In this document: piece by piece, positions 1-64,000 of the stretch
Layout: the number at the start of each line of letters is the position of its first letter
Position numbering within the stretch: the stretch's first letter is position 1
IMG/VR virus record: IMGVR_UViG_3300033070_001123
Source: a virus
Lineage: Duplodnaviria; Heunggongvirae; Uroviricota; Caudoviricetes
DNA length: 64,000 nt
Reading direction: 5' to 3' (one strand)
Translations under genes and position numbers: made by a program
Notes under the pieces: generated by a model
The model's input: only the letters and a program-made list of their open reading frames with translations
Databases searched by the model: none
Told to the model about the DNA's origin: nothing

Positions 1-740
1 ACGCCTTCCTTGATGGAGCAATAGTCTTCGGTGTAGGATAGCTTATCAGCTTTATATCGTTCTTTGAGAATGTCTAGGTTGTAATCGCCAGGATCGTAAA
101 GATTCGTATGTATATAGCTATCCAGCCCGCTAGAAGCTCTAATAAAAGCGGCCAAGTTACTAGACTGAGCGTTCCTTGCGGAACAAAGAACCCTATCCCT
201 AGTAGAAGTAGGGTCAAAAACAAAATCCCTACTATCTGGGCCATAAGGAATAAAAGTCGCCCTAACATTCGCAAAGGACGAAATCTCCTTCAAACCAAAC
301 TCGCTTGTTGAAACAATAGCGTCTGCATATTCGAAACTATCCTTGCTAGCAACGGAAATACCGCAAGAATCAAATGTATAAACGGCAACCCATCTAAACA
401 AAGTTGGATACATGGATTTGATTGCGTAAACAAAATTCGTATCTTTATAGTCGCCAATCGTTACAACAAGATCGGGTTGAATTCTCTTCATAAGCTCATA
501 TATGAACGGAGAAGCTTCTTCCGTCTTTGGCGTAAATGGATACAAATAACAAACATGCTTACCGTCCTTCTCATAGGAATGAACACCTTCTTCTGAAGGC
601 ATAAAATACCCCTCGTCATGATGCCAGACAGCAGAACTAACCTCATGTCCTTCCGAAACAAACTTTTCAATAATGTCTGCATTTATCTTGGCATTTCTAA
701 CCAAGAGATAGGGCGAAGCGCCAATAGTCAATATCTTCAT
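1..740 (-). CDS. GT-B fold glycosyltransferase (GT4-like), partial, runs off the left window edge
   Basis: Not in the ORF track. Manual translation from ATG at 740 (SD GGAG upstream) is open to position 1: MKILTIGASPYLLVRNAKINADIIEKFVSEGHEV...MKRIQPDLVVTIGD...ADAIVSTSEFG...FIPYGPD, a typical GT4 N-terminal Rossmann pattern. Confidence 0.75.
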   Translation of the reverse strand, partial: MKILTIGASPYLLVRNAKINADIIEKFVSEGHEVSSAVWHHDEGYFMPSEEGVHSYEKDGKHVCYLYPFTPKTEEASPFIYELMKRIQPDLVVTIGDYKDTNFVYAIKSMYPTLFRWVAVYTFDSCGISVASKDSFEYADAIVSTSEFGLKEISSFANVRATFIPYGPDSRDFVFDPTSTRDRVLCSARNAQSSNLAAFIRASSGLDSYIHTNLYDPGDYNLDILKERYKADKLSYTEDYCSIKEG

Positions 741-742
741 GT

Positions 743-1201
743 TTACTCCATAAGTATGTACAGCGGGTTTTCACGCCCATAAGATGTCAACTCATATATC
801 TCGTCAATCTTTGATTGCGAAACTAGAGACGTACAATCAACGATAACCGCTTGATATCCAGAGACTCCCATAAGTCTTTCAAGACAGTTCGGCGAACAAA
901 CAACAACTTTGTCTTTTAACTCTGGACTAAGCTTTAGGAACCTCGTCGCAAGAGCCATATTCGGAAGGACAAGTATTACCTTATCAAACTTCTCTTCTAT
1001 AATCTGCATGATTGCAGACGTATGACCAGCGCCTCTATAAGAACAAAGCTTAACAGTTGAGTATTCTTTTGCGCGTTTTATTCTTGGCAGAAAATCCAAA
1101 ACATTGCCAAGCTCTTTTTGTCGTTCCCTTGTCATATCAACAAGAGTAAGAAGACAAGTATACAATTTTCCACCGCGATATCCGGGACTTACCGTTTCCA
1201 T
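743..1201 (-). CDS. hypothetical protein, possibly a degenerate P-loop/helicase-like domain
   Basis: 152-aa ORF tightly packed between neighbours; SYRGAGHT resembles a decayed Walker A and AVIVD a Walker B. Confidence 0.5.
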   Translation of the reverse strand: METVSPGYRGGKLYTCLLTLVDMTRERQKELGNVLDFLPRIKRAKEYSTVKLCSYRGAGHTSAIMQIIEEKFDKVILVLPNMALATRFLKLSPELKDKVVVCSPNCLERLMGVSGYQAVIVDCTSLVSQSKIDEIYELTSYGRENPLYILME

Positions 1202-1253
1202 AGGAACATCTCCCTTCCAGCCTTACGGGCTGATATAGGAGATTATCGGCAAA

Positions 1254-2159
1254 TTATGTTAGTTGAGGGTCAGACCAGCCATGTCTTGTCTGAACTTCCA
1301 TCTCTTCTCCAAACCAAGTTATACTTGCTGCATGAAGAAGAGTTCCTTTATACTTAAATCCATAGTTGATATCGCTAGGCCAAGAATTATAGATAAACCT
1401 AGTTAACTTAATAACCTTTGTTTGCTCGCTAACAGCATAAGGAAAGTGAGGATTAGGAAAAACCTGTAAGGTTGTTGAATCTGGAATCGAAGCAACCCTC
1501 AATTCTTCTGCTTGATAAATGTTTTCTATTACTATCTTGTCTTCGCATACAAACTTAGAAGAATCAGCAACTTTAATAAACTCATCTTCTGCATTTACGT
1601 TAGCAATCAAATTACTTGTATCATAAGCGCCAATAAGAGGAAAGATATTCTTCTTCAAACCTAACTGAATGATATTAGCAAGCTGCATAACCGTTCTATA
1701 AGAAGATTCGTGATTATCGTTCTCTGCATAAATAGCTATCTGAAGATTGTATCTCTCTTTTGTTGTACCAAGAGTAAACCATTCAGACGTTCTATTTTGA
1801 CCAAGTATGGTTATGGCTGGATAGCGAGGAATAACATCAGGTTCGCCTATATAAATAGCCTGAACAAACTGACCGTCATACGTCTTCGTTATCATTGCAT
1901 TCGCTGAGACTCTCCAACCAGTTATAACCTTGATTGGCGACTCAAGGATGATTGTATTCCTATCTGGAATTTCCGCAATCCTCAAGCCAGGCTCGCCATT
2001 AACGCCATCATGTAAAGCAACTTCGTCGCCAACTCGAAAACGTATTGCAGAATTGACTTTTATAGTTATTGTATTGTAGAGAGCGTCCTCCGTAAGGGTC
2101 GCGCTTGTGTTGACCCAACGGTAAATTGTTCTTCTTACACTCTCTAGAATTTCTATCAT
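1254..2159 (-). CDS. putative tail terminator/tail completion protein with inserted beta domains
   Basis: 301 aa; YIGEPDVIPRYPAITI motif typical of tail-completion proteins; lies two genes downstream of the gp36-like adaptor. Confidence 0.5.
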   Translation of the reverse strand: MIEILESVRRTIYRWVNTSATLTEDALYNTITIKVNSAIRFRVGDEVALHDGVNGEPGLRIAEIPDRNTIILESPIKVITGWRVSANAMITKTYDGQFVQAIYIGEPDVIPRYPAITILGQNRTSEWFTLGTTKERYNLQIAIYAENDNHESSYRTVMQLANIIQLGLKKNIFPLIGAYDTSNLIANVNAEDEFIKVADSSKFVCEDKIVIENIYQAEELRVASIPDSTTLQVFPNPHFPYAVSEQTKVIKLTRFIYNSWPSDINYGFKYKGTLLHAASITWFGEEMEVQTRHGWSDPQLT

Positions 2160-2410
2160 TACTTATTCCCGCCCAAAAGATCATCAAGCATGTTGTTGAC
2201 TATATTATCAATTGATTTATTGATATCGCCTTCTTTTAGTTTGCTTGTTTTCATATACGATTCATAATCTGCTCTATTAATCGCTTCTTCTTTTGTTTTG
2301 CTAATTTTAGATTCAACTGATATTCCAAAATCAGTAACAACTTTTACAAATTTGACTTTATCAGCCAATGATTTTATATCAGAAACTACTTTTTCTGGAT
2401 CAGAACTCAT
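2159..2410 (-). CDS. hypothetical protein
   Basis: 83-aa ORF coupled to both neighbours by start/stop overlaps. Confidence 0.65.
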   Translation of the reverse strand: MSSDPEKVVSDIKSLADKVKFVKVVTDFGISVESKISKTKEEAINRADYESYMKTSKLKEGDINKSIDNIVNNMLDDLLGGNK

Positions 2411-3132
2411 CTATCGCCTCCCTTCATTTCCCTATCGCTACCTTCGATAGGAGGCAATCCGTACCTATCTCTAAGATTTGGATTGAAGAAACGATGACCT
2501 ATTCTCTTTTGACCATGAAGAATAGTTACACCTTGGAGAATATCGTTTAGCCCTGATAAGGCCCAGCCTCTCAGTGTTTTACCATAATCTGAAACATTAG
2601 GACTTGATTGAGAAGCAAAATACTTATCATAGATACTAGCGGCAGCTAATCTTGCACAAGCTAGATTAATAGCAGCAGGATATCTTACTCGAACAACTCT
2701 TGTTGTCTCAGCATGGTAAATACCAAGCAAAGGCTCTTGAAGTTCAATAGTTGTCGTATTGACAATACTCGAAACAGTATGCCTCTCTTCTCCTAAGGAG
2801 TCAATAAATATCAAGGTGTCGCCAGGATTTAGAGGAGAAGTTTTGTTGAGTTCGATTGTGTCGTTATAAGCGTCTATATCAACAAGAAGAGAAAGCTCCA
2901 AATCAACCTTTTCGCACAAAGGAGTCAGATAGAGTTCGCTAATAGCGGCGTCTATCTGATCTCCTGCCCATGTAATATATTGATATACAACGTCGTCTGG
3001 AATTGAGTTGTTACTCTTATTCTTACCAAAAGTCCAAAGAGGAACCGGCTGACCATTCACAACAGAGTTCGTTGCAGAAGTTAAGGCCTGTGCTAGTATG
3101 TCATATACCTGTTGTGTAGTTGCATATCCCAT
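2407..3132 (-). CDS. head-tail adaptor, Mu gp36/DUF1320-like
   Basis: QIDAAISELYLTPL and INLACARLAAASIYD match the gp36-like pattern, separated by an inserted beta domain. Confidence 0.65.
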   Translation of the reverse strand: MGYATTQQVYDILAQALTSATNSVVNGQPVPLWTFGKNKSNNSIPDDVVYQYITWAGDQIDAAISELYLTPLCEKVDLELSLLVDIDAYNDTIELNKTSPLNPGDTLIFIDSLGEERHTVSSIVNTTTIELQEPLLGIYHAETTRVVRVRYPAAINLACARLAAASIYDKYFASQSSPNVSDYGKTLRGWALSGLNDILQGVTILHGQKRIGHRFFNPNLRDRYGLPPIEGSDREMKGGDR

Positions 3133-3145
3133 TTATCTTTCCTGT

Positions 3146-4216
3146 TTACGATAGTATCTTATCTAAAGGATCTTGGGAAGCTGCTTGCATTTCCTTCTTT
3201 TGCGTAATAATCGCCTGCGTCAACAAACCTTCTGCAACCGCATTTCTTGGACTCTTAGCGTGTCTTACTTCCTTAATCTGGAAAGGCAAGTTCATCCCTC
3301 TTACTATTTTCTCTAATTTCTGGCAAAAACCCTTTGGCATACTTGTACCACCAGCAATAACAATATCAAGAGGCTGACTGAACTTACTTTTAGACTCTTG
3401 GAACTTCTTTCCGAACAATCCAAAAACATGCTCGATCATAGCGTCATAATAAGCATCAAGGGCAAAAGAAACGTCGTCATTTTCGTCTAGCTTGTTGAAA
3501 TCAAGCTTCTTTTCCTTAGTAGAAATGACCTGAGAAAGAGGAACGCCCGTCTGCTCAGAAACTTGCTTATCAATCCAATCGCCGCTACGAGCAACAGACA
3601 TTCCAACAACAGGCAATCCCTTGTATGCCAAAAGACAGTTAACTCTACCCGCTCCAAAGCTTACACCAATGCCAGAATAAGGAACAACCGTTCCGTCTTC
3701 TTCGGTCATAGTTGGCCTTTCGCTCAAAACAACAGCATGAGCCTCTTCGATAACCTTTACCTTCCATCCAAGCCTTGTGAACAAAGCCGTCAAACGATTC
3801 TTGTGAAAAGTTGAATCAACGGAAGTATCAACAGACTCAGAACTAACGCATATACAAACCCATGAGTTAGAGTCAGGAGCCTGCCCAATAGAAGCCTTGA
3901 TTATCTCAGCAAGAACAACAAGCTTCTTGTCTTCATTCTTGTTCAAAACTCCGTCAGCCATAGGCCTTCGTATTTCAACTTTGCCCGGGAATATGTTAGC
4001 GACCTTAATACAGTCGTCTCCGACGACATAGTAATTATCTCCATCCTTGATATATTGCCAGTTGTTGCTTTTGAGGGCCTCTTCAACATCATCCGTTTTG
4101 GGTAGTTCAACAAATGCGTTTCGGGTGTTCTTGACTATCGTTTGACCGTTTACTAATTCTGCGACCTGAAAAAACATTGTGCCCGGATCGCACGCTATGG
4201 CTCTACTCATGATCAA
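3146..4216 (-). CDS. actin-fold ATPase (MreB/MamK/ParM superfamily)
   Basis: All five actin-superfamily motifs in order: phosphate-1 IACDPGT, connect-1 IEEAHAVV, phosphate-2 GVSFGAGRVN, adenosine IVIAGGTSMPKGF, connect-2 RNAVAEG; SD AAGGAG upstream. Confidence 0.85.
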   Translation of the reverse strand: MIMSRAIACDPGTMFFQVAELVNGQTIVKNTRNAFVELPKTDDVEEALKSNNWQYIKDGDNYYVVGDDCIKVANIFPGKVEIRRPMADGVLNKNEDKKLVVLAEIIKASIGQAPDSNSWVCICVSSESVDTSVDSTFHKNRLTALFTRLGWKVKVIEEAHAVVLSERPTMTEEDGTVVPYSGIGVSFGAGRVNCLLAYKGLPVVGMSVARSGDWIDKQVSEQTGVPLSQVISTKEKKLDFNKLDENDDVSFALDAYYDAMIEHVFGLFGKKFQESKSKFSQPLDIVIAGGTSMPKGFCQKLEKIVRGMNLPFQIKEVRHAKSPRNAVAEGLLTQAIITQKKEMQAASQDPLDKILS

Positions 4217-5015
4217 TCTCCTTCTTCGACTTGTAATTCAACTCTCTTACTTTATTCTCTTTACGATATACATTTATGTACTTCAAAGGTCTTTCTTCAA
4301 AGCTCTTTTCCCAATAATTTTCGTCTATATACGGTCCAAAATCGAATTTGTATTCATAACAAGAAACAGGGCTCTTCAAGCCAATAATCTTTATGAAATT
4401 GCATAAAGCTTTTCTGCCAATAACGATTTGATTTTCTTCTATGTAAATAGAATCAGTACCTATTAGTTCTTCCAGTTTTGCTTTTAGAAAATTTACATCT
4501 TCAAATGTAAAACCCTGGGTACACAAGACAATTCTTCTGTAGTTTGGTCTACTTTTCTTGCGATATAAAGAACCATCTCCCAGATACCACCATAGTAGAG
4601 TGCTTTTATCCAAAGTTATATCTTTAGGAACAATTTTCTTACCTTCTGGATACCATCTTTGATATTCCTTCGTAAGACGTTCATCAACCTTGCTAGTTAG
4701 TCTCCAAGATTTGTATATTTTTTCGGTTCTCTTATCATGAATATCTCGGCAGGTTGGTTCTGTCCAGTTAAAGCTTCCGCTTCTTTGTTGAAAAACTTTC
4801 GCAAATTCCTCATGCTTGCAAGATAGTTTGAATCTAGCATTCTTTGCTGCTTTTTCAAGAAAACCATCCGAAAGCATCATCCCGTCAAAAACAGAATAAT
4901 CCCAAAATTGCGATCCACAAATGGTTAATTTAGTAGATGCATTACAAATTTCACGCAGTTGTTCTTCAACTCCATTTATCTCTTCCTCTGCAACTCCAAT
5001 TGCTTTACTCGACAT
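4203..5015 (-). mobile_element. free-standing double-motif LAGLIDADG homing endonuclease
   Basis: Motifs VFDGMMLSDG and LLWWYLGDGS, followed by IVLCTQGFTFEDVNFL; has its own SD (AAGGAG). Confidence 0.85.
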
Positions 5016-5030
5016 CTCTGTTCTCCTTTA

Positions 5031-5597
5031 TTACAGCAATCCTTCTAATTCCTGTATGTTCTTCGTAACATCTTTATCGGTTGTTTGTTCTTCATGCTTT
5101 ACCTTAGATTCAGCGTTACCGGCCAATCGGTTAACCATCCTCTTTTGTATATCAACAAGCTTACCCTGGTCAACGTCTTTAGCTTCTTGCGACTGAACTT
5201 GCGATTGAGAGTTTCCAACAATTGCCGTCAAATTCTGAAGCGCAGCAAGAGCCTGATTAAGAGCATTTACATCAACGGCTGGTTGTGAATGAGATACCTT
5301 TTCATCAATCCTCTTGGTTAGCTTCTCTTCAAGCTGTTTTATCGAGTTGATAACATCCATTGAAGAGTTTTGCTGAGGTTGATCCGCCGCAGCAGCGGGC
5401 TGCATATTGATAGCCCCTGAATCTTTATTCAAACAAAGTAGAGATTTTGAAGAAAACAAAGACCTAAGACTTCTAGCTTGTTCAATGTAGAATCTAGAAG
5501 AAATCATATCTAAGTCTATCGTATGTCCAGGCGAAAGAGTAACTCTTAATTCTGGTATATCAACATCATGTTTTGTAATGTTCTTTACAACAAACAT
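5031..5597 (-). CDS. hypothetical protein (small N-terminal beta domain plus Q-rich coiled coil)
   Basis: 188-aa ORF; N-terminus FVVKNITKHDVDIPELRVTLSPG. Confidence 0.75.
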   Translation of the reverse strand: MFVVKNITKHDVDIPELRVTLSPGHTIDLDMISSRFYIEQARSLRSLFSSKSLLCLNKDSGAINMQPAAAADQPQQNSSMDVINSIKQLEEKLTKRIDEKVSHSQPAVDVNALNQALAALQNLTAIVGNSQSQVQSQEAKDVDQGKLVDIQKRMVNRLAGNAESKVKHEEQTTDKDVTKNIQELEGLL

Positions 5598-5598
5598 A

Positions 5599-5820
5599 TT
5601 ACATCCTTCTTGTTTTTGGATAAGCCGATGGCATCTGCTTAGAAAAATCCATTTCGTTCATCTTTTTACATGATTGACAAAGCCAATAAACCTTGGAATC
5701 TCCAAAGTTAAACTCTATAGTCGGATTTCTCTCATGATGCCTGCAATGCCCGCAAACGGCCATCATCCTACAAGAAACGTTTTCAGACTTAGAAAGATCC
5801 CATGCTTTGCTGTCTTCCAT
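5599..5820 (-). CDS. small zinc-ribbon protein
   Basis: 73 aa with CGHC and CQSC pairs. Confidence 0.65.
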   Translation of the reverse strand: MEDSKAWDLSKSENVSCRMMAVCGHCRHHERNPTIEFNFGDSKVYWLCQSCKKMNEMDFSKQMPSAYPKTRRM

Positions 5821-8800
5821 TTACTACTCCAGCGATTATTGCGTCTAACACACTTGTATCGACATTGAACTTTGCAAACTTTCCTCTCAATGAGACAAGG
5901 TTTGCAATCCTTCTATTTTGAGCAATCTTCTGCATCATTCTCAATCTAGAAGCAATCTTACCAGCAGCGCCAGCGTCTAGAAGTTCAGCGAAGAACAAGG
6001 CGTCTCTAGCAACAAGGCGAGAAGGACCATACGGCCTCTTACCCTTTGGATCGATTGCCTCTTCTTGAGGAGTCTCTCTAAGCATGCTCTTAACTAACTC
6101 GTCAACCTTAACTTGAGGCTTGTTATGAACAAGAGTTTTCTTTACAAGACCCCTATTATAAGCATCTCTAAGATCTGGGAAATATCTCTCAGCAATCTGG
6201 AACAGCCTTCTGTCTGGCATCTCTTTTATAGAGTTTGAAATCTGACCGGGAGTGATACCGATATGCTTCAAGAACTGATCCTTAGATTCAAGCTTATTTC
6301 TTGCCAAGAAAGCAGGATTATCCATAGATTGCTCTATGTACCTTTCAAGATAGACTCTCAAAGCTTCAAGCTCTCTGCTTTGATCGACGTAATACTTCTT
6401 GTACTCGCTCTTGTCAAATTCATCTATAACTCTCTTCTTAGAATCTCTAGGAAGCTTTGCAAAGTCAGCCTTACCCTTTACGTTGTTCAAGCCAGCGGCT
6501 GCTGCAAACTGAGCAACATATTCGTCTTTGATAAATGAACCTGGATCGCTAAATTTCTTTTCTATATCCGTTGGAGTTGAGTACATTGTTTCAAGTATAT
6601 CTCTTACCTTATCAAAGGTTGCAGTGATTTCTTGAGGGGTCATTGCCTCAATCTCTTCCTCAGTCTTACCAAGATCAACGCCTCTTCGAGCAAGCTGAGT
6701 AAGATAGTTCATCTTGTCGTCAAAAGAACCTCTGTTCGTCTTTGCCAAAAGAGAACCAACCGCTGCTGTCTCTGGGAAGAAACCTATAACCTCAACAAAC
6801 GAAACCATTGTATCGTTGCCGTACTTATTGATAAGCTCTGGATCTAACAATACGTCTCTAAGGCTTTCAAGATCTCCATAAGCCTTTTGCTTGATAATGT
6901 TTCTTGTGTTATTTACTTGATTATAAGCTGGATCTTTTCTACTACCAACTTGCATGTTAGGAGGATATTCAACAGCGCTCGACGTTAGTATTTCGTCATA
7001 CGCCTGGCGAGGGTCTGCAAATAGCTTATCTGCAACAGCCTTTTGAACTATACCAGCTACGTCAGGATTATCAAGAGCAAATGAGTTATCTGCAAGATGC
7101 TCAAGCTTAAATAGCTCGCTCCAGTCTTGATTTAGAATATTAATCATCCTCTCGTCAGTAAGGTTGTTTATGCCTCTATTAGCTGCCTCAACAGTTTGGG
7201 CAACGGACTTCCTGCATGACTCTTGTATTCTAGACCAAAGAAGCATTTTACGAAGAGCATTAACCTTTTGGTCTCTTGTTTCCTTTGTCAAAGGCGTTCT
7301 CTGATAAAACTGAGCAAGCTTACCATTTACGTCTGTAATAAACGAACTGAGCTTATTCCAGTTATTTTGCAAACTCTGTAGTTTATCAAGTTCAACCGTA
7401 TCACCCTTCTGAACTGGCAAGCCTTCAGGCTGCAAGCCCTCTTCTTTGAAGACGCTTTCTCCAAGTTCAAGACGGAAATCAGTTTTGAAATCTCTATCTG
7501 GAGTAATAGCAAATGGGTCTTTTTCATTAGCAGAACCAGCATCAGCGGCCCATTGCATTTCTTGAGACTTATCTGATTGCGCCGAACGAACAGCCTCTTG
7601 CAATACCCAATCAAAAAACTTATAATGCAAAGGATTGTCTTTATCAGAAATAACACTCTTAAGCTCTTGAACAAGAGGTTCAAAATGTCTATGAACAACA
7701 TTCATAACATTTGCATCATATCCGCTCTTACCAATATTTCCAAGTATTTCATTCTCGCCAGGATCAAGATCTGGACCAATGCTGTCAAGCATGGCCTGTC
7801 TAGCATAAGGCTCTAAAAAGAATGACAAAAACAACTCTTTGTTATTGGCATCGGCGCTGAAAAGCTTATCCTTAATGAATCCAATTGAATCAGAATCAGC
7901 AAGAAGTTTGCTATTCACAAATGACTTAGACTTATCTCCCCTACTCAAACGAGATTGCAAAATCAAATCCCTATCTCTAGAAGACAAAGGCTCGCCAAGG
8001 AGCATCTTGTATCTAATGAGACTTTCTTTGTCATTTCCGCCAAGATAGCTTTTCAAGAACAAGTTCTTGAGTTCTTCTCTTGAAGCGTCGTCAATACCGC
8101 TTGAAATAGTAGAACCAGTAAACTCTTCTTGAACCTCCTTGAGCAATGCAAGGTTATGATCATTATGAGTAAACTGAGGCATCTGAGCAATAGTATCAAA
8201 AACCCTATTCGTCTTGCCTTTACCCTCTTGCAAAGCCCTATTTCGCTGAAACAAAGCGACAACTTGAGCCTTTGTTAGGTCTGGATATTTTTGCTCTTGA
8301 GGAGCTTGAGCAACGTCCTCTTCGCCTGAAAGACTCTTCCTCTTTGACTCTTCAAACTTGTCTTTGAATATCTTCTCAAACAAAGTCAGAGCTTCTTGCT
8401 TTCTCCCTATTTCCTCATCCGTCAAAGGCCTTCTATCAGGGCCAATTTCCGTTTCTGCTTCTTCGTCAACAAACGAGAGGAACATATCGAAAATCTGATC
8501 TGGAGTAATAGGGTTATAACTGGTATAACCAGAAAGCATCTTGTTAAACTTGAAAATGAATCCAGCAAGCCATTGCTGAACATTAATCGCAGAATTGGGT
8601 AAAATCCTTGGCTTTGACGGAGGGAGATTAGATTCTGAAGCGCTTGAAGACGGAGACGAAGGCGCTGATTTAGGAGCGTTCGGAGCGGCTTTAGGCGCAG
8701 TAACAGGAGTATTCCCTCTCATAAACGGAGGGATATTAGGCCCGTATTGAACAGGTGTAGAAAGCTCGTCTTGCGAAAAAGGAGGCTGTTTATAAGGCCT

Positions 8801-8860
8801 AAGCGTAGCCTCTTTAGAAAAAGCCTCTTTCATCAAATTCATAAATACTAGATTGTTCAT
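5789..8860 (-). CDS. large, mostly helical hypothetical protein (candidate internal virion protein)
   Basis: 1023-aa ORF with SD; Pro/Ser-rich N-terminal linker; K-x-A motifs near both termini. Confidence 0.8.
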   Translation of the reverse strand: MNNLVFMNLMKEAFSKEATLRPYKQPPFSQDELSTPVQYGPNIPPFMRGNTPVTAPKAAPNAPKSAPSSPSSSASESNLPPSKPRILPNSAINVQQWLAGFIFKFNKMLSGYTSYNPITPDQIFDMFLSFVDEEAETEIGPDRRPLTDEEIGRKQEALTLFEKIFKDKFEESKRKSLSGEEDVAQAPQEQKYPDLTKAQVVALFQRNRALQEGKGKTNRVFDTIAQMPQFTHNDHNLALLKEVQEEFTGSTISSGIDDASREELKNLFLKSYLGGNDKESLIRYKMLLGEPLSSRDRDLILQSRLSRGDKSKSFVNSKLLADSDSIGFIKDKLFSADANNKELFLSFFLEPYARQAMLDSIGPDLDPGENEILGNIGKSGYDANVMNVVHRHFEPLVQELKSVISDKDNPLHYKFFDWVLQEAVRSAQSDKSQEMQWAADAGSANEKDPFAITPDRDFKTDFRLELGESVFKEEGLQPEGLPVQKGDTVELDKLQSLQNNWNKLSSFITDVNGKLAQFYQRTPLTKETRDQKVNALRKMLLWSRIQESCRKSVAQTVEAANRGINNLTDERMINILNQDWSELFKLEHLADNSFALDNPDVAGIVQKAVADKLFADPRQAYDEILTSSAVEYPPNMQVGSRKDPAYNQVNNTRNIIKQKAYGDLESLRDVLLDPELINKYGNDTMVSFVEVIGFFPETAAVGSLLAKTNRGSFDDKMNYLTQLARRGVDLGKTEEEIEAMTPQEITATFDKVRDILETMYSTPTDIEKKFSDPGSFIKDEYVAQFAAAAGLNNVKGKADFAKLPRDSKKRVIDEFDKSEYKKYYVDQSRELEALRVYLERYIEQSMDNPAFLARNKLESKDQFLKHIGITPGQISNSIKEMPDRRLFQIAERYFPDLRDAYNRGLVKKTLVHNKPQVKVDELVKSMLRETPQEEAIDPKGKRPYGPSRLVARDALFFAELLDAGAAGKIASRLRMMQKIAQNRRIANLVSLRGKFAKFNVDTSVLDAIIAGVVNGRQQSMGSF

Positions 8861-8959
8861 CCTATAGCTCCTAACGTGTCTCTCCTACCATTCAACGGAA
8901 TTGATAACTTTCCTCCAAGTTTTAGGAGAAGAATTATCACCCCATCTATTCAAATATCG

Positions 8960-9733
8960 TCAATCGTAAGATTCTGCCTTTTGGGTAGATCCGTTAGAAG
9001 AATGACCATTATTCCTAGAAGATTCTCTAATACCTTCCTTATACCTCTGGTCTATATCAGAGACAATCTTCTCTCTGACGCAAGAAGCGTAGTCAAGCTC
9101 AATAAACTCAAGATTATTGATACCTTGAAGCCTATTGATAGCATCAGCAAGACCGTTTAGTTTAGAACCAAGGTCAGACTGTTCAACGTCGCCAGTGCAT
9201 ACAATCTTCGATCCCTCTCCAATACGAGTAAGCATCATTCGCATTTGCTGAACAGTTGAATTTTGGCACTCGTCAGCAACTATATAAGACCTCTTAAAAG
9301 TGCAACCTCTCATATAAGCAAGAGGATAGATAACGATCTTTTTGCTTTCAATAAGGTTCTTGATATCGTCTTGACTTAGATAATCTGAAACAACTTCGTA
9401 CAAAGGCATAACAGCCCAACTCATTTTAGCGTCGAAATTTCCGGGCAAAAAACCAAGCTTCTCGCCAGCCTCAACATAGGGTCTTGTAAAAACAACTCTG
9501 TCATAATGACCTTTTAGCAATTCTTGAATTCCCCAACCAACGGCACAATGTGTCTTGCCTGTACCGGGAGCGCCGTATAAAAAGGTTACTTGATTTTCTG
9601 AAATAGCTTTGAGCGCTTTTTTCTGACCAGCATTCTTTGCTGAAACCGCAATTAAAAGCTTCGAAGATGTATTATCAGCCAAAACAAGATCTTCGCCTCT
9701 TTTACCTTTCATGCCCTTCATTTTCTTAGCCAT
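8960..9733 (-). CDS. phoH: PhoH-family ATPase
   Basis: GAPGTGKT Walker A, TRPYVEAGEKLGFLPG, PLAYMRG, ADECQN, MLTRIGEGSKIVCTGDVEQSD: canonical PhoH motifs. Confidence 0.95.
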   Translation of the reverse strand: MAKKMKGMKGKRGEDLVLADNTSSKLLIAVSAKNAGQKKALKAISENQVTFLYGAPGTGKTHCAVGWGIQELLKGHYDRVVFTRPYVEAGEKLGFLPGNFDAKMSWAVMPLYEVVSDYLSQDDIKNLIESKKIVIYPLAYMRGCTFKRSYIVADECQNSTVQQMRMMLTRIGEGSKIVCTGDVEQSDLGSKLNGLADAINRLQGINNLEFIELDYASCVREKIVSDIDQRYKEGIRESSRNNGHSSNGSTQKAESYD

Positions 9734-9764
9734 ACAAACAGACTCCTTTAGATGATTAAACTAA

Positions 9765-9828
9765 AAACCTTCCTCGCCTACGAAGGGTAGGCGGCAAGTC
9801 TGTTTTGACTCGCAATTAAGGAAGGTTT
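9765..9828 (-). promoter_or_regulatory. three-way-junction RNA structure in the phoH leader
   Basis: Minus strand: P1 AAACCTTCCT/AGGAAGGTTT (10 bp) encloses P2 GCGAGTC/GACTTGC (7 bp with one G-U) and P3 CGCCTAC/GTAGGCG (7 bp); ends about 20 nt upstream of the SD. Confidence 0.65.
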
Positions 9829-9899
9829 CACTCAGCTAGCTCTCTAAAATAAACAACACAACGTAGTACATATTACGAAACATCACCAATAAGATCCTC

Positions 9900-10250
9900 T
9901 TATTTCGGCTTCATATTTTTACTTCTATTGAGAGCCTTAATACAAAGTTCATTTGCATTTCTAACTCTTATTTCACCAAGATCAAAAATGTATGAATTGT
10001 TCTTATCAAGAGTCCCGTCAATATACTTGATAACCATTGGTGTATACAACGCTATACCCTTGCCGTCTGGCAACTCCAAAAATATTCGCTTTGCCATAGA
10101 AGGAAGAGCGTCAATAATCGGGTCTCCGCCTCTAACGATTCTATTTTTCAACTCTGCTGAAGGAAGAAAGAAAAACTCAACCTCGTCAGCAAGCCCTAAC
10201 TGCTTTAGCTTTGCAAGAAATTCACCCGGCGTTGGTTTACTATCATTCAT
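9900..10250 (-). CDS. hypothetical protein
   Basis: 116-aa ORF on the operon strand with normal spacing. Confidence 0.7.
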   Translation of the reverse strand: MNDSKPTPGEFLAKLKQLGLADEVEFFFLPSAELKNRIVRGGDPIIDALPSMAKRIFLELPDGKGIALYTPMVIKYIDGTLDKNNSYIFDLGEIRVRNANELCIKALNRSKNMKPK

Positions 10251-10258
10251 GCTTTATC

Positions 10259-10384
10259 TCATTTCTTAGGCTTACAACTTCCTTTAGAGTACGGTTCCTT
10301 TCCAGGAACAGGCTCGTACCCTTTCCAGCATCGACCTTTTTTCTTCTTTTCCGCCTTGTAAGACTTTGATTCTATGTTTTTCAT
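10259..10384 (-). CDS. 41-aa basic microprotein
   Basis: Not in the ORF track; SD AGGAG then MKNIESKSYKAEKKKKGRCWKGYEPVPGKEPYSKGSCKPKK*; fills the gap exactly. Confidence 0.7.
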   Translation of the reverse strand: MKNIESKSYKAEKKKKGRCWKGYEPVPGKEPYSKGSCKPKK

Positions 10385-10399
10385 AATTATCGTCTCCTA

Positions 10400-11695
10400 T
10401 CAAACGCCTCCACCAAACATATATCGGAACCATCTCGACCTTCCGCCTGGCAATGTAAACTCTGGAACAGTAATAGCCTTCGTTCTTGGATACCTACCAA
10501 ACTTCTTCTGCTCAAGAAGCCTTGTAAACTCTTCTTCATAATTCTTCTTCAGAGTTTCCATATTAGAAAAAGCCTTCTGAGCAGCGTCAGAGCCTCCAAA
10601 AACCTGTTGAGGCTGTTGGAAATTCAAGCACATAAGAAGCTCTCGAATAGCGTCCTTCGCTGCTCCATAAAGCAAAAGCGGTATGTAAATATCAGGAACA
10701 CTCAAAATGCTATAAGCGCTTTGAGGAGGATAGAAATTGGCTATAGCCAACGCATTCAAAAGGAATCGGTCTAACTGTTCATCGCTAAACCACCTAAAGT
10801 TATAATCAGCATAGATCGTATCATAATCAGAAAGAGGCGAATCAAAAAGAACCGTACCATTGAAGTAGTTTATCTCGTATCCACCTTCAACAAGCTTGTT
10901 GTTTCTAAAGATTCTCGTTCCATAAGCTTGATTCCATCGAGCAAAAGTAAACTTGTACTTTTGATTGTTTATATCAGGAATAGACTGCTCATGATATACA
11001 GGAATCTTCTGAGCGCAACAAATCATCTCACTAAGAGCAACTCTCAAATCTCCAAAGCGAGCGCCATAAAGCTGAATATCAGAGTTTAATGTATCCCCGC
11101 TTGGAGCTATGATAACCTCTTGAAGTTCAGCGCCAGTATAACCGTTAGCTACATAACTCCATGTAACAAGATACTTACCAGCTTCCAAGTCAGTAGGAAT
11201 CGTCCAGTCGAAAGTATAAAATCCAGGCCTAACATAATCTGGATTTACATCCGTCAATACAGGGCTTCCGTCTTTGGTTACGCTAAGAGTAAGAGTTTCT
11301 GCCTTCAATGGATTACCATGAACGTCTGTAAGACTCAAAAACAAAGCGCATAAAGCTCCCTGAACGAAAGTTCCTCTAGTATCTGGAACCGACTTAACAG
11401 GAGATTCTGCAATAGTAGAAAAAGGACCAAGCGACTGAACGGCATAAACAGGATCTGCACCAAGAGACGAAACTATCTTCCAAGAAGCCGTATAGATAAT
11501 ACCGTCTTCAACAGTTAGGTCATACTCGTAAACTCCAATAGAAGAATTTGTAACAAGAGTTCCGCTTGCAACGACAATAGTACCGTCCTGCTTCTTTACC
11601 CCATAAGAAGAATCTTCTGAAGCAAGCTCAACAGAATAAGCGTCGGTCAAAGAACCGTCAACTTTGTACTCAATGAATATTTTCTTAATAGCCAT
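10400..11695 (-). CDS. neck/head-completion protein with N-terminal Ig-like domains
   Basis: Two Ig-like repeats (GVYEYDLTV; PGFYTFDWTIP); C-terminal FSDEQLDRFL...LLYGAAKDAI resembles head-tail adaptor folds. Confidence 0.55.
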   Translation of the reverse strand: MAIKKIFIEYKVDGSLTDAYSVELASEDSSYGVKKQDGTIVVASGTLVTNSSIGVYEYDLTVEDGIIYTASWKIVSSLGADPVYAVQSLGPFSTIAESPVKSVPDTRGTFVQGALCALFLSLTDVHGNPLKAETLTLSVTKDGSPVLTDVNPDYVRPGFYTFDWTIPTDLEAGKYLVTWSYVANGYTGAELQEVIIAPSGDTLNSDIQLYGARFGDLRVALSEMICCAQKIPVYHEQSIPDINNQKYKFTFARWNQAYGTRIFRNNKLVEGGYEINYFNGTVLFDSPLSDYDTIYADYNFRWFSDEQLDRFLLNALAIANFYPPQSAYSILSVPDIYIPLLLYGAAKDAIRELLMCLNFQQPQQVFGGSDAAQKAFSNMETLKKNYEEEFTRLLEQKKFGRYPRTKAITVPEFTLPGGRSRWFRYMFGGGV

Positions 11696-11698
11696 TTA

Positions 11699-12223
11699 TC
11701 ATCTAACTCCAGGCGTAATTTGCACAGAAGAACCTTGCGTTCCTGTTGTAATATTGATAATTTCTGAGGCTGGAACCTTCTTGTTTTCGCCAAGAGTAAT
11801 CTCAGGGCCTACAGATTGTGTTCCTGCTGTAATCTCTATTGTTGTATTATTTCCTACGTCTGTTTCAGTGGAGTTTTCAACAACAACGCTCGAATGCCCA
11901 ACATTAACGCTAACAGTTCCACCAGAGCCTCCTGAACAAACTTCAGAAACTTTAACATCTAGATTCTCCGCTTCTTGCGGATTTACAGATACAAAAGCTA
12001 GTATATTGTTAGGAAAGCCTTGTTCGTAAAACTTAACACCTCCCCTAAACCCATCAGGAAAAGCTTCATAATGCCAAAGATAATAACCGTTACCAACCTC
12101 GCTAAATCCTGTTGAAACTCCGCTACCAACAAGAGCTAAAGAAGAATCAACAAGCTGAGCATTAAGGGTTACGCCAGCTTTACTTGAGCCTAAAGCAAGA
12201 GATATGTCAAGAGTATATGCCAT
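11699..12223 (-). CDS. virion structural protein, paralog of the N-terminus of 20980-21987
   Basis: GFSEVGNGYYLWHYEAFPDGFRGGVKF aligns with GFFEVGEGFYIWEYSNFPENFRGGVKF. Confidence 0.7.
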   Translation of the reverse strand: MAYTLDISLALGSSKAGVTLNAQLVDSSLALVGSGVSTGFSEVGNGYYLWHYEAFPDGFRGGVKFYEQGFPNNILAFVSVNPQEAENLDVKVSEVCSGGSGGTVSVNVGHSSVVVENSTETDVGNNTTIEITAGTQSVGPEITLGENKKVPASEIINITTGTQGSSVQITPGVR

Positions 12224-12669
12224 TATAAGGCTCCAGGAATAAGGTCTGTCATTCTCTTGATTGCAGCAAGAAGATCTGCTTGCTCAGTCGTCAAACCTCC
12301 AGTTGCAACAGTAATAGCTTGCACTGGCTGTTGATAGTTTACCCTAACAACATAGTTACCGTCTGTATTCATAAATGGATCACCGCCGCCGTCAACAAGC
12401 AGGACTCCATTGGTTACATTTAGGGTATGATTTGCCTCTTGCGGCTTAATTCTCCACCCATTTGCCAAGAACGCATACAAAGGAACATATGTTCCGCTGC
12501 CAGGATCAATTGGGTCTCCTCCTGAAACCAAGAAAGCCAACTCCCATTTACTATTATCGCTTGTCAAAACCCAATCTTTCCATCTGGAATACAAATCCTT
12601 AACGTCTAGAGTTGTTGTTCCAGTCGTTAGCGTAATAACTTTTTGAGAGCCGTCAAAAGAGTATCCCAT
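12223..12669 (-). CDS. putative tail/baseplate structural protein
   Basis: 148 aa; VKDLYSRWKDW and FLANGWRIKP resemble the N-terminus of 18072-19979. Confidence 0.65.
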   Translation of the reverse strand: MGYSFDGSQKVITLTTGTTTLDVKDLYSRWKDWVLTSDNSKWELAFLVSGGDPIDPGSGTYVPLYAFLANGWRIKPQEANHTLNVTNGVLLVDGGGDPFMNTDGNYVVRVNYQQPVQAITVATGGLTTEQADLLAAIKRMTDLIPGAL

Positions 12670-12682
12670 AAATCACACTACA

Positions 12683-15600
12683 TTACGGGTTGAGGTAATT
12701 CCTATCAATGACTTGCTGAACAGGGATAGAAACAGATTCAGAAGTCAAGGTATACGGAATGGTCAAATGCAGATATCCGTAGTTCTGAATGACTATGTTT
12801 ACATCGACATTTGCATAGTAATCGTATGTTAGAGAGAATGAGGTTCCGCTGCTTGTCGTTCCTCCAAGAGAAACGCCGTCCGAAGTTCTTACAAACGTAA
12901 TCTTCGATCCTGTCTTAAGTCCCGTCAATGTAATAGTTGGAGTCGTTTCAGGATAAATAGCCGTTTTATCAACGGTTGTAAATATCATCAAACCGTCTAT
13001 GTAGCTTGTAAAGCTTGGTCCTAAAGCAAAACCATTCGTTGCCGAATTTGTTGCCCTGCCCGTAACTCCGCTTCTTATAACTTCTCCTGGAATGAAAGAG
13101 CCAGTAACACTTGACAGTCTAAGAGTTCCGCCTATACCTGACGCGCCTGCCTCTTCGTCGTCAACAACAGCGGTCGCTCCAGAAGTAGCACCGTTAATGG
13201 TTTCGCCAATAACAAATCTTGAAGTAAATGAAGTATACTTCATAAACGTTGTTGCTGTAAACTTGATCTTTAGATAAAAACCAACGTCAGCGTCTGGTAA
13301 CGTTTCGGCAACAAGGTTCTCTGGCGTAGCTTCTTTATATGCTCCATATCCAGAACCTGTATCTATTTTGTACTCAATCTTAAGGCCATAGCCTGTTGTA
13401 TTATCATTTCCAAAATCACTTACGTTTACCTTATAGGCCAAGCTTCTAAAGGCTGATACACCATATATCTTATGAGGCCAAGTATACTCTATAGAATCGC
13501 CTGCGGTTTCAAAATACAACCTTCCGCTATTCGAAAACTTAGGACTACCTGATATCGTTGCATATGGAGGCGTACTAAGAGCCGAAGCATTAAACGTCAT
13601 AGCCAATGCGCCGTTAGTTGTTCCTTGATAAAGTTCATTGAAAATTGTATCGTATATTGTTGTGTAACCGTTTGCAACTCCGTCAGTTGATGTTGTTATT
13701 GTAGAAGTTGTTGCCGTTCCTGTGGCAGGAGCAAAAGAACCCCCAACAACACCTTTGCATATCGTATTGATATAGTTATTGTTCAATGGAAGAGCATAAG
13801 AATTTGATCTTATATTCTGCAATATAAGTCCTGAGTTGTTGTTTGTTGTTCCTGAAGTTCCACCAAAAGGATAAACAGCAGCAGTGGCGTTGAAAATATT
13901 CTTAACATCCCAATCATAGATAAAATTGTTATTGCATAGATTTGAAAGAGCAAGAATTGAGCTTGTTGCCGAGTTTGCATAATCAAAACCAACATCATAT
14001 CCTATAAACTGATTATCAGAAGATGTCGTCAAGCTTATAAGACCAGCAGTTATACCTCCTCCAATTTCAGTTAAGTTTCTAAATACGTTACCATTACTAT
14101 TTGTCAATATCTGCGTAACGGTGCTGACGTTTACATGATTTGCTGTTCTGTTATTTACGCTAGGAGTAAAGCCCGAAGACGTACCAACATAAAGTTCATG
14201 CCACATGCCTGTAACAAGAGCGCCTGTATAAACTATGCCTTGATGAGAGTCTTCTCCTGCATTCCCTTTACTAAAAGCAAGAATAGAAGAAGGCTCCAAA
14301 GCGCCTTGAGAAACAGACGTTGTAGTTGTTGCGACATAAGGAATAGCTGTAGCGCCCGTATTTACACAAGGAGACGACGCTATCATGCTTGCGCCGTTAT
14401 TATTTATGGTTATAGTTGCCGTCGTGCTAGCGCCTACAGCAGTAAAGGTAACAGATATCCTTTGCCAATCATATGTTGTAGTAAAGGCTTGAGACGAAGA
14501 TCCAAAACTTATACTTCCCGCAACAGCAGTTTGAGGAGTAGCTATATCAGATCTTACATATACGGAGAACGTATATTGAATGCCATTGGTCGTTGTGACT
14601 GACTGAGTAACAGTTGCATTATTACCAGTGGCAAGAAGTCTGTCGGCAGTACCCGTAATAGCGCCTGTAGCCCAATAAGCTTGAGTTGGAGGAATATCAA
14701 TGTTTACCGTAACAGTAACAGTTGTCTTTGTCCAAGAAGCATTAGAAAAATCGTCAGACTGTAAACAAAGATTTGTAACAGTAGTAGCAGCACCTTGAGT
14801 ATAACACTCTTGCTCGGCTGACTCTGTTCCCCATGCAAAGTTCAAAGTACCAGAAACGGTTCCTGTATTAGCAACTGTAACGGTCATTGACGTATTTGAA
14901 TCAACAGACTGTATTTGAGCATTTTGACCTATGTTAGTTCCAAAGACATACATACCAGCAACTAGGCCAAAAGTAAGAGTAACTCCAAGTATATCTTGCG
15001 TTAGATTATTTGATAAAGTAATTTGATAGTAAGAATCAACGCTTGCAACGGTCGTATTAGCTGGAACTCCAGTTCCAGAAACAGGCATACCAGCAACAAT
15101 ACCTACTGTATCAAAGTTAGATCCTATAGCTAGGATTATGTTCTTTCCAGATTTTCCTTTACAGTTCGTTATCGTTGCAACAGCATTAAAGTTGCCTGAT
15201 GTTGTTACGGTTGTCGAACTTCCCGAGCCAGAGCCAGTGCCGCCTGCAATTCTAACATTGTACTTTCTAAGAACATAATAGTAAGTTGTTCCATTAACAG
15301 GAGCAGACAGCAAAAGACCGCCGTTATCATTTACAGTGACAGTAGCGGCAGTGCCGTTTTGATAAAGCCTTGTTGTTGCGTCTCTTGTTGTAAATCCGGG
15401 AGTTGTGCCTCTGTATATTTCGTAAACAACTGTTGCGGCGGATGGCGCTCTTTGAGTCCAAGTTAGAGCGTTAGTAGCGGAACCTGTATTAATTGCGCCG
15501 AAGTTGAATGGATGGAATTTATCAGGGCCAATATAAGGAGTAGCAGAAACAACTCTGCTTTCATGATAACTTGTTGGATTTCTCCAATCCTTAAACGTTC

Positions 15601-18040
15601 TGGCTTTGAAATAATACTTTGTTCCGTCAACAAACCTATCTCCCGTTGACGGATCATAACCGTACCTTGCGCCAGAAGCATAAAGGAGTCTTCCGTAAAA
15701 CATACCTTGAGCGGTTGTTATGCCATTGAGAGTATTGTTGTTTGACCTAATGAAGTTATTTACTGCGCAACCATAAATTTCCGTATCCGTAAGAGTACAA
15801 TCAAAAACGGAATCGGAAAAATACAAACCAAAAGAAGAGCTTTTAATAGGACTTAGACAAAACAATCTTAGCTTATTGAAAGTTGCATTCTGCGTAAATG
15901 AAAGACCAAGAATACCTGTAACCGCTGCTGCGCCAGTAAGAGCTTGCGGATTAGAAACAACAATAGACAGATCCGTTATAGACGCATTCGAGATATAGCT
16001 CCAAATAGCATTAGTACCAAAACGACCTCTACGAGTTTGCCAAACTGAAGTACCAAAGAAAAGCCTATCAGGATGCAAGCCCATACCAACAGACTCAATA
16101 ACAAGCGAATAAGTTTCTGCAATAAGCGGTATAATCGAAAAACCGCAGTTTTTCAAAGAACAAATTTTGGCCTGAGTAAAGTTGTTATATGACTCCGAGA
16201 AAATAGCTTTATCAACAGTTATGTTACCACCAGAAGTAAGCAATATGTTGGCGCTTAAGACCAAAGAAGAAGTCTGCAAACTTGCTGGAGTCAAATCGTC
16301 AATAACAATGTTTGGGACTCTAACCTTAGCTCCGCTAGGGACTACGTTGCCATTTGTTCCGTCACCAAATCTTATAGTTGAAGTTAGCTGAGATTTGTAA
16401 GGATTATAGATAGTGTATGTATTAGGACCAGCAGAAGCTGTAGTTACCTGATTCAATCTAAGAACTGTTGAAGATACTACAGCGTCAACAACGGAGTTAG
16501 CAGGAATACCTGTTCCGGTTATCGCTGCGCCTTCTATAACCCCTGTTGTTGATGTAACAGTAACATACTTAGAAACAGTAGAAACACCGCCTGACAAAGA
16601 GATAGGGCCGCAAGACACAACAGTTCCGCCACCAGACGTATCTGCGTCTTGAGTAAAGAACTTTCCTCTTTGATCAACGCTAACGCCGCTCAATCCGTCT
16701 CTAAGAAGAGTTGGTATCTTATCATAAGAACCTGTTACATTGTTCCATATCTCATATATTCCAGTTCCGCTACCCGTTTCAACCCAAACGCAAGGGCAAT
16801 GATTCCTATAAGGCAAGGTCATTGTTTGATTAGAAGAACCGCTACCAGTTCCTATTTCAATCCAATTTCCAGTAATCTCAACTGTTCCAAGACCGCTTGC
16901 GGGAACTATTGAGTTAACGGTTGAGCCTGTATTACGACCCATAGCAAATTGTATTGGTGTCGAAGTTGAACTGTTTGTAATCAGTAATTTACCGTCGTTA
17001 ATCGTTATGGTTTTCCAAAACTTAGTCTGGTCTGTATTAACTGTTATGGTTGAACCATTGTTAATAGTCAGCGTATCACCCGAGTTCCACTTTATTGGAG
17101 TCTCGCAAACAGAAGTATAAGCGGCAGAGGACAACGTTCGGCCTGTCCATGTAATGCCATCAGGCGAGGTTGCAAGTCCGTTAGATGTTGCGTTTGTTAT
17201 TGCGCCAAAAAGTTTAAGACTGTTTGAGTAAGCAATAGAAGACCAGTTACCAGAAACAGGCAAAACTCTTTGAGTCCAATCTATTCCGTCAGTAGATGTT
17301 AGAGCTACAGTACCGCCTGTTGCAACTGCAACAAAAACGCCGTTTCCATAAGCTATGGAAGTCCAGTTTCCTGTTACAGGCAATGTATTGCAAGCATTCC
17401 AAGTAACACCACCGTCTGTTGAATATGCTCCTGCTGTTGAGTTATATCTCAAAGCAACAAGAGTGCCATTACCAGCCGCAACACATCTCCAATCACCAGA
17501 GGACGGCAATGTAGCAGAACTCCAAGAAGTTCCATTTGTTGAATAAGCAGCAGCAGTTGAAGTACCGCCAGAAACAGCAGCGAAATTGCCATTTACAGAA
17601 TCATAAGCAACGGATAGCCAGTTAGCAGAAGCTGGTAATGTTCTAGCCGTAAAAGTTATACCGTCTGTTGAAGAAGCAGCAGCGGTTGAAGAAGTCGTTG
17701 AAACAGCAACGAAAACGCCCTCGCCAAATGCAAGAGCCGTCCAAGCCGCCGTAGAAGGCATACCTGTTGCGTTGGCTGTCCATGTTGTACAATCATAAGA
17801 ATAGTTAAGGGCTTGAGTTCCTGCCGCAACAGCAACAGCAACAACGTTACCATTTCCGGCGGGGTCTCCGCAACAAACAGCGTTCCAAGAGTTTGCCGCA
17901 GAGAGAGCGTTCGTACCAGTTGACCACGTTACGCCATCAATAGACGTAGTTCTCGTTCTTGAGCCAGTGATTACCGCAGTAAACCCAACGCTATCAAGAA
18001 CGTCAATGTTATTACTGACGTTTGCAATGATTGCTGCCAT
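12683..18040 (-). CDS. large tail fibre/receptor-binding-like protein (Asp-box propeller, beta-helix and carbohydrate-binding-like domains)
   Basis: 1785 aa, T/S/G-rich; repeated S-x-D/N-G-x-T/S-W Asp-box motifs in the first ~320 aa; N-rich beta-helix-like stretches. Confidence 0.75.
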   Translation of the reverse strand: MAAIIANVSNNIDVLDSVGFTAVITGSRTRTTSIDGVTWSTGTNALSAANSWNAVCCGDPAGNGNVVAVAVAAGTQALNYSYDCTTWTANATGMPSTAAWTALAFGEGVFVAVSTTSSTAAASSTDGITFTARTLPASANWLSVAYDSVNGNFAAVSGGTSTAAAYSTNGTSWSSATLPSSGDWRCVAAGNGTLVALRYNSTAGAYSTDGGVTWNACNTLPVTGNWTSIAYGNGVFVAVATGGTVALTSTDGIDWTQRVLPVSGNWSSIAYSNSLKLFGAITNATSNGLATSPDGITWTGRTLSSAAYTSVCETPIKWNSGDTLTINNGSTITVNTDQTKFWKTITINDGKLLITNSSTSTPIQFAMGRNTGSTVNSIVPASGLGTVEITGNWIEIGTGSGSSNQTMTLPYRNHCPCVWVETGSGTGIYEIWNNVTGSYDKIPTLLRDGLSGVSVDQRGKFFTQDADTSGGGTVVSCGPISLSGGVSTVSKYVTVTSTTGVIEGAAITGTGIPANSVVDAVVSSTVLRLNQVTTASAGPNTYTIYNPYKSQLTSTIRFGDGTNGNVVPSGAKVRVPNIVIDDLTPASLQTSSLVLSANILLTSGGNITVDKAIFSESYNNFTQAKICSLKNCGFSIIPLIAETYSLVIESVGMGLHPDRLFFGTSVWQTRRGRFGTNAIWSYISNASITDLSIVVSNPQALTGAAAVTGILGLSFTQNATFNKLRLFCLSPIKSSSFGLYFSDSVFDCTLTDTEIYGCAVNNFIRSNNNTLNGITTAQGMFYGRLLYASGARYGYDPSTGDRFVDGTKYYFKARTFKDWRNPTSYHESRVVSATPYIGPDKFHPFNFGAINTGSATNALTWTQRAPSAATVVYEIYRGTTPGFTTRDATTRLYQNGTAATVTVNDNGGLLLSAPVNGTTYYYVLRKYNVRIAGGTGSGSGSSTTVTTSGNFNAVATITNCKGKSGKNIILAIGSNFDTVGIVAGMPVSGTGVPANTTVASVDSYYQITLSNNLTQDILGVTLTFGLVAGMYVFGTNIGQNAQIQSVDSNTSMTVTVANTGTVSGTLNFAWGTESAEQECYTQGAATTVTNLCLQSDDFSNASWTKTTVTVTVNIDIPPTQAYWATGAITGTADRLLATGNNATVTQSVTTTNGIQYTFSVYVRSDIATPQTAVAGSISFGSSSQAFTTTYDWQRISVTFTAVGASTTATITINNNGASMIASSPCVNTGATAIPYVATTTTSVSQGALEPSSILAFSKGNAGEDSHQGIVYTGALVTGMWHELYVGTSSGFTPSVNNRTANHVNVSTVTQILTNSNGNVFRNLTEIGGGITAGLISLTTSSDNQFIGYDVGFDYANSATSSILALSNLCNNNFIYDWDVKNIFNATAAVYPFGGTSGTTNNNSGLILQNIRSNSYALPLNNNYINTICKGVVGGSFAPATGTATTSTITTSTDGVANGYTTIYDTIFNELYQGTTNGALAMTFNASALSTPPYATISGSPKFSNSGRLYFETAGDSIEYTWPHKIYGVSAFRSLAYKVNVSDFGNDNTTGYGLKIEYKIDTGSGYGAYKEATPENLVAETLPDADVGFYLKIKFTATTFMKYTSFTSRFVIGETINGATSGATAVVDDEEAGASGIGGTLRLSSVTGSFIPGEVIRSGVTGRATNSATNGFALGPSFTSYIDGLMIFTTVDKTAIYPETTPTITLTGLKTGSKITFVRTSDGVSLGGTTSSGTSFSLTYDYYANVDVNIVIQNYGYLHLTIPYTLTSESVSIPVQQVIDRNYLNP

Positions 18041-18071
18041 ACTCTATTATCGCCCCAAACTGATTTATGCG

Positions 18072-19979
18072 TTAGTTGCTATAGTTACGTTCAAGAGGAG
18101 CAACCAACGAAACGCTATTCGCTGTCGAGCGAGCAAGGGTTCCTGTTGCCTTAACATACTGACCCGTGTTCAAACCAATACCAACTGCTGTTATAGGAGC
18201 GTCAACTGCTGCCGTTCTACCGCCCTGAACGTTACCGTCATAGTTGAACGATAGCTGAACGCTTGACTGACTTGAAACAGATCCTGTCATATCTGCGCCT
18301 GCATTATTATCAACAATTACAGCACTTGAACTTCCGAATGGATTAAACTGAACAGTCACGCTAGCTCCCGCTGATTCGTTTGTAAAGTTAGCGTCTCCTG
18401 TATCTGCTTTTTCAACAGTAACAGAGCCGCTTGAACCACCAGCGGTAGCTCTATAAAGTCCATTATTACCTGTTGTCGCAAATCCGCTAACGTAAAACTC
18501 TTCATTATCAAGAATCTGAGAAAGATCAGTTGTTGAACTTGTAAGAGTTGCTGTTTGTCCAGAAGCACTTGTTATAGCAAATCCAGTATTTGTTGCTTGA
18601 TGAGTATATGTAAAGTAAATCCAATACTTAGCACTAGCATCAAGTCTCAAGTTATCACCAAAGTTAACAGTAAGAACAGCAACATATGGGAAAGTTCTTT
18701 GAGTTCCAGTATTGTCATAAAACTGAATTCTATTTGTATCGCTAGAGCTAAAGCCTTCGATTATAACGCCAGAACCGCCAGAATTAGGATTGCTTGGAGA
18801 AGGGTTTCCGCAAACAAGAGTATCACCAACGAATCTCATAAGAGCGTCAGCGGTCTTTCCTGTTACTGTTTGATCGGTAGAGTCAATATCTGAATTTTGC
18901 CTCAAAAGATACTGAACTTTGGTATAAATTTGCTCTGCTGTTGCCGTTACAGGAGTTCCTCTTTGAAGAGTAAAGCTTTGATTAGAAAGGGTGCTTGCAA
19001 AGGTTCCGCCAGTAATTGTAACTTGAGTTGCCGTTGGGTTTCCTGATATCGTATAAGTTCCAGCGTTTGCCCCTTCATAGATAGTAAGAGTTCCGCCTGC
19101 ATAAGGATTTCCAGAAGTGATAATTCCGCCTTCAGAAGTTGTAAAAACCGTTCCGCCAGAAGAACATGCGCCATCAACGCCCGAATGAGTTCCTACATCA
19201 ACAACAATACCAAAATTTCTATCAGTTGTTGAATCAACGTCTCTACTAAAAGCTTGATCAAAATATCTAACAAGAATTGCAGTATATGGAGAAGAAGACC
19301 CAACCGTTGAGTCGTCTGCTGTAATCTTAAGGTCAGTACCTGTAGATATAGGGAAACGATAAGCAATCGAGTCCATCGTGGTAACACCGATATCCGTCAA
19401 GCTTGACTTACCGTACAACTGATTATATTCACGACAGAAGAGATTAAAAACCGTTCTTCTATCATAATCAGAACCTTCTGCGTAGTTTCCGTCACCGTCG
19501 TCGTCTCTTAGAATTTGAACGGCCTGATTTACCTGACCAGTAAGCTGAACATCAGTCGCTGAACCACCGCTAGTCTGTTGGAAGTAAAGCTGATCGTTTG
19601 ACTCGATAGTACCAAGGCCTATAACTCCAGCCCATTTTTGAGTAATGTTACCAGATACGTTCTTAACTGTCCACCCAGCAGTTCTAATAAGATATCTGCT
19701 TGCGTCTGCGTCAAAATCCCATCCTTCAATAAACTCGAAAGATTCGTCGGTAATAGGAGTCATTGGAAAGGGAAACGCCGCAAGATTCTTGCTATTCGGA
19801 TCGTTTCTCCACTCTTCTTTTAGAAACGAATAAAGACATTTCAGCGTAACCCCGTCCGTAGATAGGTTGCCTGTTTGATTTAGCTTTATTGCTTTTGCAG
19901 CCGTATCTATAAAAACTTCAGTTGCAGTATTATTACTTGCATGATCGTTTAGATTATCAGGATCTGTGATTAACGCCAT
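18072..19979 (-). CDS. tail structural protein
   Basis: 635 aa, beta-rich, T/G/S-rich; within the fibre cluster; SD GGAG. Confidence 0.7.
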   Translation of the reverse strand: MALITDPDNLNDHASNNTATEVFIDTAAKAIKLNQTGNLSTDGVTLKCLYSFLKEEWRNDPNSKNLAAFPFPMTPITDESFEFIEGWDFDADASRYLIRTAGWTVKNVSGNITQKWAGVIGLGTIESNDQLYFQQTSGGSATDVQLTGQVNQAVQILRDDDGDGNYAEGSDYDRRTVFNLFCREYNQLYGKSSLTDIGVTTMDSIAYRFPISTGTDLKITADDSTVGSSSPYTAILVRYFDQAFSRDVDSTTDRNFGIVVDVGTHSGVDGACSSGGTVFTTSEGGIITSGNPYAGGTLTIYEGANAGTYTISGNPTATQVTITGGTFASTLSNQSFTLQRGTPVTATAEQIYTKVQYLLRQNSDIDSTDQTVTGKTADALMRFVGDTLVCGNPSPSNPNSGGSGVIIEGFSSSDTNRIQFYDNTGTQRTFPYVAVLTVNFGDNLRLDASAKYWIYFTYTHQATNTGFAITSASGQTATLTSSTTDLSQILDNEEFYVSGFATTGNNGLYRATAGGSSGSVTVEKADTGDANFTNESAGASVTVQFNPFGSSSAVIVDNNAGADMTGSVSSQSSVQLSFNYDGNVQGGRTAAVDAPITAVGIGLNTGQYVKATGTLARSTANSVSLVAPLERNYSN

Positions 19980-20026
19980 TTTTTAACTCCAAGTTACCGT
20001 ACACCGTAAAATACAAGAAATCGAAC

Positions 20027-20227
20027 TTACTCCTCTTCAATCTTCTCCAAAAACAAAATGTAGTTAGGATTCGAAATTTCCCATGTCTTAACGTCAAGTT
20101 GTCGAATATCAACAACTTCAAAAACATAACCAAAATCAAGAACAATATCATCCGTTATATCCGGCAAATCTTCAAATACTCTACCAATATTTTTACCATC
20201 TGTTGAGCGAACAACTACATATTTCAT
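20027..20227 (-). CDS. hypothetical protein
   Basis: 66-aa ORF with SD AAGGAG. Confidence 0.6.
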   Translation of the reverse strand: MKYVVVRSTDGKNIGRVFEDLPDITDDIVLDFGYVFEVVDIRQLDVKTWEISNPNYILFLEKIEEE

Positions 20228-20242
20228 ACTTTTCTCCTTATG

Positions 20243-20980
20243 TTATGAGACTGTTATACCAGCCAAAGTACCGTCTAAATTATAGCTAAAGGTCTTCGTA
20301 ACATATGGACCAGTTCCAACTATTTGATTCAACGTACCATTCCCGTTATACGAAAGAGTTTTCGTTCCAGCAGAATCCGTTATAACCGAAAGACGACCAT
20401 TTCCGTCATATGTGAAAGTTTTTGATAATTCAGTTCCACCGCCTGAAGTTGGAACAGTTGCCCAAAGAATATCAGTTCCATTTGTCTTCAAAAACTTATC
20501 AGTATTACCGCTTTGAGAAGGCAATAAAGCATTAATAGCGGCAGAAACGCTCGTCTGTCCTGTACCTCCCTTGTTAATAGGAATTACGCTAGCATTCCAT
20601 GTTCCCGTCGTAATTGTTCCAAGAGTTACAATGCTTGTAGAGCCAACTAAAGGTGAATAAACTCCATCATGATTATGAGAGGAAGAAGCAGCGTCTGTGA
20701 TACCGTAGCCTGCTAAAGTTGTTGGAGTAGAGGTTATTGAAGACCAAGCATGAGTATGAACAAGAGGAGCGGCGTCAGTTATTCCATATCCCGCCAAAGT
20801 CGTTGGAGTTGAAGTTATATCTGTCCAAGGATGAGTATGCGGACCACCGCCAGCAAGTGTCCTGTTTTCCCATTTTTGGCTTGTCGAGTTATAAGCCAAA
20901 ACATCGCTATTCTGAACGTTTGTTATAGAAACGTCAGCTTGGTCTGATATTCTGTCTATTACTCTAATACCTAAAGGCAT
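20243..20980 (-). CDS. tail fibre protein with H-T-H/GYGITDA repeats and C-terminal YD-like repeats
   Basis: HTHPWTDITSTPTTLAGYGITDA and HTHAWSSITSTPTTLAGYGITDA, common phage fibre repeats; KTFTYDGNGRLS-type repeats at the C-terminus. Confidence 0.75.
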   Translation of the reverse strand: MPLGIRVIDRISDQADVSITNVQNSDVLAYNSTSQKWENRTLAGGGPHTHPWTDITSTPTTLAGYGITDAAPLVHTHAWSSITSTPTTLAGYGITDAASSSHNHDGVYSPLVGSTSIVTLGTITTGTWNASVIPINKGGTGQTSVSAAINALLPSQSGNTDKFLKTNGTDILWATVPTSGGGTELSKTFTYDGNGRLSVITDSAGTKTLSYNGNGTLNQIVGTGPYVTKTFSYNLDGTLAGITVS

Positions 20981-21987
20981 TATCCAAACCTCATATTAGG
21001 CCCTCTTCCTTTAGACCCTCTCGGTCCTATTCTTGGGCTTTGAACTGTTGGACTTCCTCTTGATTTTGCAGCGCAACAAGTCTTAAGCAAATCGAACGTC
21101 TTCTGTATGCTACTTCCTAATTCCTCATTTACCTTGTTCAATTCCTCTAAAGTCTTTCCAGTTGACAAAGCTATAGCTGCTAATATATGAGCTTCTAGCT
21201 CCGTATAGTCACAATCAGCAATACCGCCAGCCGTAAGCGTTCTTGTTGAATACTCCCATATCTGCTGCGGAGTAATGCCAGGCGGAATCTCCGGGAAGCT
21301 AGTAAGAGTTCTTGTTCCATATTCCCAAACTCTACGAGCAATCTCAAGCCACTCGCCGCTCTGAGTACCCCAACAAACTCTTAGATTTCCTGTATTACAA
21401 TCTACAGAGCGATTTGGAGTAGCCCCTTTCCTCTTCCAGACCTCAATAAAGTAAAACTGATTACCAACAACAACGGGAATGTTTGAAACATCGCTTATGA
21501 TATATTCATACCAACCAATCCTGTCTGTATCTTCAACCAAAGGCAACGCAAAAGTTGTTTGATTTGATAAAGAATATGTCTCAAATGTAGACGTAGACGG
21601 ATTCCAAGCTTTTGTTAAATCTTCAGCAGAAAACAAGATTGCATAAAAGTTCAAACCTGGCTGATCGCTATAGGTTATATCAAACGTATCGCCAATCTCA
21701 GGAACGCACTCCTCATTAGAAGTGCAACCAACAAGTCCCTCAGTTGATATGTCTATGAAAGACAAAACTCTAGAGGTATCGGTTGAGTCGCAAAACTTAA
21801 CGCCTCCTCGAAAGTTTTCTGGAAAATTAGAATATTCCCAGATATAGAACCCTTCACCGACTTCAAAGAATCCGTCAGAAACAAACGGAGTAACAGTTGT
21901 TCCGTTTGGCTTTATTATTTGCGCAGCAAGGTCTAAGCCTGCGAATCCATCGCCTAGATTAATTGATATAACCATTGTCTTAGGCAT
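20980..21987 (-). CDS. virion structural protein
   Basis: 335 aa; paralogous N-terminal domain (see 11699-12223); WEY(G/S)TRTLT occurs twice. Confidence 0.7.
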   Translation of the reverse strand: MPKTMVISINLGDGFAGLDLAAQIIKPNGTTVTPFVSDGFFEVGEGFYIWEYSNFPENFRGGVKFCDSTDTSRVLSFIDISTEGLVGCTSNEECVPEIGDTFDITYSDQPGLNFYAILFSAEDLTKAWNPSTSTFETYSLSNQTTFALPLVEDTDRIGWYEYIISDVSNIPVVVGNQFYFIEVWKRKGATPNRSVDCNTGNLRVCWGTQSGEWLEIARRVWEYGTRTLTSFPEIPPGITPQQIWEYSTRTLTAGGIADCDYTELEAHILAAIALSTGKTLEELNKVNEELGSSIQKTFDLLKTCCAAKSRGSPTVQSPRIGPRGSKGRGPNMRFG

Positions 21988-22171
21988 GCATTACTCTCCA
22001 AAAACCAGTAACAGGCAGATTGACCGAAATATAATTGACGTTTCCACCAAGACGTTTATTAAAACCGACAAAACGAAGAGTTGTAAATCTCAAATTATAA
22101 TTGTTAATTTTACATTAGCTGTTACTTTATAAATACCATTTATACCTTCTTATAACTCCTTATAAGATACT

Positions 22172-24247
22172 TTATAAAATACTTTCTCCCTCAATATAGT
22201 CTGCCAAAATAACATCTCCAATTTTAGGTATATTACCACTTTCAAATGTTATCGTATCACTCGTTATGGTATAATCATTTCCGGAGCCTGGCTTTTGTCT
22301 AAGCCCATTCTTATAAACTCTTTCAGTACCAAGAGCAGGTATATGAGCTAAAACAAAAACATCATTAGAACCATCTACTGCTCCTGACGGAACAGTATTA
22401 TAATGATGAGGAGCAAGGGTTACGCTATTAAATACAGTCCAAGCAAGGTTTCCTCCATTGCCAGTAAGAACATAATGACCATATCCATCCGGGTATGATA
22501 CCGGAGCAATCGGCCAAGCATAAGTAGAATTAGCAGAAAGGCTAGACGCTGCCTTGAAAATTAGTTTATTAGAACCGTTTCCTATAGCTTCAAACAAATG
22601 CAAGCCACCTTCATTTCTAAGAGCCATATTACCAGATTCTATAGAAAGAGCATAAGAATTTGTAATCGTTGCATTTGTGCCAGCAACAGGAGGCCCAGAA
22701 ATAGCAACCGTAGACGCATCCGTTATTGTACTTGAAGAAACAAAAGAATAAATAGGAGCATCAATTCTAATAGCCCTTTGAGTTGTCAAAGCGCCTGCGG
22801 CAAACTGCACAGTTCTAGTAAGGTTTAGATAAAGATCAGAAGACTCAACTGAAGCTGTCAATGTTGTATGAGCAGCACCCGTATAAAGTATACCAACAGG
22901 TGAGCCAGATGTATGAACATCAGGAACTATTTGAGTTTTACCGCCAATATACAAGGCGTAGTTTGCTGCTGCACCTGTTGGAGATTGAACATAAATACCG
23001 TAAGCAGTTGTAGCTGTAGATACTTCGCCAGCTTCAATTCTAAGAGCAGACGTATTCGTTATTGCAACATTTGTACTTTTTACAGGAGCGCCGCTTATGC
23101 TTACAGTTGAAGCATGGGTTATTGTTTGAGTAGCTGCTGTTGCAACATACGTTGGTGGATTGATATAAAATGCTCTAATTGCAGAAATAGTAGACCCAGT
23201 TGTAAACTGAACATTTCTGCTCAAATTGAAACTTATATCGTTTACATCACCAGCTACGGTTGTGGTATGATTAGCATTTGCGCCAGAAATACTCAAAAGC
23301 TTTGGATTTGTAGCTCCAGTTTTTGCGGGTGGATTTGCGGTAATGGCAAGCGGTATATCAATATAGTAATTTATACCAGATATTGTAATCGCAGAATCAA
23401 AACCAGCATTTCCTCTTCCATATCTAATATAAACATCCATTCCAATAGATAAAACTCCGTCTTTATCATAAGGTCCAAAGTAAAAAGAATCTCCATAAAG
23501 AGTAAAAATTTCTGTTGGGTCTCCGTCTGTGTCTTCAGCAAAAATGCTAACAGAATTATTCATTATAAAGTCAGTATAAAACCTTGGAATAGTATTTGAC
23601 ACAAATGTTTCATAACCAATAGAAAAAACATTATTCGATAAGCTATCTTTAACTACAAAAAAATTAGCATTATTACCTGCGTTTACAAGCTCAATTCCCC
23701 CTGTTGAATCATTATAGAGCAATCTATTTGTTGCCGCAAAATTCAAAACTCCTAAAGAACTTGCGATTAAAAAGCCACTGCTAGCTCCCGGTAACGAACT
23801 AGGAAGTGTTAAATTTACGCTTGAAGAAAGGCTAGCCGGTGCGTTTAGAGAAACATAGTTTGAACCGTTGTCGTTGTCTTCCTCAAACATTACCTCACCT
23901 TTATCCTTAACAAGGATAATTCCAGCATTATTAGTTGACCCAATAGTTATTGTATTTGTTGTTTTATTCCAAGTTAATTGAGGATCTCCAGCCGAAACAC
24001 CAGCATCATTGAATTGTATTTCCGTATCACTACCGGCAGGAATGGTCGAAGCAGCAAGCAAAGACCATCCAGCATTTCCCGTTCCAGAACCTTTAACATA
24101 AAATGCATTAGCAGCATTAGAAGCCGTTGCGTTTAGATAAACAGAGCCAACAGGCGCTGTTTCAACACCTTCTGGACTACCGTTTCCTGTATAAATCAGA
24201 ACGGCTTGCGTTCCAAGAGAAATTTGAGATAAGAACTGATTAGCCAT
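22172..24247 (-). CDS. tail fibre-like protein with an internal duplication
   Basis: 691 aa; N-terminal GSPEGVETAPVGSVYL and FNDAG motifs typical of fibres; two copies of an ~85-aa repeat. Confidence 0.7.
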   Translation of the reverse strand: MANQFLSQISLGTQAVLIYTGNGSPEGVETAPVGSVYLNATASNAANAFYVKGSGTGNAGWSLLAASTIPAGSDTEIQFNDAGVSAGDPQLTWNKTTNTITIGSTNNAGIILVKDKGEVMFEEDNDNGSNYVSLNAPASLSSSVNLTLPSSLPGASSGFLIASSLGVLNFAATNRLLYNDSTGGIELVNAGNNANFFVVKDSLSNNVFSIGYETFVSNTIPRFYTDFIMNNSVSIFAEDTDGDPTEIFTLYGDSFYFGPYDKDGVLSIGMDVYIRYGRGNAGFDSAITISGINYYIDIPLAITANPPAKTGATNPKLLSISGANANHTTTVAGDVNDISFNLSRNVQFTTGSTISAIRAFYINPPTYVATAATQTITHASTVSISGAPVKSTNVAITNTSALRIEAGEVSTATTAYGIYVQSPTGAAANYALYIGGKTQIVPDVHTSGSPVGILYTGAAHTTLTASVESSDLYLNLTRTVQFAAGALTTQRAIRIDAPIYSFVSSSTITDASTVAISGPPVAGTNATITNSYALSIESGNMALRNEGGLHLFEAIGNGSNKLIFKAASSLSANSTYAWPIAPVSYPDGYGHYVLTGNGGNLAWTVFNSVTLAPHHYNTVPSGAVDGSNDVFVLAHIPALGTERVYKNGLRQKPGSGNDYTITSDTITFESGNIPKIGDVILADYIEGESIL

Positions 24248-24250
24248 ACT

Positions 24251-26050
24251 TTATCCTACCACTACAACCCTATACTGAACTCCAATACCAGGCGCTGGCT
24301 TGAATGTTATTGTTACATAATTGACGTTTGGCGTACTAACCTCTGGATAAACAAGAATATCGCTAGAATTGTAAACTTGTACAGCAACATTTTTTGAGTT
24401 CATGTTGTGAGTTATATTAAAGGCTGTCGTAGAATTGTCTCCAGTTATGATTCCTGAATATCTACGAGCTATTATCCATTCATAAGTACCATTATCTATA
24501 TACCACTGTTGATCGACCGTTTCCTTGAATCTTATGAAGGCATTATCGCCTGTTCCGCCTGTACCTCTTTCAACTTCAATACCTGCGTCCAAAACAGCCG
24601 CAATACTATTTACGGTTATAAAATTATCTTCAACAAGAAGAGTCGAGGTATTAACTGTTGTTGTAGTTCCATTTATTGTAAGATTTCCTGTAACGGTCAA
24701 GTTTGTTGCAACCGTAACGTCTGTATTGCCGCCAGAATCGCCAACCGTAAAAATTGGAGATCCCCCGCTAGTTTGAACTTCAAAAATCTTTGCGGGAGAA
24801 GTTGTTGTCTGCTTTACAACCAAACCAACAACGCCCGAAGCAGTTGGAGCAACTGTATTATCAGAAGTTACAGCGGGAACAACTCTTAGATATGTTCCTG
24901 TAAGAGAAGGGATATCTCCTGCAAGTATGTTTCTAAAAACTACATCGCCTAATGTCGAGCTATTCGCTACGGCAAAGTTATTAGCTACTTGCGTTCCTGA
25001 AGATATAGTAACAGTTCCGGTAAGATTAGGAAGAGTTTGCGTCTTACCAGACGAGCCAGAAGTTCCTTGGAGGGTTATTCTGTTTGCGGCAACACCAAAC
25101 TGAATAGAACCATTATCTGTTGTATTGATCGAACCGCCACCGTTGTTTGTTGTAATCGAACCACCAGCACCCGACACTCCTCCCGAAATATTTATTGAAC
25201 CACCCGAAAAAGAGGAAGACGAAGATATATTGATAAATGCACCAGTAACACCAGTATACGATTCTGCTTTAATATAAGGAGTATTTGAAACGTTAAATGT
25301 TCCAGCATTCGAGTTTATATACAGTCGATAATCTGTTGAAGTAATTCTATAAAAAGCAAAAAGATGAACACCAGAAGAATTTTCTATAACATAGAGAGGA
25401 TGATCACTTGATCCTCCTGCTTCTTTGATTGTTAATCCAGTTACAGATGCACTACTCGCTTGTATTGTATTCCGAGCGTCATTCAAAGGAGATAAAACCA
25501 AATATTGAGCATGATCGTCATCTGACAACCCGCCAAAGCTACCATGATCTATAGAACCCAAAGTTATCCAAGTAGGGGCGCTAGCTCCATTACTTTGAAG
25601 AAGATTTCCACTAGAGCCAGCAGACGTTATTGCCAAAGCAGTTGCTGTTGAATAAAGAATACCACCATTTACTGCTGTTAGATTAGCATTTGTTCCGCCG
25701 TCAGCAAGGGCGATAATCGCATTTGAATTATAACGATTAGCATTTACTGTACCACTACCCGAAACAGTCAATGAAGCACCCGTACCAACCGTCATTGTTG
25801 CTGTAGTATTCGTGCCTGTTGTAACGCCGCTAAACGGAACAGAAGAAGCAGTTGCAGAAGACATAGCAACCCAAGTTGTTCCGTCATAGTAGAATGGTTT
25901 CTTATTAGAAGCATTCTCGTCATAAAATATTTGACCAGCAACAGGAGTTGAGGGATAGCCGTCAATAACCGAATCCCTGTTTTCAATAACAGCACTGATT
26001 ATGCTATTTTGATCAAGATCTATATCAATTAGAAATTTCCTTGTTGCCAT
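24251..26050 (-). CDS. tail fibre-like protein
   Basis: 599 aa; TPVAGQIFYD, LADGGTNA, DHGSFGGLSDDDHAQY, TTTTVNTSTLLVEDN and C-terminal ITHNMNSKNVAVQVY, all common fibre motifs. Confidence 0.75.
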   Translation of the reverse strand: MATRKFLIDIDLDQNSIISAVIENRDSVIDGYPSTPVAGQIFYDENASNKKPFYYDGTTWVAMSSATASSVPFSGVTTGTNTTATMTVGTGASLTVSGSGTVNANRYNSNAIIALADGGTNANLTAVNGGILYSTATALAITSAGSSGNLLQSNGASAPTWITLGSIDHGSFGGLSDDDHAQYLVLSPLNDARNTIQASSASVTGLTIKEAGGSSDHPLYVIENSSGVHLFAFYRITSTDYRLYINSNAGTFNVSNTPYIKAESYTGVTGAFINISSSSSFSGGSINISGGVSGAGGSITTNNGGGSINTTDNGSIQFGVAANRITLQGTSGSSGKTQTLPNLTGTVTISSGTQVANNFAVANSSTLGDVVFRNILAGDIPSLTGTYLRVVPAVTSDNTVAPTASGVVGLVVKQTTTSPAKIFEVQTSGGSPIFTVGDSGGNTDVTVATNLTVTGNLTINGTTTTVNTSTLLVEDNFITVNSIAAVLDAGIEVERGTGGTGDNAFIRFKETVDQQWYIDNGTYEWIIARRYSGIITGDNSTTAFNITHNMNSKNVAVQVYNSSDILVYPEVSTPNVNYVTITFKPAPGIGVQYRVVVVG

Positions 26051-26063
26051 TCATCCCTTTTCG

Positions 26064-26567
26064 TTATACGCAATAAGCCGTCCCTGTAATAGCTTTATTA
26101 AATTCTATAACTAATTGATCTAAACTAACATGAGAAACCTGTCCTTCTATTTCAACGTCGAAATAATCTCTAATAGAAACAGAAGGCATTCTTCCTAAAT
26201 TATGAAAAACAGACCATGTTGTTGAAGGAGAACTTTGTGTATGAAAATAAGTTGAATTACAACATTGTTCAATATCGCAAATCCTAAGAGCTATTTGATC
26301 AAGAGCGTCATTTACGTTACCAGGGTCACTACTGCCTTGCCAACAAGAAGCAACGTCAACCGAAGGGGTATAGGTAACAATCGAAGCGTCTACGTCTCCA
26401 ATTGGGCCTCCGCCATTTATCTCTATCTCATGAACTCTATCAGCAAGCTCGTCTAGAGCAATCTGAACGGTTCCAGGATTGCCAATCCAGTCCACAGCCT
26501 CTGACGGCAAGAAACTAATCTCACTTGTGTCAGGATAGCAGCATCTATTACGAGGGACATGTGGCAT
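26064..26567 (-). CDS. fibre-associated structural protein
   Basis: C-terminal FHTQSSPSTTWSVFHNLGRMPSV domain of the type often seen in phage fibre modules. Confidence 0.65.
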   Translation of the reverse strand: MPHVPRNRCCYPDTSEISFLPSEAVDWIGNPGTVQIALDELADRVHEIEINGGGPIGDVDASIVTYTPSVDVASCWQGSSDPGNVNDALDQIALRICDIEQCCNSTYFHTQSSPSTTWSVFHNLGRMPSVSIRDYFDVEIEGQVSHVSLDQLVIEFNKAITGTAYCV

Positions 26568-26581
26568 ATACAGAAACTCCG

Positions 26582-27412
26582 CTAGTCTTTGCTAGACAAC
26601 CGACCTATTTCGTTATATATAATTTGAGGATTTTTGATGTCAAATCCTTTACCTCTTAGGTAATGATAAGACAAAACGCCTATACCCGCAACAGCCGCAG
26701 CGCAGAGGCTACTCCCTGCAACTGTCGCAAATTTTGAATCAACAAACGTTGTTTCAAAGTCTTGCGATGGCAATATAACGCCTTTTGTTTTTCCAGCATG
26801 TTTAATGACTTCATTACTATTTATATTATTCGAATATCCAACCGAAAAAACCTCGTCATATCTTGCTGGAAAATCCACATCCTTCGTTCGGGATGTACAG
26901 TTCCCTCCTGCCGCAAACATTGAAATCCCAGATCTGTTAACCTTTCGTATAGCGTCTCTTAAGCCGTCATGCTCAAACTGAGAGCCAAAAGACATAAGAA
27001 CAATATCTACTTCTCTAACTATACACCACAAAAGAGCGTCTATAACAGCTTCGTGAACTCCTGTTCCGTCAGAGTCTAAAAGAGTCTTCGCAAAATATAA
27101 GTCTGTCTCAGGAGCTAGCCCTTTTATGCCGCTCTTTCCATTTGCCGCAATAACACCAGCCAAGGAAGTGGAATGACCAAAAACGTCAAAGACGCTACCG
27201 CTAGAAGTAAAATTTGAACTTTTGTAAACGTCAGCAGCTATGTCTTTATGCATAGGGACGCCGCTATCAATAATGGCTAATCGAACATACTTCCCTGTTG
27301 CTTGTACATTTTGAAACCCAAAATAGGGAGCAGTATATTGAACTTTCTTAGCCGGATAGTCGTGAACATTCTTTATGGTCGTTTTCTGAAATTGAATGGC
27401 TCCATGCGACAT
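26582..27412 (-). CDS. subtilisin-family (S8) serine protease
   Basis: Catalytic motifs in order: LAIIDSG (Asp), GHSTSLAGVIA (His), AAGGN (oxyanion Asn), VAGSSLCAAAVAG (Ser). Confidence 0.85.
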   Translation of the reverse strand: MSHGAIQFQKTTIKNVHDYPAKKVQYTAPYFGFQNVQATGKYVRLAIIDSGVPMHKDIAADVYKSSNFTSSGSVFDVFGHSTSLAGVIAANGKSGIKGLAPETDLYFAKTLLDSDGTGVHEAVIDALLWCIVREVDIVLMSFGSQFEHDGLRDAIRKVNRSGISMFAAGGNCTSRTKDVDFPARYDEVFSVGYSNNINSNEVIKHAGKTKGVILPSQDFETTFVDSKFATVAGSSLCAAAVAGIGVLSYHYLRGKGFDIKNPQIIYNEIGRLSSKD

Positions 27413-28136
27413 TTGATATTCCGTAATGATTGCCTTTGCTAAAGAACTCTATCTTGTAAGGCAGGCCTATAGTATCTAAAAACTCGACTTCTTTGCGCAA
27501 AGCAATTGAAGCATGCAAAGCAAACAAATCGTCAGTTATGATATACATATACCTATTGATTTCGTCCATTTTCTTCAGCAGACTTTTCCTATTCGGAACC
27601 GTTGAAACGCTAGAGCCTGAAATCTGTAAATTGTTGTTTACAAAACCTCTTAGTCCTTCATTTGAAATTGAAAGTCCAATACTATTCTTCTTTGCTCTAT
27701 TCTTTGGATAATAAGAAAGATCATAACCTTCTCCTCTCCATGTCATGCCACAAAACTTGAAAAGTATCTGTAAAAAATGTTTCTCGGTTTTCCTATTACC
27801 ATAAACAACGCCATAATAATCTTCAACTTCTTTACTAGAAAAACCAACAGAACCACGCTCTTCTACAAACCCAATTACATTAGACGACAAAGCAGAGGAA
27901 AATGTCGAACAATGAACGTCTGGCGTTAGATTTATCGCTAAATCAAAATTGTTTTCATAACCGAACTCTTCTACCGAAACACTAACCTTCTTACTAAATG
28001 ACAAGATAGGCAAGCACTCTGGTTGAACAAAAAAGGTTACTGAACAATCCTTGTATGTTTTAGCAAGCCCTCTGATAAGACTTGTACAAGCAAGAAGGTT
28101 CCAAGGTTCTTCATGATTTATTACAGCTATGTTCAT
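27348..28136 (-). CDS. GT9-like (heptosyltransferase-type) glycosyltransferase, divergent
   Basis: N-terminal LLACTSLIRGLAKTY..CSVTFFV and C-terminal YIITDDLFALHASIAL mirror GT9 motifs. Confidence 0.6.
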   Translation of the reverse strand: MNIAVINHEEPWNLLACTSLIRGLAKTYKDCSVTFFVQPECLPILSFSKKVSVSVEEFGYENNFDLAINLTPDVHCSTFSSALSSNVIGFVEERGSVGFSSKEVEDYYGVVYGNRKTEKHFLQILFKFCGMTWRGEGYDLSYYPKNRAKKNSIGLSISNEGLRGFVNNNLQISGSSVSTVPNRKSLLKKMDEINRYMYIITDDLFALHASIALRKEVEFLDTIGLPYKIEFFSKGNHYGISNVAWSHSISENDHKECSRLSG

Positions 28137-28711
28137 TTCTTTGTTTTCTTAAAACTGATTGTTTTGTTCAAATCTATCTCAATAGGATTATCGACAGAGC
28201 CAGACCTTTCAGACCTATCTTCCTGAAGAAGCTTTTGCTCTTTTTCGTTCTCCTCATTAATCTTATCTTGCTCTATGTAGAACTTCTGTTTCTCGGTAAC
28301 AATCTCAAAAACACCGTCTCGTATACCCTCTGTTATCGTTCGGCAGTTTTCAACAAATCCTTTAGGCAACAAAGATACGGGCTTCATATCATACATGCCT
28401 CCGAAAAAGATCTTCTTACCATTATAAGCAACAGAGTGTTTTTGCTTTCCTGTTGTTCTAAGATAAAGCTCGCCACCATCGTCTTCAATAAAACCGTTAT
28501 CTTCGTCAACATATTGAGAAACAAGATCAACAACGCTATCTCCGTCAGTCAATACGGTCTCAGATACATAAATAACCTCTTTACCTAAAAGCTCTTTCTT
28601 GATAACATTAAGCATGGTAAATGGATAAACCTTAACAGTCTTATCGCAAATTGTAATGGTCTTTTGTTCTGTGTCTAAAAATACTATCATGTTTACTTCC
28701 TTTTGGCCCAA
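28133..28711 (-). CDS. hypothetical protein
   Basis: 192-aa ORF overlapping both neighbours; acidic C-terminus. Confidence 0.65.
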   Translation of the reverse strand: MGQKEVNMIVFLDTEQKTITICDKTVKVYPFTMLNVIKKELLGKEVIYVSETVLTDGDSVVDLVSQYVDEDNGFIEDDGGELYLRTTGKQKHSVAYNGKKIFFGGMYDMKPVSLLPKGFVENCRTITEGIRDGVFEIVTEKQKFYIEQDKINEENEKEQKLLQEDRSERSGSVDNPIEIDLNKTISFKKTKK

Positions 28712-30066
28712 ATATCATTCAAAACCAACTTCACTTCTGATCCAACTACTTTTCCATCAAGATTCTGCTTGATAAAATCTTGTAAGAGAACATTCTTCGA
28801 CTTAGCTTCATCATAGTTGTTATAGACATATCTCATTATATCTGCCAAATCACAGATAAAGGATTGATCAAGTTTCGGAAATTCCTGTCCGTCCCAATAA
28901 TGAATGCCAGTAGTTCCTTTTTCTGTTCGCTCAAATTCCTTGAAATCAACAAGGTATGAATTATCCTTCGTCAAGAAGTCTAAACATCCGCTATAGCTTG
29001 TTGCGATTATTGGCAAACCGCATAGAGACGCCTCGCAATAAGGCAACCCAAATCCCTCTCCTCTGGAAGGCAAAACAAAAGCATTGAACCCTCTATAAAA
29101 AGAAGGCAACTGATACTCGGGAACCATTTTCGTACATATACGAATATCAGGCTTATTAGGAAATTCTCTAGTTATAGCCTCAACTTCTTTTCTTATCTTT
29201 TCTTGCTGCGATCTTGATCTTTCAGAAGTCAAAACAGCAAGAGAAACGTCGTCCCGGTCTGTAAATGCCGAGCAAAAAGCCTTGATCAGAACATCAGAGC
29301 CTTTCCTATAGCCCCATGATTGAACGCTAACAAAAGAAAAGGACTTTAATGATGGCCTAAAAGTATATGACTGTACATTCTCTTTGTACAGATTCGGATT
29401 GATTACTGGATGAACAACGCTAACTTTGCCAGAATAACCGCTATTCAAAAAAGACTGTTTACAAAAGCTACTTGTAACCCATAACTCATCATAATCATTT
29501 GCTATATCAACAAATTGTTTTGGAACAACTCGACTTTCTGTTGTAGTGTACAATATGTTATAGCAACCTTTTTCTATCTTGCCTTGAGTAGGTATAACGC
29601 TATCTATCCGTATAGCGTCTTTGCCAACTGGTTTCTTAAGAATAGAGAAAATCATTGCCTCTACTTCATTGAGCGTATTGTTTCTTGTTGTAACAGGATC
29701 TATCTCGATAGCGAGACCGTTTCTTCGTAAACACATCGCAAAATTTCTGTTGACTTTCGAATATCCTGTTGCGTCATAAAAATGACCTCTCAATATAACT
29801 TCTGTAGACAAACCGCTTGGCTTCCTTTCAACGATAGGAGGCTCCTGCATAACTGCGGTTTTACTGAGTTTATAGAGATTCTGTTCAATTCTATCTTCTG
29901 TTGCTTCTATTACGCTGAAATAGCCGAGCTTTACCATTTTTTGAAACGCAAAGCTCTTTTTGACAAGCTCTGTGTCTATATATTGAGGCTCTTCGTTAGC
30001 ATACTCTATTGACAAATCAACATCTTCGAGTTGTACCGAGTTTTTTGTTTTATTGATGAACTTCAT
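28693..30066 (-). CDS. GT4 glycosyltransferase with an extra N-terminal domain
   Basis: TGYSKVNR, RKGSDVLIKAF, FVLPSRGEGFGLPYCEASLCGLPIIAT (E-x7-E signature). Confidence 0.9.
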   Translation of the reverse strand: MKFINKTKNSVQLEDVDLSIEYANEEPQYIDTELVKKSFAFQKMVKLGYFSVIEATEDRIEQNLYKLSKTAVMQEPPIVERKPSGLSTEVILRGHFYDATGYSKVNRNFAMCLRRNGLAIEIDPVTTRNNTLNEVEAMIFSILKKPVGKDAIRIDSVIPTQGKIEKGCYNILYTTTESRVVPKQFVDIANDYDELWVTSSFCKQSFLNSGYSGKVSVVHPVINPNLYKENVQSYTFRPSLKSFSFVSVQSWGYRKGSDVLIKAFCSAFTDRDDVSLAVLTSERSRSQQEKIRKEVEAITREFPNKPDIRICTKMVPEYQLPSFYRGFNAFVLPSRGEGFGLPYCEASLCGLPIIATSYSGCLDFLTKDNSYLVDFKEFERTEKGTTGIHYWDGQEFPKLDQSFICDLADIMRYVYNNYDEAKSKNVLLQDFIKQNLDGKVVGSEVKLVLNDIWAKRK

Positions 30067-30083
30067 ATAGACTATATCGGCGC

Positions 30084-30113
30084 AAAAGAAAACCGCCCTC
30101 TTTCGAGAGCGGC
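30084..30113 (-). terminator. rho-independent terminator
   Basis: Minus strand GCCGCTCTC-GAAA-GAGGGCGGT followed by TTTCTTTT. Confidence 0.85.
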
Positions 30114-30117
30114 TTCC

Positions 30118-30260
30118 CTGAACCCGTGTCTCTAGAACTCTTTGTGTCTCAGTTTAGACTCGCCCAAAATAAACGTCAGCCAAGCGGCGGCGAGAGGTTC
30201 GACGAGTATGTTTATATACTAAGCTCTGTTGACTTAAACGTATCTCTCGTTAGGGTTCAG
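30118..30260. ncRNA. candidate structured non-coding RNA (~143 nt), family unknown
   Basis: Intergenic; ends pair perfectly (CTGAACCC/GGGTTCAG); internal helices CTCGCC/GGCGAG, GCC/GGC, GACGAG/CTCGTT and TATGTTTA/TAAACGTA; G-U pairs favour the plus strand. Confidence 0.5.
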
Positions 30261-30262
30261 AA

Positions 30263-30646
30263 TTACTTCTTTGTAGGTTCTTCAGTCTCGCAGAAGAATG
30301 GAGAAAGATTCACCATATCTCTTGCATTAACCTTACTATCGCCTAGCAAGTCAATAGGAATTGGATTCATATTAACTTCAACTTCCTCCCTCAAGAGGCC
30401 TTCAATCTCTTTGTTAAAGTCTTCTATATGCTCAGCCTTAACTCTGATAACACCCTCTTGCTCAAGACGCTCTCCATACTTAGCAACAAGATTCTGTCTT
30501 GCCTTCTCATAAACGGTAATCCTGTCTTGAACCAGTTTTACTGCAACACCAAGACGGTATGATTCTTTTGCCGGAAGGGGCAAATTCATAACATTGTTGA
30601 GACTTTCAATCATTGGTGCAATATCTCTAAGAGTCAGTTTTATCAT
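30263..30646 (-). CDS. DUF1617-like helical phage protein
   Basis: Start moved to MIKLTLRDI (SD GGAGG); LPAKESYRL...YEKARQNLVAKYG pattern. Confidence 0.6.
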   Translation of the reverse strand: MIKLTLRDIAPMIESLNNVMNLPLPAKESYRLGVAVKLVQDRITVYEKARQNLVAKYGERLEQEGVIRVKAEHIEDFNKEIEGLLREEVEVNMNPIPIDLLGDSKVNARDMVNLSPFFCETEEPTKK

Positions 30647-30730
30647 TTGTTCCTCCAAAATAACTGTTTTGGTACTAAAGCTATGTATTCCTTCGGAATT
30701 TCTATCGACCAAAATCAAGATTCCACAACA

Positions 30731-30762
30731 AATAAAAAGGGGCTGTCCGAAGACAGCCCCTT
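30731..30762 (-). terminator. rho-independent terminator after the major capsid gene
   Basis: GGGGCTGTC-TTCG-GACAGCCCC followed by TTTTTATT. Confidence 0.9.
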
Positions 30763-30802
30763 CTGATCATTCAGGCAGATCAGAGCCAGTATGTATAACC
30801 TA

Positions 30803-31696
30803 TTAGGTTACGGAGCCGGTCAATCTAACTGCGCTGAGAGCGTAGTCGTTGATGATGGCAATGCCGACTTCTTCGTAGATAACCCAGCCAAGGCGGAGTT
30901 TCTTAGGATCGTCAGCAGGAAGAACAGTGATATCCTGGCGGATTGGGAATGCGCCAACGGTATCAGGGGAAGCCAAGCAGAGAACATAGTTCGCTGGCAT
31001 ACGAGAGGAAACGTGAACGTCGGCGGTCCACAAGTGGCCGTAAAGACCAGTTGTAAGGATTTCGCGAGTTGTTGCCTCGTCGAAGAAGCGGTAAGAAGCA
31101 GTCGTTCCGCCTGGGCCGTTGAACATACGAATGTCAGCGTAGCGGAAAGCGTTCATTACCATCTTGGTGCAAACCAAGTCATGCTGCTCGATTTCGCGGA
31201 AGGCAGCGTTGAGGTCGTCGGTCAAAATCGTACCGCCGGAGTCAACGATAACCTGCTCAGAACGAAGAGCAGCGATACATGCGGCGAAAATCTGCTCATC
31301 CTCTTCCTTCTGAATGGCTTCCTTAGCCTTAATCTGAGCGCGGTCAACAATGTAGAAGCGGCGTGCCTTGATTTCGCTGAGACGAATCGTTGGGTTAGCA
31401 GCGATTTCCCAGGTTGGGACAAGGATTTCCTCACCTTCTACGATCTGGTCAGGTACAGCGCCTCTACGAGAAACGATGTGTGCAATAGCAGCAACATCGC
31501 GCTCGTAACGAGCGAGAGCGCCCTGAGGCAACTCGTCGATCATAAGGAGCTTACGGCCAACCGCCTGATACTCAAGAGAGCGGCGAATTGGTTCAACCAT
31601 TGCCTGAGCGAGAGCGGTACGACCCTCATCGGTCTCAAGGGCTTGAGCAATAATCATTTCTTTCTGTTCGTCAGTATATGACTTTACAAGACTCAT
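30803..31696 (-). CDS. major capsid protein (HK97-fold, compact)
   Basis: Position after the protease/scaffold and decoration genes; strong SD; strongly biased codons; downstream terminator; C-terminal GWVIYEEVGIAIIND typical of HK97-type capsids. Confidence 0.85.
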   Translation of the reverse strand: MSLVKSYTDEQKEMIIAQALETDEGRTALAQAMVEPIRRSLEYQAVGRKLLMIDELPQGALARYERDVAAIAHIVSRRGAVPDQIVEGEEILVPTWEIAANPTIRLSEIKARRFYIVDRAQIKAKEAIQKEEDEQIFAACIAALRSEQVIVDSGGTILTDDLNAAFREIEQHDLVCTKMVMNAFRYADIRMFNGPGGTTASYRFFDEATTREILTTGLYGHLWTADVHVSSRMPANYVLCLASPDTVGAFPIRQDITVLPADDPKKLRLGWVIYEEVGIAIINDYALSAVRLTGSVT

Positions 31697-31763
31697 TTTT
31701 CTATCTCCTTTAGTGTCCTTTGGGTTTCCTTAATAGACCCCAGAGTAACAGTAAAACTTGCAC

Positions 31764-31840
31764 TCTTGGAACGGAATTGTTTCCAAGACAACCCTCTCTT
31801 ATTGAGAGGGCCAAGCCCCTCCCGCCGAAACGGGAGGGGC
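31764..31840 (-). promoter_or_regulatory. three tandem hairpins in the capsid gene leader
   Basis: GCCCCTCCCG/CGGGAGGGGC (10 bp), CCCTCTC/GAGAGGG (7 bp) and TCTTGGAA/TTCCAAGA (8 bp); no U-tract follows. Confidence 0.6.
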
Positions 31841-31857
31841 GTTAGCCGCCTAGTTCA

Positions 31858-32439
31858 TTAGACGCTAAGGATGAATCCAACAAACTGCGTTGCCAATGGC
31901 ATCGAGTAGTCAGAAGCAGAGCCTCCATCAACACCCGGAACACCGCTTGGGTAGTTGATCAATCCAGTAGTTGTTCTACCAACCTGGACGTTAGAAGTTG
32001 AGGTCGTTGTAACAAGACCCGTACCGCCGTTCTCTGCATAGAGAGCAAGGCCAGCGGAAGATACAGAACCAGAAACCTGGTCAGTATAGAACTCGCCACC
32101 GACAAGATAAACGGTCATCAAGCCGGAACCGAGGGTCTCGTTGAAGTAATCAGAAACACGGTTCTGAGTGTACTTTCTTGCGCCAGCGGAGTTAACTACA
32201 AGAGAATCGCTGTAAGCGTTGTAGCCTCTAGCAGAGTGCAAGGTGTCGGCTGCTAAACCAATCGGAGGAGCAGTACCAGCGGAGCCGGTTGCCTTCTTTA
32301 CATAGCCAGAGGTGTTAAGACCTACGACCATGCCCTGCATGATTGCGTTTGTGTTAGTACCGCTGTTAACAGCAGAGATGTCTGCTGGGTCGAGAGGGTA
32401 CTGGCCAACTACTGAGTGATACTTTGGAATAAGAGCCAT
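31858..32439 (-). CDS. capsid decoration/cement protein
   Basis: 193 aa, G/T/S-rich, between scaffold and capsid genes; IMQGMVVGL...PIGLAAD...GGEFYTDQ pattern of decoration proteins. Confidence 0.7.
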   Translation of the reverse strand: MALIPKYHSVVGQYPLDPADISAVNSGTNTNAIMQGMVVGLNTSGYVKKATGSAGTAPPIGLAADTLHSARGYNAYSDSLVVNSAGARKYTQNRVSDYFNETLGSGLMTVYLVGGEFYTDQVSGSVSSAGLALYAENGGTGLVTTTSTSNVQVGRTTTGLINYPSGVPGVDGGSASDYSMPLATQFVGFILSV

Positions 32440-32460
32440 TTGAAAATCTCCTTTGTTTTC

Positions 32461-35400
32461 TTATCTTCTAAAAGTCTGTCTTAGATCCACGTTTGGATCT
32501 TCCTGAGCGAGTTTGTTCGCCTTATCTAACTTGAACAAACTCTGTATGGAATCCTTCAATTCCTCACCAATTTTTCTTTGGTTACTACGCTCAGAGATTA
32601 CTAAAGGCTTTTCTGAACCTTTCGCAACGGTGTCAAGTCCTTTCTTGGAAGCTCCAAAGAGGGCAGTTTCAAGATCCTTGAGGTCAGAAGGCTCGTAACG
32701 AGCAAGCTTCTCTATTTCAGAAGCAAGCTTGTCAACGGAAATCATTCCCGCCTTGAGCTTACGACCCGCAACTCTTGTAGCAGCCTCTTTCTTAGCCGCC
32801 AAGGACTCTGCATCGCCACCAGCAATGACCGTTCCCTTATGCGCCGTTTGCTTTTCAGGCGCATTCTTTTCATTCTTATCATACTTAGCGTTCGTTCCGC
32901 CGCCAGCAGGAATGCTTGGAGCATCCTTCTCAGCCTTCGGTACGCTTACTAATGTTTCTTTTTCATGTCCCATGAAGCTAGAATCTCCAGCTTCAACCTT
33001 GCCAATATCAGCAGACTCCTGAGGAGTTATTGGATTACCGCTCTTTGGATGATCCTTGTTAGCTGCGTATGGCTTTGTATCTCCGTCTTCAGAAACAGGA
33101 GCAGCCTTTTCAAGCTTCTTGTCCGAAGCGGTCTTTGTTGCATTCAAGATTCTTTCAGCAAGAGCAGAAGTTCTAGCCTTGCTAGAAGCAGACTTACCCG
33201 CTCCTTGCGTTCCGCCAGTCATTTCATGCTCCTTCTCTGAGGTATAACCAAGTTCTTTCTCATGACCCATTTCGCCACCGCCAGCCTCAAAGCTAGCCTT
33301 TGGCTTGCTGTTGTCATATCCAGCGTCTTTTTCGCCGCCCATTGTGGCGTCTCCGCTGAATACTTCTGGATCCTTAGCGTCAAACTTTTCCTCATTGCCC
33401 ATAGTTCCGCCGTCCTTAACCTTGCCGAAATCTTCGGTATGGTCTTGAACGTTCTTATGAGTTACTTCCTTGGCAATCTTGCCTTGAGAAGCAAGAACCT
33501 TCATAACGCTGGACAAGTCAAGATTGATTTCGCCGGAGCTAGAAATCTTGCCCTTCCTAAATGCGTTTGTTGCAGACTCGGCCTGAGCCATAAGCTTGAA
33601 CTCCTCTTTATCTTCTGAACCTTCTTCGCTGTCATTCGAGAAGTCGCTAGAAGAATCCTCTTTTTCTTCTGAATTTTCTTCAGAAGGCTCGGAAGATTCA
33701 CCTTCGCCCTCAGAAGATTCGCCTTCAGAAGACTCGCCACCAAACGGATTAGAAGAAGGCTCTTCAACAGAAACCTCAGACTCGCCAGTTTCAGGAGCGC
33801 CTCCCATGTCGCCGCCCTCTGGGGCAACTTCAACAGAAACATCTTCCTTAAGTTCAACTGGGTTTGAGTCAACTACACCAGGCGCTTCTTGAACAGCGTC
33901 TTGAACAGCGTCAAGAGCGCCGCCGACCGCAGAACCAACTTCTTGAGTTGCGTCTACAGCAGTTTCAAGAGCTTGGTCAGCAGCTTGGTCTACACCTTCG
34001 GCAACTTCGCCAGGAAGGGAGATTGTTGCAGTTCCATCAAGAGGAGCGTTGTGATGAGGCTCGGCAGCAGGATTCTCTCCCTTTGCCATATCTATAGCAG
34101 CGTCAAACTGCTCTATAACATCAAGAGGGAGTTCGATTGTAATAGTTCCCGCCATTGGGTCGCCACCACCAAGTTCTCCTCCTACATCCCCTCCAACATC
34201 GCCACCCATATCTCCGCCCATATCGCTTGCAAACGGATCTACGTCGCCTCCAAGTTCACCGCCCATATCGCCGCCCGTGTCTCCCTCAGGAGATGGAACG
34301 CCGTCAGTCGGGGACGGAGGAACTTCAGAACCGCCAGAAAGCTCGTCAGCAAGATGATCTTCAAACTGAGCATACTTAGCCTTGAGTTGGTCGCAAACAA
34401 AGCAAGCTTGCTTCATGGAGAACTTTCTAGAGCGTACAAAATCTTCTACGCAAGTAACCATAAGGTCTTCGTTCTTCCATATAGAAGCGAGCTTGATAGC
34501 AACGTCATTAGCATAAACGCCAGCGGTAGAAAGCTTCTGGCAAACACAGTCTGCAAGATTCTTTCCTTCGCATGGACCGCTCATTGCAAGAGCATTTTCG
34601 CCATACTTACGAGCAATCTTCTCTCGGCAAGTTTCGATTGGGAACTTACCTTCAAATGCTGCTGTCTTCTTGAGGCCCGACAAAACAGAACTCTTAGAAG
34701 CTGTCTTGACAGGAGAAAGAAGACCCTTATCCTTCATAGCCATGATTGCGTCACCCTTATCGAAGAGCATCATGGAATCAAAAGTATCTTCGCTAATACC
34801 AGCGGACTTGAGGGCCTTCATGAAGGCGCTCTTCTTACGACGGCAGCTTTCGCAACCGCGAGTAAGAGGCTTCGCTTCAAATCGCCATTCAGCGAATACA
34901 GCCTTCTTTCCGCCCTTATCTACACCAGCAACATGAACTTCATAAGTAGCGCCTGTATCCAAGCACAAGAACTTATTATTGCTGATCTTCATTACGCTTG
35001 TTGAGCCAGTGTAAGGACTGATAGAACCGAGGCCCCATTCAATACCCTTAGCCTTTGCGTCTTCAGCAGCCTTCTTAAGCATTGCTGGGTTCAAACGAGT
35101 CATAGCAGCAACTGGCAAGCTTGCAGGCTCTTCGGTTTCTGGAAGAGCAAAACCTTCGCCGCCCTCATCGCCACCAAGTCCAGCCTCACCAGCTTCTTCG
35201 CCCTCGCCTTCGCCAGAGTCAAGCAAACCAGGATACTTAGTAATTTCAAGCTCAACCTTATAAGCAAACTCAGCGGAGCAGTTACCGCACTTACCCTTAC
35301 CGTCTAGAACGTCAACGTCGCTAGAACCGCATACTGGGCAAATAGTACCCGGTGGCTTTGGTTGCATATCGCCTTCACCGCCGCCCATCATATCATCTTC

Positions 35401-38400
35401 GCCAGCGCCAAGCTCATCGCCAGGTCCGCTTAAGCTTTCAGCGGCAGGAGCGCCTCCCATTCCGGCGTCAGCGCCAGGCATGGTTGCTCCCATTCCGCCA
35501 GCAGGACCGCCGCCTCCCATACCGCCACCCATCTGTCCGCCCATCATCTGGGCTTCCTTAAGAAGGTTGGCTCTGTTAGCAGAACGAGCAGTCTTATTTG
35601 TTCCTTGAGGCTTCTGCGTTGCAGTCTTGAACTGCCCGCTCAAAACAGAAGCAAAAGCCTTCTTCTCTGCGTCCGAGCAAGATCCCTCTTCCTTGCAGTC
35701 AGCCTCAAAGATTCCAGCTTCCTTGTCCAACTTGACGTTAGTAACAACGAATGGAACTTCGATATGGCTCTTTGCGAAAGTAAAGAGAGCATTCATGAAT
35801 TCTGTTTGATTGTCTGGGCTTACCTTGACATCTTCTGTAAGGGTTCCGCAAATCTTATAAAGACCGTCTTCTGGACGATCAAGTTCAGCAAAGGCTTGAC
35901 GGAAAGCGTCTTCTTTGCTTACAACTGTTTCTTCAGAAGAATCTTCAGTAGAAGCGAGCTTGGTATGAGCCAAAGTCTCAGCAGCAGCAAAAGCCTTCTT
36001 ATCAGAAGCAACAAACTTGATTGCGTCAACAAAATCCTCAGCCTTGAGGTATCCAATGTTATCGCCCATAGAAGCCAAGAGAGCGTCAACGCTTCTAACC
36101 TTGCTACCGCTAGTGGAAGCTACCTTAGCAAAGTAGTTCTTGCGATTTCTTTCAGCAAGACGAGCCTTAACCTTGACAGGGGATGCGTTGATAAGAGCAA
36201 GATATCCAGCCTTGATAGAAGAGAACGGAGAAGAAGAAATCTTGCTTACAGCCGCAGAAACCTCGGCAGGAGTAAGGTTGTAATGAGCAATCGCGTCGGC
36301 AACTGCATTGGAAGCGGCCTTAACCAAATCCTTAGCAGACGAAGCCCAACGAGCAGAATCGGTCTTTCCTTCTGGAGAAGCCTTCTTCTGTTCGTCAAGC
36401 TGTGCTTGAATTGTAACTTCAGGAGCAGTCCACTTATGAGACTTCTGCAAAGACTCTAACTGAGCCTGAGTTGTCTTTTCTGTGTAATCCTTACTAATAG
36501 AAGTAGAAACTCTGCGGCTCATTTCTGTCCACTGAGCTTCGGTAATAACCTCTGGGTAGCTATCCCAACGAGCAATATCATCATGCTCAATCGAATCAAG
36601 CTGAGCTTGGGTAATAACTTCAGGAGCATTACCCTTGCGAAGCTGATTGTCGTCAGAGGTTGTATCATTAACTGGCTTAAGCTCGCCGTCACCGTCGAGT
36701 TGAGCCTGTGTCGTTACGGTTGGAGCCTTGTCTTCTCTAGGGTGAAGAGGGCCAGCATTATCAAGTTGCTTCTGAGTGGTAACTTCCAACTGGGAAGCCT
36801 CTCCTCCAGCTATCTTCGTGGTTTTTTGTGCAGACATATTAACTCCTGATTCTTTCTGATATTGACTTAAAACAATCTTAGCAGCCTCTTGAGGATTTGA
36901 GGAAGCAAGGGCCTTTATTTCATCGCCAAATTCTTCAGCAGAAGCCCAGCTTACAAGCTTATTATCTTTGAACTTTCCGAAAACTAGACCGGAACCTTCT
37001 ACAGTGGCAACAACAACTCTTGTGTCGCCGTTTACAAATTCAGCAATATGTTCAGATTCAGCCACTTCCTTACTCCTTTGTGCTAGCAGAACGATTGAAG
37101 CGCGCAATGCAGAGCTAACACTGGCTAGCTTACTGCTAATATTCTCGCCTTGCTTCAAAAATTCCTTCTTTAATTCTTCAGATGCTCCAACAAAACTTGG
37201 TCTTGTAACACTTCCCAATCCAGCCATTGAGCCAGATTGAGGGCTTCCCTGAGGGGCTGCTTGGGGTTGAGGCGACTGAGTTAAGCTCTGAGCGCCTTGT
37301 CCAACTTGACTTGGATTAGATACTTGCTGAGCAGCGCTTGCGCCTGTCATTGAAGGGTCTAAAGACATAACATTTCCAAGAGCAACAGCCTGCTCTGGAG
37401 GAGACGGAAGTTGGGCGTAACCCATTTCCGTTAGTTCGTCAGTAAGAGATTGAACTTTAGCAAGTTGCTCAACAAGATCGCTTACATAATCTAGCTGAAT
37501 TTGCTGTTTTTGAGCCATCATCGAACGAGCAACATGCTCCATAAGATTCATGGCTTGAGTAAGAGCTTGAAGCTCTGCCTTGCCAGCAGTCTTTTCTAGC
37601 GAACCGTCTTTCATTGTATCAACGGCACCGCTAAGTCTCGAAGCAACCTTCCTCAACTCTTCAATCTTATCAGCAACCTTTGTCTTTACATTATCAAGAT
37701 TGAGAATATCACAAACCAAACAATCATGGCATGCTGGATTTACAACAAATGAATCCTCGATAAACTTGATATCATAATTCCATTCATATACTTTTGCTTC
37801 TTTATGAATAAGTTCGTGTTCTTCGTTCTTTTTCTTGCCATCTAAAGGGCATGGGTCTGTAGGCTTACAAGGGCTATCATGATATTTACAATCATATTTG
37901 CCGCTAATTTTCCTATTTTTACCACCCTTTATATGAGTGCAGAACTCGTCTGCTGTATGGGCTTTATTATGGCAGATTGAACAGATAGAATAAGTAACTT
38001 GAGCGCCCATTGACGTACCAGTAATGTATCCTTCTTCGATACCTCTAGCAAGCCTTGGATAAGCGGCTCTATCAACCATATTGATACAATAAACGCCTTT
38101 AGAAGGTTCGTCATACCAAGAGTGAACAACCTTACCTCTTGCGTTCTCTACATTATCATTTTGATGATTTACAAAGACAGGAACACCAACGAAGGTATGA
38201 GCAGCTTTCTTAAGTTCTTCTTCAGAAAAACAATCGCCGTTATCATTTACTTCGTTTGCCTTAATAGCAAATACCTTAACAAATAGATTGTCTGGATTCT
38301 TCTCAATTGCTGCTTGTATATCAAATCCGCCAAGATCTGTTTTCTTGGTTTTATCAATAGAAGCAACTTTAATACGAGAAGTATTGTAGTAATCCCATGC

Positions 38401-38469
38401 GCCTCCCTTAGGAACATGAAGAGCCTCAACGCTCATCTGAGTATTAGTTTTTGCTCGTTTTTCAAACAT
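32461..38469 (-). CDS. giant prohead protease-scaffold fusion (2002 aa)
   Basis: N-terminal domain with NDNGDCFSEEEL, PVFVNH (His) and ITGTSMG (Ser), as in HK97/assemblin-fold prohead proteases; followed by low-complexity acidic regions, Cys-rich modules and repeats; canonical position between portal and capsid. Confidence 0.8.
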   Translation of the reverse strand: MFEKRAKTNTQMSVEALHVPKGGAWDYYNTSRIKVASIDKTKKTDLGGFDIQAAIEKNPDNLFVKVFAIKANEVNDNGDCFSEEELKKAAHTFVGVPVFVNHQNDNVENARGKVVHSWYDEPSKGVYCINMVDRAAYPRLARGIEEGYITGTSMGAQVTYSICSICHNKAHTADEFCTHIKGGKNRKISGKYDCKYHDSPCKPTDPCPLDGKKKNEEHELIHKEAKVYEWNYDIKFIEDSFVVNPACHDCLVCDILNLDNVKTKVADKIEELRKVASRLSGAVDTMKDGSLEKTAGKAELQALTQAMNLMEHVARSMMAQKQQIQLDYVSDLVEQLAKVQSLTDELTEMGYAQLPSPPEQAVALGNVMSLDPSMTGASAAQQVSNPSQVGQGAQSLTQSPQPQAAPQGSPQSGSMAGLGSVTRPSFVGASEELKKEFLKQGENISSKLASVSSALRASIVLLAQRSKEVAESEHIAEFVNGDTRVVVATVEGSGLVFGKFKDNKLVSWASAEEFGDEIKALASSNPQEAAKIVLSQYQKESGVNMSAQKTTKIAGGEASQLEVTTQKQLDNAGPLHPREDKAPTVTTQAQLDGDGELKPVNDTTSDDNQLRKGNAPEVITQAQLDSIEHDDIARWDSYPEVITEAQWTEMSRRVSTSISKDYTEKTTQAQLESLQKSHKWTAPEVTIQAQLDEQKKASPEGKTDSARWASSAKDLVKAASNAVADAIAHYNLTPAEVSAAVSKISSSPFSSIKAGYLALINASPVKVKARLAERNRKNYFAKVASTSGSKVRSVDALLASMGDNIGYLKAEDFVDAIKFVASDKKAFAAAETLAHTKLASTEDSSEETVVSKEDAFRQAFAELDRPEDGLYKICGTLTEDVKVSPDNQTEFMNALFTFAKSHIEVPFVVTNVKLDKEAGIFEADCKEEGSCSDAEKKAFASVLSGQFKTATQKPQGTNKTARSANRANLLKEAQMMGGQMGGGMGGGGPAGGMGATMPGADAGMGGAPAAESLSGPGDELGAGEDDMMGGGEGDMQPKPPGTICPVCGSSDVDVLDGKGKCGNCSAEFAYKVELEITKYPGLLDSGEGEGEEAGEAGLGGDEGGEGFALPETEEPASLPVAAMTRLNPAMLKKAAEDAKAKGIEWGLGSISPYTGSTSVMKISNNKFLCLDTGATYEVHVAGVDKGGKKAVFAEWRFEAKPLTRGCESCRRKKSAFMKALKSAGISEDTFDSMMLFDKGDAIMAMKDKGLLSPVKTASKSSVLSGLKKTAAFEGKFPIETCREKIARKYGENALAMSGPCEGKNLADCVCQKLSTAGVYANDVAIKLASIWKNEDLMVTCVEDFVRSRKFSMKQACFVCDQLKAKYAQFEDHLADELSGGSEVPPSPTDGVPSPEGDTGGDMGGELGGDVDPFASDMGGDMGGDVGGDVGGELGGGDPMAGTITIELPLDVIEQFDAAIDMAKGENPAAEPHHNAPLDGTATISLPGEVAEGVDQAADQALETAVDATQEVGSAVGGALDAVQDAVQEAPGVVDSNPVELKEDVSVEVAPEGGDMGGAPETGESEVSVEEPSSNPFGGESSEGESSEGEGESSEPSEENSEEKEDSSSDFSNDSEEGSEDKEEFKLMAQAESATNAFRKGKISSSGEINLDLSSVMKVLASQGKIAKEVTHKNVQDHTEDFGKVKDGGTMGNEEKFDAKDPEVFSGDATMGGEKDAGYDNSKPKASFEAGGGEMGHEKELGYTSEKEHEMTGGTQGAGKSASSKARTSALAERILNATKTASDKKLEKAAPVSEDGDTKPYAANKDHPKSGNPITPQESADIGKVEAGDSSFMGHEKETLVSVPKAEKDAPSIPAGGGTNAKYDKNEKNAPEKQTAHKGTVIAGGDAESLAAKKEAATRVAGRKLKAGMISVDKLASEIEKLARYEPSDLKDLETALFGASKKGLDTVAKGSEKPLVISERSNQRKIGEELKDSIQSLFKLDKANKLAQEDPNVDLRQTFRR
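36395..36790 (-). repeat. six peptide repeats (P)-E-V-(T/I)-T-Q-A-Q-L-D in the protease-scaffold
   Basis: EVTTQKQLD, PTVTTQAQLD, PEVITQAQLD, PEVITEAQWT, EKTTQAQLE, PEVTIQAQLD. Confidence 0.85.
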
Positions 38470-40354
38470 TTTCGTTCAAACTCCTAATAATTCTCTTAGC
38501 CAGGCTAGACGCTTGAGCGTCAGGATGATCAGGTCCAACATCTTCAACCGGAGGGCGAAGAGGAGGAGGTTGCTTAATAGGCTTTATCGGATCTCTTCCT
38601 ACAAACTGATTAAACGCTTTGTCTGCTCTTTGAACACCTTTTGATTCTGGACTAAGATTCGGTAGCGGATCTTGTTCAGTTAGATTTCCTTCATTATCTT
38701 CAACAATTCTACCTCCCTCGCCAACGATAATTTTCTTCATCTCTACAACTGCGGCAGAAAGAGAAGGTAATCCGCTTCTAACTTCTCTCCAAGGAGAAAG
38801 GATAAGCTTCTTTTGTCCAAGCTTAGTTTCGTAATATCTTTCGCTAGCCATCATTCTTGGTATAGATATTTGTTTTGCAACAACGACAAATGATTGTCTG
38901 TTCGTAACAACAGAACCTCCCCAAAACTCGGGTTCTTCATTTGGAACGTCCTTATATTGAACCATATCTTGCTTACCAACAGTCTTTGCTTGACCAACAT
39001 TGCGGCCTGTTGAAAAATCGGGACCAGCCATGTAAATAATGAAGCCTTCTAAAGCTGTATGAGAGTTTTGAGCCTTGACAATACCGCCATTCTCGTCAAA
39101 AGAATAACGATCAGTCTTTGTGTCAAGCCATTGTTTCAGTTGTTTCAATGCAGGAACAGAATAAGCAAATTCTTCTTTATTCTTCGGGTTCATTATCTTT
39201 TGAACCGTATTCTCGTCATCTACTGAATAAACAAACTTATATCCGCTTGCAACCTCAGAAACATCAAGGTCTTCACCCTGAGCCTGAGCGGTTACTCTAT
39301 AAACCTTACCAAGCGTATTTTTATTAGCTAGAGAGGTTACTTGTTCTTGCGATAAATAAAGCTTCTCGCCAGTAACTCTTTCAACCCTCTCGCCTGTTTC
39401 TTTGTTAATAGCTGGACGACCGCCTGCTCCATATCTTATCTTTTTCTGAAGATACATTGCGCCTGATTCTGGATCTGCAAAAATTCCCCAAATAAATTTA
39501 GCTTGCTCAGGGCTGTTTTTGATAATCATATCAGCATTATTGACGTAACGTATATTCAAAGACTGAGGGTTGAACTGAACGGCAGCAGCCTGCTCGTCAG
39601 GAACAAGGCCTTCTACAGGAGAGACATAAACAGCGCTACGATTCATAATGATAGGATCATTGAAGAATTTCTTCATCGTAATCGTATTCGTAGTAACGGT
39701 TGAATCAAAAACATTTGTAACGCCATGAACGTTTACAATGCCAAATGTAAAACCCTCGCCAGACGGAACAACTTGAAAGTTTCCATTAGTCGAGTTAGGA
39801 TACTCTTTCCCACCAACATTCTCTTGAATCTGACGGGGTATCTTGTTATATTTTTGCGATACATGATACTGAAGACCATTTGCAGCCAAATCTTGATAAG
39901 CATAGCCAAAAATAGAAAACCAATGCTTAGAACCAATACTCTTGTCTATCTTATTTCCGCCAGAAAAGCCTGAAGCGCTCGAAGGAAGCTGTAAGCCATA
40001 CTCTCTCGCAAACTGCGCTGTCTGTAAAAGCTCAGGACGCTCTCTTTGAAGATCTTTAATCTCAGAATCACCAATCAATCGATCTTCAGCATAAGCAATA
40101 CGAAGCATACCAGAGTATTCGTTTGACCTAGCAGCAGGAAACCTCTTAAAAGCCCTATCGAACTCGGCTATTTGCCTCTGTATACTTTGCTTTACAACAT
40201 CTGGTAACTTAGAAAGATGTTGCTTAAGTCTATTTCTATCAAATATATGAAAATCAAGACTTCGATTCTTGATATTGATAGAGCCAGGCATAGCAGGCAT
40301 ATCCGCCTGCTTTAACAAAAGACTACTAATGATTGACTTTGGATCACTACTCAT
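38462..40354 (-). CDS. hypothetical head-module protein
   Basis: 630 aa; ATGA-coupled; LLKQAD motif near the N-terminus. Confidence 0.8.
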   Translation of the reverse strand: MSSDPKSIISSLLLKQADMPAMPGSINIKNRSLDFHIFDRNRLKQHLSKLPDVVKQSIQRQIAEFDRAFKRFPAARSNEYSGMLRIAYAEDRLIGDSEIKDLQRERPELLQTAQFAREYGLQLPSSASGFSGGNKIDKSIGSKHWFSIFGYAYQDLAANGLQYHVSQKYNKIPRQIQENVGGKEYPNSTNGNFQVVPSGEGFTFGIVNVHGVTNVFDSTVTTNTITMKKFFNDPIIMNRSAVYVSPVEGLVPDEQAAAVQFNPQSLNIRYVNNADMIIKNSPEQAKFIWGIFADPESGAMYLQKKIRYGAGGRPAINKETGERVERVTGEKLYLSQEQVTSLANKNTLGKVYRVTAQAQGEDLDVSEVASGYKFVYSVDDENTVQKIMNPKNKEEFAYSVPALKQLKQWLDTKTDRYSFDENGGIVKAQNSHTALEGFIIYMAGPDFSTGRNVGQAKTVGKQDMVQYKDVPNEEPEFWGGSVVTNRQSFVVVAKQISIPRMMASERYYETKLGQKKLILSPWREVRSGLPSLSAAVVEMKKIIVGEGGRIVEDNEGNLTEQDPLPNLSPESKGVQRADKAFNQFVGRDPIKPIKQPPPLRPPVEDVGPDHPDAQASSLAKRIIRSLNENV

Positions 40355-40794
40355 GCCTTAACATGCTCCGGTATATCTGCATTCACAAGAGACTCTCTGT
40401 TATACGGAACTTGACCCTTTGGAACAGGAGTACCCCATCTTTGACTTGCGTAAATAAGCGCACCTTTCATTGTTGGAAAATACTCTCCATAAGGGCTATA
40501 TGTCTTTGTATCAGGATCTTTTGTAAACTCTTCAATAGGAATCTTTTTGATACCTGCAAAGAAAACCTTACCTACATTATGTTGTATAGAAGGACCAACA
40601 ACAACATAATAAATTGAGTTTGTTGTATAATCATGTCCTTCCCATCTATAGTAAGAGCCAGGACCAACTTGTTCTTCGAACTTTTCCTTAAGGGACTTTG
40701 ACCTTTCTCGGTATATTTCTTCCCACTTAATACCGCGGTCCTTTATTCGTTTACGACCCGCAGTTTTTTCCAAGTTGTAAACTAAATCGTTCAT
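40351..40794 (-). CDS. hypothetical head-module protein
   Basis: 147 aa; starts MNDLVYNLEKTAG; ATGA-coupled to the portal gene. Confidence 0.8.
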   Translation of the reverse strand: MNDLVYNLEKTAGRKRIKDRGIKWEEIYRERSKSLKEKFEEQVGPGSYYRWEGHDYTTNSIYYVVVGPSIQHNVGKVFFAGIKKIPIEEFTKDPDTKTYSPYGEYFPTMKGALIYASQRWGTPVPKGQVPYNRESLVNADIPEHVKA

Positions 40795-43064
40795 CCTTGC
40801 TTAGCTCCATTGTCCGTGATATACTTAGAAACGACACATCCTTCAAAAGGACTAAACCCAACAGGTTTATAGTTCGTATTTTCTCCTGCTTGTGCCTTCT
40901 TGGACAAAGCTTTCTTTTCCTTTGACGCCTCTTCGACTTCTTTACGAACAACTTGCTCAACTTTATCTAAGTGTTCGCCAATAGCTTGTTCAGTAAATCG
41001 CAAAACCCTCCAGCCATAGGAAGCAAGAGTCATATCTCTTTCTTTATCCTTCTGTTTATCTTCAACAGAAGAATGCCACTTTTCGCCGTCTACCTCAATA
41101 TCAACACCAAGCTCAGGAATTGCAAAATCCATAAGATAGAAATTGGAATCGCTTGGAACTGGTTGCTTATACTGAGCAAACAATCTAAAAGGCAACTTCA
41201 TGGATAGAAGTGTTCTATACATCTTTGATTCAGGCTTAGTTAACTGTATAGTTGTTGGTCTTACAGTCTGCATTTCGCTTTCTTTAGCTTTAGGAGCCTT
41301 GCCTCTTCTATAAATCTTCCCGTCCCCTCCGCCTGCGGCTACGCCGGGAGCGCCTCCCATACCTCCGCCCATTCCCCCTCCCATACCTCCGCCCATTCCG
41401 CCCATGCCTCCACCCATGCCACCCATGCCGCCCATACCGCCGCCCATGCCGCCCGTTGGGTCCATGCCAGGAGCGCCGCCCATGCCGCCCGTTGGGTCCA
41501 TGCCAGGAGCGCCGCCCATGCCGCCGCCACCCAGGCCGCCACCCAGGCCGCCGCCGCCCATAAGTTGACCGTTTTGCATGGCTTGTACTTGTTCGTTTCT
41601 AATTCTTTCTGTTTCTAGATCATAGTCCAAATCAAACTCTTCCAAAAGAGTCTGAGCAGAAATTAGACCGCTCTGCTGCATCTGTAAGAACATTTGAAGC
41701 TGATTAGTATTGTCTCTAAGCCTAAGATCTTCCCATTTAACTTTCGGGAACAAATAAACCGTTTCTCCAAATTCTTCAGAAGCCTCTTCATCAATAAAGC
41801 CTTGCATCTTAGCAACAGGAAGGAAAATGTGCTTCTCAATCCATTGAGCAAGCTCGTTTCTCCAAGACTCCAAACGACGGATCATAACCTCAACACCAAC
41901 CTGAGCGGAGTTATAGCCAGCCATCTCTCCATTCAAAAGAGTTTGATTGAGCATGAGACCGTCCAAGATTTCTTTACCAACATATTCAAGTTCTTGATTA
42001 ATGTTGTGTATCTTGCCGCTTGCTCCATACCATTCGTAATCAAAGTTATTATGAGTTACAATGGTAAGATTAGGGTCGTTAGCGACCGCAGCAAGCTGAG
42101 CAGATACGTCCGCAATTGCGTCATCGTCTGCTGGCCTCTCGTCCGAACCAACCTTAACAACTCTAACCGGAAGTATGAGTCTTTCAGCAACAATCCAGTT
42201 TGCTGTCATAAGCTTTGTTTTGTATGCCAAAACAGTAAACAATCTACGAAGAAGAGATTCTCCATAAGTTCCATAAGGGCTTCCGCCATGCTTTACATGG
42301 CTCGTAACTCTATTAGAAAGCAGAATAGGCCTCTTAGCCATAATCTGAACTTTGATGTTATCTGGAATTTGATCATACAAAAACTTAGGTTGCTTTGTTT
42401 GAATAATTCTTTGAAGCTCTTCATCTGGCAAAAGAACAATCTGAGGCTCTTGCGAAATAGGAGTCTTCATTACCTCAATCCAATCTGGATTAAGAACGGT
42501 TAGTTTACTTATAGAGCCGTCAGGGTGATTGCATGGCTCATTCTTTTCAGAATCAATGCCAGTACCCTTACAATGAGGACACTCAATTTCGGTCATTACG
42601 AAAACATCGCCAAGAAGAAAACGCTGATGACTTACCATTCTAAGCCAGTACATCAACTCTATTTTCTCAATAAGCCTCTCGAAGAAACGTAATACGCTCT
42701 TCTTCTTGCATTCAAGTTTTAGACCGTTAATGGGGAACTGCGAGTAAAAATCTATACCAGCAGCAACCTTTGGTTCGTTTTCATAATAGAACCTCGCCCA
42801 TTGATAGACTTCTTTTCTCTTGCTTGCAATCTGCCAATTCTGAGGAGTATGCAAAGGCGAAAAGAACATGGGCTGAGCCATGATAACGTTAGCACCTGAT
42901 CCCGCAAACTGAGCAGCCTTTGTAATTGGAACGCTAACAACGCTAGAAGTAGAATACGGCTTAGCTGTTGCGTCTCCGTCCTTCATAACAACACCCTTAG
43001 CAGAAGCTATCTTACTAACAGCTTGCTTATTCGGGAGTTGCATCTTGATTGGTTTATCTGCCAT
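40791..43064 (-). CDS. portal protein with a Zn-finger insert, Gly/Met linker and C-terminal DUF559/Vsr-like endonuclease domain
   Basis: Portal-like core (ARFYYENEPKVAAGIDFY, PYGESLLRRLF, ELAQWIEKHIFLPVA); CPHCKGTG insert; C-terminal LMDFAIPELGVDIEVDGEKWHS...DKERDMTLASYGWRVLRF. Confidence 0.8.
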   Translation of the reverse strand: MADKPIKMQLPNKQAVSKIASAKGVVMKDGDATAKPYSTSSVVSVPITKAAQFAGSGANVIMAQPMFFSPLHTPQNWQIASKRKEVYQWARFYYENEPKVAAGIDFYSQFPINGLKLECKKKSVLRFFERLIEKIELMYWLRMVSHQRFLLGDVFVMTEIECPHCKGTGIDSEKNEPCNHPDGSISKLTVLNPDWIEVMKTPISQEPQIVLLPDEELQRIIQTKQPKFLYDQIPDNIKVQIMAKRPILLSNRVTSHVKHGGSPYGTYGESLLRRLFTVLAYKTKLMTANWIVAERLILPVRVVKVGSDERPADDDAIADVSAQLAAVANDPNLTIVTHNNFDYEWYGASGKIHNINQELEYVGKEILDGLMLNQTLLNGEMAGYNSAQVGVEVMIRRLESWRNELAQWIEKHIFLPVAKMQGFIDEEASEEFGETVYLFPKVKWEDLRLRDNTNQLQMFLQMQQSGLISAQTLLEEFDLDYDLETERIRNEQVQAMQNGQLMGGGGLGGGLGGGGMGGAPGMDPTGGMGGAPGMDPTGGMGGGMGGMGGMGGGMGGMGGGMGGGMGGGMGGAPGVAAGGGDGKIYRRGKAPKAKESEMQTVRPTTIQLTKPESKMYRTLLSMKLPFRLFAQYKQPVPSDSNFYLMDFAIPELGVDIEVDGEKWHSSVEDKQKDKERDMTLASYGWRVLRFTEQAIGEHLDKVEQVVRKEVEEASKEKKALSKKAQAGENTNYKPVGFSPFEGCVVSKYITDNGAKQG
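41441..41525. repeat. 36-bp tandem repeat (two full copies plus a partial) encoding GGMGGAPGMDPT within the portal Gly/Met tract
   Basis: CGCCCATGCCGCCCGTTGGGTCCATGCCAGGAGCGC repeated directly. Confidence 0.85.
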
Positions 43065-43075
43065 ATATCATCCTG

Positions 43076-43495
43076 TTATAGACCCAAATGATTCGCTGAT
43101 CTCTCGACGTTGGATAAATGATTTTCGTCAACAACTTGAATGTCGTCGTCCGAAATCCTCTTCCTATTTGGTTTCATCGGTTTAACTGCCGGATTCGTTG
43201 TTCTTGGAATCAAAGATTGGGCCGCAGCAAGGACTGGAACGTGAACCTTGTTAATAGGAACACCCCTCATGAGCGTCTCATGAGGGTTTTGGCCTTTTTG
43301 CTCGCCTTGTTGATCTCTTTTTCTTTGCTTAGGAAGCGCTCTTATTTTTGCAATATCCGCTCCGCAGTTAGCGCATACAACAGCAGTCGGAGTGTTATCC
43401 GAACTGCATGTTGGACATACTTTTTCGAGAGCTAGAGGCTTAACTTTGTCTATGGGAGGAAGAGATGGTATCTTAGGAAGAGACTGAGCTATCAC
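43076..43495 (-). CDS. double zinc-ribbon protein
   Basis: CPTC-x10-CANC motif. Confidence 0.7.
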   Translation of the reverse strand: MIAQSLPKIPSLPPIDKVKPLALEKVCPTCSSDNTPTAVVCANCGADIAKIRALPKQRKRDQQGEQKGQNPHETLMRGVPINKVHVPVLAAAQSLIPRTTNPAVKPMKPNRKRISDDDIQVVDENHLSNVERSANHLGL

Positions 43496-44715
43496 TTTTT
43501 TTTTACAGAAGCTTCTTTCCAGTTGTAAGGCTTAGCTTCTATATCTGTTGGCTCATATCCCCTGTCCTCTGCCATCTTCTTTCTTGAAGCTTCCATGCGA
43601 GCCTCTATAGTCGCAAACTCTGGCAAATATGGACGACGACGCTGCCCTGGCAACAACTGCAAATTATTACCTTCTGGAACATTACGGTCTACATCAAACC
43701 TCTTGTTGATATAACCGCCAACCCATTCTCCCTTATCATTACGATAAGGTTGGCTATACTTATCCATTATGTTGCCGCGCCAGAAAGTTTCAAAATCGAA
43801 CGCTCTATCGTCGAAAATGAAGTTATGGTCTCGACCTCTAATCCAACTGTGCCACTCGCTACCGAGAAGTCCTGTATTGCTATGAGGGAAAACTCTTCTA
43901 GATTCTGGACCGAAGTTGATAAATTCACTTCCGCCGCTTCTATTAACACCATATTGAGCTTCTTTCTTTAGATTGTAAGAAGCTTTCTTATTAAGTTTTT
44001 GAGACGAAGCAGCTTTCTTTGCAAACGCTTCAATAATCTTCAATGTTTCATTTACAGCATTTTCTGCTGAAGCTTGAGTATAAGTCGCATCCACTGTTTC
44101 TTCCCCTTGTCCTCTGCCGTGAATGGCTTTGAAAACTTCTGCCGCTATAATTGTCTTGTCGGCAGGATCTCTTTCTGGTTCGTAATATCTCTGAACAGCA
44201 TCTCTAACAAGAGATTGACTATCAGTAGGAGCAGATTGAACTATTTCATTTACAAACTCAGGATTATCCGCATTCTGATCCAACAAGGCTTGAAGCTCTT
44301 GCGGACTATTAAACTGAGACTGCAAATCTGCTTGAGGCTGTTCCATTGAAGGATCAGCCATTGGGTCGGCTGCGGGTTCTCCCATTGGAAGCCCAGCAGA
44401 ATCTCCCATCATTGGGTCTGCTTGAAATTGAGCAACCTTTGCTAAGCTAAAATAAGAAGCCATAACAGGAACTCCGCTAACGTCGTTTACATCAAGTTGT
44501 TCTTGATCAACGCCTTCGATTCCCTGAGAAGCCTCTTCTTGAGCCATTTCTAATTCCTGCCTTAGTGTATCCAAAAAGTTCTGTTGTTCAAACTTTGGCC
44601 TTGTTGGATCAACACCAGGATTGATAGCCTGAAGGTTATTATTGGCTTGCTGAGCAAGTCCAAGATTAGCCTTTTCGATTCCATTAGCAGCAGATGGTCC
44701 TGGCGTTACAGGCAT
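43492..44715 (-). CDS. hypothetical head-module protein
   Basis: 407 aa; contains FSLAKVAQ and YNLKKEAQ. Confidence 0.8.
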   Translation of the reverse strand: MPVTPGPSAANGIEKANLGLAQQANNNLQAINPGVDPTRPKFEQQNFLDTLRQELEMAQEEASQGIEGVDQEQLDVNDVSGVPVMASYFSLAKVAQFQADPMMGDSAGLPMGEPAADPMADPSMEQPQADLQSQFNSPQELQALLDQNADNPEFVNEIVQSAPTDSQSLVRDAVQRYYEPERDPADKTIIAAEVFKAIHGRGQGEETVDATYTQASAENAVNETLKIIEAFAKKAASSQKLNKKASYNLKKEAQYGVNRSGGSEFINFGPESRRVFPHSNTGLLGSEWHSWIRGRDHNFIFDDRAFDFETFWRGNIMDKYSQPYRNDKGEWVGGYINKRFDVDRNVPEGNNLQLLPGQRRRPYLPEFATIEARMEASRKKMAEDRGYEPTDIEAKPYNWKEASVKKK

Positions 44716-44718
44716 TCG

Positions 44719-45495
44719 TTACTCCTTATTTCTTTCGGACAAAACCTTGAACAATCTAGAAGTTGCATCGTCATGAACGCTCTTGTAAGAAGAGTCTTTC
44801 TTCTGATCAACTATACCGTCAACAAATCTGTTAGTCATGTCCTTCGAAGAAGCAACTTTCTTGTTACCAAGATGACTTGCCTTCTTTACTTCTTGCTTTG
44901 CAACCTTCGGGCTAACCCTATTCTCAATAGCTGTTAGTCTATCAAAATTCAAGTTACTATCAAACATGCTAAGTCTATTCGAAGGAACCCATCCCTTGCC
45001 GCTACTCTTAGCAGAAGTAGGATTTACAGAAGAAGACTTTTGAGCAAGGGCGTCAGCGTCTTCGCCAAGCTTCGGACTCATACTTTGCTTATATTCTGCT
45101 TGCTTCTTTTGACGAATTCTATCAGACGAAGCCTTCTCTTCTGCGGTTGCTTCTCTAGAAGAAAGACTTTCCGCCTTCTTTCCGAGAACATCAGAATCCC
45201 AAACAGAGTTATTGCTTTCGCAACCAATCTGTTTTGTTGGACCACCCATATCAGTAATACCACCCTTGCTTGCGCAACGAGAAGGCCTTACACTTGAAAC
45301 ACCGCGAGCAATAGGATTGTTATATTCAGCAACTCTATTCTCTTGCTTAGCCCAAGAACGATCTTTCTCAATCTTCTTGGCCTGCTTCATTTCAGGCTGT
45401 CTCTCATTAACTTCTTTACGATAATCAACCTTCTTATCTGGCGTTCCGAGAAGAGCATCAACAAGGCTTGATTTTTGAGCTTGTTTACGAATCAT
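44719..45495 (-). CDS. hypothetical head-module protein
   Basis: 258 aa; starts MIRKQAQ. Confidence 0.8.
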   Translation of the reverse strand: MIRKQAQKSSLVDALLGTPDKKVDYRKEVNERQPEMKQAKKIEKDRSWAKQENRVAEYNNPIARGVSSVRPSRCASKGGITDMGGPTKQIGCESNNSVWDSDVLGKKAESLSSREATAEEKASSDRIRQKKQAEYKQSMSPKLGEDADALAQKSSSVNPTSAKSSGKGWVPSNRLSMFDSNLNFDRLTAIENRVSPKVAKQEVKKASHLGNKKVASSKDMTNRFVDGIVDQKKDSSYKSVHDDATSRLFKVLSERNKE

Positions 45496-46271
45496 CTTTT
45501 ACCTCCAAAACCGCTCTTCATAAGAGAGGCTAGAATTTCGTTGTGACTTTGCTTGATAAGAGAATGCTTAGACTCTGCGACCTTTCTCTCACCATGATCT
45601 GTATTACCCGCTCCGCTACCATACATCTGCTCTAGTCCATTGAGAGCAGGAGTTTCGTCAACTGAAGCAGATAGAGGATTTACGTCAAATACATAAACAT
45701 CCTCGCCCATACCCATCTCTGTTGGAACAATCTCAAACTCATGGTTATTTGCTATTTCCTTCAAAGACTGATACGCCTCTGTATATTGTATAACATGGCG
45801 CTGACCATCTGGGCCAATCCACCAACCAGGTATTTCAATACGACCTTTACCTGTTGTTGGAGCTATCTTAAACATTCGGTCAAGCATCTTTCGTTTATTC
45901 TTATCTCTTGTAATAAGCTGCATATTGATATTGAACTTTTGAACAAATCCTGTAAAGTCTTCTTTGAAGGCCTGAATGTTCTCAATGTTCTTAGCAATAG
46001 CTTGCTTTGGGTCTTGTTGCTGTTGAGAGCCTGGAAACTTTAGAGAATTCGCAAGCTGCTGTTGATTTGGAACTGCTGGTTTTGCCGTTGGCTTTTGCTG
46101 TTGTTGGAGTGTATTATCAAGCTTAGCCATTGGGTTAAAGTCACCACCCTCAGCAGGCTTTGCCGCAGGAGTTATATCCTCCTGTTGAATCCCCTCTCTT
46201 GGAGGAGGACTCCCTGGCTTGGCTTGCTGAGCCGTAACTGTTCTTTTAGTACCGCTCGGGACAATGCGCAT
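45492..46271 (-). CDS. hypothetical head-module protein
   Basis: 259 aa; Q/P-rich N-terminal half. Confidence 0.75.
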   Translation of the reverse strand: MRIVPSGTKRTVTAQQAKPGSPPPREGIQQEDITPAAKPAEGGDFNPMAKLDNTLQQQQKPTAKPAVPNQQQLANSLKFPGSQQQQDPKQAIAKNIENIQAFKEDFTGFVQKFNINMQLITRDKNKRKMLDRMFKIAPTTGKGRIEIPGWWIGPDGQRHVIQYTEAYQSLKEIANNHEFEIVPTEMGMGEDVYVFDVNPLSASVDETPALNGLEQMYGSGAGNTDHGERKVAESKHSLIKQSHNEILASLMKSGFGGKR

Positions 46272-46298
46272 TACGAACTCCTAATTGTTGGAAGAGAT

Positions 46299-46976
46299 TT
46301 ACTTATCAGCGAACATTGCGTCAACGTACTCAGATGGGTAAAGCTTCTTCCAGTAGTTCTTCCATTCATTCTTAGTCTTGGAGTCAAGGTTTGCAATGCG
46401 AACCATTCTACGAGAAGTAGAAGCTTCCTTCTTCTCCTCAGCCTTAGCCTCGCTCTTACCTTCAGACTTCTTAGAGCCTTCGCTACCGTCGCCGCTCGTT
46501 GGAGCGCCGCAACACTTATCAACCTCATGGGTTACGCCCTTATTCTCTGCTGGAATTTCAGAGTTATCAGCCTTCTTCGCAACAGAAGCCTTCTTCTTTT
46601 CGCCTTCTGGCTTGCCGGTATTTGTGCCGCCAACAGGATCCATTTCCTGCTTCTTGACATGCATTTCGCCGTCCTTTTCCTTGCAGCACTCGTCCTTAGC
46701 AACCTTAACTTCCTTCTCAGCAAAAGCGTTGCAGGACTCCTTTTCTGTACCTTCAGCCTTCTCTACTCCCTTGTCGTCCTTCTTCTCTTCATTCTTACCG
46801 AATGGAGGAGCTTTCTTGTCGCCAAGGTTAGCAATATTGGCAGTCTTTTCGGCCTTCTCTGGTGCAGCAGTTGAAGCTGTCTTGGAGAAAGCTACGTTAC
46901 TTGCAGCGAGCTTTTGTACAAATTCGCCGAAGTTCTGGGCCTTACCAGTCGAGATCTTGTTCGTATAAAACTTCAT
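46299..46976 (-). CDS. K/E-rich scaffold-like protein with a C-terminal YWxxLYP motif
   Basis: 225 aa; multiple K-x-A motifs; ends NYWKKLYPSEYVDAMFADK; SD AAGGAG. Confidence 0.75.
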   Translation of the reverse strand: MKFYTNKISTGKAQNFGEFVQKLAASNVAFSKTASTAAPEKAEKTANIANLGDKKAPPFGKNEEKKDDKGVEKAEGTEKESCNAFAEKEVKVAKDECCKEKDGEMHVKKQEMDPVGGTNTGKPEGEKKKASVAKKADNSEIPAENKGVTHEVDKCCGAPTSGDGSEGSKKSEGKSEAKAEEKKEASTSRRMVRIANLDSKTKNEWKNYWKKLYPSEYVDAMFADK

Positions 46977-47057
46977 ATCAATACACTCCTTTGGATCTAA
47001 TGGCTATTTTAGCCTGTTCTTGATTTCTGGTTATCTTCCAAAATTCCTTCTTTTCAG

Positions 47058-48332
47058 CTAAGGTTTTCTTGGAGCAAACTTACCTTTGTTTCTTGGTTGT
47101 TGCGGACGACCTCCGGGTGCTGCTGGAGGAGTAGTTCCTGGAGTAGCGGGAGCAGGGTTGTTAATTCCTGGTCCTGTAATAGAACTAGAAGAAGGGCCTC
47201 CTGATGGACCGCTAAAAGTCGATCCCGTTGGCATTGTTCCAATAGGATTACCTGCTGGCGCAGCGGGAGCAGCCCCTCCTAACGGATTAGAAGATGCTGC
47301 TGGATTAACTCCAGGCACTGCGGGCGGCGTTCCGCCTGCTGGAGAACCGCTTGGAGCGGCTGGAGCAGAAGGAGCGCCTCCCGATGGAGAACCGCCATAA
47401 TTACCTCTCAGTATAGAATTCAAAGAAGTTAGAGTATTAGGCCAGTTCTGCATTACGCCTTGAATATTTTTTGCCTTTATCAATCCTGAAACATTACTAA
47501 GATGTTGAATCGCTGTTGAAGCTTGTTGTTTTTGCTGAGGAGTTGAATTTGGATCATTCGCAACTGTATTTAGCTCTTGCGATAAAGAAGAAATGTTACC
47601 AGAAAGCTGTCCCCAAGTCTGATTAGCTTGTCCATAAGCTTTCTTGAATTCTTCAAAGTTGCTATTCAATTGCTTAATAGATGAACTTAACTTTCCAGTA
47701 TAAGCCTGATTACTACCCCAGTTCTTAACGCCTTGTCCAACGCCCTTAAAAAAGTCCATTATACCAGCTTCTTTTACCATTTCTTCAGCAGCGGCTGTAA
47801 GCTTTTCAGCTATTTCTTGGTTAGAAACAAGTCTAGACGCAATATCCATGATTTCATTGCTTGCGGAAATCATAAGCTCATTTGGTTCATTTGCAACTTC
47901 TTCAATAGAAGCATAAACAGCAGAACCAATATCTAAACCTTCCGCAACCTTCTCTTCAACCTTGCTAGCAATCTTTGCGTTGACTTCTTGAGAGAAAGCA
48001 TGAAGCTCAGAACCAACCTTAATGTTACTTTCTGAGCCTGCGTATTTGTCCCACTTAGAGCCGTCATTGTTCAATGACTCAACGTATTCTTTATGGCATT
48101 CAGTCCAAACCTGTTGAGCAGACTTATTTGGAGAAGAAGTTCTCTTTTGCCTATAGCAATTACCCCAACATCTGGAGTTTCTAATAGCATAGCCCTGTAT
48201 ACCAACATACTGAGCCGTTTTGACATCAAAAGTCGTATTTGCAACCTTATCAACCTTATCTGCTATAGCTCGTAAGCCTTGAGCGTCAAGCGCTTCTGCT
48301 GCTTCAACAAGCAATCGAATGATATTATCCAT
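47058..48332 (-). CDS. hypothetical head-module protein (coiled coil, Pro/Gly tail)
   Basis: 424 aa; FDVKTAQ followed by a Cys motif RCWGNCY...TECH; MVKEAG. Confidence 0.8.
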   Translation of the reverse strand: MDNIIRLLVEAAEALDAQGLRAIADKVDKVANTTFDVKTAQYVGIQGYAIRNSRCWGNCYRQKRTSSPNKSAQQVWTECHKEYVESLNNDGSKWDKYAGSESNIKVGSELHAFSQEVNAKIASKVEEKVAEGLDIGSAVYASIEEVANEPNELMISASNEIMDIASRLVSNQEIAEKLTAAAEEMVKEAGIMDFFKGVGQGVKNWGSNQAYTGKLSSSIKQLNSNFEEFKKAYGQANQTWGQLSGNISSLSQELNTVANDPNSTPQQKQQASTAIQHLSNVSGLIKAKNIQGVMQNWPNTLTSLNSILRGNYGGSPSGGAPSAPAAPSGSPAGGTPPAVPGVNPAASSNPLGGAAPAAPAGNPIGTMPTGSTFSGPSGGPSSSSITGPGINNPAPATPGTTPPAAPGGRPQQPRNKGKFAPRKP

Positions 48333-48347
48333 TTTGAATAGGCTCCT

Positions 48348-49337
48348 TTATCGAACAATAAACTTAGGGTTGAACTTTTTCCCAACAATAGAAAACTCTC
48401 TTACATTTTGCATACGAAACGCCCTAATTCCTCCAACAGTTTCGTCAAAAGTTACAAGAATCTCATGCGACGGCTCATTCTCTGGATGAGAAGTAAACCT
48501 TCCATGAGGCTCGATGTACCTTGTTATTACATTATTACCAAAAAAGCGAAGTCCCTTCTTTTTTGATTTTGTTTGATACGAAATCTTCATAACTTCTTTG
48601 TTTTCTTGCGCCCAATTAAAGGCTTCAGACACGCTACCGAACGTTGGAATCCTTTGCTGAAGATCTTCTAAACTTTCTTGTTCCTGTTCTTGAGCGTCTT
48701 CGGGAGAAGGCGACTCTTCAACAGCCAAGCCGTCTTCCTGTTGCATATCCTGCTGCTCTTGTATCGAATCTTCTATATATTGCCCTATCTCGTCTTGACT
48801 TAAAACAGGTAGATTCGTTTCTTCTATTTGTTGCGGCTGTTGAGACTGTTGACTCTGAGAGTCAAGATGATTGAAGTAATCAGATAATGTTGGGAATTTA
48901 GAAAGCATCTCTTCGTCTGTCATTTGTTGAGCAAGTCTTAAAGAAGATATCGGCTCTTTAGAATCTCTTTTAGCAAAGGAAACCATAGACGCATTCTTGT
49001 TGAAAACCATCATATCGCCAGGCTTGATACCATTGCTCTGAAAGAATCCAAGATTAGCTTCAACAGCGAACTGACATGGAGACGAGCTTGAAACAGATTT
49101 TTTGGACAATGGAGAAATTGTTTCAATATTGACAACTCTTCCTCTGTCATTTACAAATGCAATATCAAGAGGAATAAAAGTGTTCTCTCCCCAAAAGCTA
49201 AGTTTTCTGTTCGATGAGAAAACAAATAGCATACCGCAGTCCCGAGGCATACTCTTCACAAACATTAATCCCCGAGCCTGAGACTCAAGTGTGTCTGCTA
49301 TTTTTACTCGCAAAGTTGGCAATGAGTTAAGATTCAT
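48348..49337 (-). CDS. DUF192 domain fused to a C-terminal WYL-like domain
   Basis: N-terminal IADT...RGLMF...GMLFVF...SFWGENTFIPLDIAF (DUF192); C-terminal KISY...TRYIEPHG...FDETVGGIRAFRMQNV (WYL-like). Confidence 0.75.
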   Translation of the reverse strand: MNLNSLPTLRVKIADTLESQARGLMFVKSMPRDCGMLFVFSSNRKLSFWGENTFIPLDIAFVNDRGRVVNIETISPLSKKSVSSSSPCQFAVEANLGFFQSNGIKPGDMMVFNKNASMVSFAKRDSKEPISSLRLAQQMTDEEMLSKFPTLSDYFNHLDSQSQQSQQPQQIEETNLPVLSQDEIGQYIEDSIQEQQDMQQEDGLAVEESPSPEDAQEQEQESLEDLQQRIPTFGSVSEAFNWAQENKEVMKISYQTKSKKKGLRFFGNNVITRYIEPHGRFTSHPENEPSHEILVTFDETVGGIRAFRMQNVREFSIVGKKFNPKFIVR

Positions 49338-49432
49338 AGAATTACTTACGTCTTTGAAAAGATTATCCCTTCTTAGGTAGGAGTTTTGGACGCCTTTTTG
49401 TAAAACTAAATGACCTTAAGCGGAGGCTCCAA

Positions 49433-49702
49433 ATGATCAATATCTTCACATTCATTCTCAAACTGATTTTCGGATATAGTGCATCCGGAAGTCTAACAGT
49501 ATCTTCGTCAATTTCTCAAATAGAAGTCAAGCCAGGATGGACCCCTAAGCATGTATTCATTAGCTTAAACAGTAATCCTTGCATCCCTGTTTGCGGTTCT
49601 CATCAAGATTGGTTCGATGTAAAGATTGTAAAAGACGGCTTTATATTACAGTGTAACATTAAGAGTTCTTTCAGGAAAATTACATGGATAGCAACACAGT
49701 AA
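49433..49702 (+). CDS. small beta-rich protein (lectin/fibre-tip-like)
   Basis: 89 aa with SD GGAGG; FDVKIVKDGF...KITWIA pattern. Confidence 0.55.
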   Translation: MINIFTFILKLIFGYSASGSLTVSSSISQIEVKPGWTPKHVFISLNSNPCIPVCGSHQDWFDVKIVKDGFILQCNIKSSFRKITWIATQ

Positions 49703-50673
49703 ATGTTGTTGGATGGTATAGCAAGTGTAACTGTGGAGACGAAAGCTACAAACTAGCTTTCCCTAAGATTTTCCCAGATTATAACCTCGTCTTTTCTGAT
49801 TGGCCCATAAAAGACGCTGACGCCTACGTTATTGGCGGCGGAGATATCTTAACAACAAAACTTCTTGATAAGTTTGCCAGCATCGACAAGCCTAAGCATA
49901 TAATGTCTGTTACAGTATCTAAGAAACAAGATAAAGAAAAGTTCAATGGGTTTAGAACAATCATAGTTCGAGATCAGGAGTCTGTAAAAAGACTCTCTGA
50001 AATTGGCGTCGAATGCCTGCTATATCCTGATTTCTCTTTCATCCTTGAAGGCAATAAAGAAAAAGGAACATCGCTAATCGAAGAACATTTCAGCAAAAAC
50101 AGAAGCGATCTCTATCAGAAGAAAGTTGCAATAGTAATCAATGGTCATTTAGTTCCTGCTCACGGAACAACAGCATACGAGCAATCAAGATTTGACAGAT
50201 TCTGTTTTGATCTTTCAATCGCAATAGACGAGACGCCAGCAAGTTTCATATTTATACCATTTGGAACAAAACAACCTTGGGACGACAGAATTGCTAACGG
50301 CATGGTTGCGGTAAAATGTAAATGGTGGAAAAAGAACTGCATAATTTATAATGAACTTGATGTTCAAGAAACCCTTGATATTATCTCAGCAAGCGATGCT
50401 GTTGTAAGCACAAGATTACACTCGTCAATATTTAGCTGCGCAACAGAAACGCCTTTTCTCGATATCACTCATAGCCACAAAAACAAGTATTTTCTTGAAA
50501 CCATAAAGTACGAAAAAGCTTCTGTTGGATATGAAGACTTCAACATTACAAAAGCAAAATCAATTTTGAGAAATGCGATTTTTAACACTGAAGCTAAAGA
50601 AGAAATTGGAAGCCTTGTTTCAATCAACAAGCTTTTGCTTGGAGAGCTAAATAAAAGAATCATCTTGACTTGA
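49684..50673 (+). CDS. polysaccharide pyruvyl transferase family protein
   Basis: NCGDE, VIGGGDIL, IIVRDQES, YPDFSF, VSTRLHSSI motifs. Confidence 0.85.
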   Translation: MDSNTVNVVGWYSKCNCGDESYKLAFPKIFPDYNLVFSDWPIKDADAYVIGGGDILTTKLLDKFASIDKPKHIMSVTVSKKQDKEKFNGFRTIIVRDQESVKRLSEIGVECLLYPDFSFILEGNKEKGTSLIEEHFSKNRSDLYQKKVAIVINGHLVPAHGTTAYEQSRFDRFCFDLSIAIDETPASFIFIPFGTKQPWDDRIANGMVAVKCKWWKKNCIIYNELDVQETLDIISASDAVVSTRLHSSIFSCATETPFLDITHSHKNKYFLETIKYEKASVGYEDFNITKAKSILRNAIFNTEAKEEIGSLVSINKLLLGELNKRIILT

Positions 50674-50677
50674 GGAG

Positions 50678-51973
50678 TTGTTGATTATGTATCTACTGTA
50701 TGATAGCGACTACATTATAAGAATTGTTTCCACAAAGCCTGTCAAAAGCGAAGGCCTTGGTATCGTGTCTGTACCGGACAATCAAAACTGGAACAAACAG
50801 ATATACAAAAAACTTCCTAGGAAAATTGCCGAGCAAATTGGCGCTAAGGTAAAAAAGAATCATAGCGAACTAAGAATAGCTGTTATATGCAACTGGAAAG
50901 ACAAGTGCGGTATATCAACATACAGTCAGTTTCTTGTTGATTCTCTCAAAAAACAAGTCAAAGATATTGCTATCTTTTCTGAGCATGTCGCAGGCAGCAT
51001 TGACATTCAAGAGAAAGGCATGGTACGTTGTTGGAAAAGAGGCGAAGACGTTCAAGAGCTTATTGATTTGGTGAAAGATTACGCTCCTGATTTCATTATC
51101 ATACAACATGAATATGGTATCTTTCCAAACGCTTTCAAATTCATGCAACTCATGCAATCCTTTGACAAGATACCCTATGTTGTCGTAATGCACAGCGTTT
51201 ACAAGCATCTCGATAAGGCTGTCTATAGCGAATCTGCAAAGAACATTATCGTTCATACTAATGAAGCTAAAAAGACGCTCAAAGAAGTTGGCAACACAAG
51301 CAATACCTACGTTATTCCGCATGGATGTATTAGCTTCAAAGACACAAACGAACTATGGAATATCTGCACAAATCCTTATACTATTTTGCAGTTTGGTTTT
51401 GGATTTTCTTACAAAGGCGTTGATAGAGCTTTAATGGCAATCGCTCAACTCAAGTCTATGGAAAAGAAATACCAAAATATGCAATACATATATCTATGCA
51501 GCACTAACAGCCATAACCTTGCAGCAAATGCTGAATACTGTAAGAAACTCATGGCTCTTGCAAAAGAACTTGACATAGAGAAAAACATTGTTATCATACA
51601 GAAATATCAAACAGAAGAAATGATAAATCTCTACCTCAGGCTTGCGAAGATCGCAATCTTCCCTTATGTTATAGACCCTTCAAATGAAGTCTTTGGTGCT
51701 AGCGGCGCAATAAGAATTGCTCTTGCAAATAAAAGACCCGTACTAGCCAGCGAAAGTCATCTATTCGACGACTTAGAAGGTATTATACCAAGACCAAAAA
51801 ACCATATCGAACTTGCAAACGAAATAAACAAGATATTCAACTCAAAAGAGCATAGAGACTCTATTGTTGAAAACGGATATAAGTTTGTTCAAGAAAACAA
51901 TTGGGATATTTGCGCAAGAAAATACCTAGAAGTATACGACTCAATCGTATCTAATACCTGCGAAATTCAATGA
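50678..51973 (+). CDS. GT4 glycosyltransferase
   Basis: KCGISTYS, IIIQHEYGIF, VIPHG, FGFGFSYKG, IFPY...ASGAIRIALANKRPVLAS. Confidence 0.88.
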   Translation: MLIMYLLYDSDYIIRIVSTKPVKSEGLGIVSVPDNQNWNKQIYKKLPRKIAEQIGAKVKKNHSELRIAVICNWKDKCGISTYSQFLVDSLKKQVKDIAIFSEHVAGSIDIQEKGMVRCWKRGEDVQELIDLVKDYAPDFIIIQHEYGIFPNAFKFMQLMQSFDKIPYVVVMHSVYKHLDKAVYSESAKNIIVHTNEAKKTLKEVGNTSNTYVIPHGCISFKDTNELWNICTNPYTILQFGFGFSYKGVDRALMAIAQLKSMEKKYQNMQYIYLCSTNSHNLAANAEYCKKLMALAKELDIEKNIVIIQKYQTEEMINLYLRLAKIAIFPYVIDPSNEVFGASGAIRIALANKRPVLASESHLFDDLEGIIPRPKNHIELANEINKIFNSKEHRDSIVENGYKFVQENNWDICARKYLEVYDSIVSNTCEIQ

Positions 51974-52303
51974 TTGTTCAATAAAGTTGATATCCTCGTC
52001 ATCAACATTAATAGCAATTTGATTCATAGAGCTAGAATCGGAATTAATCACAACGTAATCGTTATGACTTTGAATCCATTTCTCTATATCTTGCTTGTTG
52101 CTAACCTCTTCATAGACGTTAATATAAACGTCTTCAGGTTTTGGCATTAGACGAGCGGTTTGAATATCAAAAACAAAAGAAAGCTTACCGCAACGATGGG
52201 CTTCCATCGACTCTGTTTCTGGATTGTACCAAAAATGAGTCGATTCAACCTTCTGCGCTTTCTTGACTCTTCTTTTTTCAATCTGTAGAAGTAAGATCCG
52301 CAT
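51941..52303 (-). CDS. hypothetical protein
   Basis: 120 aa; RVKKAQ near the N-terminus; start uncertain. Confidence 0.65.
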   Translation of the reverse strand: MRILLLQIEKRRVKKAQKVESTHFWYNPETESMEAHRCGKLSFVFDIQTARLMPKPEDVYINVYEEVSNKQDIEKWIQSHNDYVVINSDSSSMNQIAINVDDEDINFIEQSLNFAGIRYD

Positions 52304-52661
52304 TCTTAACTCTCAAATACCATCCAACAACTTCTTCTTTTGAAGCTTTCTTCTCTAAGGCAAAAGAATCGTCATTGAGAATCATTACCTTCAAAGCTTG
52401 AGCGCCATTCTCTGTAACCTTGAGGTACTTACCCTGATCTTCGACAAGACCAGACTCTACCATTTTCTTGAGTTCGCCAGACGCTAAATTAGCAGGCTTC
52501 AAAAACTTACGGTTCGAGAGCTTTTCCGTATCAGACCATATAGCATACAACTGCTTATTGATGCCGTCGCCCCTATTGACAAGTCTTGCTCTTGCGTCTT
52601 GCAGCGCTGGCATTATTTGTATGAGTATATCAATCAAAGATTGTTGAGCAGTTTTTTGCAT
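52278..52661 (-). CDS. hypothetical protein with a possible winged-helix segment
   Basis: Start reassigned to MQKTAQQ, just after the upstream stop; LKKMVESGLVEDQGKYLKVTENG resembles a wHTH wing. Confidence 0.65.
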   Translation of the reverse strand: MQKTAQQSLIDILIQIMPALQDARARLVNRGDGINKQLYAIWSDTEKLSNRKFLKPANLASGELKKMVESGLVEDQGKYLKVTENGAQALKVMILNDDSFALEKKASKEEVVGWYLRVKNADLTSTD

Positions 52662-52662
52662 A

Positions 52663-52902
52663 TTAGAACCCCACTTGAACTCCGAATGAACGAAGCTTCT
52701 TTCGTATTTCCATTTGTATAGAATCAAGAGCCATAACATCAGCCTGAGAAAGTTGCGTTATACCATTTAGAGATAATGTTGTAAAAGCCTGCTGAAATGT
52801 TCTAACCCTCGGATCTATTTGATTAGGTTGATTAGGGTTCTTGAGCCTTTTAGGATCAAACTTCAAAGTTTGCATTTGAGATGTTTTATACCAATTACTC
52901 AT
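52663..52902 (-). CDS. hypothetical protein
   Basis: 79 aa starting MSNWYKTSQ; ATGA-coupled. Confidence 0.75.
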   Translation of the reverse strand: MSNWYKTSQMQTLKFDPKRLKNPNQPNQIDPRVRTFQQAFTTLSLNGITQLSQADVMALDSIQMEIRKKLRSFGVQVGF

Positions 52903-53639
52903 GGTCTCATTGTTCCTCTAGGATACGGACTCTCATCCTCTCTTTTACCCCACAAATAAGGCTCGTTACGAAGCTCTCTCCACTTGAATCCCTCATTAAC
53001 CCAAGGGTCGTTATAACCTTCAAGACCCATTGTGTACCTTCTCTGATTCCTAATATCTCTTCCTCTTCCTCTAACCTCTTCATCAATATCAGACCAAGGG
53101 AAGACTCGCTCCTTCCAAGCAACATCTAAATTGGAATGAGGCCCATGAACACCTTTTGCAGAAACTTCTTTTTGTTCTGGATATTGAACAGCCAAAAGCA
53201 AAGCTCTAAGATACAGATTCTTAGCAATCAAATGGCTTACCCATTCTATGCCTAACTTATACTCTATGATTTTAGACATTACTCTATATGAAAAAGAGTT
53301 GATATCTCTACACAAGGCTTTTCCAACTTGTCTTTGAATCTCATCAAATCTAGGAAGTCCAGGATACAAATAAAGCATCCTATAAAGGCCCTGTAAAGCA
53401 TGAACAAAAACGCCGTCAATACCCTCAGGTGGATTTGTCTTAGTCTCTGTCTGTTCAGACAAAAGAGAGCAAACCTCATCCCAAAGCCTCTCAACGACTT
53501 CGTAAGAAGCTTTGGCCTTAGCTTTGAACAATCCTGCACAATGAGAAATTGGAAGGCTTTTGCTATCAAAAGAAACAACGCCATTACCCTTTAGAGCAAT
53601 GTTATGAATCAATAGTTCTTTTTTGATCTCGTCATACAA
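52899..53639 (-). CDS. hypothetical protein
   Basis: 246-aa ORF overlapping both neighbours. Confidence 0.75.
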   Translation of the reverse strand: MYDEIKKELLIHNIALKGNGVVSFDSKSLPISHCAGLFKAKAKASYEVVERLWDEVCSLLSEQTETKTNPPEGIDGVFVHALQGLYRMLYLYPGLPRFDEIQRQVGKALCRDINSFSYRVMSKIIEYKLGIEWVSHLIAKNLYLRALLLAVQYPEQKEVSAKGVHGPHSNLDVAWKERVFPWSDIDEEVRGRGRDIRNQRRYTMGLEGYNDPWVNEGFKWRELRNEPYLWGKREDESPYPRGTMRP

Positions 53640-54249
53640 GGGTTGTGTCCTCTATTGGCCTTCTCTTGACTGCAAGAGTAATATGGAAATCATGGTCTTT
53701 TATCCTTGGCGATAAGCCATACTTCTGTCTTAGTTTTTCAAGCTGAGGAGCCTCAACCTTCAAGAACCAAACAGACTGCATTTCTTCCCAACCGTCAGGA
53801 TTATCAACCTGTTCTACTCCAGTTATCTTATAGTTTATCTTCTTGCCCACATCTTCAAATCGTATACCTCACTCAGAAATTTCCTTAGTCTTCATGACTG
53901 TTATATGAGCGCCGATATCGTCGTAATGCCTTTCATTCTTAGGCGGCTTTTCAGCCTCATTACCCAAGAAGGGCATAAACCCTGCAAATATAGAGTTAGG
54001 AACGTCTACATAAACAAACCCATCTCTGGTTTGTCTAAGTTCACCAACAAAAACAACATCTTTAGCATCACTAGCCAGCTTCTTCAACGCATTAAAAGTA
54101 GCAGCCAACCGATTTTCATAATCAGCGGTCATTTTCTTGGCATAATCTTCTGGATAAAGAGTGGACCAGTAAGTTGTCAACTTTACCTGATCTTTCTTTC
54201 TCCTTTTGAGCCAATTCTTAGGAACATTTTTGGAAGCCAACTGTAACAT
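53632..54249 (-). pseudogene. 2H phosphoesterase interrupted by one in-frame TGA (53869-53871)
   Basis: The two tracked ORFs are in the same frame (...GAHITVMKTKEISE*GIRFEDVGKK...DFHITLAV); each carries one of the two HxT catalytic motifs. Confidence 0.8.
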
Positions 54250-54252
54250 TTA

Positions 54253-54858
54253 TTACTCTTTCTGTTGATTCCTTAAACTATTTTGCATTTTGAGAAGCCT
54301 ATCTCTTGTTTGCTTCTTATCTACAAAATTACCTTCTTCAAGATCTTTATCAATTTCAGCAATCCTGTTTTCAACATAGGCCTTTGTTTTTACGTCAGGA
54401 TCGTGAATGTAAGTATCCTTTGGTGGTTTCTGAGAAGCAACAACATCTTTCATGTTCTTTGGAGCCTTATCAACAGCCTTGGATTTCTTTTCTTTTGCAG
54501 CCTTAGGTTTTTCTTCTTCTGTTTTTGACTTTTCAAACAGAGAAACAAAGCCATCTTTAACAAGATTCATAAAATGAACAGAAGACGCATTTCCAAGCTC
54601 AACATCAAAAACTTGATTTGGTCCAATAATCTGTCCCCAAGGCATTCTAACTTTATTGCCAGTATTATTCTTGTATTGCGAACTTGCTGAGGGCTTATAG
54701 CTGCTTGACTGCAAAACTCCGCTCTTCAACAAGCCTTGTACTTGATAAGACAAAAACTGCTCTTTCGTCAAGTCGGCCTCTTGTCCTGCCAAAAGAGTTC
54801 CTGGCAATCCAATGATATTCAGCTTTCCTTTTACACTGTCTGCAACTTTGATCTTCAT
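54253..54858 (-). CDS. hypothetical protein with two copies of a small beta domain
   Basis: 201 aa; the repeats end GLLKSGVL and NLVKDGFV. Confidence 0.75.
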   Translation of the reverse strand: MKIKVADSVKGKLNIIGLPGTLLAGQEADLTKEQFLSYQVQGLLKSGVLQSSSYKPSASSQYKNNTGNKVRMPWGQIIGPNQVFDVELGNASSVHFMNLVKDGFVSLFEKSKTEEEKPKAAKEKKSKAVDKAPKNMKDVVASQKPPKDTYIHDPDVKTKAYVENRIAEIDKDLEEGNFVDKKQTRDRLLKMQNSLRNQQKE

Positions 54859-54869
54859 GTGCTTTTTCC

Positions 54870-55310
54870 TTATATGTTTCTAAGTCTCTTTCTAAGACCT
54901 CTAAGTACACCATCGCCACCATTCAAATTGAATGGCTTTCTGTCCCTATTATCGTCTATCTGCCGAGTAACCGTCTGATTTCTTCCTAAAGCTGCGTCCG
55001 AACCAGAAGAGCCTCCTTGACCTTGATAATCGTCATGCAATTCCAGGCCATAATCAGTTACAATACCAGTTCCATTATCGTTCTTTGGACGACCTTCATC
55101 GTCTGTAATAAAAGGTTGGTCCGTAGGCCACTCTTTATTCTGAGAAAAAGGACCACCACCAGTTTCTCCTGGCCTTAAAAGATCATCGCCCGCACCACTA
55201 TTCGGTTTACCCTTTGATTTTCTATAAGGATCAATCAATAGGGGATCTGAAGGGTTGAATGCGGTTGGCGGATTCCTTCTAGCTGTTTTGGATAAGTTAA
55301 AAGGGAGCAT
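54870..55310 (-). CDS. hypothetical head-module protein
   Basis: 146 aa starting MLPFNLSKTARR. Confidence 0.75.
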   Translation of the reverse strand: MLPFNLSKTARRNPPTAFNPSDPLLIDPYRKSKGKPNSGAGDDLLRPGETGGGPFSQNKEWPTDQPFITDDEGRPKNDNGTGIVTDYGLELHDDYQGQGGSSGSDAALGRNQTVTRQIDDNRDRKPFNLNGGDGVLRGLRKRLRNI

Positions 55311-56496
55311 CTAATGTATCATCCTCTTGTGGATTTTGCGGTTCGATTGCATTATCAACAGGAGACTCAGGCTCACTTGGCGCTGTGGTTTGACCAATTC
55401 CTCCAGTATAAGAAACGTCTCTACTTGTTACTCCAGAAATACCAGACATAGGATCAGGGAAATCAAATCCAGAATCGTCATTTGGATCTACAGGAGCGTT
55501 TGGATCTGTAGGAGCATTTAAGTCTACAGGAGCGTTTGGATCGGTCATATCGTCTACAGGAGGCGAGAAACCGCTCTGTGCTGCCCAATAATGCTCATCG
55601 CCGCTAACTGTTGGATTTCCGTCCATAAAATCAGCCTCCCTATCCTGAGGATTAGCAGAAGGCTCTGGTGTTGGCGATGGAGGAACGTTAGGGTCAAATG
55701 GCGGATTATTAGGATCAGCAGAAAGAGGGTCTTCTGTTTGAGCTAAAGACATAAGAATACTTACCTTATCTTTATTGATCGCCGAAACAATCTCTTTCTC
55801 TGAAGCAGTAAGGCCTCTACCTTCGCTACTAGCCTTTAGGTAAATACCAAACAAAAGCTTGTCTGCACTCTTTAGAGAAGCGGTAATCTCAATTGGCTTC
55901 TCTTTCTTGTTCATTGGCTTTATGTCAAGCTCTTTACCAAGATGCTCTCTATTTGTTGCCGCATCAGTATCGTGAGGAAGACCGTCAAGATTTCCAAACC
56001 TATGAGGGCTATTTTGAAGTTGACTACCCTTCTCTGGTAAGTTAACCATAACTTTTGTTGGCTCGCCATCGAGTTGAGCGCCTACAAACTTATCCCAGAA
56101 AGAGGTATCCGCTCCCTTGTTTGCCTTTGAAAAAGCATCTCTAAACTTTCTATCGTTAGCATGGGCAAGGGCGTCAATTGGAGAAACTGTATAGTTATCT
56201 TCTCCGCCCTTGAACTGCCTATGAGGATACAATGGAGAATCAGAATCCTCTATCGCTCCTTCTGTTATCTTTTCAGAAACAGAGGCCTTACGGCGAACTT
56301 CGTTCAAAAGACCTTCATGAGTCTCTGGACTTTCGCCCAAAGAACGACGATCTGCCTCAAGAAGACCATTGATAGACTTGATGCTACCGCCTCCCTCTAG
56401 CGAAAGGTTATACTTCTTAGAATGAGACGGAACAGCAGCCGACTGAGGCGTTACGCTGTTATTGATTACCTGTGCTTTTTTCAAGTTAAAAGTCAT
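55297..56496 (-). CDS. hypothetical head-module protein
   Basis: Start reassigned to MTFNLKKAQ (SD GGAGG, 1 nt after the terL stop); acidic Pro-rich C-terminus. Confidence 0.8.
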   Translation of the reverse strand: MTFNLKKAQVINNSVTPQSAAVPSHSKKYNLSLEGGGSIKSINGLLEADRRSLGESPETHEGLLNEVRRKASVSEKITEGAIEDSDSPLYPHRQFKGGEDNYTVSPIDALAHANDRKFRDAFSKANKGADTSFWDKFVGAQLDGEPTKVMVNLPEKGSQLQNSPHRFGNLDGLPHDTDAATNREHLGKELDIKPMNKKEKPIEITASLKSADKLLFGIYLKASSEGRGLTASEKEIVSAINKDKVSILMSLAQTEDPLSADPNNPPFDPNVPPSPTPEPSANPQDREADFMDGNPTVSGDEHYWAAQSGFSPPVDDMTDPNAPVDLNAPTDPNAPVDPNDDSGFDFPDPMSGISGVTSRDVSYTGGIGQTTAPSEPESPVDNAIEPQNPQEDDTLDAPF

Positions 56497-56497
56497 T

Positions 56498-59400
56498 TTA
56501 TATTCCTCCCCTTCGAGGGTACGATGCTCTTTGTTCCAATTTCCTAGCAACCTGCTGTCCAGGTCCAACCCCATAAGGCTGTCCAGACATAGATCTCCAT
56601 ACTACATCATTAGCTCCCTGTACTGGTAAAGAGACTAATTTTCCTTGTGGAAGTTTGTTCAACTCTTTTTCAACGCAATTATAACAAGCACCCGCAAGGG
56701 CGTCTACAATATCGTCTGTTGTTATGTCTCCATCTTTCCTTGGGTACACCTTATATCCGCTATCAAGCCATTTTCTTTGAAGATTTTTCATTTCATTCTT
56801 AAGAAGAATATGATTTGGTATAAAAAGCTTGCCTTGTACAGCTATTTGATACAAATTGTCATAAATAAGGTTCTTGTATTGCTTGTTGTATGGCGTCATT
56901 TTAGTTGGAACGCCTCTTTTTCTAAGCTTGGCTATGCTTTCTTGACTATTAAAGTGGTCATAAGTAACAACACCAAGACAGAATTTTGTATTCAAATCAG
57001 CAACATACTCATCAACTTCCTCAACTGATATTGGTTTCCCCGGCAAAGGCGACCAATACTTAATATGATCTACAACAATTCTCCACTCTTTTCTAGAGGT
57101 TGGTTGATCAAAGAAAACCTCTTTATGAGCAAGTACCAAAGCGTAATTGTGGCTTGATGTCGCAGGATCTAAATGAGCAAAGTAATAAATACCAGGAACC
57201 CCTCTATCCCTAAACTTCAAAACCTTATCAGAGAAGCACTTTTCAACAACTTCTTCTGGAAAGAAGTTTTCACCAGCCGTACCCGAAAACTCCGCTCCAA
57301 ACTCCATTCGGAACTTTTCTTCGGGCATACTAGGAAAGGCCTGAATAAGAGCTTCTTTTGACTGCATTGGATTCACTTGCCATGTAGCCGCTCTACAAAC
57401 GAGTCGGTGGTCAACCTCTACATGATTCTGATACAAGTCATAGAAGATGCCTTCCTTACCTCTTGGAGTAGAAAGACAAATAATCTTGCCGTCATAAATC
57501 TTGTCAAACTCTTGTTGTCCATTAGCGTCAAGAACAGGCTTGCCTTCCGCGTCAACCCTTGGAACTTTCCTAATATAGGTCTTTACAGCAGGAGCGAGCG
57601 AGTTGAAAATAGCATCGCCTGAAGAAGATCCAGCCGTATTTTTGTAAAGACCAATTTCGTCGAGCAACAAGACGTAGCAAGAAATACCTACCAAGCTGTC
57701 TGAGTTACTATGTCCTGATCGAACAACAATAGAACCCAAACCAGGAGCAAACCCCTTAGCAACCAACTCTTCATTCCTTCGTTTATCTTCGGGAGTCAAG
57801 AAGTGGATTGCGTCCGCAGTAATACCTTCTGGTAAAACCTTATCCTTAAAGTAATCGCTATTGAGAACCTTGTCCTTAATTTCTCGGAACAGAATCTTTG
57901 CCTGTTGAGTCGAGTTTGCTATTGTAAGAATGGTAAACGGAGTTGCCATACCAAGCTTATAGACGGCGTAGGGATTACCGCCAGGACACTCAAGAAGTCT
58001 CATTGCTTCGTAAAGAGCTATGATAGATGTAAGGAAGTCTTTTCCGCTATTATGACAAATAAAGCCATTTGAACAGAAATTCTGTAAAGATGGGTCCGAA
58101 GAAACCATCAAATCAAAAGTTCTTTTCGCTCCAATCTTTTTGATAGATACAATCGGTGAAAAGATAGGCGAGTCGCTAACCTTTTCAATATCAACATTAT
58201 GAGCAATCTCTTGAACTGCTTCATCTTTTCCTACAAAACCGATCTCGTCAATAAATCGACGAACACAGGAGTTTTTGCTTATAACCAAAATATGCTCTGG
58301 CTTAGAATTGATTAGCTTTGATTGAAAAGTTGAAAATACACCAAACCTTGACAACAAATGCTGTACTTGCTTAGTTAGCTGTAGACTCGAAAAAGAAGCC
58401 TCAATTTTACATGTGAAACGATAAGTCTTTGTGTAGGAAATCTCTCCGTCACAACTAAAAAGAGACTTCAAATAAGCTACAACAATATTTTTGGGCGAAG
58501 AAAAGATCCTTGACGGAACAAACTTCTGCGGACTTGTTTTATTCTTCAAACCGTTTTTGTCTAGAAGCGTAATAGCATTATTTTGTTGAACCTTTGTTGC
58601 CTTTTGAGAATAAACGTAAGTGTATTTACGCTCGTCTTCAGACTTTATGTTATGATTACTTGCTGGTTCTATTTTAGAATCAGCGCAATATTTCGTTATT
58701 CTTAGCTTGAAATCTTCAAAAACTTCTCCATTACTGAGCGACGTAGCAAGATAAGCTCCAACCGAATCGCAAGAACCGCTGCTCAAATAACCAAGAATAA
58801 CAGCCTCGTCTTCAGATAGCTCCGTAGAACTACCAAAGAAAGGCTGATAAGACGCTAACGCTACTTTATCCTTTGGTTTCAAATCTTTGACATGAACCCA
58901 TCCTGCTTCTGTCAAAAACGGATGATTATCTGTTGCTTCTATTTCGTGTCCAGAAATGGTTTGAATCTTATAGACATCTCTAACGCCTTGAAATATCAAG
59001 TTGCAATTGTCTATTGAAACCATCTTCTTGGCTCGTTCGTCAAACGTCCAAGACTCTAGCTTTGTTTTTCCATAATTCCAAAGCTCGCCAAGTGTCCAGT
59101 TTCTTCCTGTTTTGATATCAATGATTTCGCTGTTTTCAGAAAGACATCTTCGGCCCCAAACAAGAACAAGCTCTCTAAACTGATTGCCTGATTTCCATTT
59201 ATCTAATAACGCTCCATTGAGAGGATCGTTTAGACCGTTTTTGTCAATTATGTCAAGATCTTCTGGGGTTAGCTCTAAATCTTCATTTCCATCGCTACCC
59301 CTATAAAAGCACTTAAGTATGAGCTTTTGTATATCGTAAAGACTAACAGGAGGGTTAGCATAAGGTAGTCCAAGAAACTTAGGACTCTCAACAAACTCTA

Positions 59401-59521
59401 CAATACTTGGAATTTTAGCCAATCCGGCTACTTCCTTTTTCATCTTTTCTCTCAACTCGTTCAACAAGCCAAGAGAACTACCTTGCTGCGGCTTCTGTGA
59501 TTGCTTCTTTTCTTTTGCCAT
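56498..59521 (-). CDS. terL: terminase large subunit with intein
   Basis: Walker A LVWGRR^SGKD, Walker B LLLDEIG, motif III CLSTPRG, RNase H-like AHLDPA and TDDIVDALAG. Confidence 0.93.
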   Translation of the reverse strand: MAKEKKQSQKPQQGSSLGLLNELREKMKKEVAGLAKIPSIVEFVESPKFLGLPYANPPVSLYDIQKLILKCFYRGSDGNEDLELTPEDLDIIDKNGLNDPLNGALLDKWKSGNQFRELVLVWGRRCLSENSEIIDIKTGRNWTLGELWNYGKTKLESWTFDERAKKMVSIDNCNLIFQGVRDVYKIQTISGHEIEATDNHPFLTEAGWVHVKDLKPKDKVALASYQPFFGSSTELSEDEAVILGYLSSGSCDSVGAYLATSLSNGEVFEDFKLRITKYCADSKIEPASNHNIKSEDERKYTYVYSQKATKVQQNNAITLLDKNGLKNKTSPQKFVPSRIFSSPKNIVVAYLKSLFSCDGEISYTKTYRFTCKIEASFSSLQLTKQVQHLLSRFGVFSTFQSKLINSKPEHILVISKNSCVRRFIDEIGFVGKDEAVQEIAHNVDIEKVSDSPIFSPIVSIKKIGAKRTFDLMVSSDPSLQNFCSNGFICHNSGKDFLTSIIALYEAMRLLECPGGNPYAVYKLGMATPFTILTIANSTQQAKILFREIKDKVLNSDYFKDKVLPEGITADAIHFLTPEDKRRNEELVAKGFAPGLGSIVVRSGHSNSDSLVGISCYVLLLDEIGLYKNTAGSSSGDAIFNSLAPAVKTYIRKVPRVDAEGKPVLDANGQQEFDKIYDGKIICLSTPRGKEGIFYDLYQNHVEVDHRLVCRAATWQVNPMQSKEALIQAFPSMPEEKFRMEFGAEFSGTAGENFFPEEVVEKCFSDKVLKFRDRGVPGIYYFAHLDPATSSHNYALVLAHKEVFFDQPTSRKEWRIVVDHIKYWSPLPGKPISVEEVDEYVADLNTKFCLGVVTYDHFNSQESIAKLRKRGVPTKMTPYNKQYKNLIYDNLYQIAVQGKLFIPNHILLKNEMKNLQRKWLDSGYKVYPRKDGDITTDDIVDALAGACYNCVEKELNKLPQGKLVSLPVQGANDVVWRSMSGQPYGVGPGQQVARKLEQRASYPRRGGI
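58049..59146 (-). mobile_element. 366-aa intein with a LAGLIDADG domain, inserted in TerL Walker A
   Basis: Starts CLSENSEI, ends GFICHN, followed by Ser; block B TDNHPF; endonuclease motifs ILGYLSSGS and YLKSLFSCDG. Confidence 0.93.
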
Positions 59522-59523
59522 TT

Positions 59524-60054
59524 TTACCTCAAATCTGAAGCTTCTTTATAAACCAACCAATCTTCTCCGCCATTATATGTTAGAAGTTTCAATACGTCTA
59601 TTGCATTAGCAGTTGAAGATAGAGTTATATCCGTTTGTCCAGGTTTCCTAAACGAAGACGGAAACGAAACGGTATGACCGCCTGTTGATTGCTCAACAAG
59701 TAAGGTCAACTCAAATGCAGAACCCTCGTCTAAGTTATGCAAAAACGTTAGCGACAGATTCTCGGTAAGCGTGAGTTTTTGAACATTGCCAGCGGTTGTG
59801 CTAATTTGATAAGTAGCTCCAACCTCTCCTATATCATTGTACTTTAGATGGTACGAATCAATAACAGGCTTTACCAAAGCGCCCTTATTGAACGTAGCCT
59901 CCATTTTTTCTGTGGATAGCTTCAACGGCGTAGGAATACCGTTGCCGCCATAAACGGTTACTAGATCGCTTGTGACTCCTATATTATCGTTGTTGAGATA
60001 CAGAAGGTCATTACACGATTGAGCAGGTGTTTTATCGCCTAGAGACGAACTCAT
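59524..60054 (-). CDS. fibre-like structural protein
   Basis: 176 aa; LTLLVEQSTGGHTVSFP...ANAIDVL...NGGEDW, a common fibre C-terminal pattern. Confidence 0.65.
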   Translation of the reverse strand: MSSSLGDKTPAQSCNDLLYLNNDNIGVTSDLVTVYGGNGIPTPLKLSTEKMEATFNKGALVKPVIDSYHLKYNDIGEVGATYQISTTAGNVQKLTLTENLSLTFLHNLDEGSAFELTLLVEQSTGGHTVSFPSSFRKPGQTDITLSSTANAIDVLKLLTYNGGEDWLVYKEASDLR

Positions 60055-60068
60055 GAAAATTCCTCAAA

Positions 60069-60854
60069 CTAAAGGTTCTCCCATCCTATCTTATTCATTG
60101 GAAGCGTTATATCCTTCCAAAGAAGATGCATGTCAGACCACCTGGCTTTAGCATCTCCTATCACCGTTATCGAATATCCAACCTGTTCCGAAAGAATTGC
60201 ATAGGTCAGCGGAACCTCTAAAAACTGATCTATGAGAAACTCGTCCATGTTGTCGTACCCATATGCAGCGCCATATTCTCTCATTACATGAGCATTCAGC
60301 GCTCGAACGGCATTATACATAGTCTGTTGATTATCAAGATGCTTGTAGATTATGTAAGCATACGTTCTTCTTAAAAAGCTCTCAAGCTCCGTTCTGTGTC
60401 TTTGGCGAACATTTACATCGCAGTTTTGCAGATTATTATACATGCAAACAAGAGGACTGAGACACTCCTTGCCAAGATCATAAGATTCAGCTATAGCCTC
60501 AGTTATCACTCTATAGTCATATGTTCCTATTCTATGTCCGTCGTCTGGAACAGGCCCTCTTGGAGGAACTACAGGCGGAGCAACAGGAGGCGGAGGAGGA
60601 GGCGGCGGAGGCGAAGGCGAAGGCGGAGCTTCAAACGTAATAGAAAAAACAGAACTAGAAAGAGATTCTTCATAAGTAATAAGATCATCTACAAGATAAT
60701 ACGTTACAGCCGTAACAACATAATAATAGGTATTACCTAAAACAACGTCGTTATCAACAAACGATGTACTGGTTGTTGTGCCAATAAATACAAACGTACC
60801 TGGCGTTCCAGTATCAGAGCGATAAATATTGTAATGAGAAAAATCTCCTGGCAA
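60069..60854 (-). CDS. C-terminal half of an FN3 domain, poly-Pro linker and helical domain; probable +1 continuation of 60856-63984
   Basis: DFSHYNIYRS...FVD...TYYYVVTAV; TTG start 1 nt after the upstream stop. Confidence 0.7.
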   Translation of the reverse strand: MPGDFSHYNIYRSDTGTPGTFVFIGTTTSTSFVDNDVVLGNTYYYVVTAVTYYLVDDLITYEESLSSSVFSITFEAPPSPSPPPPPPPPPVAPPVVPPRGPVPDDGHRIGTYDYRVITEAIAESYDLGKECLSPLVCMYNNLQNCDVNVRQRHRTELESFLRRTYAYIIYKHLDNQQTMYNAVRALNAHVMREYGAAYGYDNMDEFLIDQFLEVPLTYAILSEQVGYSITVIGDAKARWSDMHLLWKDITLPMNKIGWENL

Positions 60855-60855
60855 A

Positions 60856-63800
60856 TTATGGACTCCAGCTTATTGTTATTGTATTTTGGTCAACATCTCC
60901 TACCGCAGTTACAGAAGAAGGCGGATCAAGAACAGGGTCGTCAGGGACAAAGGGAACCGTCAGAATGGTAGATTTGCTCGATTCATTACCAAAAACATCG
61001 ACAGCAGAAACTTGATAGTAATAGGTTGAATTTGTCCTAACCGCCGTATCGTAAAAGAACGGGTTCTTTGTATATTGCCTCTTGACAAAGTTTGCAGGTG
61101 TAGAATCTATAACTTGATTTGAAATCTTGCACTTATAAACAATGTAATGACTAAAATCTGGATCTTCATTAGCGTCCCAGAATATCTTTATGTACTTTCT
61201 GTCCGTTGTGTATGTTGTATTTCTTTCTTTATCATAGAAACCATACCTAAGACCGCTTGGAGGAGCAGGCGCAACAGTTGATGTGTAATTGGCTGGAACG
61301 TCTACAAAATCAAATCTTCTATCAACAGCTTCAAAGCTTGAAGACGAAGGATCAAGATTGGGATAAACATTCAAACCATAGCCGCCAACAACATAGCCAT
61401 AAGACGCCATAACTCCAAACCTATACAGAACTTCTTCCTCAGTAAGAGTTGAATCAAATCTTACAACACCATAATCAATACACCAATGTTCGTTTCCTGG
61501 AACCAAAAAGTTTGCAAGATGATGAGGACCGCATATGCCGTCATACGAGAACAAATACGAAGCACCTCTAAAGCAGAATACATCTTGTTTCGCTTTCTCA
61601 ACCAATAAAGACATATTTGGATATCGCTCCTTATATGTATCAATAAGGTCTAAAGCATTCTTCATTTGATTCTGATTGAAACTAGAACCAAAGAAATCCA
61701 AACCAAGAGAATTTGCCCAAAACAAATCCGAAGCAAGGTCTACTTCATCATAGAACTTCTGCATTCGTGCGGTATCTGTAAAATCAATAGTTTCATACTC
61801 AACAGACGGACCATATACCGTTGAGCTTGTTGCAACCAAATCTCCATAGCCTTGATAGAAGCCAAACTGCGCAATTTCTTCACCAAGCCTTTGTAAGCCA
61901 GATATCGAAGAAAGCATATTTGGATATCCAGTCCAAGGATACTGACTTCTGTATATTGGAGTCAAAATTTGAGGATAGTAGTTTAATCCATTCTCATTAT
62001 GACCAAGAATTTCCCAAACCATATACCTCTGATAATTCTTATTGATAACATTTGAAACAATGCTGTTTATGTAAGACGAATATCCCGTTGAAGGTATATT
62101 GTAAGAAGCATTAAGCAGTAACGGAGCAGCGCCAGAGTTTGTTGTCATAACTTCCAAGAAAACAGGCCTTGGATCTCTAGTATGAACCATTTCGTGATTG
62201 GACTGTAAATAGTCTTTCCAAGGCTTAGCTTTCAAAACCCATTTAGACGGATTCCTTGCAACACGAATAGATATGGTTATGGAAAAAGATTCTCCCCTTT
62301 GCAAGCAATCATTATAGTAAGAAGTAGAACTTCCTGTATTTGCTAACCACTTTAACTGAGTTTTGCCCCTAGAATATACAACCCCATTAAATCCTGACCT
62401 AGACGAGGTTATTTCTTGAAACATCTTGTCAGAATTTACATAATCAGCAGTCCAAGAAATAACAACCGCATGATTTTTCAAGAGATAACAGCTAATAGGC
62501 GCAAATTTGTATGGATACTCTCTTGCGTCATTGCCTGTATAAAGCCCTTGCTTTGTGTGGAACATATAGCTGTAAAAGCCCATTCCATTCAAATCAGTTA
62601 GCAACGAAACATTTCTTCCGCAAAATATTCCGTCAATGTCTATGGTTCCCATTTTTTGAGCAGCAGAACCAACAACCTGAGACAAAGGACCGTCATTAGT
62701 ATAAACAACAGTAATATCTATACCGTCGTCTTCAACGGAGGTTGAAATAGTTGTCTTTATATAGTCTCCAACACCATTCAAAAGAGAAAGATAAGGACTT
62801 ACAGCAGTCTCGTATGATGGGATTCCATATGACTGCCCAACAATTATTTTTGCAGAAGTAACATCATCATTATCTTGTTCTATAAAAGATGGATCTCTAA
62901 TCTCAAATGTAAGATTATGAGAATCATTTGCAACAGCATTGGCATTTGTTGGTCGGCTTCTATATGACAATGAAGACGAAACGCTAAACTGAGAAGAATC
63001 GTCAGAAAAAGCAACAAAAGAAGCGGCGCAAACTCTCTGAACTATAGACGAATCAAGAAGTTCTAACTTATAGTTTCTGTTAATAGACTCATGAGGACTA
63101 ACCTTTTCAAACTCGTCATACTTTAATATATCAAGAGCAAAAGCTCTTTCTGGCAAGCAGTCTTCTATCTCTATAACAAATGAAGTTGATTGAACGTTTT
63201 CAAAAAATGTTTTACAATCAACAGAGGCTCCCTCAACTAGCGCCATTCTAACATTTTCAAGATTAGCTGGTTTTGGATAAACATTTCCTGTTATATCAAA
63301 ATCTGACTGAACTGGATTATAAGATATGTAGTTAGACATGCAATTGATTTTGTTATCTACAAATACATTTTGTGAAAAATCAAACTGTTCTAATACAAAA
63401 TTATCTGCATTCAGATCGCAAACCGCAGAATAATCCGAAACATTTGACCATAATAAGAACATATTGTTCAAAATCAAAACCTGCTGCTTTATAACCGTTG
63501 GTTCAAGCAAAATAGCGGAGCAAAGCATGTTATTGTATTTTAGTTCAAATATGTTACTTACTACACAAATTCCGCCATGTTGTTGATCTAAATACAAACA
63601 AGCTCTCTTTTGAACGATTGTACTTGGATCTGATTTTTGCCCGCCACCAGCGGCAGAAAAATAGTTATTCGCTATTCTTACATAAAAAATGTTTGAAATT
63701 TCAGAACATCCTCTTATAAAACAATTAGAATACAAAAAAATCTCGCCACTTAGTGAGAAACTAAAAGCTCCAGCAGATAATTCATCAAAAGTGTTATACA

Positions 63801-63984
63801 AGAAACCATATGCAGAAGAATCCCCGCCAGGAGAGGAATATTCAGGTTCAAGAGTTAAAGCGTTATCAAGATATGACCACTGCAAAACAATATACATTGA
63901 TGAATTGAACTTTATAAGCTTGCCTTGCTTTTCGTACAGTGTTCTAGAAGTTCCAGAATAACTCGAAACTTCTATATTTGTCAT
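60856..63984 (-). CDS. large structural protein with a C-terminal FN3 domain
   Basis: 1042 aa; PPSGL...IFWDANEDPDFSHYIVY...YYYQVSAVDVFGNES; ends in the first two strands of a second FN3. Confidence 0.75.
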   Translation of the reverse strand: MTNIEVSSYSGTSRTLYEKQGKLIKFNSSMYIVLQWSYLDNALTLEPEYSSPGGDSSAYGFLYNTFDELSAGAFSFSLSGEIFLYSNCFIRGCSEISNIFYVRIANNYFSAAGGGQKSDPSTIVQKRACLYLDQQHGGICVVSNIFELKYNNMLCSAILLEPTVIKQQVLILNNMFLLWSNVSDYSAVCDLNADNFVLEQFDFSQNVFVDNKINCMSNYISYNPVQSDFDITGNVYPKPANLENVRMALVEGASVDCKTFFENVQSTSFVIEIEDCLPERAFALDILKYDEFEKVSPHESINRNYKLELLDSSIVQRVCAASFVAFSDDSSQFSVSSSLSYRSRPTNANAVANDSHNLTFEIRDPSFIEQDNDDVTSAKIIVGQSYGIPSYETAVSPYLSLLNGVGDYIKTTISTSVEDDGIDITVVYTNDGPLSQVVGSAAQKMGTIDIDGIFCGRNVSLLTDLNGMGFYSYMFHTKQGLYTGNDAREYPYKFAPISCYLLKNHAVVISWTADYVNSDKMFQEITSSRSGFNGVVYSRGKTQLKWLANTGSSTSYYNDCLQRGESFSITISIRVARNPSKWVLKAKPWKDYLQSNHEMVHTRDPRPVFLEVMTTNSGAAPLLLNASYNIPSTGYSSYINSIVSNVINKNYQRYMVWEILGHNENGLNYYPQILTPIYRSQYPWTGYPNMLSSISGLQRLGEEIAQFGFYQGYGDLVATSSTVYGPSVEYETIDFTDTARMQKFYDEVDLASDLFWANSLGLDFFGSSFNQNQMKNALDLIDTYKERYPNMSLLVEKAKQDVFCFRGASYLFSYDGICGPHHLANFLVPGNEHWCIDYGVVRFDSTLTEEEVLYRFGVMASYGYVVGGYGLNVYPNLDPSSSSFEAVDRRFDFVDVPANYTSTVAPAPPSGLRYGFYDKERNTTYTTDRKYIKIFWDANEDPDFSHYIVYKCKISNQVIDSTPANFVKRQYTKNPFFYDTAVRTNSTYYYQVSAVDVFGNESSKSTILTVPFVPDDPVLDPPSSVTAVGDVDQNTITISWSP

Positions 63985-64000
63985 GATAACATGATTAACA

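What the first reader, a model, noticed from the sequence alone, without database searches (positions are those of the whole stretch)
32461..56496. Module-wide K-x-A peptide signal: candidate protease-processing/cargo-tagging system for the phage head
Seen: otherwise unrelated ORFs between terL and the capsid gene share an extended motif (F/Y)-N/S/D-L/V-x(0-1)-K-x-A-(Q/G/S), often at the N-terminus or at a domain boundary. Examples: MTFNLKKAQ, PFNLSKTAR, VYNLEKTAG, YNLKKEAQ, FSLAKVAQ, FDVKTAQ, MQKTAQQ, MIRKQAQ, MSNWYKTSQ, LLLKQAD, ITKAAQ (portal), RVKKAQ. About two dozen K-x-A sites (KVAS, KTAG, KIAG, KLAS, KEAQ, KTAS) punctuate the 2002-aa protease-scaffold. The extended motif was not noticed in the fibres, glycosyltransferases, PhoH or actin. 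Known: T4 gp21 and phiKZ gp175 cleave many internal head proteins at a short consensus, and herpesvirus assemblin (same fold as HK97-type proteases) cleaves Ala-Ser. Inference: the encoded protease cleaves after K-x-A to mature a large set of internal head proteins, and the N-terminal motif may also act as a packaging tag. Caveat: a bare K-x-A is common by chance in K/A-rich proteins; the support is the extended consensus and its position.
Basis: partly seen in the sequence, partly recalled or inferred. Interest (0 to 1): 0.88.

Follow-up and report, generated by a model that had tools for sequence, protein, structure and literature searches.

The report
Lys-x-Ala cut-site code, megaphage head
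The head-assembly proteins of this giant phage, a relative of Bacillus phage G, share a short Lys-x-Ala signal that is most likely where the phage's own herpesvirus-like head protease cuts them, so the head's contents could be predicted from sequence; no cut has been shown.

Summary
In 20 minus-strand head-module proteins (32461-56496), K-x-A occurs 101 times against about 52 expected. K-x-A-[QGS] occurs 46 times against about 11. The controls A-x-K, K-x-x-A and K-A, and the 37 other proteins of the window, are flat. Eleven of the 20 head proteins carry K-x-A in their first 18 residues (1.9 expected).

The signal recurs in:
- Bacillus phage G head proteins that BLAST does not relate to those of the window;
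- a mycobacteriophage protease-scaffold;
- 126 long members of the protease-scaffold family (3350 against 1620 expected).

In a 494-kb relative the enrichment is confined to the head module.

Sites sit at domain borders and in predicted flexible linkers. One boundary site keeps K-x-[A/S]-Q in 120 of 120 homologues while the middle residue varies.

The enzyme candidate is the N-terminal domain of the 2002-aa protein. It has the assemblin/T4 gp21 fold, with invariant His102 and Ser153.

Best reading: K-x-A is the protease's P3-x-P1 cleavage code, cut after Ala. A longer [F/Y]-N-L-x-K-x-A-Q form marks non-scaffold head proteins. Cleavage, the exact bond and any packaging role are untested.

This scan reached the same reading on at least five other phage G-like genomes. 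It is a new variant of a known kind.

The parts
32461..38469 (-). 2002-aa protease-scaffold polyprotein. It carries 42 K-x-A sites. Twenty are K-x-A-[SQG], at residues 34, 274, 293, 447, 552, 695, 717, 782, 837, 916, 971, 1221, 1255, 1326, 1365, 1714, 1759, 1779, 1914 and 1986.
   Evidence: K-x-A 42 against 20 expected
37690..38352 (-). Prohead serine protease core (residues 40-260), with invariant His102 and Ser153 (GTSMG) and an invariant Cys cluster
   Evidence: phrog_18299 E 2.7e-10; AF2 pLDDT above 90 over residues 45-255; VIA Z 10.1 to VZV protease and 10.0 to T4 gp21; invariant columns
38359..38373 (-). IKVAS site ahead of the protease core (residues 33-37); candidate N-terminal self-cleavage site
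   Evidence: Ala36 is invariant in 61 family members; it lies in the pLDDT<50 segment 32-39
37582..37653 (-). RKVAS (273-277) and EKTAG (292-296) just after the protease core; candidate release sites between protease and scaffold
   Evidence: Both are kept in 6 of 6 relatives; Lys293 is nearly invariant; EKTAG lies in the pLDDT<50 segment 283-294, RKVAS in a helix of pLDDT 63-71
56470..56496 (-). N-terminal tag MTFNLKKAQ of a 399-aa head-module protein. The true start is at 56496, not the upstream ATG at 56574.
   Evidence: GGGGAGGAA precedes the ATG and the gene abuts the terL stop; the relative G002 has MAFNLKKSQ
55278..55310 (-). N-terminal tag MLPFNLSKTAR of a 146-aa protein
   Evidence: G002 has MSKKLPFNLSKQAR
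40756..40794 (-). N-terminal tag MNDLVYNLEKTAG of a conserved 147-aa protein
   Evidence: Kept in 7 of 7 relatives. In the 120 homologues examined, an N-terminal peptide of variable length (about 4-25 aa) mostly ends in K-x-A (105 of 120 have K-x-[ASG] there) directly before the conserved GRKRIKDRG block.
44428..44457 (-). First extended motif (SYFSLAKVAQ, residues 87-96) of the 407-aa protein
   Evidence: A conserved island in a divergent region; Phe89 and Gln96 nearly invariant; lies in the low-confidence stretch 82-127 (pLDDT mostly below 50)
43954..43980 (-). Second extended motif (SYNLKKEAQ, residues 246-254), at the border of the conserved C-terminal region
   Evidence: 117 of 120 homologues keep the full motif and 120 of 120 keep K-x-[AS]-Q. 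P3 is K in 117/117, P2 takes 12 different residues, P1 is A 112 / S 5, P1' is Q 113. Lies in the low-confidence stretch 246-269 (pLDDT mostly below 50).
43507..43530 (-). Third copy (PYNWKEAS, residues 396-403), five residues from the C-terminus of the same protein
   Evidence: Asn398, Trp399 and Ala402 nearly invariant; kept in 7 of 7 relatives
48210..48233 (-). TFDVKTAQ (residues 34-41) of the 424-aa protein
   Evidence: K-T/V-A-Q kept in 6 of 6 relatives, including the most distant one
52644..52661 (-). N-terminal MQKTAQ of a 127-aa protein (start revised to 52661)
   Evidence: G002 has MEKTAQQ
45475..45495 (-). N-terminal MIRKQAQ of a 258-aa protein. Relatives have K-Q/H/N-S/T at this place.
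   Evidence: this protein has 7 K-x-A against 2.8 expected
42909..42929 (-). Portal PITKAAQ (residues 46-52), just ahead of the conserved portal core
   Evidence: PITK[AN][AS]Q is conserved while residues 1-45 vary. Phage G portal gp14 has RKMAS at 55-58, before the homologous core that starts at 65.
40301..40321 (-). LLLKQAD (residues 12-18) near the N-terminus of the 630-aa protein
   Evidence: G002 keeps MLKQADMPAMPG
52876..52902 (-). MSNWYKTSQ, a K-x-S variant at the N-terminus of a 79-aa protein; weakly conserved

Best explanation
The window holds the head-assembly module of an uncultured megaphage related to Bacillus phage G. Its prohead serine protease is the first 260 or so residues of a 2002-aa protease-scaffold polyprotein.

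Proposed mechanism:
- The protease recognises a short linear motif with fixed Lys at P3, a free P2 (beta-branched or hydrophobic preferred), and small Ala (rarely Ser) at P1.
- It cuts after the Ala, before Ser, Gln or Gly. A hydrophobic residue at P5 helps.
- Many minimal K-x-A-S/G sites in the linkers of the polyprotein let the protease free itself and chop the scaffold so that it can leave the shell.
- Sites at the N-termini or domain borders of the portal and about ten other head-module proteins trim short propeptides.
- A longer form, [S-S]-[Y/F]-[N/D]-L-x(0-1)-K-x-A-Q, is found almost only on non-scaffold head proteins. It probably adds a docking element (F-N-L) to the cut site, as the capsid-targeting sequence of T4 internal proteins does.

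Shown here: the enrichment, its restriction to head proteins, its conservation, its position in linkers, and the protease fold.

Inferred: that the motif is cleaved, by this protease, at the Ala-X bond, and that it helps packaging.
For: 1. Statistics in the window: K-x-A 101 against 52, K-x-A-[QGS] 46 against 11, hydrophobic-x-K-x-A 33 against 8.4. Controls and non-head proteins are flat.
2. N-terminal bias: 11 of 20 head proteins against 1.9 expected.
3. Replication in proteins BLAST does not relate. Only MCP, protease and portal of phage G match the window by BLAST, yet phage G gp4-gp21 show K-x-A 53 against 25.8, with Thr at P2 and Ser at P1', and gp1-3 plus gp22-43 show none.
4. Family level. 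The protease domain finds 2648 cluster representatives. In 126 long ones K-x-A is 3350 against 1620 expected, while A-x-K is 1687 and K-x-x-A 1614; 97% have a ratio above 1.3.
5. Logo from 3307 sites: [MLIF]-[ILV]-K-[VTLI]-A-[S>Q], with Pro and Gly depleted at P2 and P1'. Information falls off after P1'.
6. In mycobacteriophage Alice gp90 (1511 aa) K-x-A is also the top pair, 19 against 8.8.
7. Whole 494-kb relative: K-x-A 688 against 655 genome-wide, but ratios of 1.45 and 1.72 in the two head-module bins. The extended motif occurs only 10 times in 611 ORFs, 6 of them in the head module.
8. Conservation: 59% against 37-44% for control pairs. At the border site of the 407-aa protein, P3 is K in 117/117, P1 is A/S, P1' is Q in 113, and P2 is free. 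In the 147-aa family the N-terminal peptide varies in length and mostly ends in K-x-A directly before the conserved block.
9. Structure proxies: IKVAS and EKTAG flank the protease core in pLDDT<50 segments. Motifs 1 and 2 of the 407-aa protein lie in low-confidence linkers (pLDDT mostly below 50).
10. Enzyme: assemblin/gp21 fold, Z about 10; invariant His102 and Ser153.
11. A P3-x-P1 layout matches the known codes of this fold: T4 I/L-x-E, phiKZ S/A/G-x-E, and herpesvirus (V/L/I)-x-A|S (my own knowledge).
Against: - No direct evidence of any cut. No virion proteome or N-terminal data for this phage or a relative could be read; the one paper likely to hold phage G data (Gonzalez et al. 2020, J Mol Biol) is not held.
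- About half of the 101 K-x-A triplets are expected by chance. Some lie in folded parts (for example residues 87-90 in a protease helix) and cannot all be sites.
- Several N-terminal examples are poorly conserved: MIRKQAQ becomes K-Q-S-D, and MKIKVAD and RVKKAQ are not kept.
- In the 147-aa family Lys is sometimes Leu or Thr.
- At a conserved C-terminal K-L-[A/Q]-[S/G] element of the polyprotein family, Gln often replaces Ala. That does not fit a small P1 pocket.
- The scissile bond is placed only by analogy and by the asymmetry of the logo.
- The 126 family members are homologues, so their counts are not fully independent.
Confidence: 0.7

Rival explanations
1. The motif is a docking signal only. 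It binds the capsid interior, the portal or the scaffold and recruits proteins into the prohead, but it is not cut.
For: The F-N-L sub-element is conserved at variable distance from K-x-A. Three copies flank one conserved region. Very short N-terminal peptides such as M-D-K-Q-A-G still keep K-x-A, which could mean the residues work within the mature protein.
Against: A docking-only role does not explain dozens of minimal K-x-A-S sites spread through the linkers of the scaffold polyprotein across the whole family. It does not explain the nearly invariant sites on both sides of the protease core. It also does not explain the protease-like shape of the logo: fixed P3 and P1, free P2, Pro excluded at P2 and P1'.
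Confidence: 0.12
2. The motif is a cleavage site, but the cut is at another bond (after Lys, or after the Ser/Gln/Gly), or the enzyme is another protease, such as a host enzyme or a second phage peptidase like the zinc peptidase gp2 beside terL in phage G.
For: The bond was never observed. Phage G annotates a zinc-dependent peptidase in its head module.
Against: No second peptidase was detected in the window's head module. The enrichment follows the assemblin-fold protease family across phage G, mycobacteriophages and metagenomic megaphages. The logo carries its information on the non-prime side and drops after the residue following Ala.
Confidence: 0.1
3. The enrichment is a by-product of composition or structure, such as Lys/Ala-rich helices, coiled coils or internal repeats, or of a DNA-level motif. 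It would then have no signal function.
For: Head proteins are richer in Lys (8.5% against 5.4%) and Ala. Many are helical.
Against: The reversed and re-spaced controls A-x-K, K-x-x-A and K-A are flat, even in shuffles that keep local composition. The flanks of the sites differ from each other. Codon use at the sites is ordinary. Key sites lie in low-confidence linkers, not helices. P2 varies freely while P3, P1 and P1' stay fixed over 120 homologues.
Confidence: 0.03

Closest known systems
Herpesvirus assemblin with its scaffold fusion (pUL26 / UL80a; MEROPS S21), release (R) and maturation (M) sites
   Same: Same fold (VIA Z 10.1 to VZV protease, 9.7 to pseudorabies). The protease is N-terminal to the scaffold in one polypeptide. 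The candidate self-release sites lie just after the protease core. The proposed cut is after a small Ala and often before Ser, in a P3-x-P1 layout. The herpes consensus is from my own knowledge.
   Different: P3 is Lys, not Val/Leu/Ile; [VLI]-x-A is not enriched here (113 against 101). The fusion is about 2000 aa, with dozens of candidate sites, Cys clusters and Gly/Met tracts. Many unrelated head proteins carry the motif. An M-site equivalent near the C-terminus is ambiguous.
Phage T4 prohead protease gp21 (MEROPS S77; PDB 5JBL), with I/L-x-E cleavage and the capsid targeting sequence of internal proteins
   Same: Same fold (Z 10.0). The consensus is a short P3-x-P1 motif. The scaffold and many head proteins are cut. 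N-terminal tags of about 10 residues end in the protease consensus.
   Different: The motif is K-x-A, not I/L-x-E; [LI]-x-E is 55 against 58.9 here. The protease is fused to the scaffold. The 297-aa MCP has no delta domain and only one K-x-A, at chance level.
phiKZ gp175 / SPN3US gp245 giant-phage prohead proteases (S/A/G-x-E)
   Same: Extensive processing of many head and ejection proteins in a jumbo phage. Candidate sites also recur inside propeptides.
   Different: The consensus differs; [SAG]-x-E is not significantly enriched here (150 against 135.5). The lineage also differs: the MCP and protease here group with phage G and the Bixzunavirus mycobacteriophages.
Bacillus phage G gp19 (head maturation protease) and its head module gp4-gp21
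   Same: Nearest cultured relative: MCP 49-50% identical, protease core 48%, portal 30%. It shows the same K-x-A enrichment with Thr at P2 and Ser at P1'.
   Different: Phage G's protease is a separate 300-aa protein, not a 2000-aa fusion. By BLAST only MCP, protease and portal are shared. No cleavage consensus for phage G was found in the papers that could be read.

Membership tests
Assemblin-fold prohead serine proteases (herpes S21, T4 S77, HK97 S78 and relatives) | Shared three-dimensional fold | tested here: met
   The AF2 model has pLDDT above 90 over residues 45-255. The top 50 Foldseek PDB hits listed are all herpesvirus proteases or T4 gp21 (E about 1e-3, prob 1.0). VIA Z is 10.1 (rmsd 2.4 A, 113 aligned) and 10.0 (2.9 A, 128 aligned), against 6.6 or less for unrelated MCE domains.
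Assemblin-fold prohead serine proteases (herpes S21, T4 S77, HK97 S78 and relatives) | Conserved catalytic His, then Ser about 50 residues downstream | tested here: met
   His102 (NHQN) and Ser153 (GTSMG) are invariant in 61 family members. The spacing of 51 compares with T4 H85/S140. Residue-by-residue superposition on a solved active site was not obtained.
Assemblin-fold prohead serine proteases (herpes S21, T4 S77, HK97 S78 and relatives) | Match to a curated sequence family | tested here: inconclusive
   phrog_18299 'head maturation protease' E 2.7e-10 and phrog_2774 E 6.6e-32. Pfam Peptidase_S78_2 scores only 16.6 bits, below its cut-off of 24. No PDB chain is matched by sequence.
Assemblin-fold prohead serine proteases (herpes S21, T4 S77, HK97 S78 and relatives) | Gene lies between the portal and major capsid genes | tested here: met
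   Portal 40791-43064, protease-scaffold 32461-38469, decoration-like 31858-32439, MCP 30803-31696, all on the minus strand.
Herpesvirus-type protease-scaffold fusion with R and M sites | Protease and scaffold in one polypeptide, with a self-cleavage site directly after the protease | tested here: inconclusive
   The fusion is present and family-wide. The conserved K-x-A-S/G sites at 274 and 293 lie in or next to the low-confidence linker 283-294. Cleavage itself is untested.
Herpesvirus-type protease-scaffold fusion with R and M sites | Site near the C-terminus that releases a capsid-binding tail | tested here: inconclusive
   K-L-A-Q lies at 1986-1989, 13 residues from the end. The C-terminal 45 residues are conserved in the family and 53 of 85 long members have K-x-A there, but P3 and P1 vary.
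T4-type capsid targeting sequence / short N-terminal propeptide | Short N-terminal peptide on unrelated head proteins that ends in the protease consensus | tested here: met
   11 of 20 head proteins against 1.9 expected. The tags are kept in relatives.
T4-type capsid targeting sequence / short N-terminal propeptide | The peptide is removed in the mature virion and is sufficient to target a foreign protein into the head | not testable with these tools
   Needs virion mass spectrometry and tag-fusion packaging experiments.
T4 / phiKZ Glu-specific cleavage code | Enrichment of I/L-x-E or S/A/G-x-E in head proteins | tested here: not met
   [LI]-x-E 55 against 58.9 (z -0.6); [SAG]-x-E 150 against 135.5 (z 1.5); K-x-A z 7.3.

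The most novel reading that the evidence does not exclude
The extended element [S-S]-[Y/F]-[N/D]-L-x-K-x-A-Q is a portable two-part 'dock and release' signal. The F-N-L part and the K-x-A part together seat a cargo protein in the substrate groove of the scaffold-borne protease, so the enzyme itself acts as the packaging receptor. Activation then cuts the cargo loose inside the head. If so, the head cargo of phage G-like megaphages, including proteins encoded far from the head module (two candidates in the 494-kb relative), could be read from sequence, and foreign proteins could be loaded with a tag of about 10 residues.
Probability: 0.25. Interest if true: 0.75.

Novelty: new variant of a known kind. 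Interest (0 to 1): 0.6.

Why it matters
Prohead-protease cleavage codes are known by experiment for only a few phage lineages (T4, phiKZ/SPN3US, a few HK97-like phages) and for herpesviruses. This one would cover a very large, mostly uncultured lineage: 2648 protease cluster representatives at 50% identity. It includes phage G, long the largest cultured phage, and the easily grown Bxz1-type mycobacteriophages.

If correct, a simple rule (K-x-A, plus the rarer F-N-L-x-K-x-A-Q) would allow three things:
- predicting mature protein ends;
- separating scaffold from cargo;
- finding head-delivered proteins encoded elsewhere in 300-500 kb genomes.

An Ala-X cut in a protease-scaffold fusion would also tighten the parallel between tailed phages and herpesviruses. 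Prohead-protease specificity has recently been tied to triggering of CBASS immunity, so knowing the code may also matter for defence sensing.

Tried and rejected
- Complex prediction of the protease core (residues 40-262) with the 41-residue stretch around SYNLKKEAQ gave no verdict: scores 0.52, 0.19, 0.14 against a mark of 0.32. It counts neither for nor against binding.
- A profile search of PDB sequences found no related chain. The fold link rests on structure comparison only.
- Literature: 8 full-text searches and several papers were read. No published K-x-A or other cleavage consensus for phage G or its relatives turned up. Gonzalez et al. 2020 is not held, and the 2025 phage G multi-omics paper has no supplements held as text. 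Prior publication therefore cannot be excluded.
- No whole genome is held for the window. A 494-kb relative was used instead.
- DNA-level motif: rejected, because codon use at the sites is normal.
- Helical periodicity or local composition: rejected by the re-spaced and reversed controls and by local shuffles.
- Avoidance of K-x-A in non-substrates (MCP 1 against 1.2, TerL 2 against 5.0): numbers too small to claim.
- A herpes-like M site near the C-terminus of the polyprotein: ambiguous.
- The extended motif inside polyproteins is only weakly enriched (17 against 4 in 150), so it is not the scaffold's main site type.
- A second search for relatives with the 399-aa protein returned only near-identical loci.

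Full report
CONTEXT

The window is almost entirely minus-strand phage genes. The major capsid protein (30803-31696) is 49% identical to gp27 of Bacillus phage G, and more distantly related to the capsid proteins of a 485-kb uncultured phage and of Bixzunavirus (cluster C) mycobacteriophages.

The head module runs from the large terminase (56498-59521) down through:
- about 20 small and medium ORFs;
- the portal (40791-43064);
- a 2002-aa ORF (32461-38469) whose first 190 or so residues match head-maturation protease families;
- a 193-aa decoration-like protein;
- the MCP.

Three plus-strand genes (49433-51973) interrupt the module.

Counts for 20 minus-strand head-module proteins:
- K-x-A 101 against 52.2 +/- 6.3 in per-protein shuffles.
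- K-x-A-[QGS] 46 against 10.7 +/- 3.1.

Controls:
- A-x-K, K-x-x-A and K-A are at expectation. So are all patterns in the 37 other proteins of the window.
- Shuffling only within 10- or 20-residue windows, which keeps local Lys/Ala-rich patches, leaves z about 7 and about 11.
- An unbiased scan of all residue pairs at gaps 0-3 ranks K-x-A first among pairs that are not Gly/Met low-complexity, with or without the 2002-aa protein.
- The T4 code [LI]-x-E (55 against 58.9), the phiKZ code [SAG]-x-E (150 against 135.5) and [VLI]-x-A (113 against 101) are not enriched. Hydrophobic-x-K-x-A is 33 against 8.4.
- Codon use at the sites equals the genes' general use and the middle codon is diverse, so this is a protein-level signal.

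After correcting two starts (56496 and 52661, both with Shine-Dalgarno-like sequences and abutting the upstream stop), 11 of 20 head proteins carry K-x-A in their first 18 residues. The expectation is 1.9 +/- 1.3, and only 1 of 37 other proteins does so.

REPLICATION ELSEWHERE

Phage G. By BLAST only its MCP, protease (gp19) and portal match the window. Even so, its gp4-gp21 show K-x-A 53 against 25.8, with Thr favoured between K and A and Ser after A. The remaining proteins of the 32-kb stretch examined (gp1-3 and gp22-43) show 16 against 15.7.

Mycobacteriophage Alice. gp90 is a 1511-aa protease-scaffold fusion, and K-x-A is its top pair (19 against 8.8). One site, NNKTAG, lies directly after the protease domain.

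The protease family. An exhaustive HMMER search with the protease core found 2648 cluster representatives at E <= 1e-3. Most of the best 150 are fusions of 1500-2700 aa. In the 126 that are at least 600 aa long:
- K-x-A is 3350 against 1620 expected;
- A-x-K is 1687 and K-x-x-A is 1614;
- 97% have a ratio above 1.3.

The logo from 3307 sites is [MLIF]-[ILV]-K-[VTLI]-A-[S>Q]. Pro and Gly are depleted beside the Ala, and information drops sharply one residue after the Ala. These proteins are homologues, so the counts are not independent. The scaffold parts are, however, highly divergent.

A whole relative genome. A 494-kb relative (CheckV completeness 98%) was fetched and 611 ORFs were called.
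- Genome-wide, K-x-A is 688 against 655.
- The two 20-kb bins that hold the head module have ratios of 1.45 and 1.72 and the highest K-x-A-[SQG] counts, 15 and 23.
- The extended motif occurs only 10 times in the genome. Six are in the head module.
- Three of the other four are textbook copies (SSEYFNLSKEAQ, GSYFDLSKVSQ, SSSYFDITKIAQ) in two proteins of unknown function encoded 40-60 kb away.

CONSERVATION AND POSITION

In alignments with eight relatives (30-90% identity), the K and A of a K-x-A are jointly kept in 59% of cells, against 37-44% for control pairs.

The 407-aa protein (43492-44715) is the clearest case.
- Its N-terminal 250 residues diverge freely, except for two islands: SSYF[DS]LxK[VFI][ASG]Q and [YF]NLxKxAQ. 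The second sits exactly at the start of the conserved C-terminal region.
- Among 120 database homologues down to about 30% identity, 117 keep the full motif at that border and all 120 keep K-x-[AS]-Q.
- At that site P3 is K in 117/117, P2 takes 12 different residues, P1 is A 112 / S 5, and P1' is Q 113.
- A third copy (F-N-W-K-E-A-S) is nearly invariant five residues from the C-terminus, so the conserved region is bracketed by motif copies.

In the 147-aa protein (40351-40794), 120 homologues have an N-terminal peptide of about 4-25 residues that mostly ends in K-x-A (105 of 120 have K-x-[ASG] there) directly before the conserved GRKRIKDRG block. F-N-L is often present, at variable spacing.

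In the portal, PITK[AN][AS]Q precedes the conserved core. Phage G's portal has RKMAS at the equivalent place.

STRUCTURE PROXIES

AlphaFold2 on the first 340 residues of the polyprotein (61-sequence alignment):
- The core, residues 45-255, is confident.
- The only pLDDT<50 segments are 1-5, 32-39 and 283-294.
- Segment 32-39 holds IKVAS, with Ala36 invariant in the family. Segment 283-294 holds EKTAG, with Lys293 nearly invariant.

AlphaFold2 on the 407-aa protein puts motif 1 and motif 2 in the low-confidence linkers 82-127 and 246-269 (pLDDT mostly below 50), between helical parts.

THE ENZYME

- The top 50 Foldseek PDB matches listed for the model are all herpesvirus assemblins or T4 gp21.
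- VIA-align gives Z 10.1 (VZV protease) and 10.0 (T4 gp21), clearly above unrelated folds at 6.6 or less.
- His102 and Ser153 (GTSMG) are invariant.
- No second peptidase was found in the module.

INTERPRETATION

The simplest account is that K-x-A is the P3-x-P1 recognition code of this protease clade, with the cut after Ala. This follows the layout of T4 (I/L-x-E), phiKZ (S/A/G-x-E) and herpesviruses ((V/L/I)-x-A|S; my own knowledge).
- The polyprotein's many minimal sites would free the protease and fragment the scaffold.
- The sites on the portal and on about ten other proteins would remove short propeptides.
- The extended F-N-L-x-K-x-A-Q form is rare in polyproteins (17 against 4 in 150) but typical of the other head proteins. 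It may add a docking element, like the T4 capsid-targeting sequence.

Roughly 50 of the 101 triplets are excess over chance. Some, such as residues 87-90 inside a protease helix, cannot be sites.

WHAT IS NOT SHOWN

- That any bond is cut.
- Which bond is cut.
- That the tagged proteins are inside the head.
- That the tag directs packaging.

The complex prediction gave no verdict. No publication of this motif was found, but the phage G capsid paper most likely to hold mass-spectrometry data could not be read.

EARLIER FINDINGS OF THIS SCAN

At least five other phage G-like genomes were given the same reading by other agents. I re-tested the claim independently here and added four things:
- the family-wide count;
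- the 120/120 boundary site with three motif copies;
- the whole-genome specificity test;
- the mycobacteriophage extension.

VERDICT

It is a new variant of a known kind of system (a prohead-protease cleavage code with targeting-like tags), directly testable in phage G and in Bxz1-type mycobacteriophages.

Noticed in passing
window 40791-41240 (-), C-terminal part of the portal gene: The portal carries a C-terminal DUF559/Vsr-like endonuclease domain (Pfam PF04480, E 2.8e-9, residues 609-709). Most relatives match the portal only over residues 1-501, so the nuclease domain seems to be a variable addition. K-x-A sites at 717 and 722 follow it.
   Followed up: partly
L013 (IMGVR_UViG_3300035698_011774), portal and protease-scaffold ORFs: The most distant relative has intein-like insertions. 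The portal alignment shows an insert ending ...VVHNS, and its 2360-aa protease-scaffold ORF aligns from query residue 113 to subject residue 528. Several family members hit the protease core in 2-3 separate stretches, which suggests frequent inteins.
   Followed up: no
window 36394-36777 (-), polyprotein residues 565-692: Five or six copies of a second short repeat, (V/I)-T-(T/E)-(Q/E)-A-Q-(L/W)-(D/E/T), spaced 20-35 residues apart in the scaffold part. This is a separate candidate binding motif.
   Followed up: no
window 37720-37983 (-), protease core: Cys163, Cys166, Cys177, Cys247 and Cys250 are invariant in 61 family members. This suggests a structural zinc site inside the protease domain, which I do not know from T4 gp21 or the assemblins.
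   Followed up: no
window 53632-54249 (-): The two small ORFs, separated by an in-frame stop, correspond to one uninterrupted 206-aa ORF in the 494-kb relative (G002 391778-392398). The window copy is therefore split, read through, or carries an error.
   Followed up: partly
window 8819-8860 (-), N-terminus of the 1023-aa protein 5789-8860: This is the only non-head-module protein with an N-terminal K-x-A. MNNLVFMNLMKEAF resembles the tag LVYNLEKTAG, so this could be a head or ejected protein encoded elsewhere. It is only loosely kept in the relative.
   Followed up: partly
G002 329073-330767 and 347051-347608 (loci L043, L044): Two proteins of unknown function outside the head module of the 494-kb relative carry perfect extended motifs (SSEYFNLSKEAQ, GSYFDLSKVSQ; N-terminal SSSYFDITKIAQ). 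They are candidate head cargo. Pfam gives nothing significant.
   Followed up: partly
head-module proteins generally, e.g. polyprotein residues 974-1040 and 1400-1440: Gly/Met-rich low-complexity tracts: G-x3-G, G-G and M-x-G are the other top enriched pairs in head proteins and are absent elsewhere. One tract starts directly after the site LLKEAQ.
   Followed up: no
L001 (Bacillus phage G), gp5, gp9, gp10, gp13, gp17, gp20, gp38: Many phage G proteins start with a basic M-K-R-L-I-(K/S)-K-like leader, often running into K-x-A (MKRLISKTAA, MKRLIKKAS). This may be phage G's own version of the N-terminal tag.
   Followed up: no
window 56498-59521 (-): The large terminase is 1007 aa. The terminase family matches begin only near residue 437, leaving a long N-terminal extension of unknown function.
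   Followed up: no

Follow-up and report, generated by a model that had tools for sequence, protein, structure and literature searches.

Architecture of the portal-nuclease gene

The window analyzed here is the whole 64,000-nucleotide stretch of the IMG/VR virus record IMGVR_UViG_3300033070_001123 (Caudoviricetes). Its minus strand carries a single open reading frame that encodes, in this order, a portal core (aa ~69-502), a Gly/Met linker, a basic motif, a nuclease domain and a tail of 42 residues:

40791..43064 (-), whole portal-nuclease gene, 757 aa plus a stop codon at 40791-40793 (ORF translation)
42861..43064 (-), disordered N-terminal region, aa 1-68 (pLDDT <50)
41559..42860 (-), portal core, aa 69-502, the last crown helix (aa 481-502) being its end (Pfam, PHROG, AF2, Foldseek)
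42525..42581 (-), CxxC...CxH zinc-knuckle insert in the core, aa 162-180 (family alignment, translation)
41310..41573 (-), disordered Gly/Met-rich tether, aa 498-585 (composition, pLDDT <50, tandem DNA repeats)
41241..41309 (-), basic junction, aa 586-608, pI 11 (composition, family conservation)
40920..41240 (-), DUF559/Vsr-like EDxHD nuclease domain, aa 609-715 (Pfam, profile, AF2, Foldseek, conservation)
40794..40919 (-), C-terminal tail, aa 716-757, with the end of a long helix, the K722-KAQ motif (40890-40901) and a predicted beta-hairpin (AF2, motif)

The ORF and its translation contain no stop codon or frameshift between 40791 and 43064. The possibility raised in the initial annotation that such an event separates the two parts of the protein was examined; neither is found here, in a 98% identical record from a separate assembly (G001, 759-aa open frame, zero stops) or in independent assemblies, the frame being also uninterrupted in the IMG/VR loci L004-L016 and in 120/120 best database homologues. 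The single ORF, the Pfam matches and the fold matches described below confirm that portal, Gly/Met linker and DUF559/Vsr-fold domain form a genuine in-frame fusion, and the interval 40791-41570 first assigned to the appended part correctly spans the linker, the nuclease and the tail. This analysis thus establishes both the architecture of the fusion and its fold.

The portal core matches Pfam Portal_Mu (PF06074) at aa 248-426 (33.1 bits for a cut-off of 23.9) and the PHROG portal family phrog_16240 (E 1e-37). When its AF2 model (pLDDT ~90) is submitted to Foldseek, the top matches are all portals, with 143 PDB chains at E<=1e-3. The gene belongs to a head-morphogenesis module, together with the genes of a prohead protease and of a terminase, all on the same strand. 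The protease-scaffold gene lies 2.3 kb downstream of the portal gene and the large terminase (TerL) gene 13 kb upstream, an order kept in relatives:

32461..38469 (-), prohead protease-scaffold polyprotein, 2002 aa (phrog_18299 head maturation protease, aa 60-186)
56498..59521 (-), large terminase, 1007 aa, with a LAGLIDADG intein at aa ~141-491 (TerL PHROGs, intein Pfams, motifs, Atlas)

The gene product is a structural portal protein; the giant tailed phage that encodes it is a distant relative of Bacillus phage G. In a 74-sequence alignment, residues C162, C165 and C178 of the zinc-knuckle insert are found in at least 90% of the sequences and H180 is invariant. This CPHC insert, initially described as unusual, is real but is conserved throughout the family and is not an oddity of one phage.

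In all solved portals, the C-terminus faces the capsid interior. This topology, together with the match of the core model to the 143 portal chains, indicates that the C-terminus should point into the head, as had been proposed. A portal ring has 12 subunits; up to 12 nuclease domains would therefore be placed within the head, beside the packaged genome.

The tether and the nuclease domain

The tether is composed of 57% G and 16% M, and its DNA is made of imperfect tandem repeats of 9/12/24/36 nt. A Gly-rich tract, 20-98 aa long, is present in 120/120 homologues. The basic junction forms, with K583-I-Y585, a conserved K(I/V)Y(K/R)(K/R)GK(A/G)PK motif. Production of a free nuclease from internal starts in the Met-rich linker is unsupported, because an SD-like sequence lies at a suitable distance from just 2 of the 15 in-frame ATGs (aa 502-569).

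Pfam DUF559 (PF04480) is matched at aa 609-709 with 37.3 bits (cut-off 20.6), and a scan restricted to the C-terminal part gives 40.6 bits. Sequence-profile matches are 3r3p (I-Bth0305I; best, E 2e-6) and 3hrl. With the AF2 model of the domain (pLDDT 87), the best Foldseek match is again 3r3p (E 8e-5, TM 0.76); 3hrl is matched with a TM of 0.79, and further matches include Vsr, PvuRts1I and AbaSI. The Foldseek comparison suggested in the initial annotation thus returns the DUF559/Vsr fold.

Mapping through the "EDxHD" site of I-Bth0305I (PMC3239194) designates E612, D646, E657, D659, H664 and D673 as the proposed catalytic residues, equivalent to E25, D51, position 62, H64, H69 and D97 of Vsr. 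In alignments of 69 and 74 sequences, with overall identity down to 34%, E612, D646, E657 and H664 are invariant while D659 and D673 are at least 90% conserved. Judged from these alignments, the active site is complete and under strong purifying selection. The Pfam match, the Vsr-type fold and the retention of all six active-site positions bear out the earlier impression of an apparently complete nuclease domain. Both sequence and model suggest that the predicted nuclease is catalytically competent, of the Vsr-like EDxHD type derived from PD-(D/E)xK enzymes.

The zinc site of Vsr is missing, since no Cys occurs in aa 609-715, and the Pfam Vsr family (PF03852) remains below threshold (E 0.19, 12.1 bits for a cut-off of 27). 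Neither of these features of a Vsr mismatch-repair endonuclease proper is thus present. Pfam and PHROG searches of aa 570-757 give no match to NUMOD or to any other DNA-recognition module, and only a basic motif of ~10 aa is present. A two-copy complex prediction of the domain has a score of 0.00, which counts neither for nor against dimerization.

Distribution and origin of the fusion

The nuclease domain is present in 120/120 nearest homologues and in 114 of 150 distant representatives (50% clustering). The 36 representatives without it are either truncated sequences or complete portals at no more than 36% identity. In a tree built from the portal core only, the domain was gained once (SH-aLRT 100) and, among complete clade members, never lost. 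Sister portals, including gp14 of phage G, which falls outside the DUF559-bearing clade, do not carry it. The survey of homologous portals advocated in the initial annotation therefore reveals a conserved presence and not a patchy one: the fusion has a single origin and is universally retained in a deep clade. Phage G and other sisters whose genomes are just as large lack the domain, which therefore does not answer a general need of giant heads. A free-standing DUF559 gene that could have been the precursor of the fusion was found neither in the window nor in L017, L019, L021 and the first 50 kb of phage G. Within a collection of 50,697 phage records, no cultured phage carries the fusion (0 records) and no nucleotide-level match was obtained.

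Inteins are frequent invaders of the portal gene in this family. In 13 distinct relatives, an intein of canonical type (C...HN|C) is inserted exactly between E657 and residue 658 (E|xDG). These inteins are separate insertions and do not correspond to the boundaries of the nuclease domain. Inteins typically occupy the most constrained functional sites.

One of the roles first envisaged was that of a captured homing endonuclease carried as a passenger. This option is unsupported: every complete member of the deep clade carries the domain, which arose a single time and is neither accompanied by a DNA-recognition module nor bordered by the ends of an intein or intron.

Downstream of the portal gene and translationally coupled to it, a gene of 147 aa (40351-40794) is kept down to 61% portal identity. 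It is, however, missing beside a DUF559-bearing portal at 40% identity, and was therefore rejected as a clade-wide obligate partner or inhibitor.

Candidate processing sites in the head module

The motif K-x-A-[S/Q] is seen 43 times in the window, for 11.9 occurrences expected, and is confined to head-module genes. The protease-scaffold polyprotein, which has its own Gly/Met tract (35437-35553), contains 15 copies (z 7.8). Three copies, for 0.4 expected, are found in the portal; one lies in the C-terminal tail (K722-KAQ) and two in the disordered N-terminal region:

43002-43013 (-), portal motif K18-IAS
42909-42920 (-), portal motif K49-AAQ

Motifs at aa 18, 49 and 722 thus bracket the core-tether-nuclease unit, and none occurs inside the tether or the junction of this portal. 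In the family alignment, the consensus of the N-terminal region shows "TKxAQ". Compared with shuffled sequences, which keep shared ancestry, the motif is found in the N-terminal region of 45 of 53 homologues (15.5 in shuffles) and in the tail of 42 of 57 (9.3 in shuffles), whereas the linker-nuclease junction shows no enrichment (3 of 56, 8.4 in shuffles). From its sequence distribution, K-x-A-[S/Q] can be proposed as a candidate prohead-protease site.

The terminase

TerL is identified by four TerL PHROGs. Its C-terminal region matches the Atlas clusters Terminase_6C / TerL_nuclease (score 0.96), and the usual acidic motifs can be read there from the translation. Searches with phage G gp1 and with Pfam Terminase_6N/6C gave no match in the window, in G001 or in four related records (one of them 98% complete, 494 kb), and Pfam and PDB sequence searches with the C-terminal half of TerL were empty. 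The PHROG matches, the motifs of the translation and the Atlas matches indicate that TerL keeps its RNase-H-like nuclease region. A role of the portal nuclease in headful processing, also considered in the initial annotation, is weakened by this retention.

Possible roles of the tethered nuclease

As a predicted function, we tentatively favor an active nuclease that stays tethered within the head; a released effector or a mobile element is not our preferred reading of the fusion. The portal crown would run into the disordered Gly/Met tether of ~85 aa, followed by the basic motif and then by the Vsr-like nuclease. Each nuclease domain would roam over ~10 nm, and up to ~30 nm with the tether fully stretched, around the inner mouth of the DNA channel. 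As no sequence-recognition module is present, the target would be set by where the portal holds the nuclease, with the help of the basic motif. If the prohead protease cleaves at the K-x-A-[S/Q] motifs, the N-terminus and the C-terminal hairpin would be lost during maturation while the nuclease remains attached, and the enzyme would possibly be unmasked. The portal-tethered nuclease or nickase would find its nucleic acid substrate at the inner face of the portal, either in the prohead or when packaging has just begun; quality control, removal of unwanted nucleic acid and nicking of DNA are examples of what it might do. In T4, proheads remain functional when about half of the 12 portal positions carry a C-terminal GFP fusion (PMC9958956). 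A nuclease that is always active seems a hazard so close to the packaged genome; it would have to be kept in check by substrate restriction, auto-inhibition or steric exclusion.

A more elaborate proposal, which we regard as speculative and rather unlikely, is that of a maturation-activated "gate". Twelve EDxHD nucleases around the inner mouth of the portal would be unmasked when the protease removes the hairpin at K-x-A-[S/Q], and would then cut misplaced nucleic acid or nick the incoming genome. Host or satellite DNA, trapped RNA, and mismatched or unmodified DNA can be listed as examples of substrates for such a gate. If true, this would be a previously unknown step of tailed-phage head assembly, restricted to a large clade of giant phages.

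Alternatively, the portal may be a carrier that targets the nuclease to the capsid, the enzyme being cut off its tether during maturation and ejected with the DNA against host DNA, RNA or defenses. This is the published view of the PBECR RNase, 2H and InPase enzymes fused to portal or MuF proteins (PMC5512222) and of MuF toxins (PMC5576092); moreover, a prohead protease is encoded by the phage, whose head proteins seem to be extensively processed. However, K-x-A-[S/Q] is absent from the tether and junction and, if anything, depleted there across homologues, so that the lack of this candidate cleavage motif in the tether leans against delivery into the host. A simple cleavable cargo needs no conserved tether of 40-98 aa, just 12 copies would be delivered, and no adjacent immunity-like partner is conserved clade-wide. 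Release of the nuclease as an effector therefore appears doubtful.

It is less probable that the nuclease works in the cytoplasm, before or at assembly, on replicating, branched or host DNA. It would then be a covalent analogue of T4 endonuclease VII on gp20: according to the statements of PMC9958956 that cite Golz and Kemper (1999) and Dixit (2011), the gp49 resolvase of T4 binds the portal and frees motors stalled on branched DNA. It should, however, be noted that branches stall outside, at the terminase, while the portal C-terminus faces the capsid interior, and that a folded domain of ~18 kDa is unlikely to thread the channel. To our knowledge, Vsr/EDxHD is not a resolvase fold.

A mainly DNA-binding role, in which the domains and the basic motif hold the first-packaged end or order the spool near the portal, cleavage being incidental or absent, is likewise improbable. 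The junction is basic (pI 11) and conserved, in T4 one end of the DNA seems to be held close to the portal (PMC9958956), and phage G as well as some sister portals have disordered C-terminal tails without nuclease. A pure binder would, however, be expected to lose some catalytic residues, and these are invariant or at least 90% conserved over a deep divergence; the intein hotspot also falls in the catalytic motif.

Very little credit can be given to the idea that an essential gene has taken up, in frame, a homing-type endonuclease that is domesticated or still selfish. I-Bth0305I, the closest relative with a solved structure, is indeed a phage homing endonuclease and the portal gene of the family is an intein target, but the non-patchy distribution with one gain and no loss among complete members, the lack of NUMOD or other recognition domains and of bounding splice motifs, and the co-conservation of linker and basic motif argue against it. 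Least credible of all is a headful cut made by the portal nuclease in place of that of the terminase: in model phages it is the portal that senses the headful, and the nuclease is located at the packaging vertex, but TerL (56498-59521) keeps its C-terminal region with acidic motifs and PHROG and Atlas matches, and cutting on the inside of the channel would put the DNA end in a poor position for attaching the neck.

Few phage machines have been studied as closely as portals, which are seen as passive channels and sensors, all DNA cutting being assigned to the terminase. That a large clade of environmental phages of 250-500 kb keeps an apparently active nuclease covalently attached to the inner face of the portal implies an unrecognized enzymatic step, which could belong to head assembly, to quality control of the genome or to infection. 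The fusion would also be a natural case of exactly 12 copies of a cargo enzyme loaded per capsid and offers a minimal EDxHD nuclease without recognition domain, while K-x-A-[S/Q] provides a testable candidate cleavage code for an uncharacterized prohead protease.

Comparison with known systems

The closest cultured relative of the core is gp14 of the Bacillus/Lysinibacillus phage G (Donellivirus gee), with 29% identity over aa 58-472. It also belongs to Portal_Mu (PF06074) and also has a long low-complexity C-terminal tail; however, gp14 is 648 aa long, its tail is of Gly/Pro/Ala/Ser type and it has no nuclease domain.

The nuclease shares with I-Bth0305I (PDB 3R3P), the prototype of "EDxHD" Vsr-like homing endonucleases, its active-site set, to which the additional acidic residue at position 62 of Vsr belongs. 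I-Bth0305I is, however, encoded in an intron, has NUMOD DNA-binding repeats at its N-terminus and makes double-strand breaks as a stable dimer, whereas the portal nuclease has no recognition domain and a non-mobile distribution. The fold is also that of E. coli Vsr (1VSR/1CW0) and of the DUF559 protein 3HRL, with the equivalents of D51, H69 and D97 and the W-H dipeptide conserved; in contrast to E. coli Vsr, the portal nuclease has neither zinc site nor mismatch-repair context.

Fusion of effector domains to portal or MuF proteins is already known. "Polyvalent proteins", in which such domains are predicted to be injected into the host (Iyer et al., 2017; PMC5512222), and MuF polymorphic toxins (Jamet et al., 2017; PMC5576092) similarly bring an enzymatic domain into the capsid as the C-terminal part of a head-vertex protein. 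Their cargo comprises PBECR RNases, 2H, InPase and toxins; Vsr/DUF559 is not mentioned there. In a literature search that most subscription journals lay outside, no description of a portal-DUF559 or portal-Vsr fusion was found. Moreover, polyvalent and MuF fusions are variable and polymorphic, whereas the portal-DUF559 fusion is fixed clade-wide and its nuclease probably stays tethered.

T4 gp49 bound to gp20 likewise places a nuclease at the portal vertex, but this association is non-covalent, involves another fold, is located outside and concerns branched DNA. Finally, the gp20-GFP fusions of T4 resemble the present protein in that extra C-terminal domains are tolerated by a portal, although GFP fusions are artificial.

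Architecture and fold of the portal-nuclease protein

The portal and nuclease parts are encoded by a single gene.

40791-43064 (-), portal-nuclease ORF, 757 aa, uninterrupted

Pfam finds Portal_Mu (aa 248-426) and DUF559 (aa 609-709) in its product, both above curated cut-offs, and PHROGs matches the ORF to a portal family (E 1e-37). The two domains are separated by an 88-aa Gly/Met tract (aa 498-585; 57% Gly, 16% Met) whose coding DNA is made of imperfect tandem repeats of 9-36 nt. The frame is also open, without stops, in a 98%-identical copy from a 333-kb IMG/VR record, and in 120/120 of the best homologues, which come from many independent assemblies, the layout recurs as a single ORF. These copies exclude an artefact of sequencing or assembly, and the in-frame fusion proposed in the initial annotation holds, with neither stop nor frameshift.

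An AlphaFold2 model of the whole protein, based on 74 homologues, is confident for the portal core (aa ~70-500; pLDDT ~90) and the C-terminal domain, and disordered in the linker (aa 502-585; pLDDT <50). Among solved portals, 143 chains match the model at E<=1e-3, those of lambda, T4, HK97, G20c and HFTV1 among them. Modelled by itself, the C-terminal domain reaches a pLDDT of 87. Its best fold matches include the I-Bth0305I catalytic domain (3R3P; TM 0.76), the DUF559 protein 3HRL (TM 0.79), the nuclease domains of PvuRts1I/AbaSI, and Vsr. At the sequence level, a 69-homologue profile also picks up 3R3P (E 2e-6) and 3HRL (E 2e-5). Together with the Pfam match, the fold search confirms the DUF559/Vsr-like assignment made initially.

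Active site of the nuclease domain

The Vsr/'EDxHD' active site comprises Vsr E25, D51, H64, H69 and D97, together with a conserved acidic residue at Vsr position 62 (Taylor et al., 2011; PMC3239194). In alignments, these positions correspond here to E612, D646, D659, H664 and D673, and to E657. Among domains 34-75% identical to the query, E612, D646, E657 and H664 are invariant, and conservation of D659 and D673 reaches at least 90%. The same mapping accounts for the invariant LTKPE that opens the domain, which would otherwise be hard to explain. The nuclease core has no cysteine; therefore, the zinc site found in Vsr is absent.

Portal genes in this clade form an extreme hotspot for inteins (homologues P0122-P0235; loci L015 and L016 of IMG/VR relatives). 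Their products are up to 3003 aa long among the representatives, and the core can be split into as many as six pieces. The prohead-protease gene is likewise split by inserts in loci L015-L019. In 13 distinct proteins, the DUF559 profile is split at position 68/69, and in 9 of them a regular-expression check places a canonical intein (Cys1 ... His-Asn/Cys+1) precisely between E657 and residue 658, that is, within the E-x-D-G motif of the nuclease (E/xDG). Inteins characteristically sit where important proteins are functionally most conserved. Thus, this recurrent site independently supports a strong constraint on the catalytic motif.

Tether and probable location in the head

Each of 120 close homologues has a Gly-rich stretch of 20-98 aa. 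A basic motif, K(I/V)Y(K/R)(K/R)GK(A/G)PK, comes next and is conserved; 10-15 variable residues then lead to the nuclease. The linker-nuclease junction has a pI of 11. The analysis thus shows an essential structural protein with an EDxHD nuclease, apparently catalytic, at the end of a disordered tether, and both nuclease and tether are conserved. No separate DNA-recognition domain was found in the protein with Pfam or PHROGs, and we infer that the nucleic acid met by the nuclease would be set by its place on the portal, not by DNA sequence. The protease-scaffold polyprotein has a similar Gly/Met tract (35437-35553, minus strand); it is conceivable that the two tracts interact like-with-like during portal incorporation.

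Solved portals have an invariant topology. C-terminal GFP fusions of the portal gp20 were made in T4 (PMC9958956). On these grounds, we infer that the head would hold up to 12 nuclease copies, grouped about the mouth of the channel.

A candidate prohead-protease motif and the possible role of the nuclease

The K-x-A-[S/Q] motif occurs 43 times in the window (11.9 expected). Nearly all copies fall in genes at 32-60 kb (head module, 32461-60054); just 4, in two proteins, come from ORFs below 32 kb.

Table. K-x-A-[S/Q] copies, observed vs expected
32461-38469 (-), protease-scaffold polyprotein: 15 vs 2.5 (z 7.8)
407-aa protein upstream of the portal: 5 vs 0.3
Portal: 3 vs 0.4
Example head-module genes rich in the motif: 32461-38469, 43492-44715, 44719-45495, 46299-46976, 47058-48332

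Such a bias would be expected of a recognition code for the prohead protease, comparable to LxE in T4, and the motif may act as one. The portal sites are K18 and K49, in the disordered N-terminus, where 'TKxAQ' is part of the family consensus, and K722, right behind the long nuclease helix. Across homologues, a looser form, K-x-A-[SQNGA], exceeds its frequency in shuffles, which make no correction for shared ancestry, in the N-terminal region (45/53 sequences; shuffles 15.5) and in the C-terminal tail (42/57; 9.3), and not at the linker-nuclease junction (3/56; 8.4). If the motif is the protease code, maturation would cut both portal ends and remove the C-terminal hairpin, leaving the nuclease tethered and possibly unmasking it. 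We tentatively favour a nuclease or nickase that stays tethered inside the capsid and acts, in proheads or during early packaging, on nucleic acid at the portal's inner face. Release and ejection of the nuclease as an effector, the published reading for other portal/MuF-enzyme fusions (PMC5512222; PMC5576092), appears unlikely. A role before assembly, as for T4 gp49 at gp20, is less probable, and use of the domain as a DNA anchor slightly less so again.

Origin of the fusion

The portal core, used by itself as query in an exhaustive search, yielded 1388 relatives. DUF559 is present in 114 of the 150 best representatives at 50% clustering. The other 36 are either visibly truncated, with ends that fall within the core, the linker or an intein, or complete portals no more than ~36% identical to the query. 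In those complete portals scanned with Pfam, no other recognisable C-terminal domain was found; some end in Gly/Met/Pro-rich tails, others in helical extensions. The nearest cultured relative, phage G gp14 (29% identity; L003:12336-14282), ends in a ~150-aa disordered Gly/Pro/Ala/Ser tail, with no nuclease or other folded domain. Long disordered C-terminal tails therefore seem older than the nuclease fusion and already present in the recipient portal lineage.

A maximum-likelihood tree was built from the first 520 residues of 26 intein-free DUF559 portals and 7 complete DUF559-less ones, plus gp14, which served as the outgroup; rows with inteins or truncations were omitted. All DUF559 portals form one clade (SH-aLRT 100), a single change of state; the nuclease was therefore appended once, then kept. 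The survey for patchy or conserved presence suggested in the initial annotation thus points to conservation, with the domain in all 120 best homologues and in 114 of the 150 representatives. The captured homing-endonuclease passenger also suggested there is rejected, given this single origin and retention, and a selfish endonuclease is highly improbable.

Neighbouring genes

56498-59521 (-), large terminase, 1007 aa, with a LAGLIDADG-type intein (aa ~141-491) within the ATPase domain
43076-43495 (-), zinc-ribbon protein, 139 aa, directly upstream of the portal
40351-40794 (-), 147-aa ORF, coupled to and overlapping the portal stop codon

The C-terminal region of the terminase, read from the translation, retains the acidic motifs typical of the RNase-H-like terminase nuclease; in Atlas it is similar to clusters named Terminase_6C and TerL_nuclease (score 0.96). 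This is a lead, rather than proof, that the terminase may keep its own nuclease. Motifs and likeness argue against headful processing by the portal nuclease, as first proposed, and make its substitution for the terminase nuclease scarcely credible.

The zinc-ribbon protein keeps its position in relatives and diverges fast in sequence (32-97% identity). The 147-aa ORF, without match in Pfam or PHROG, is as conserved as the portal in near relatives (48-98% identity). It is missing beside a DUF559 portal at 40% identity, and was rejected as an obligate partner of the portal-nuclease.

Comparison with known portal fusions

Enzymatic effectors joined to a portal or MuF domain have already been described (Iyer et al., 2017; PMC5512222), in an account that does not mention Vsr or DUF559. 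Our literature search found no description of a portal-DUF559/Vsr fusion. The described fusions carry other cargo domains, are polymorphic and are predicted to be injected, whereas here the cargo is DUF559/Vsr-like, fixed clade-wide and probably retained.
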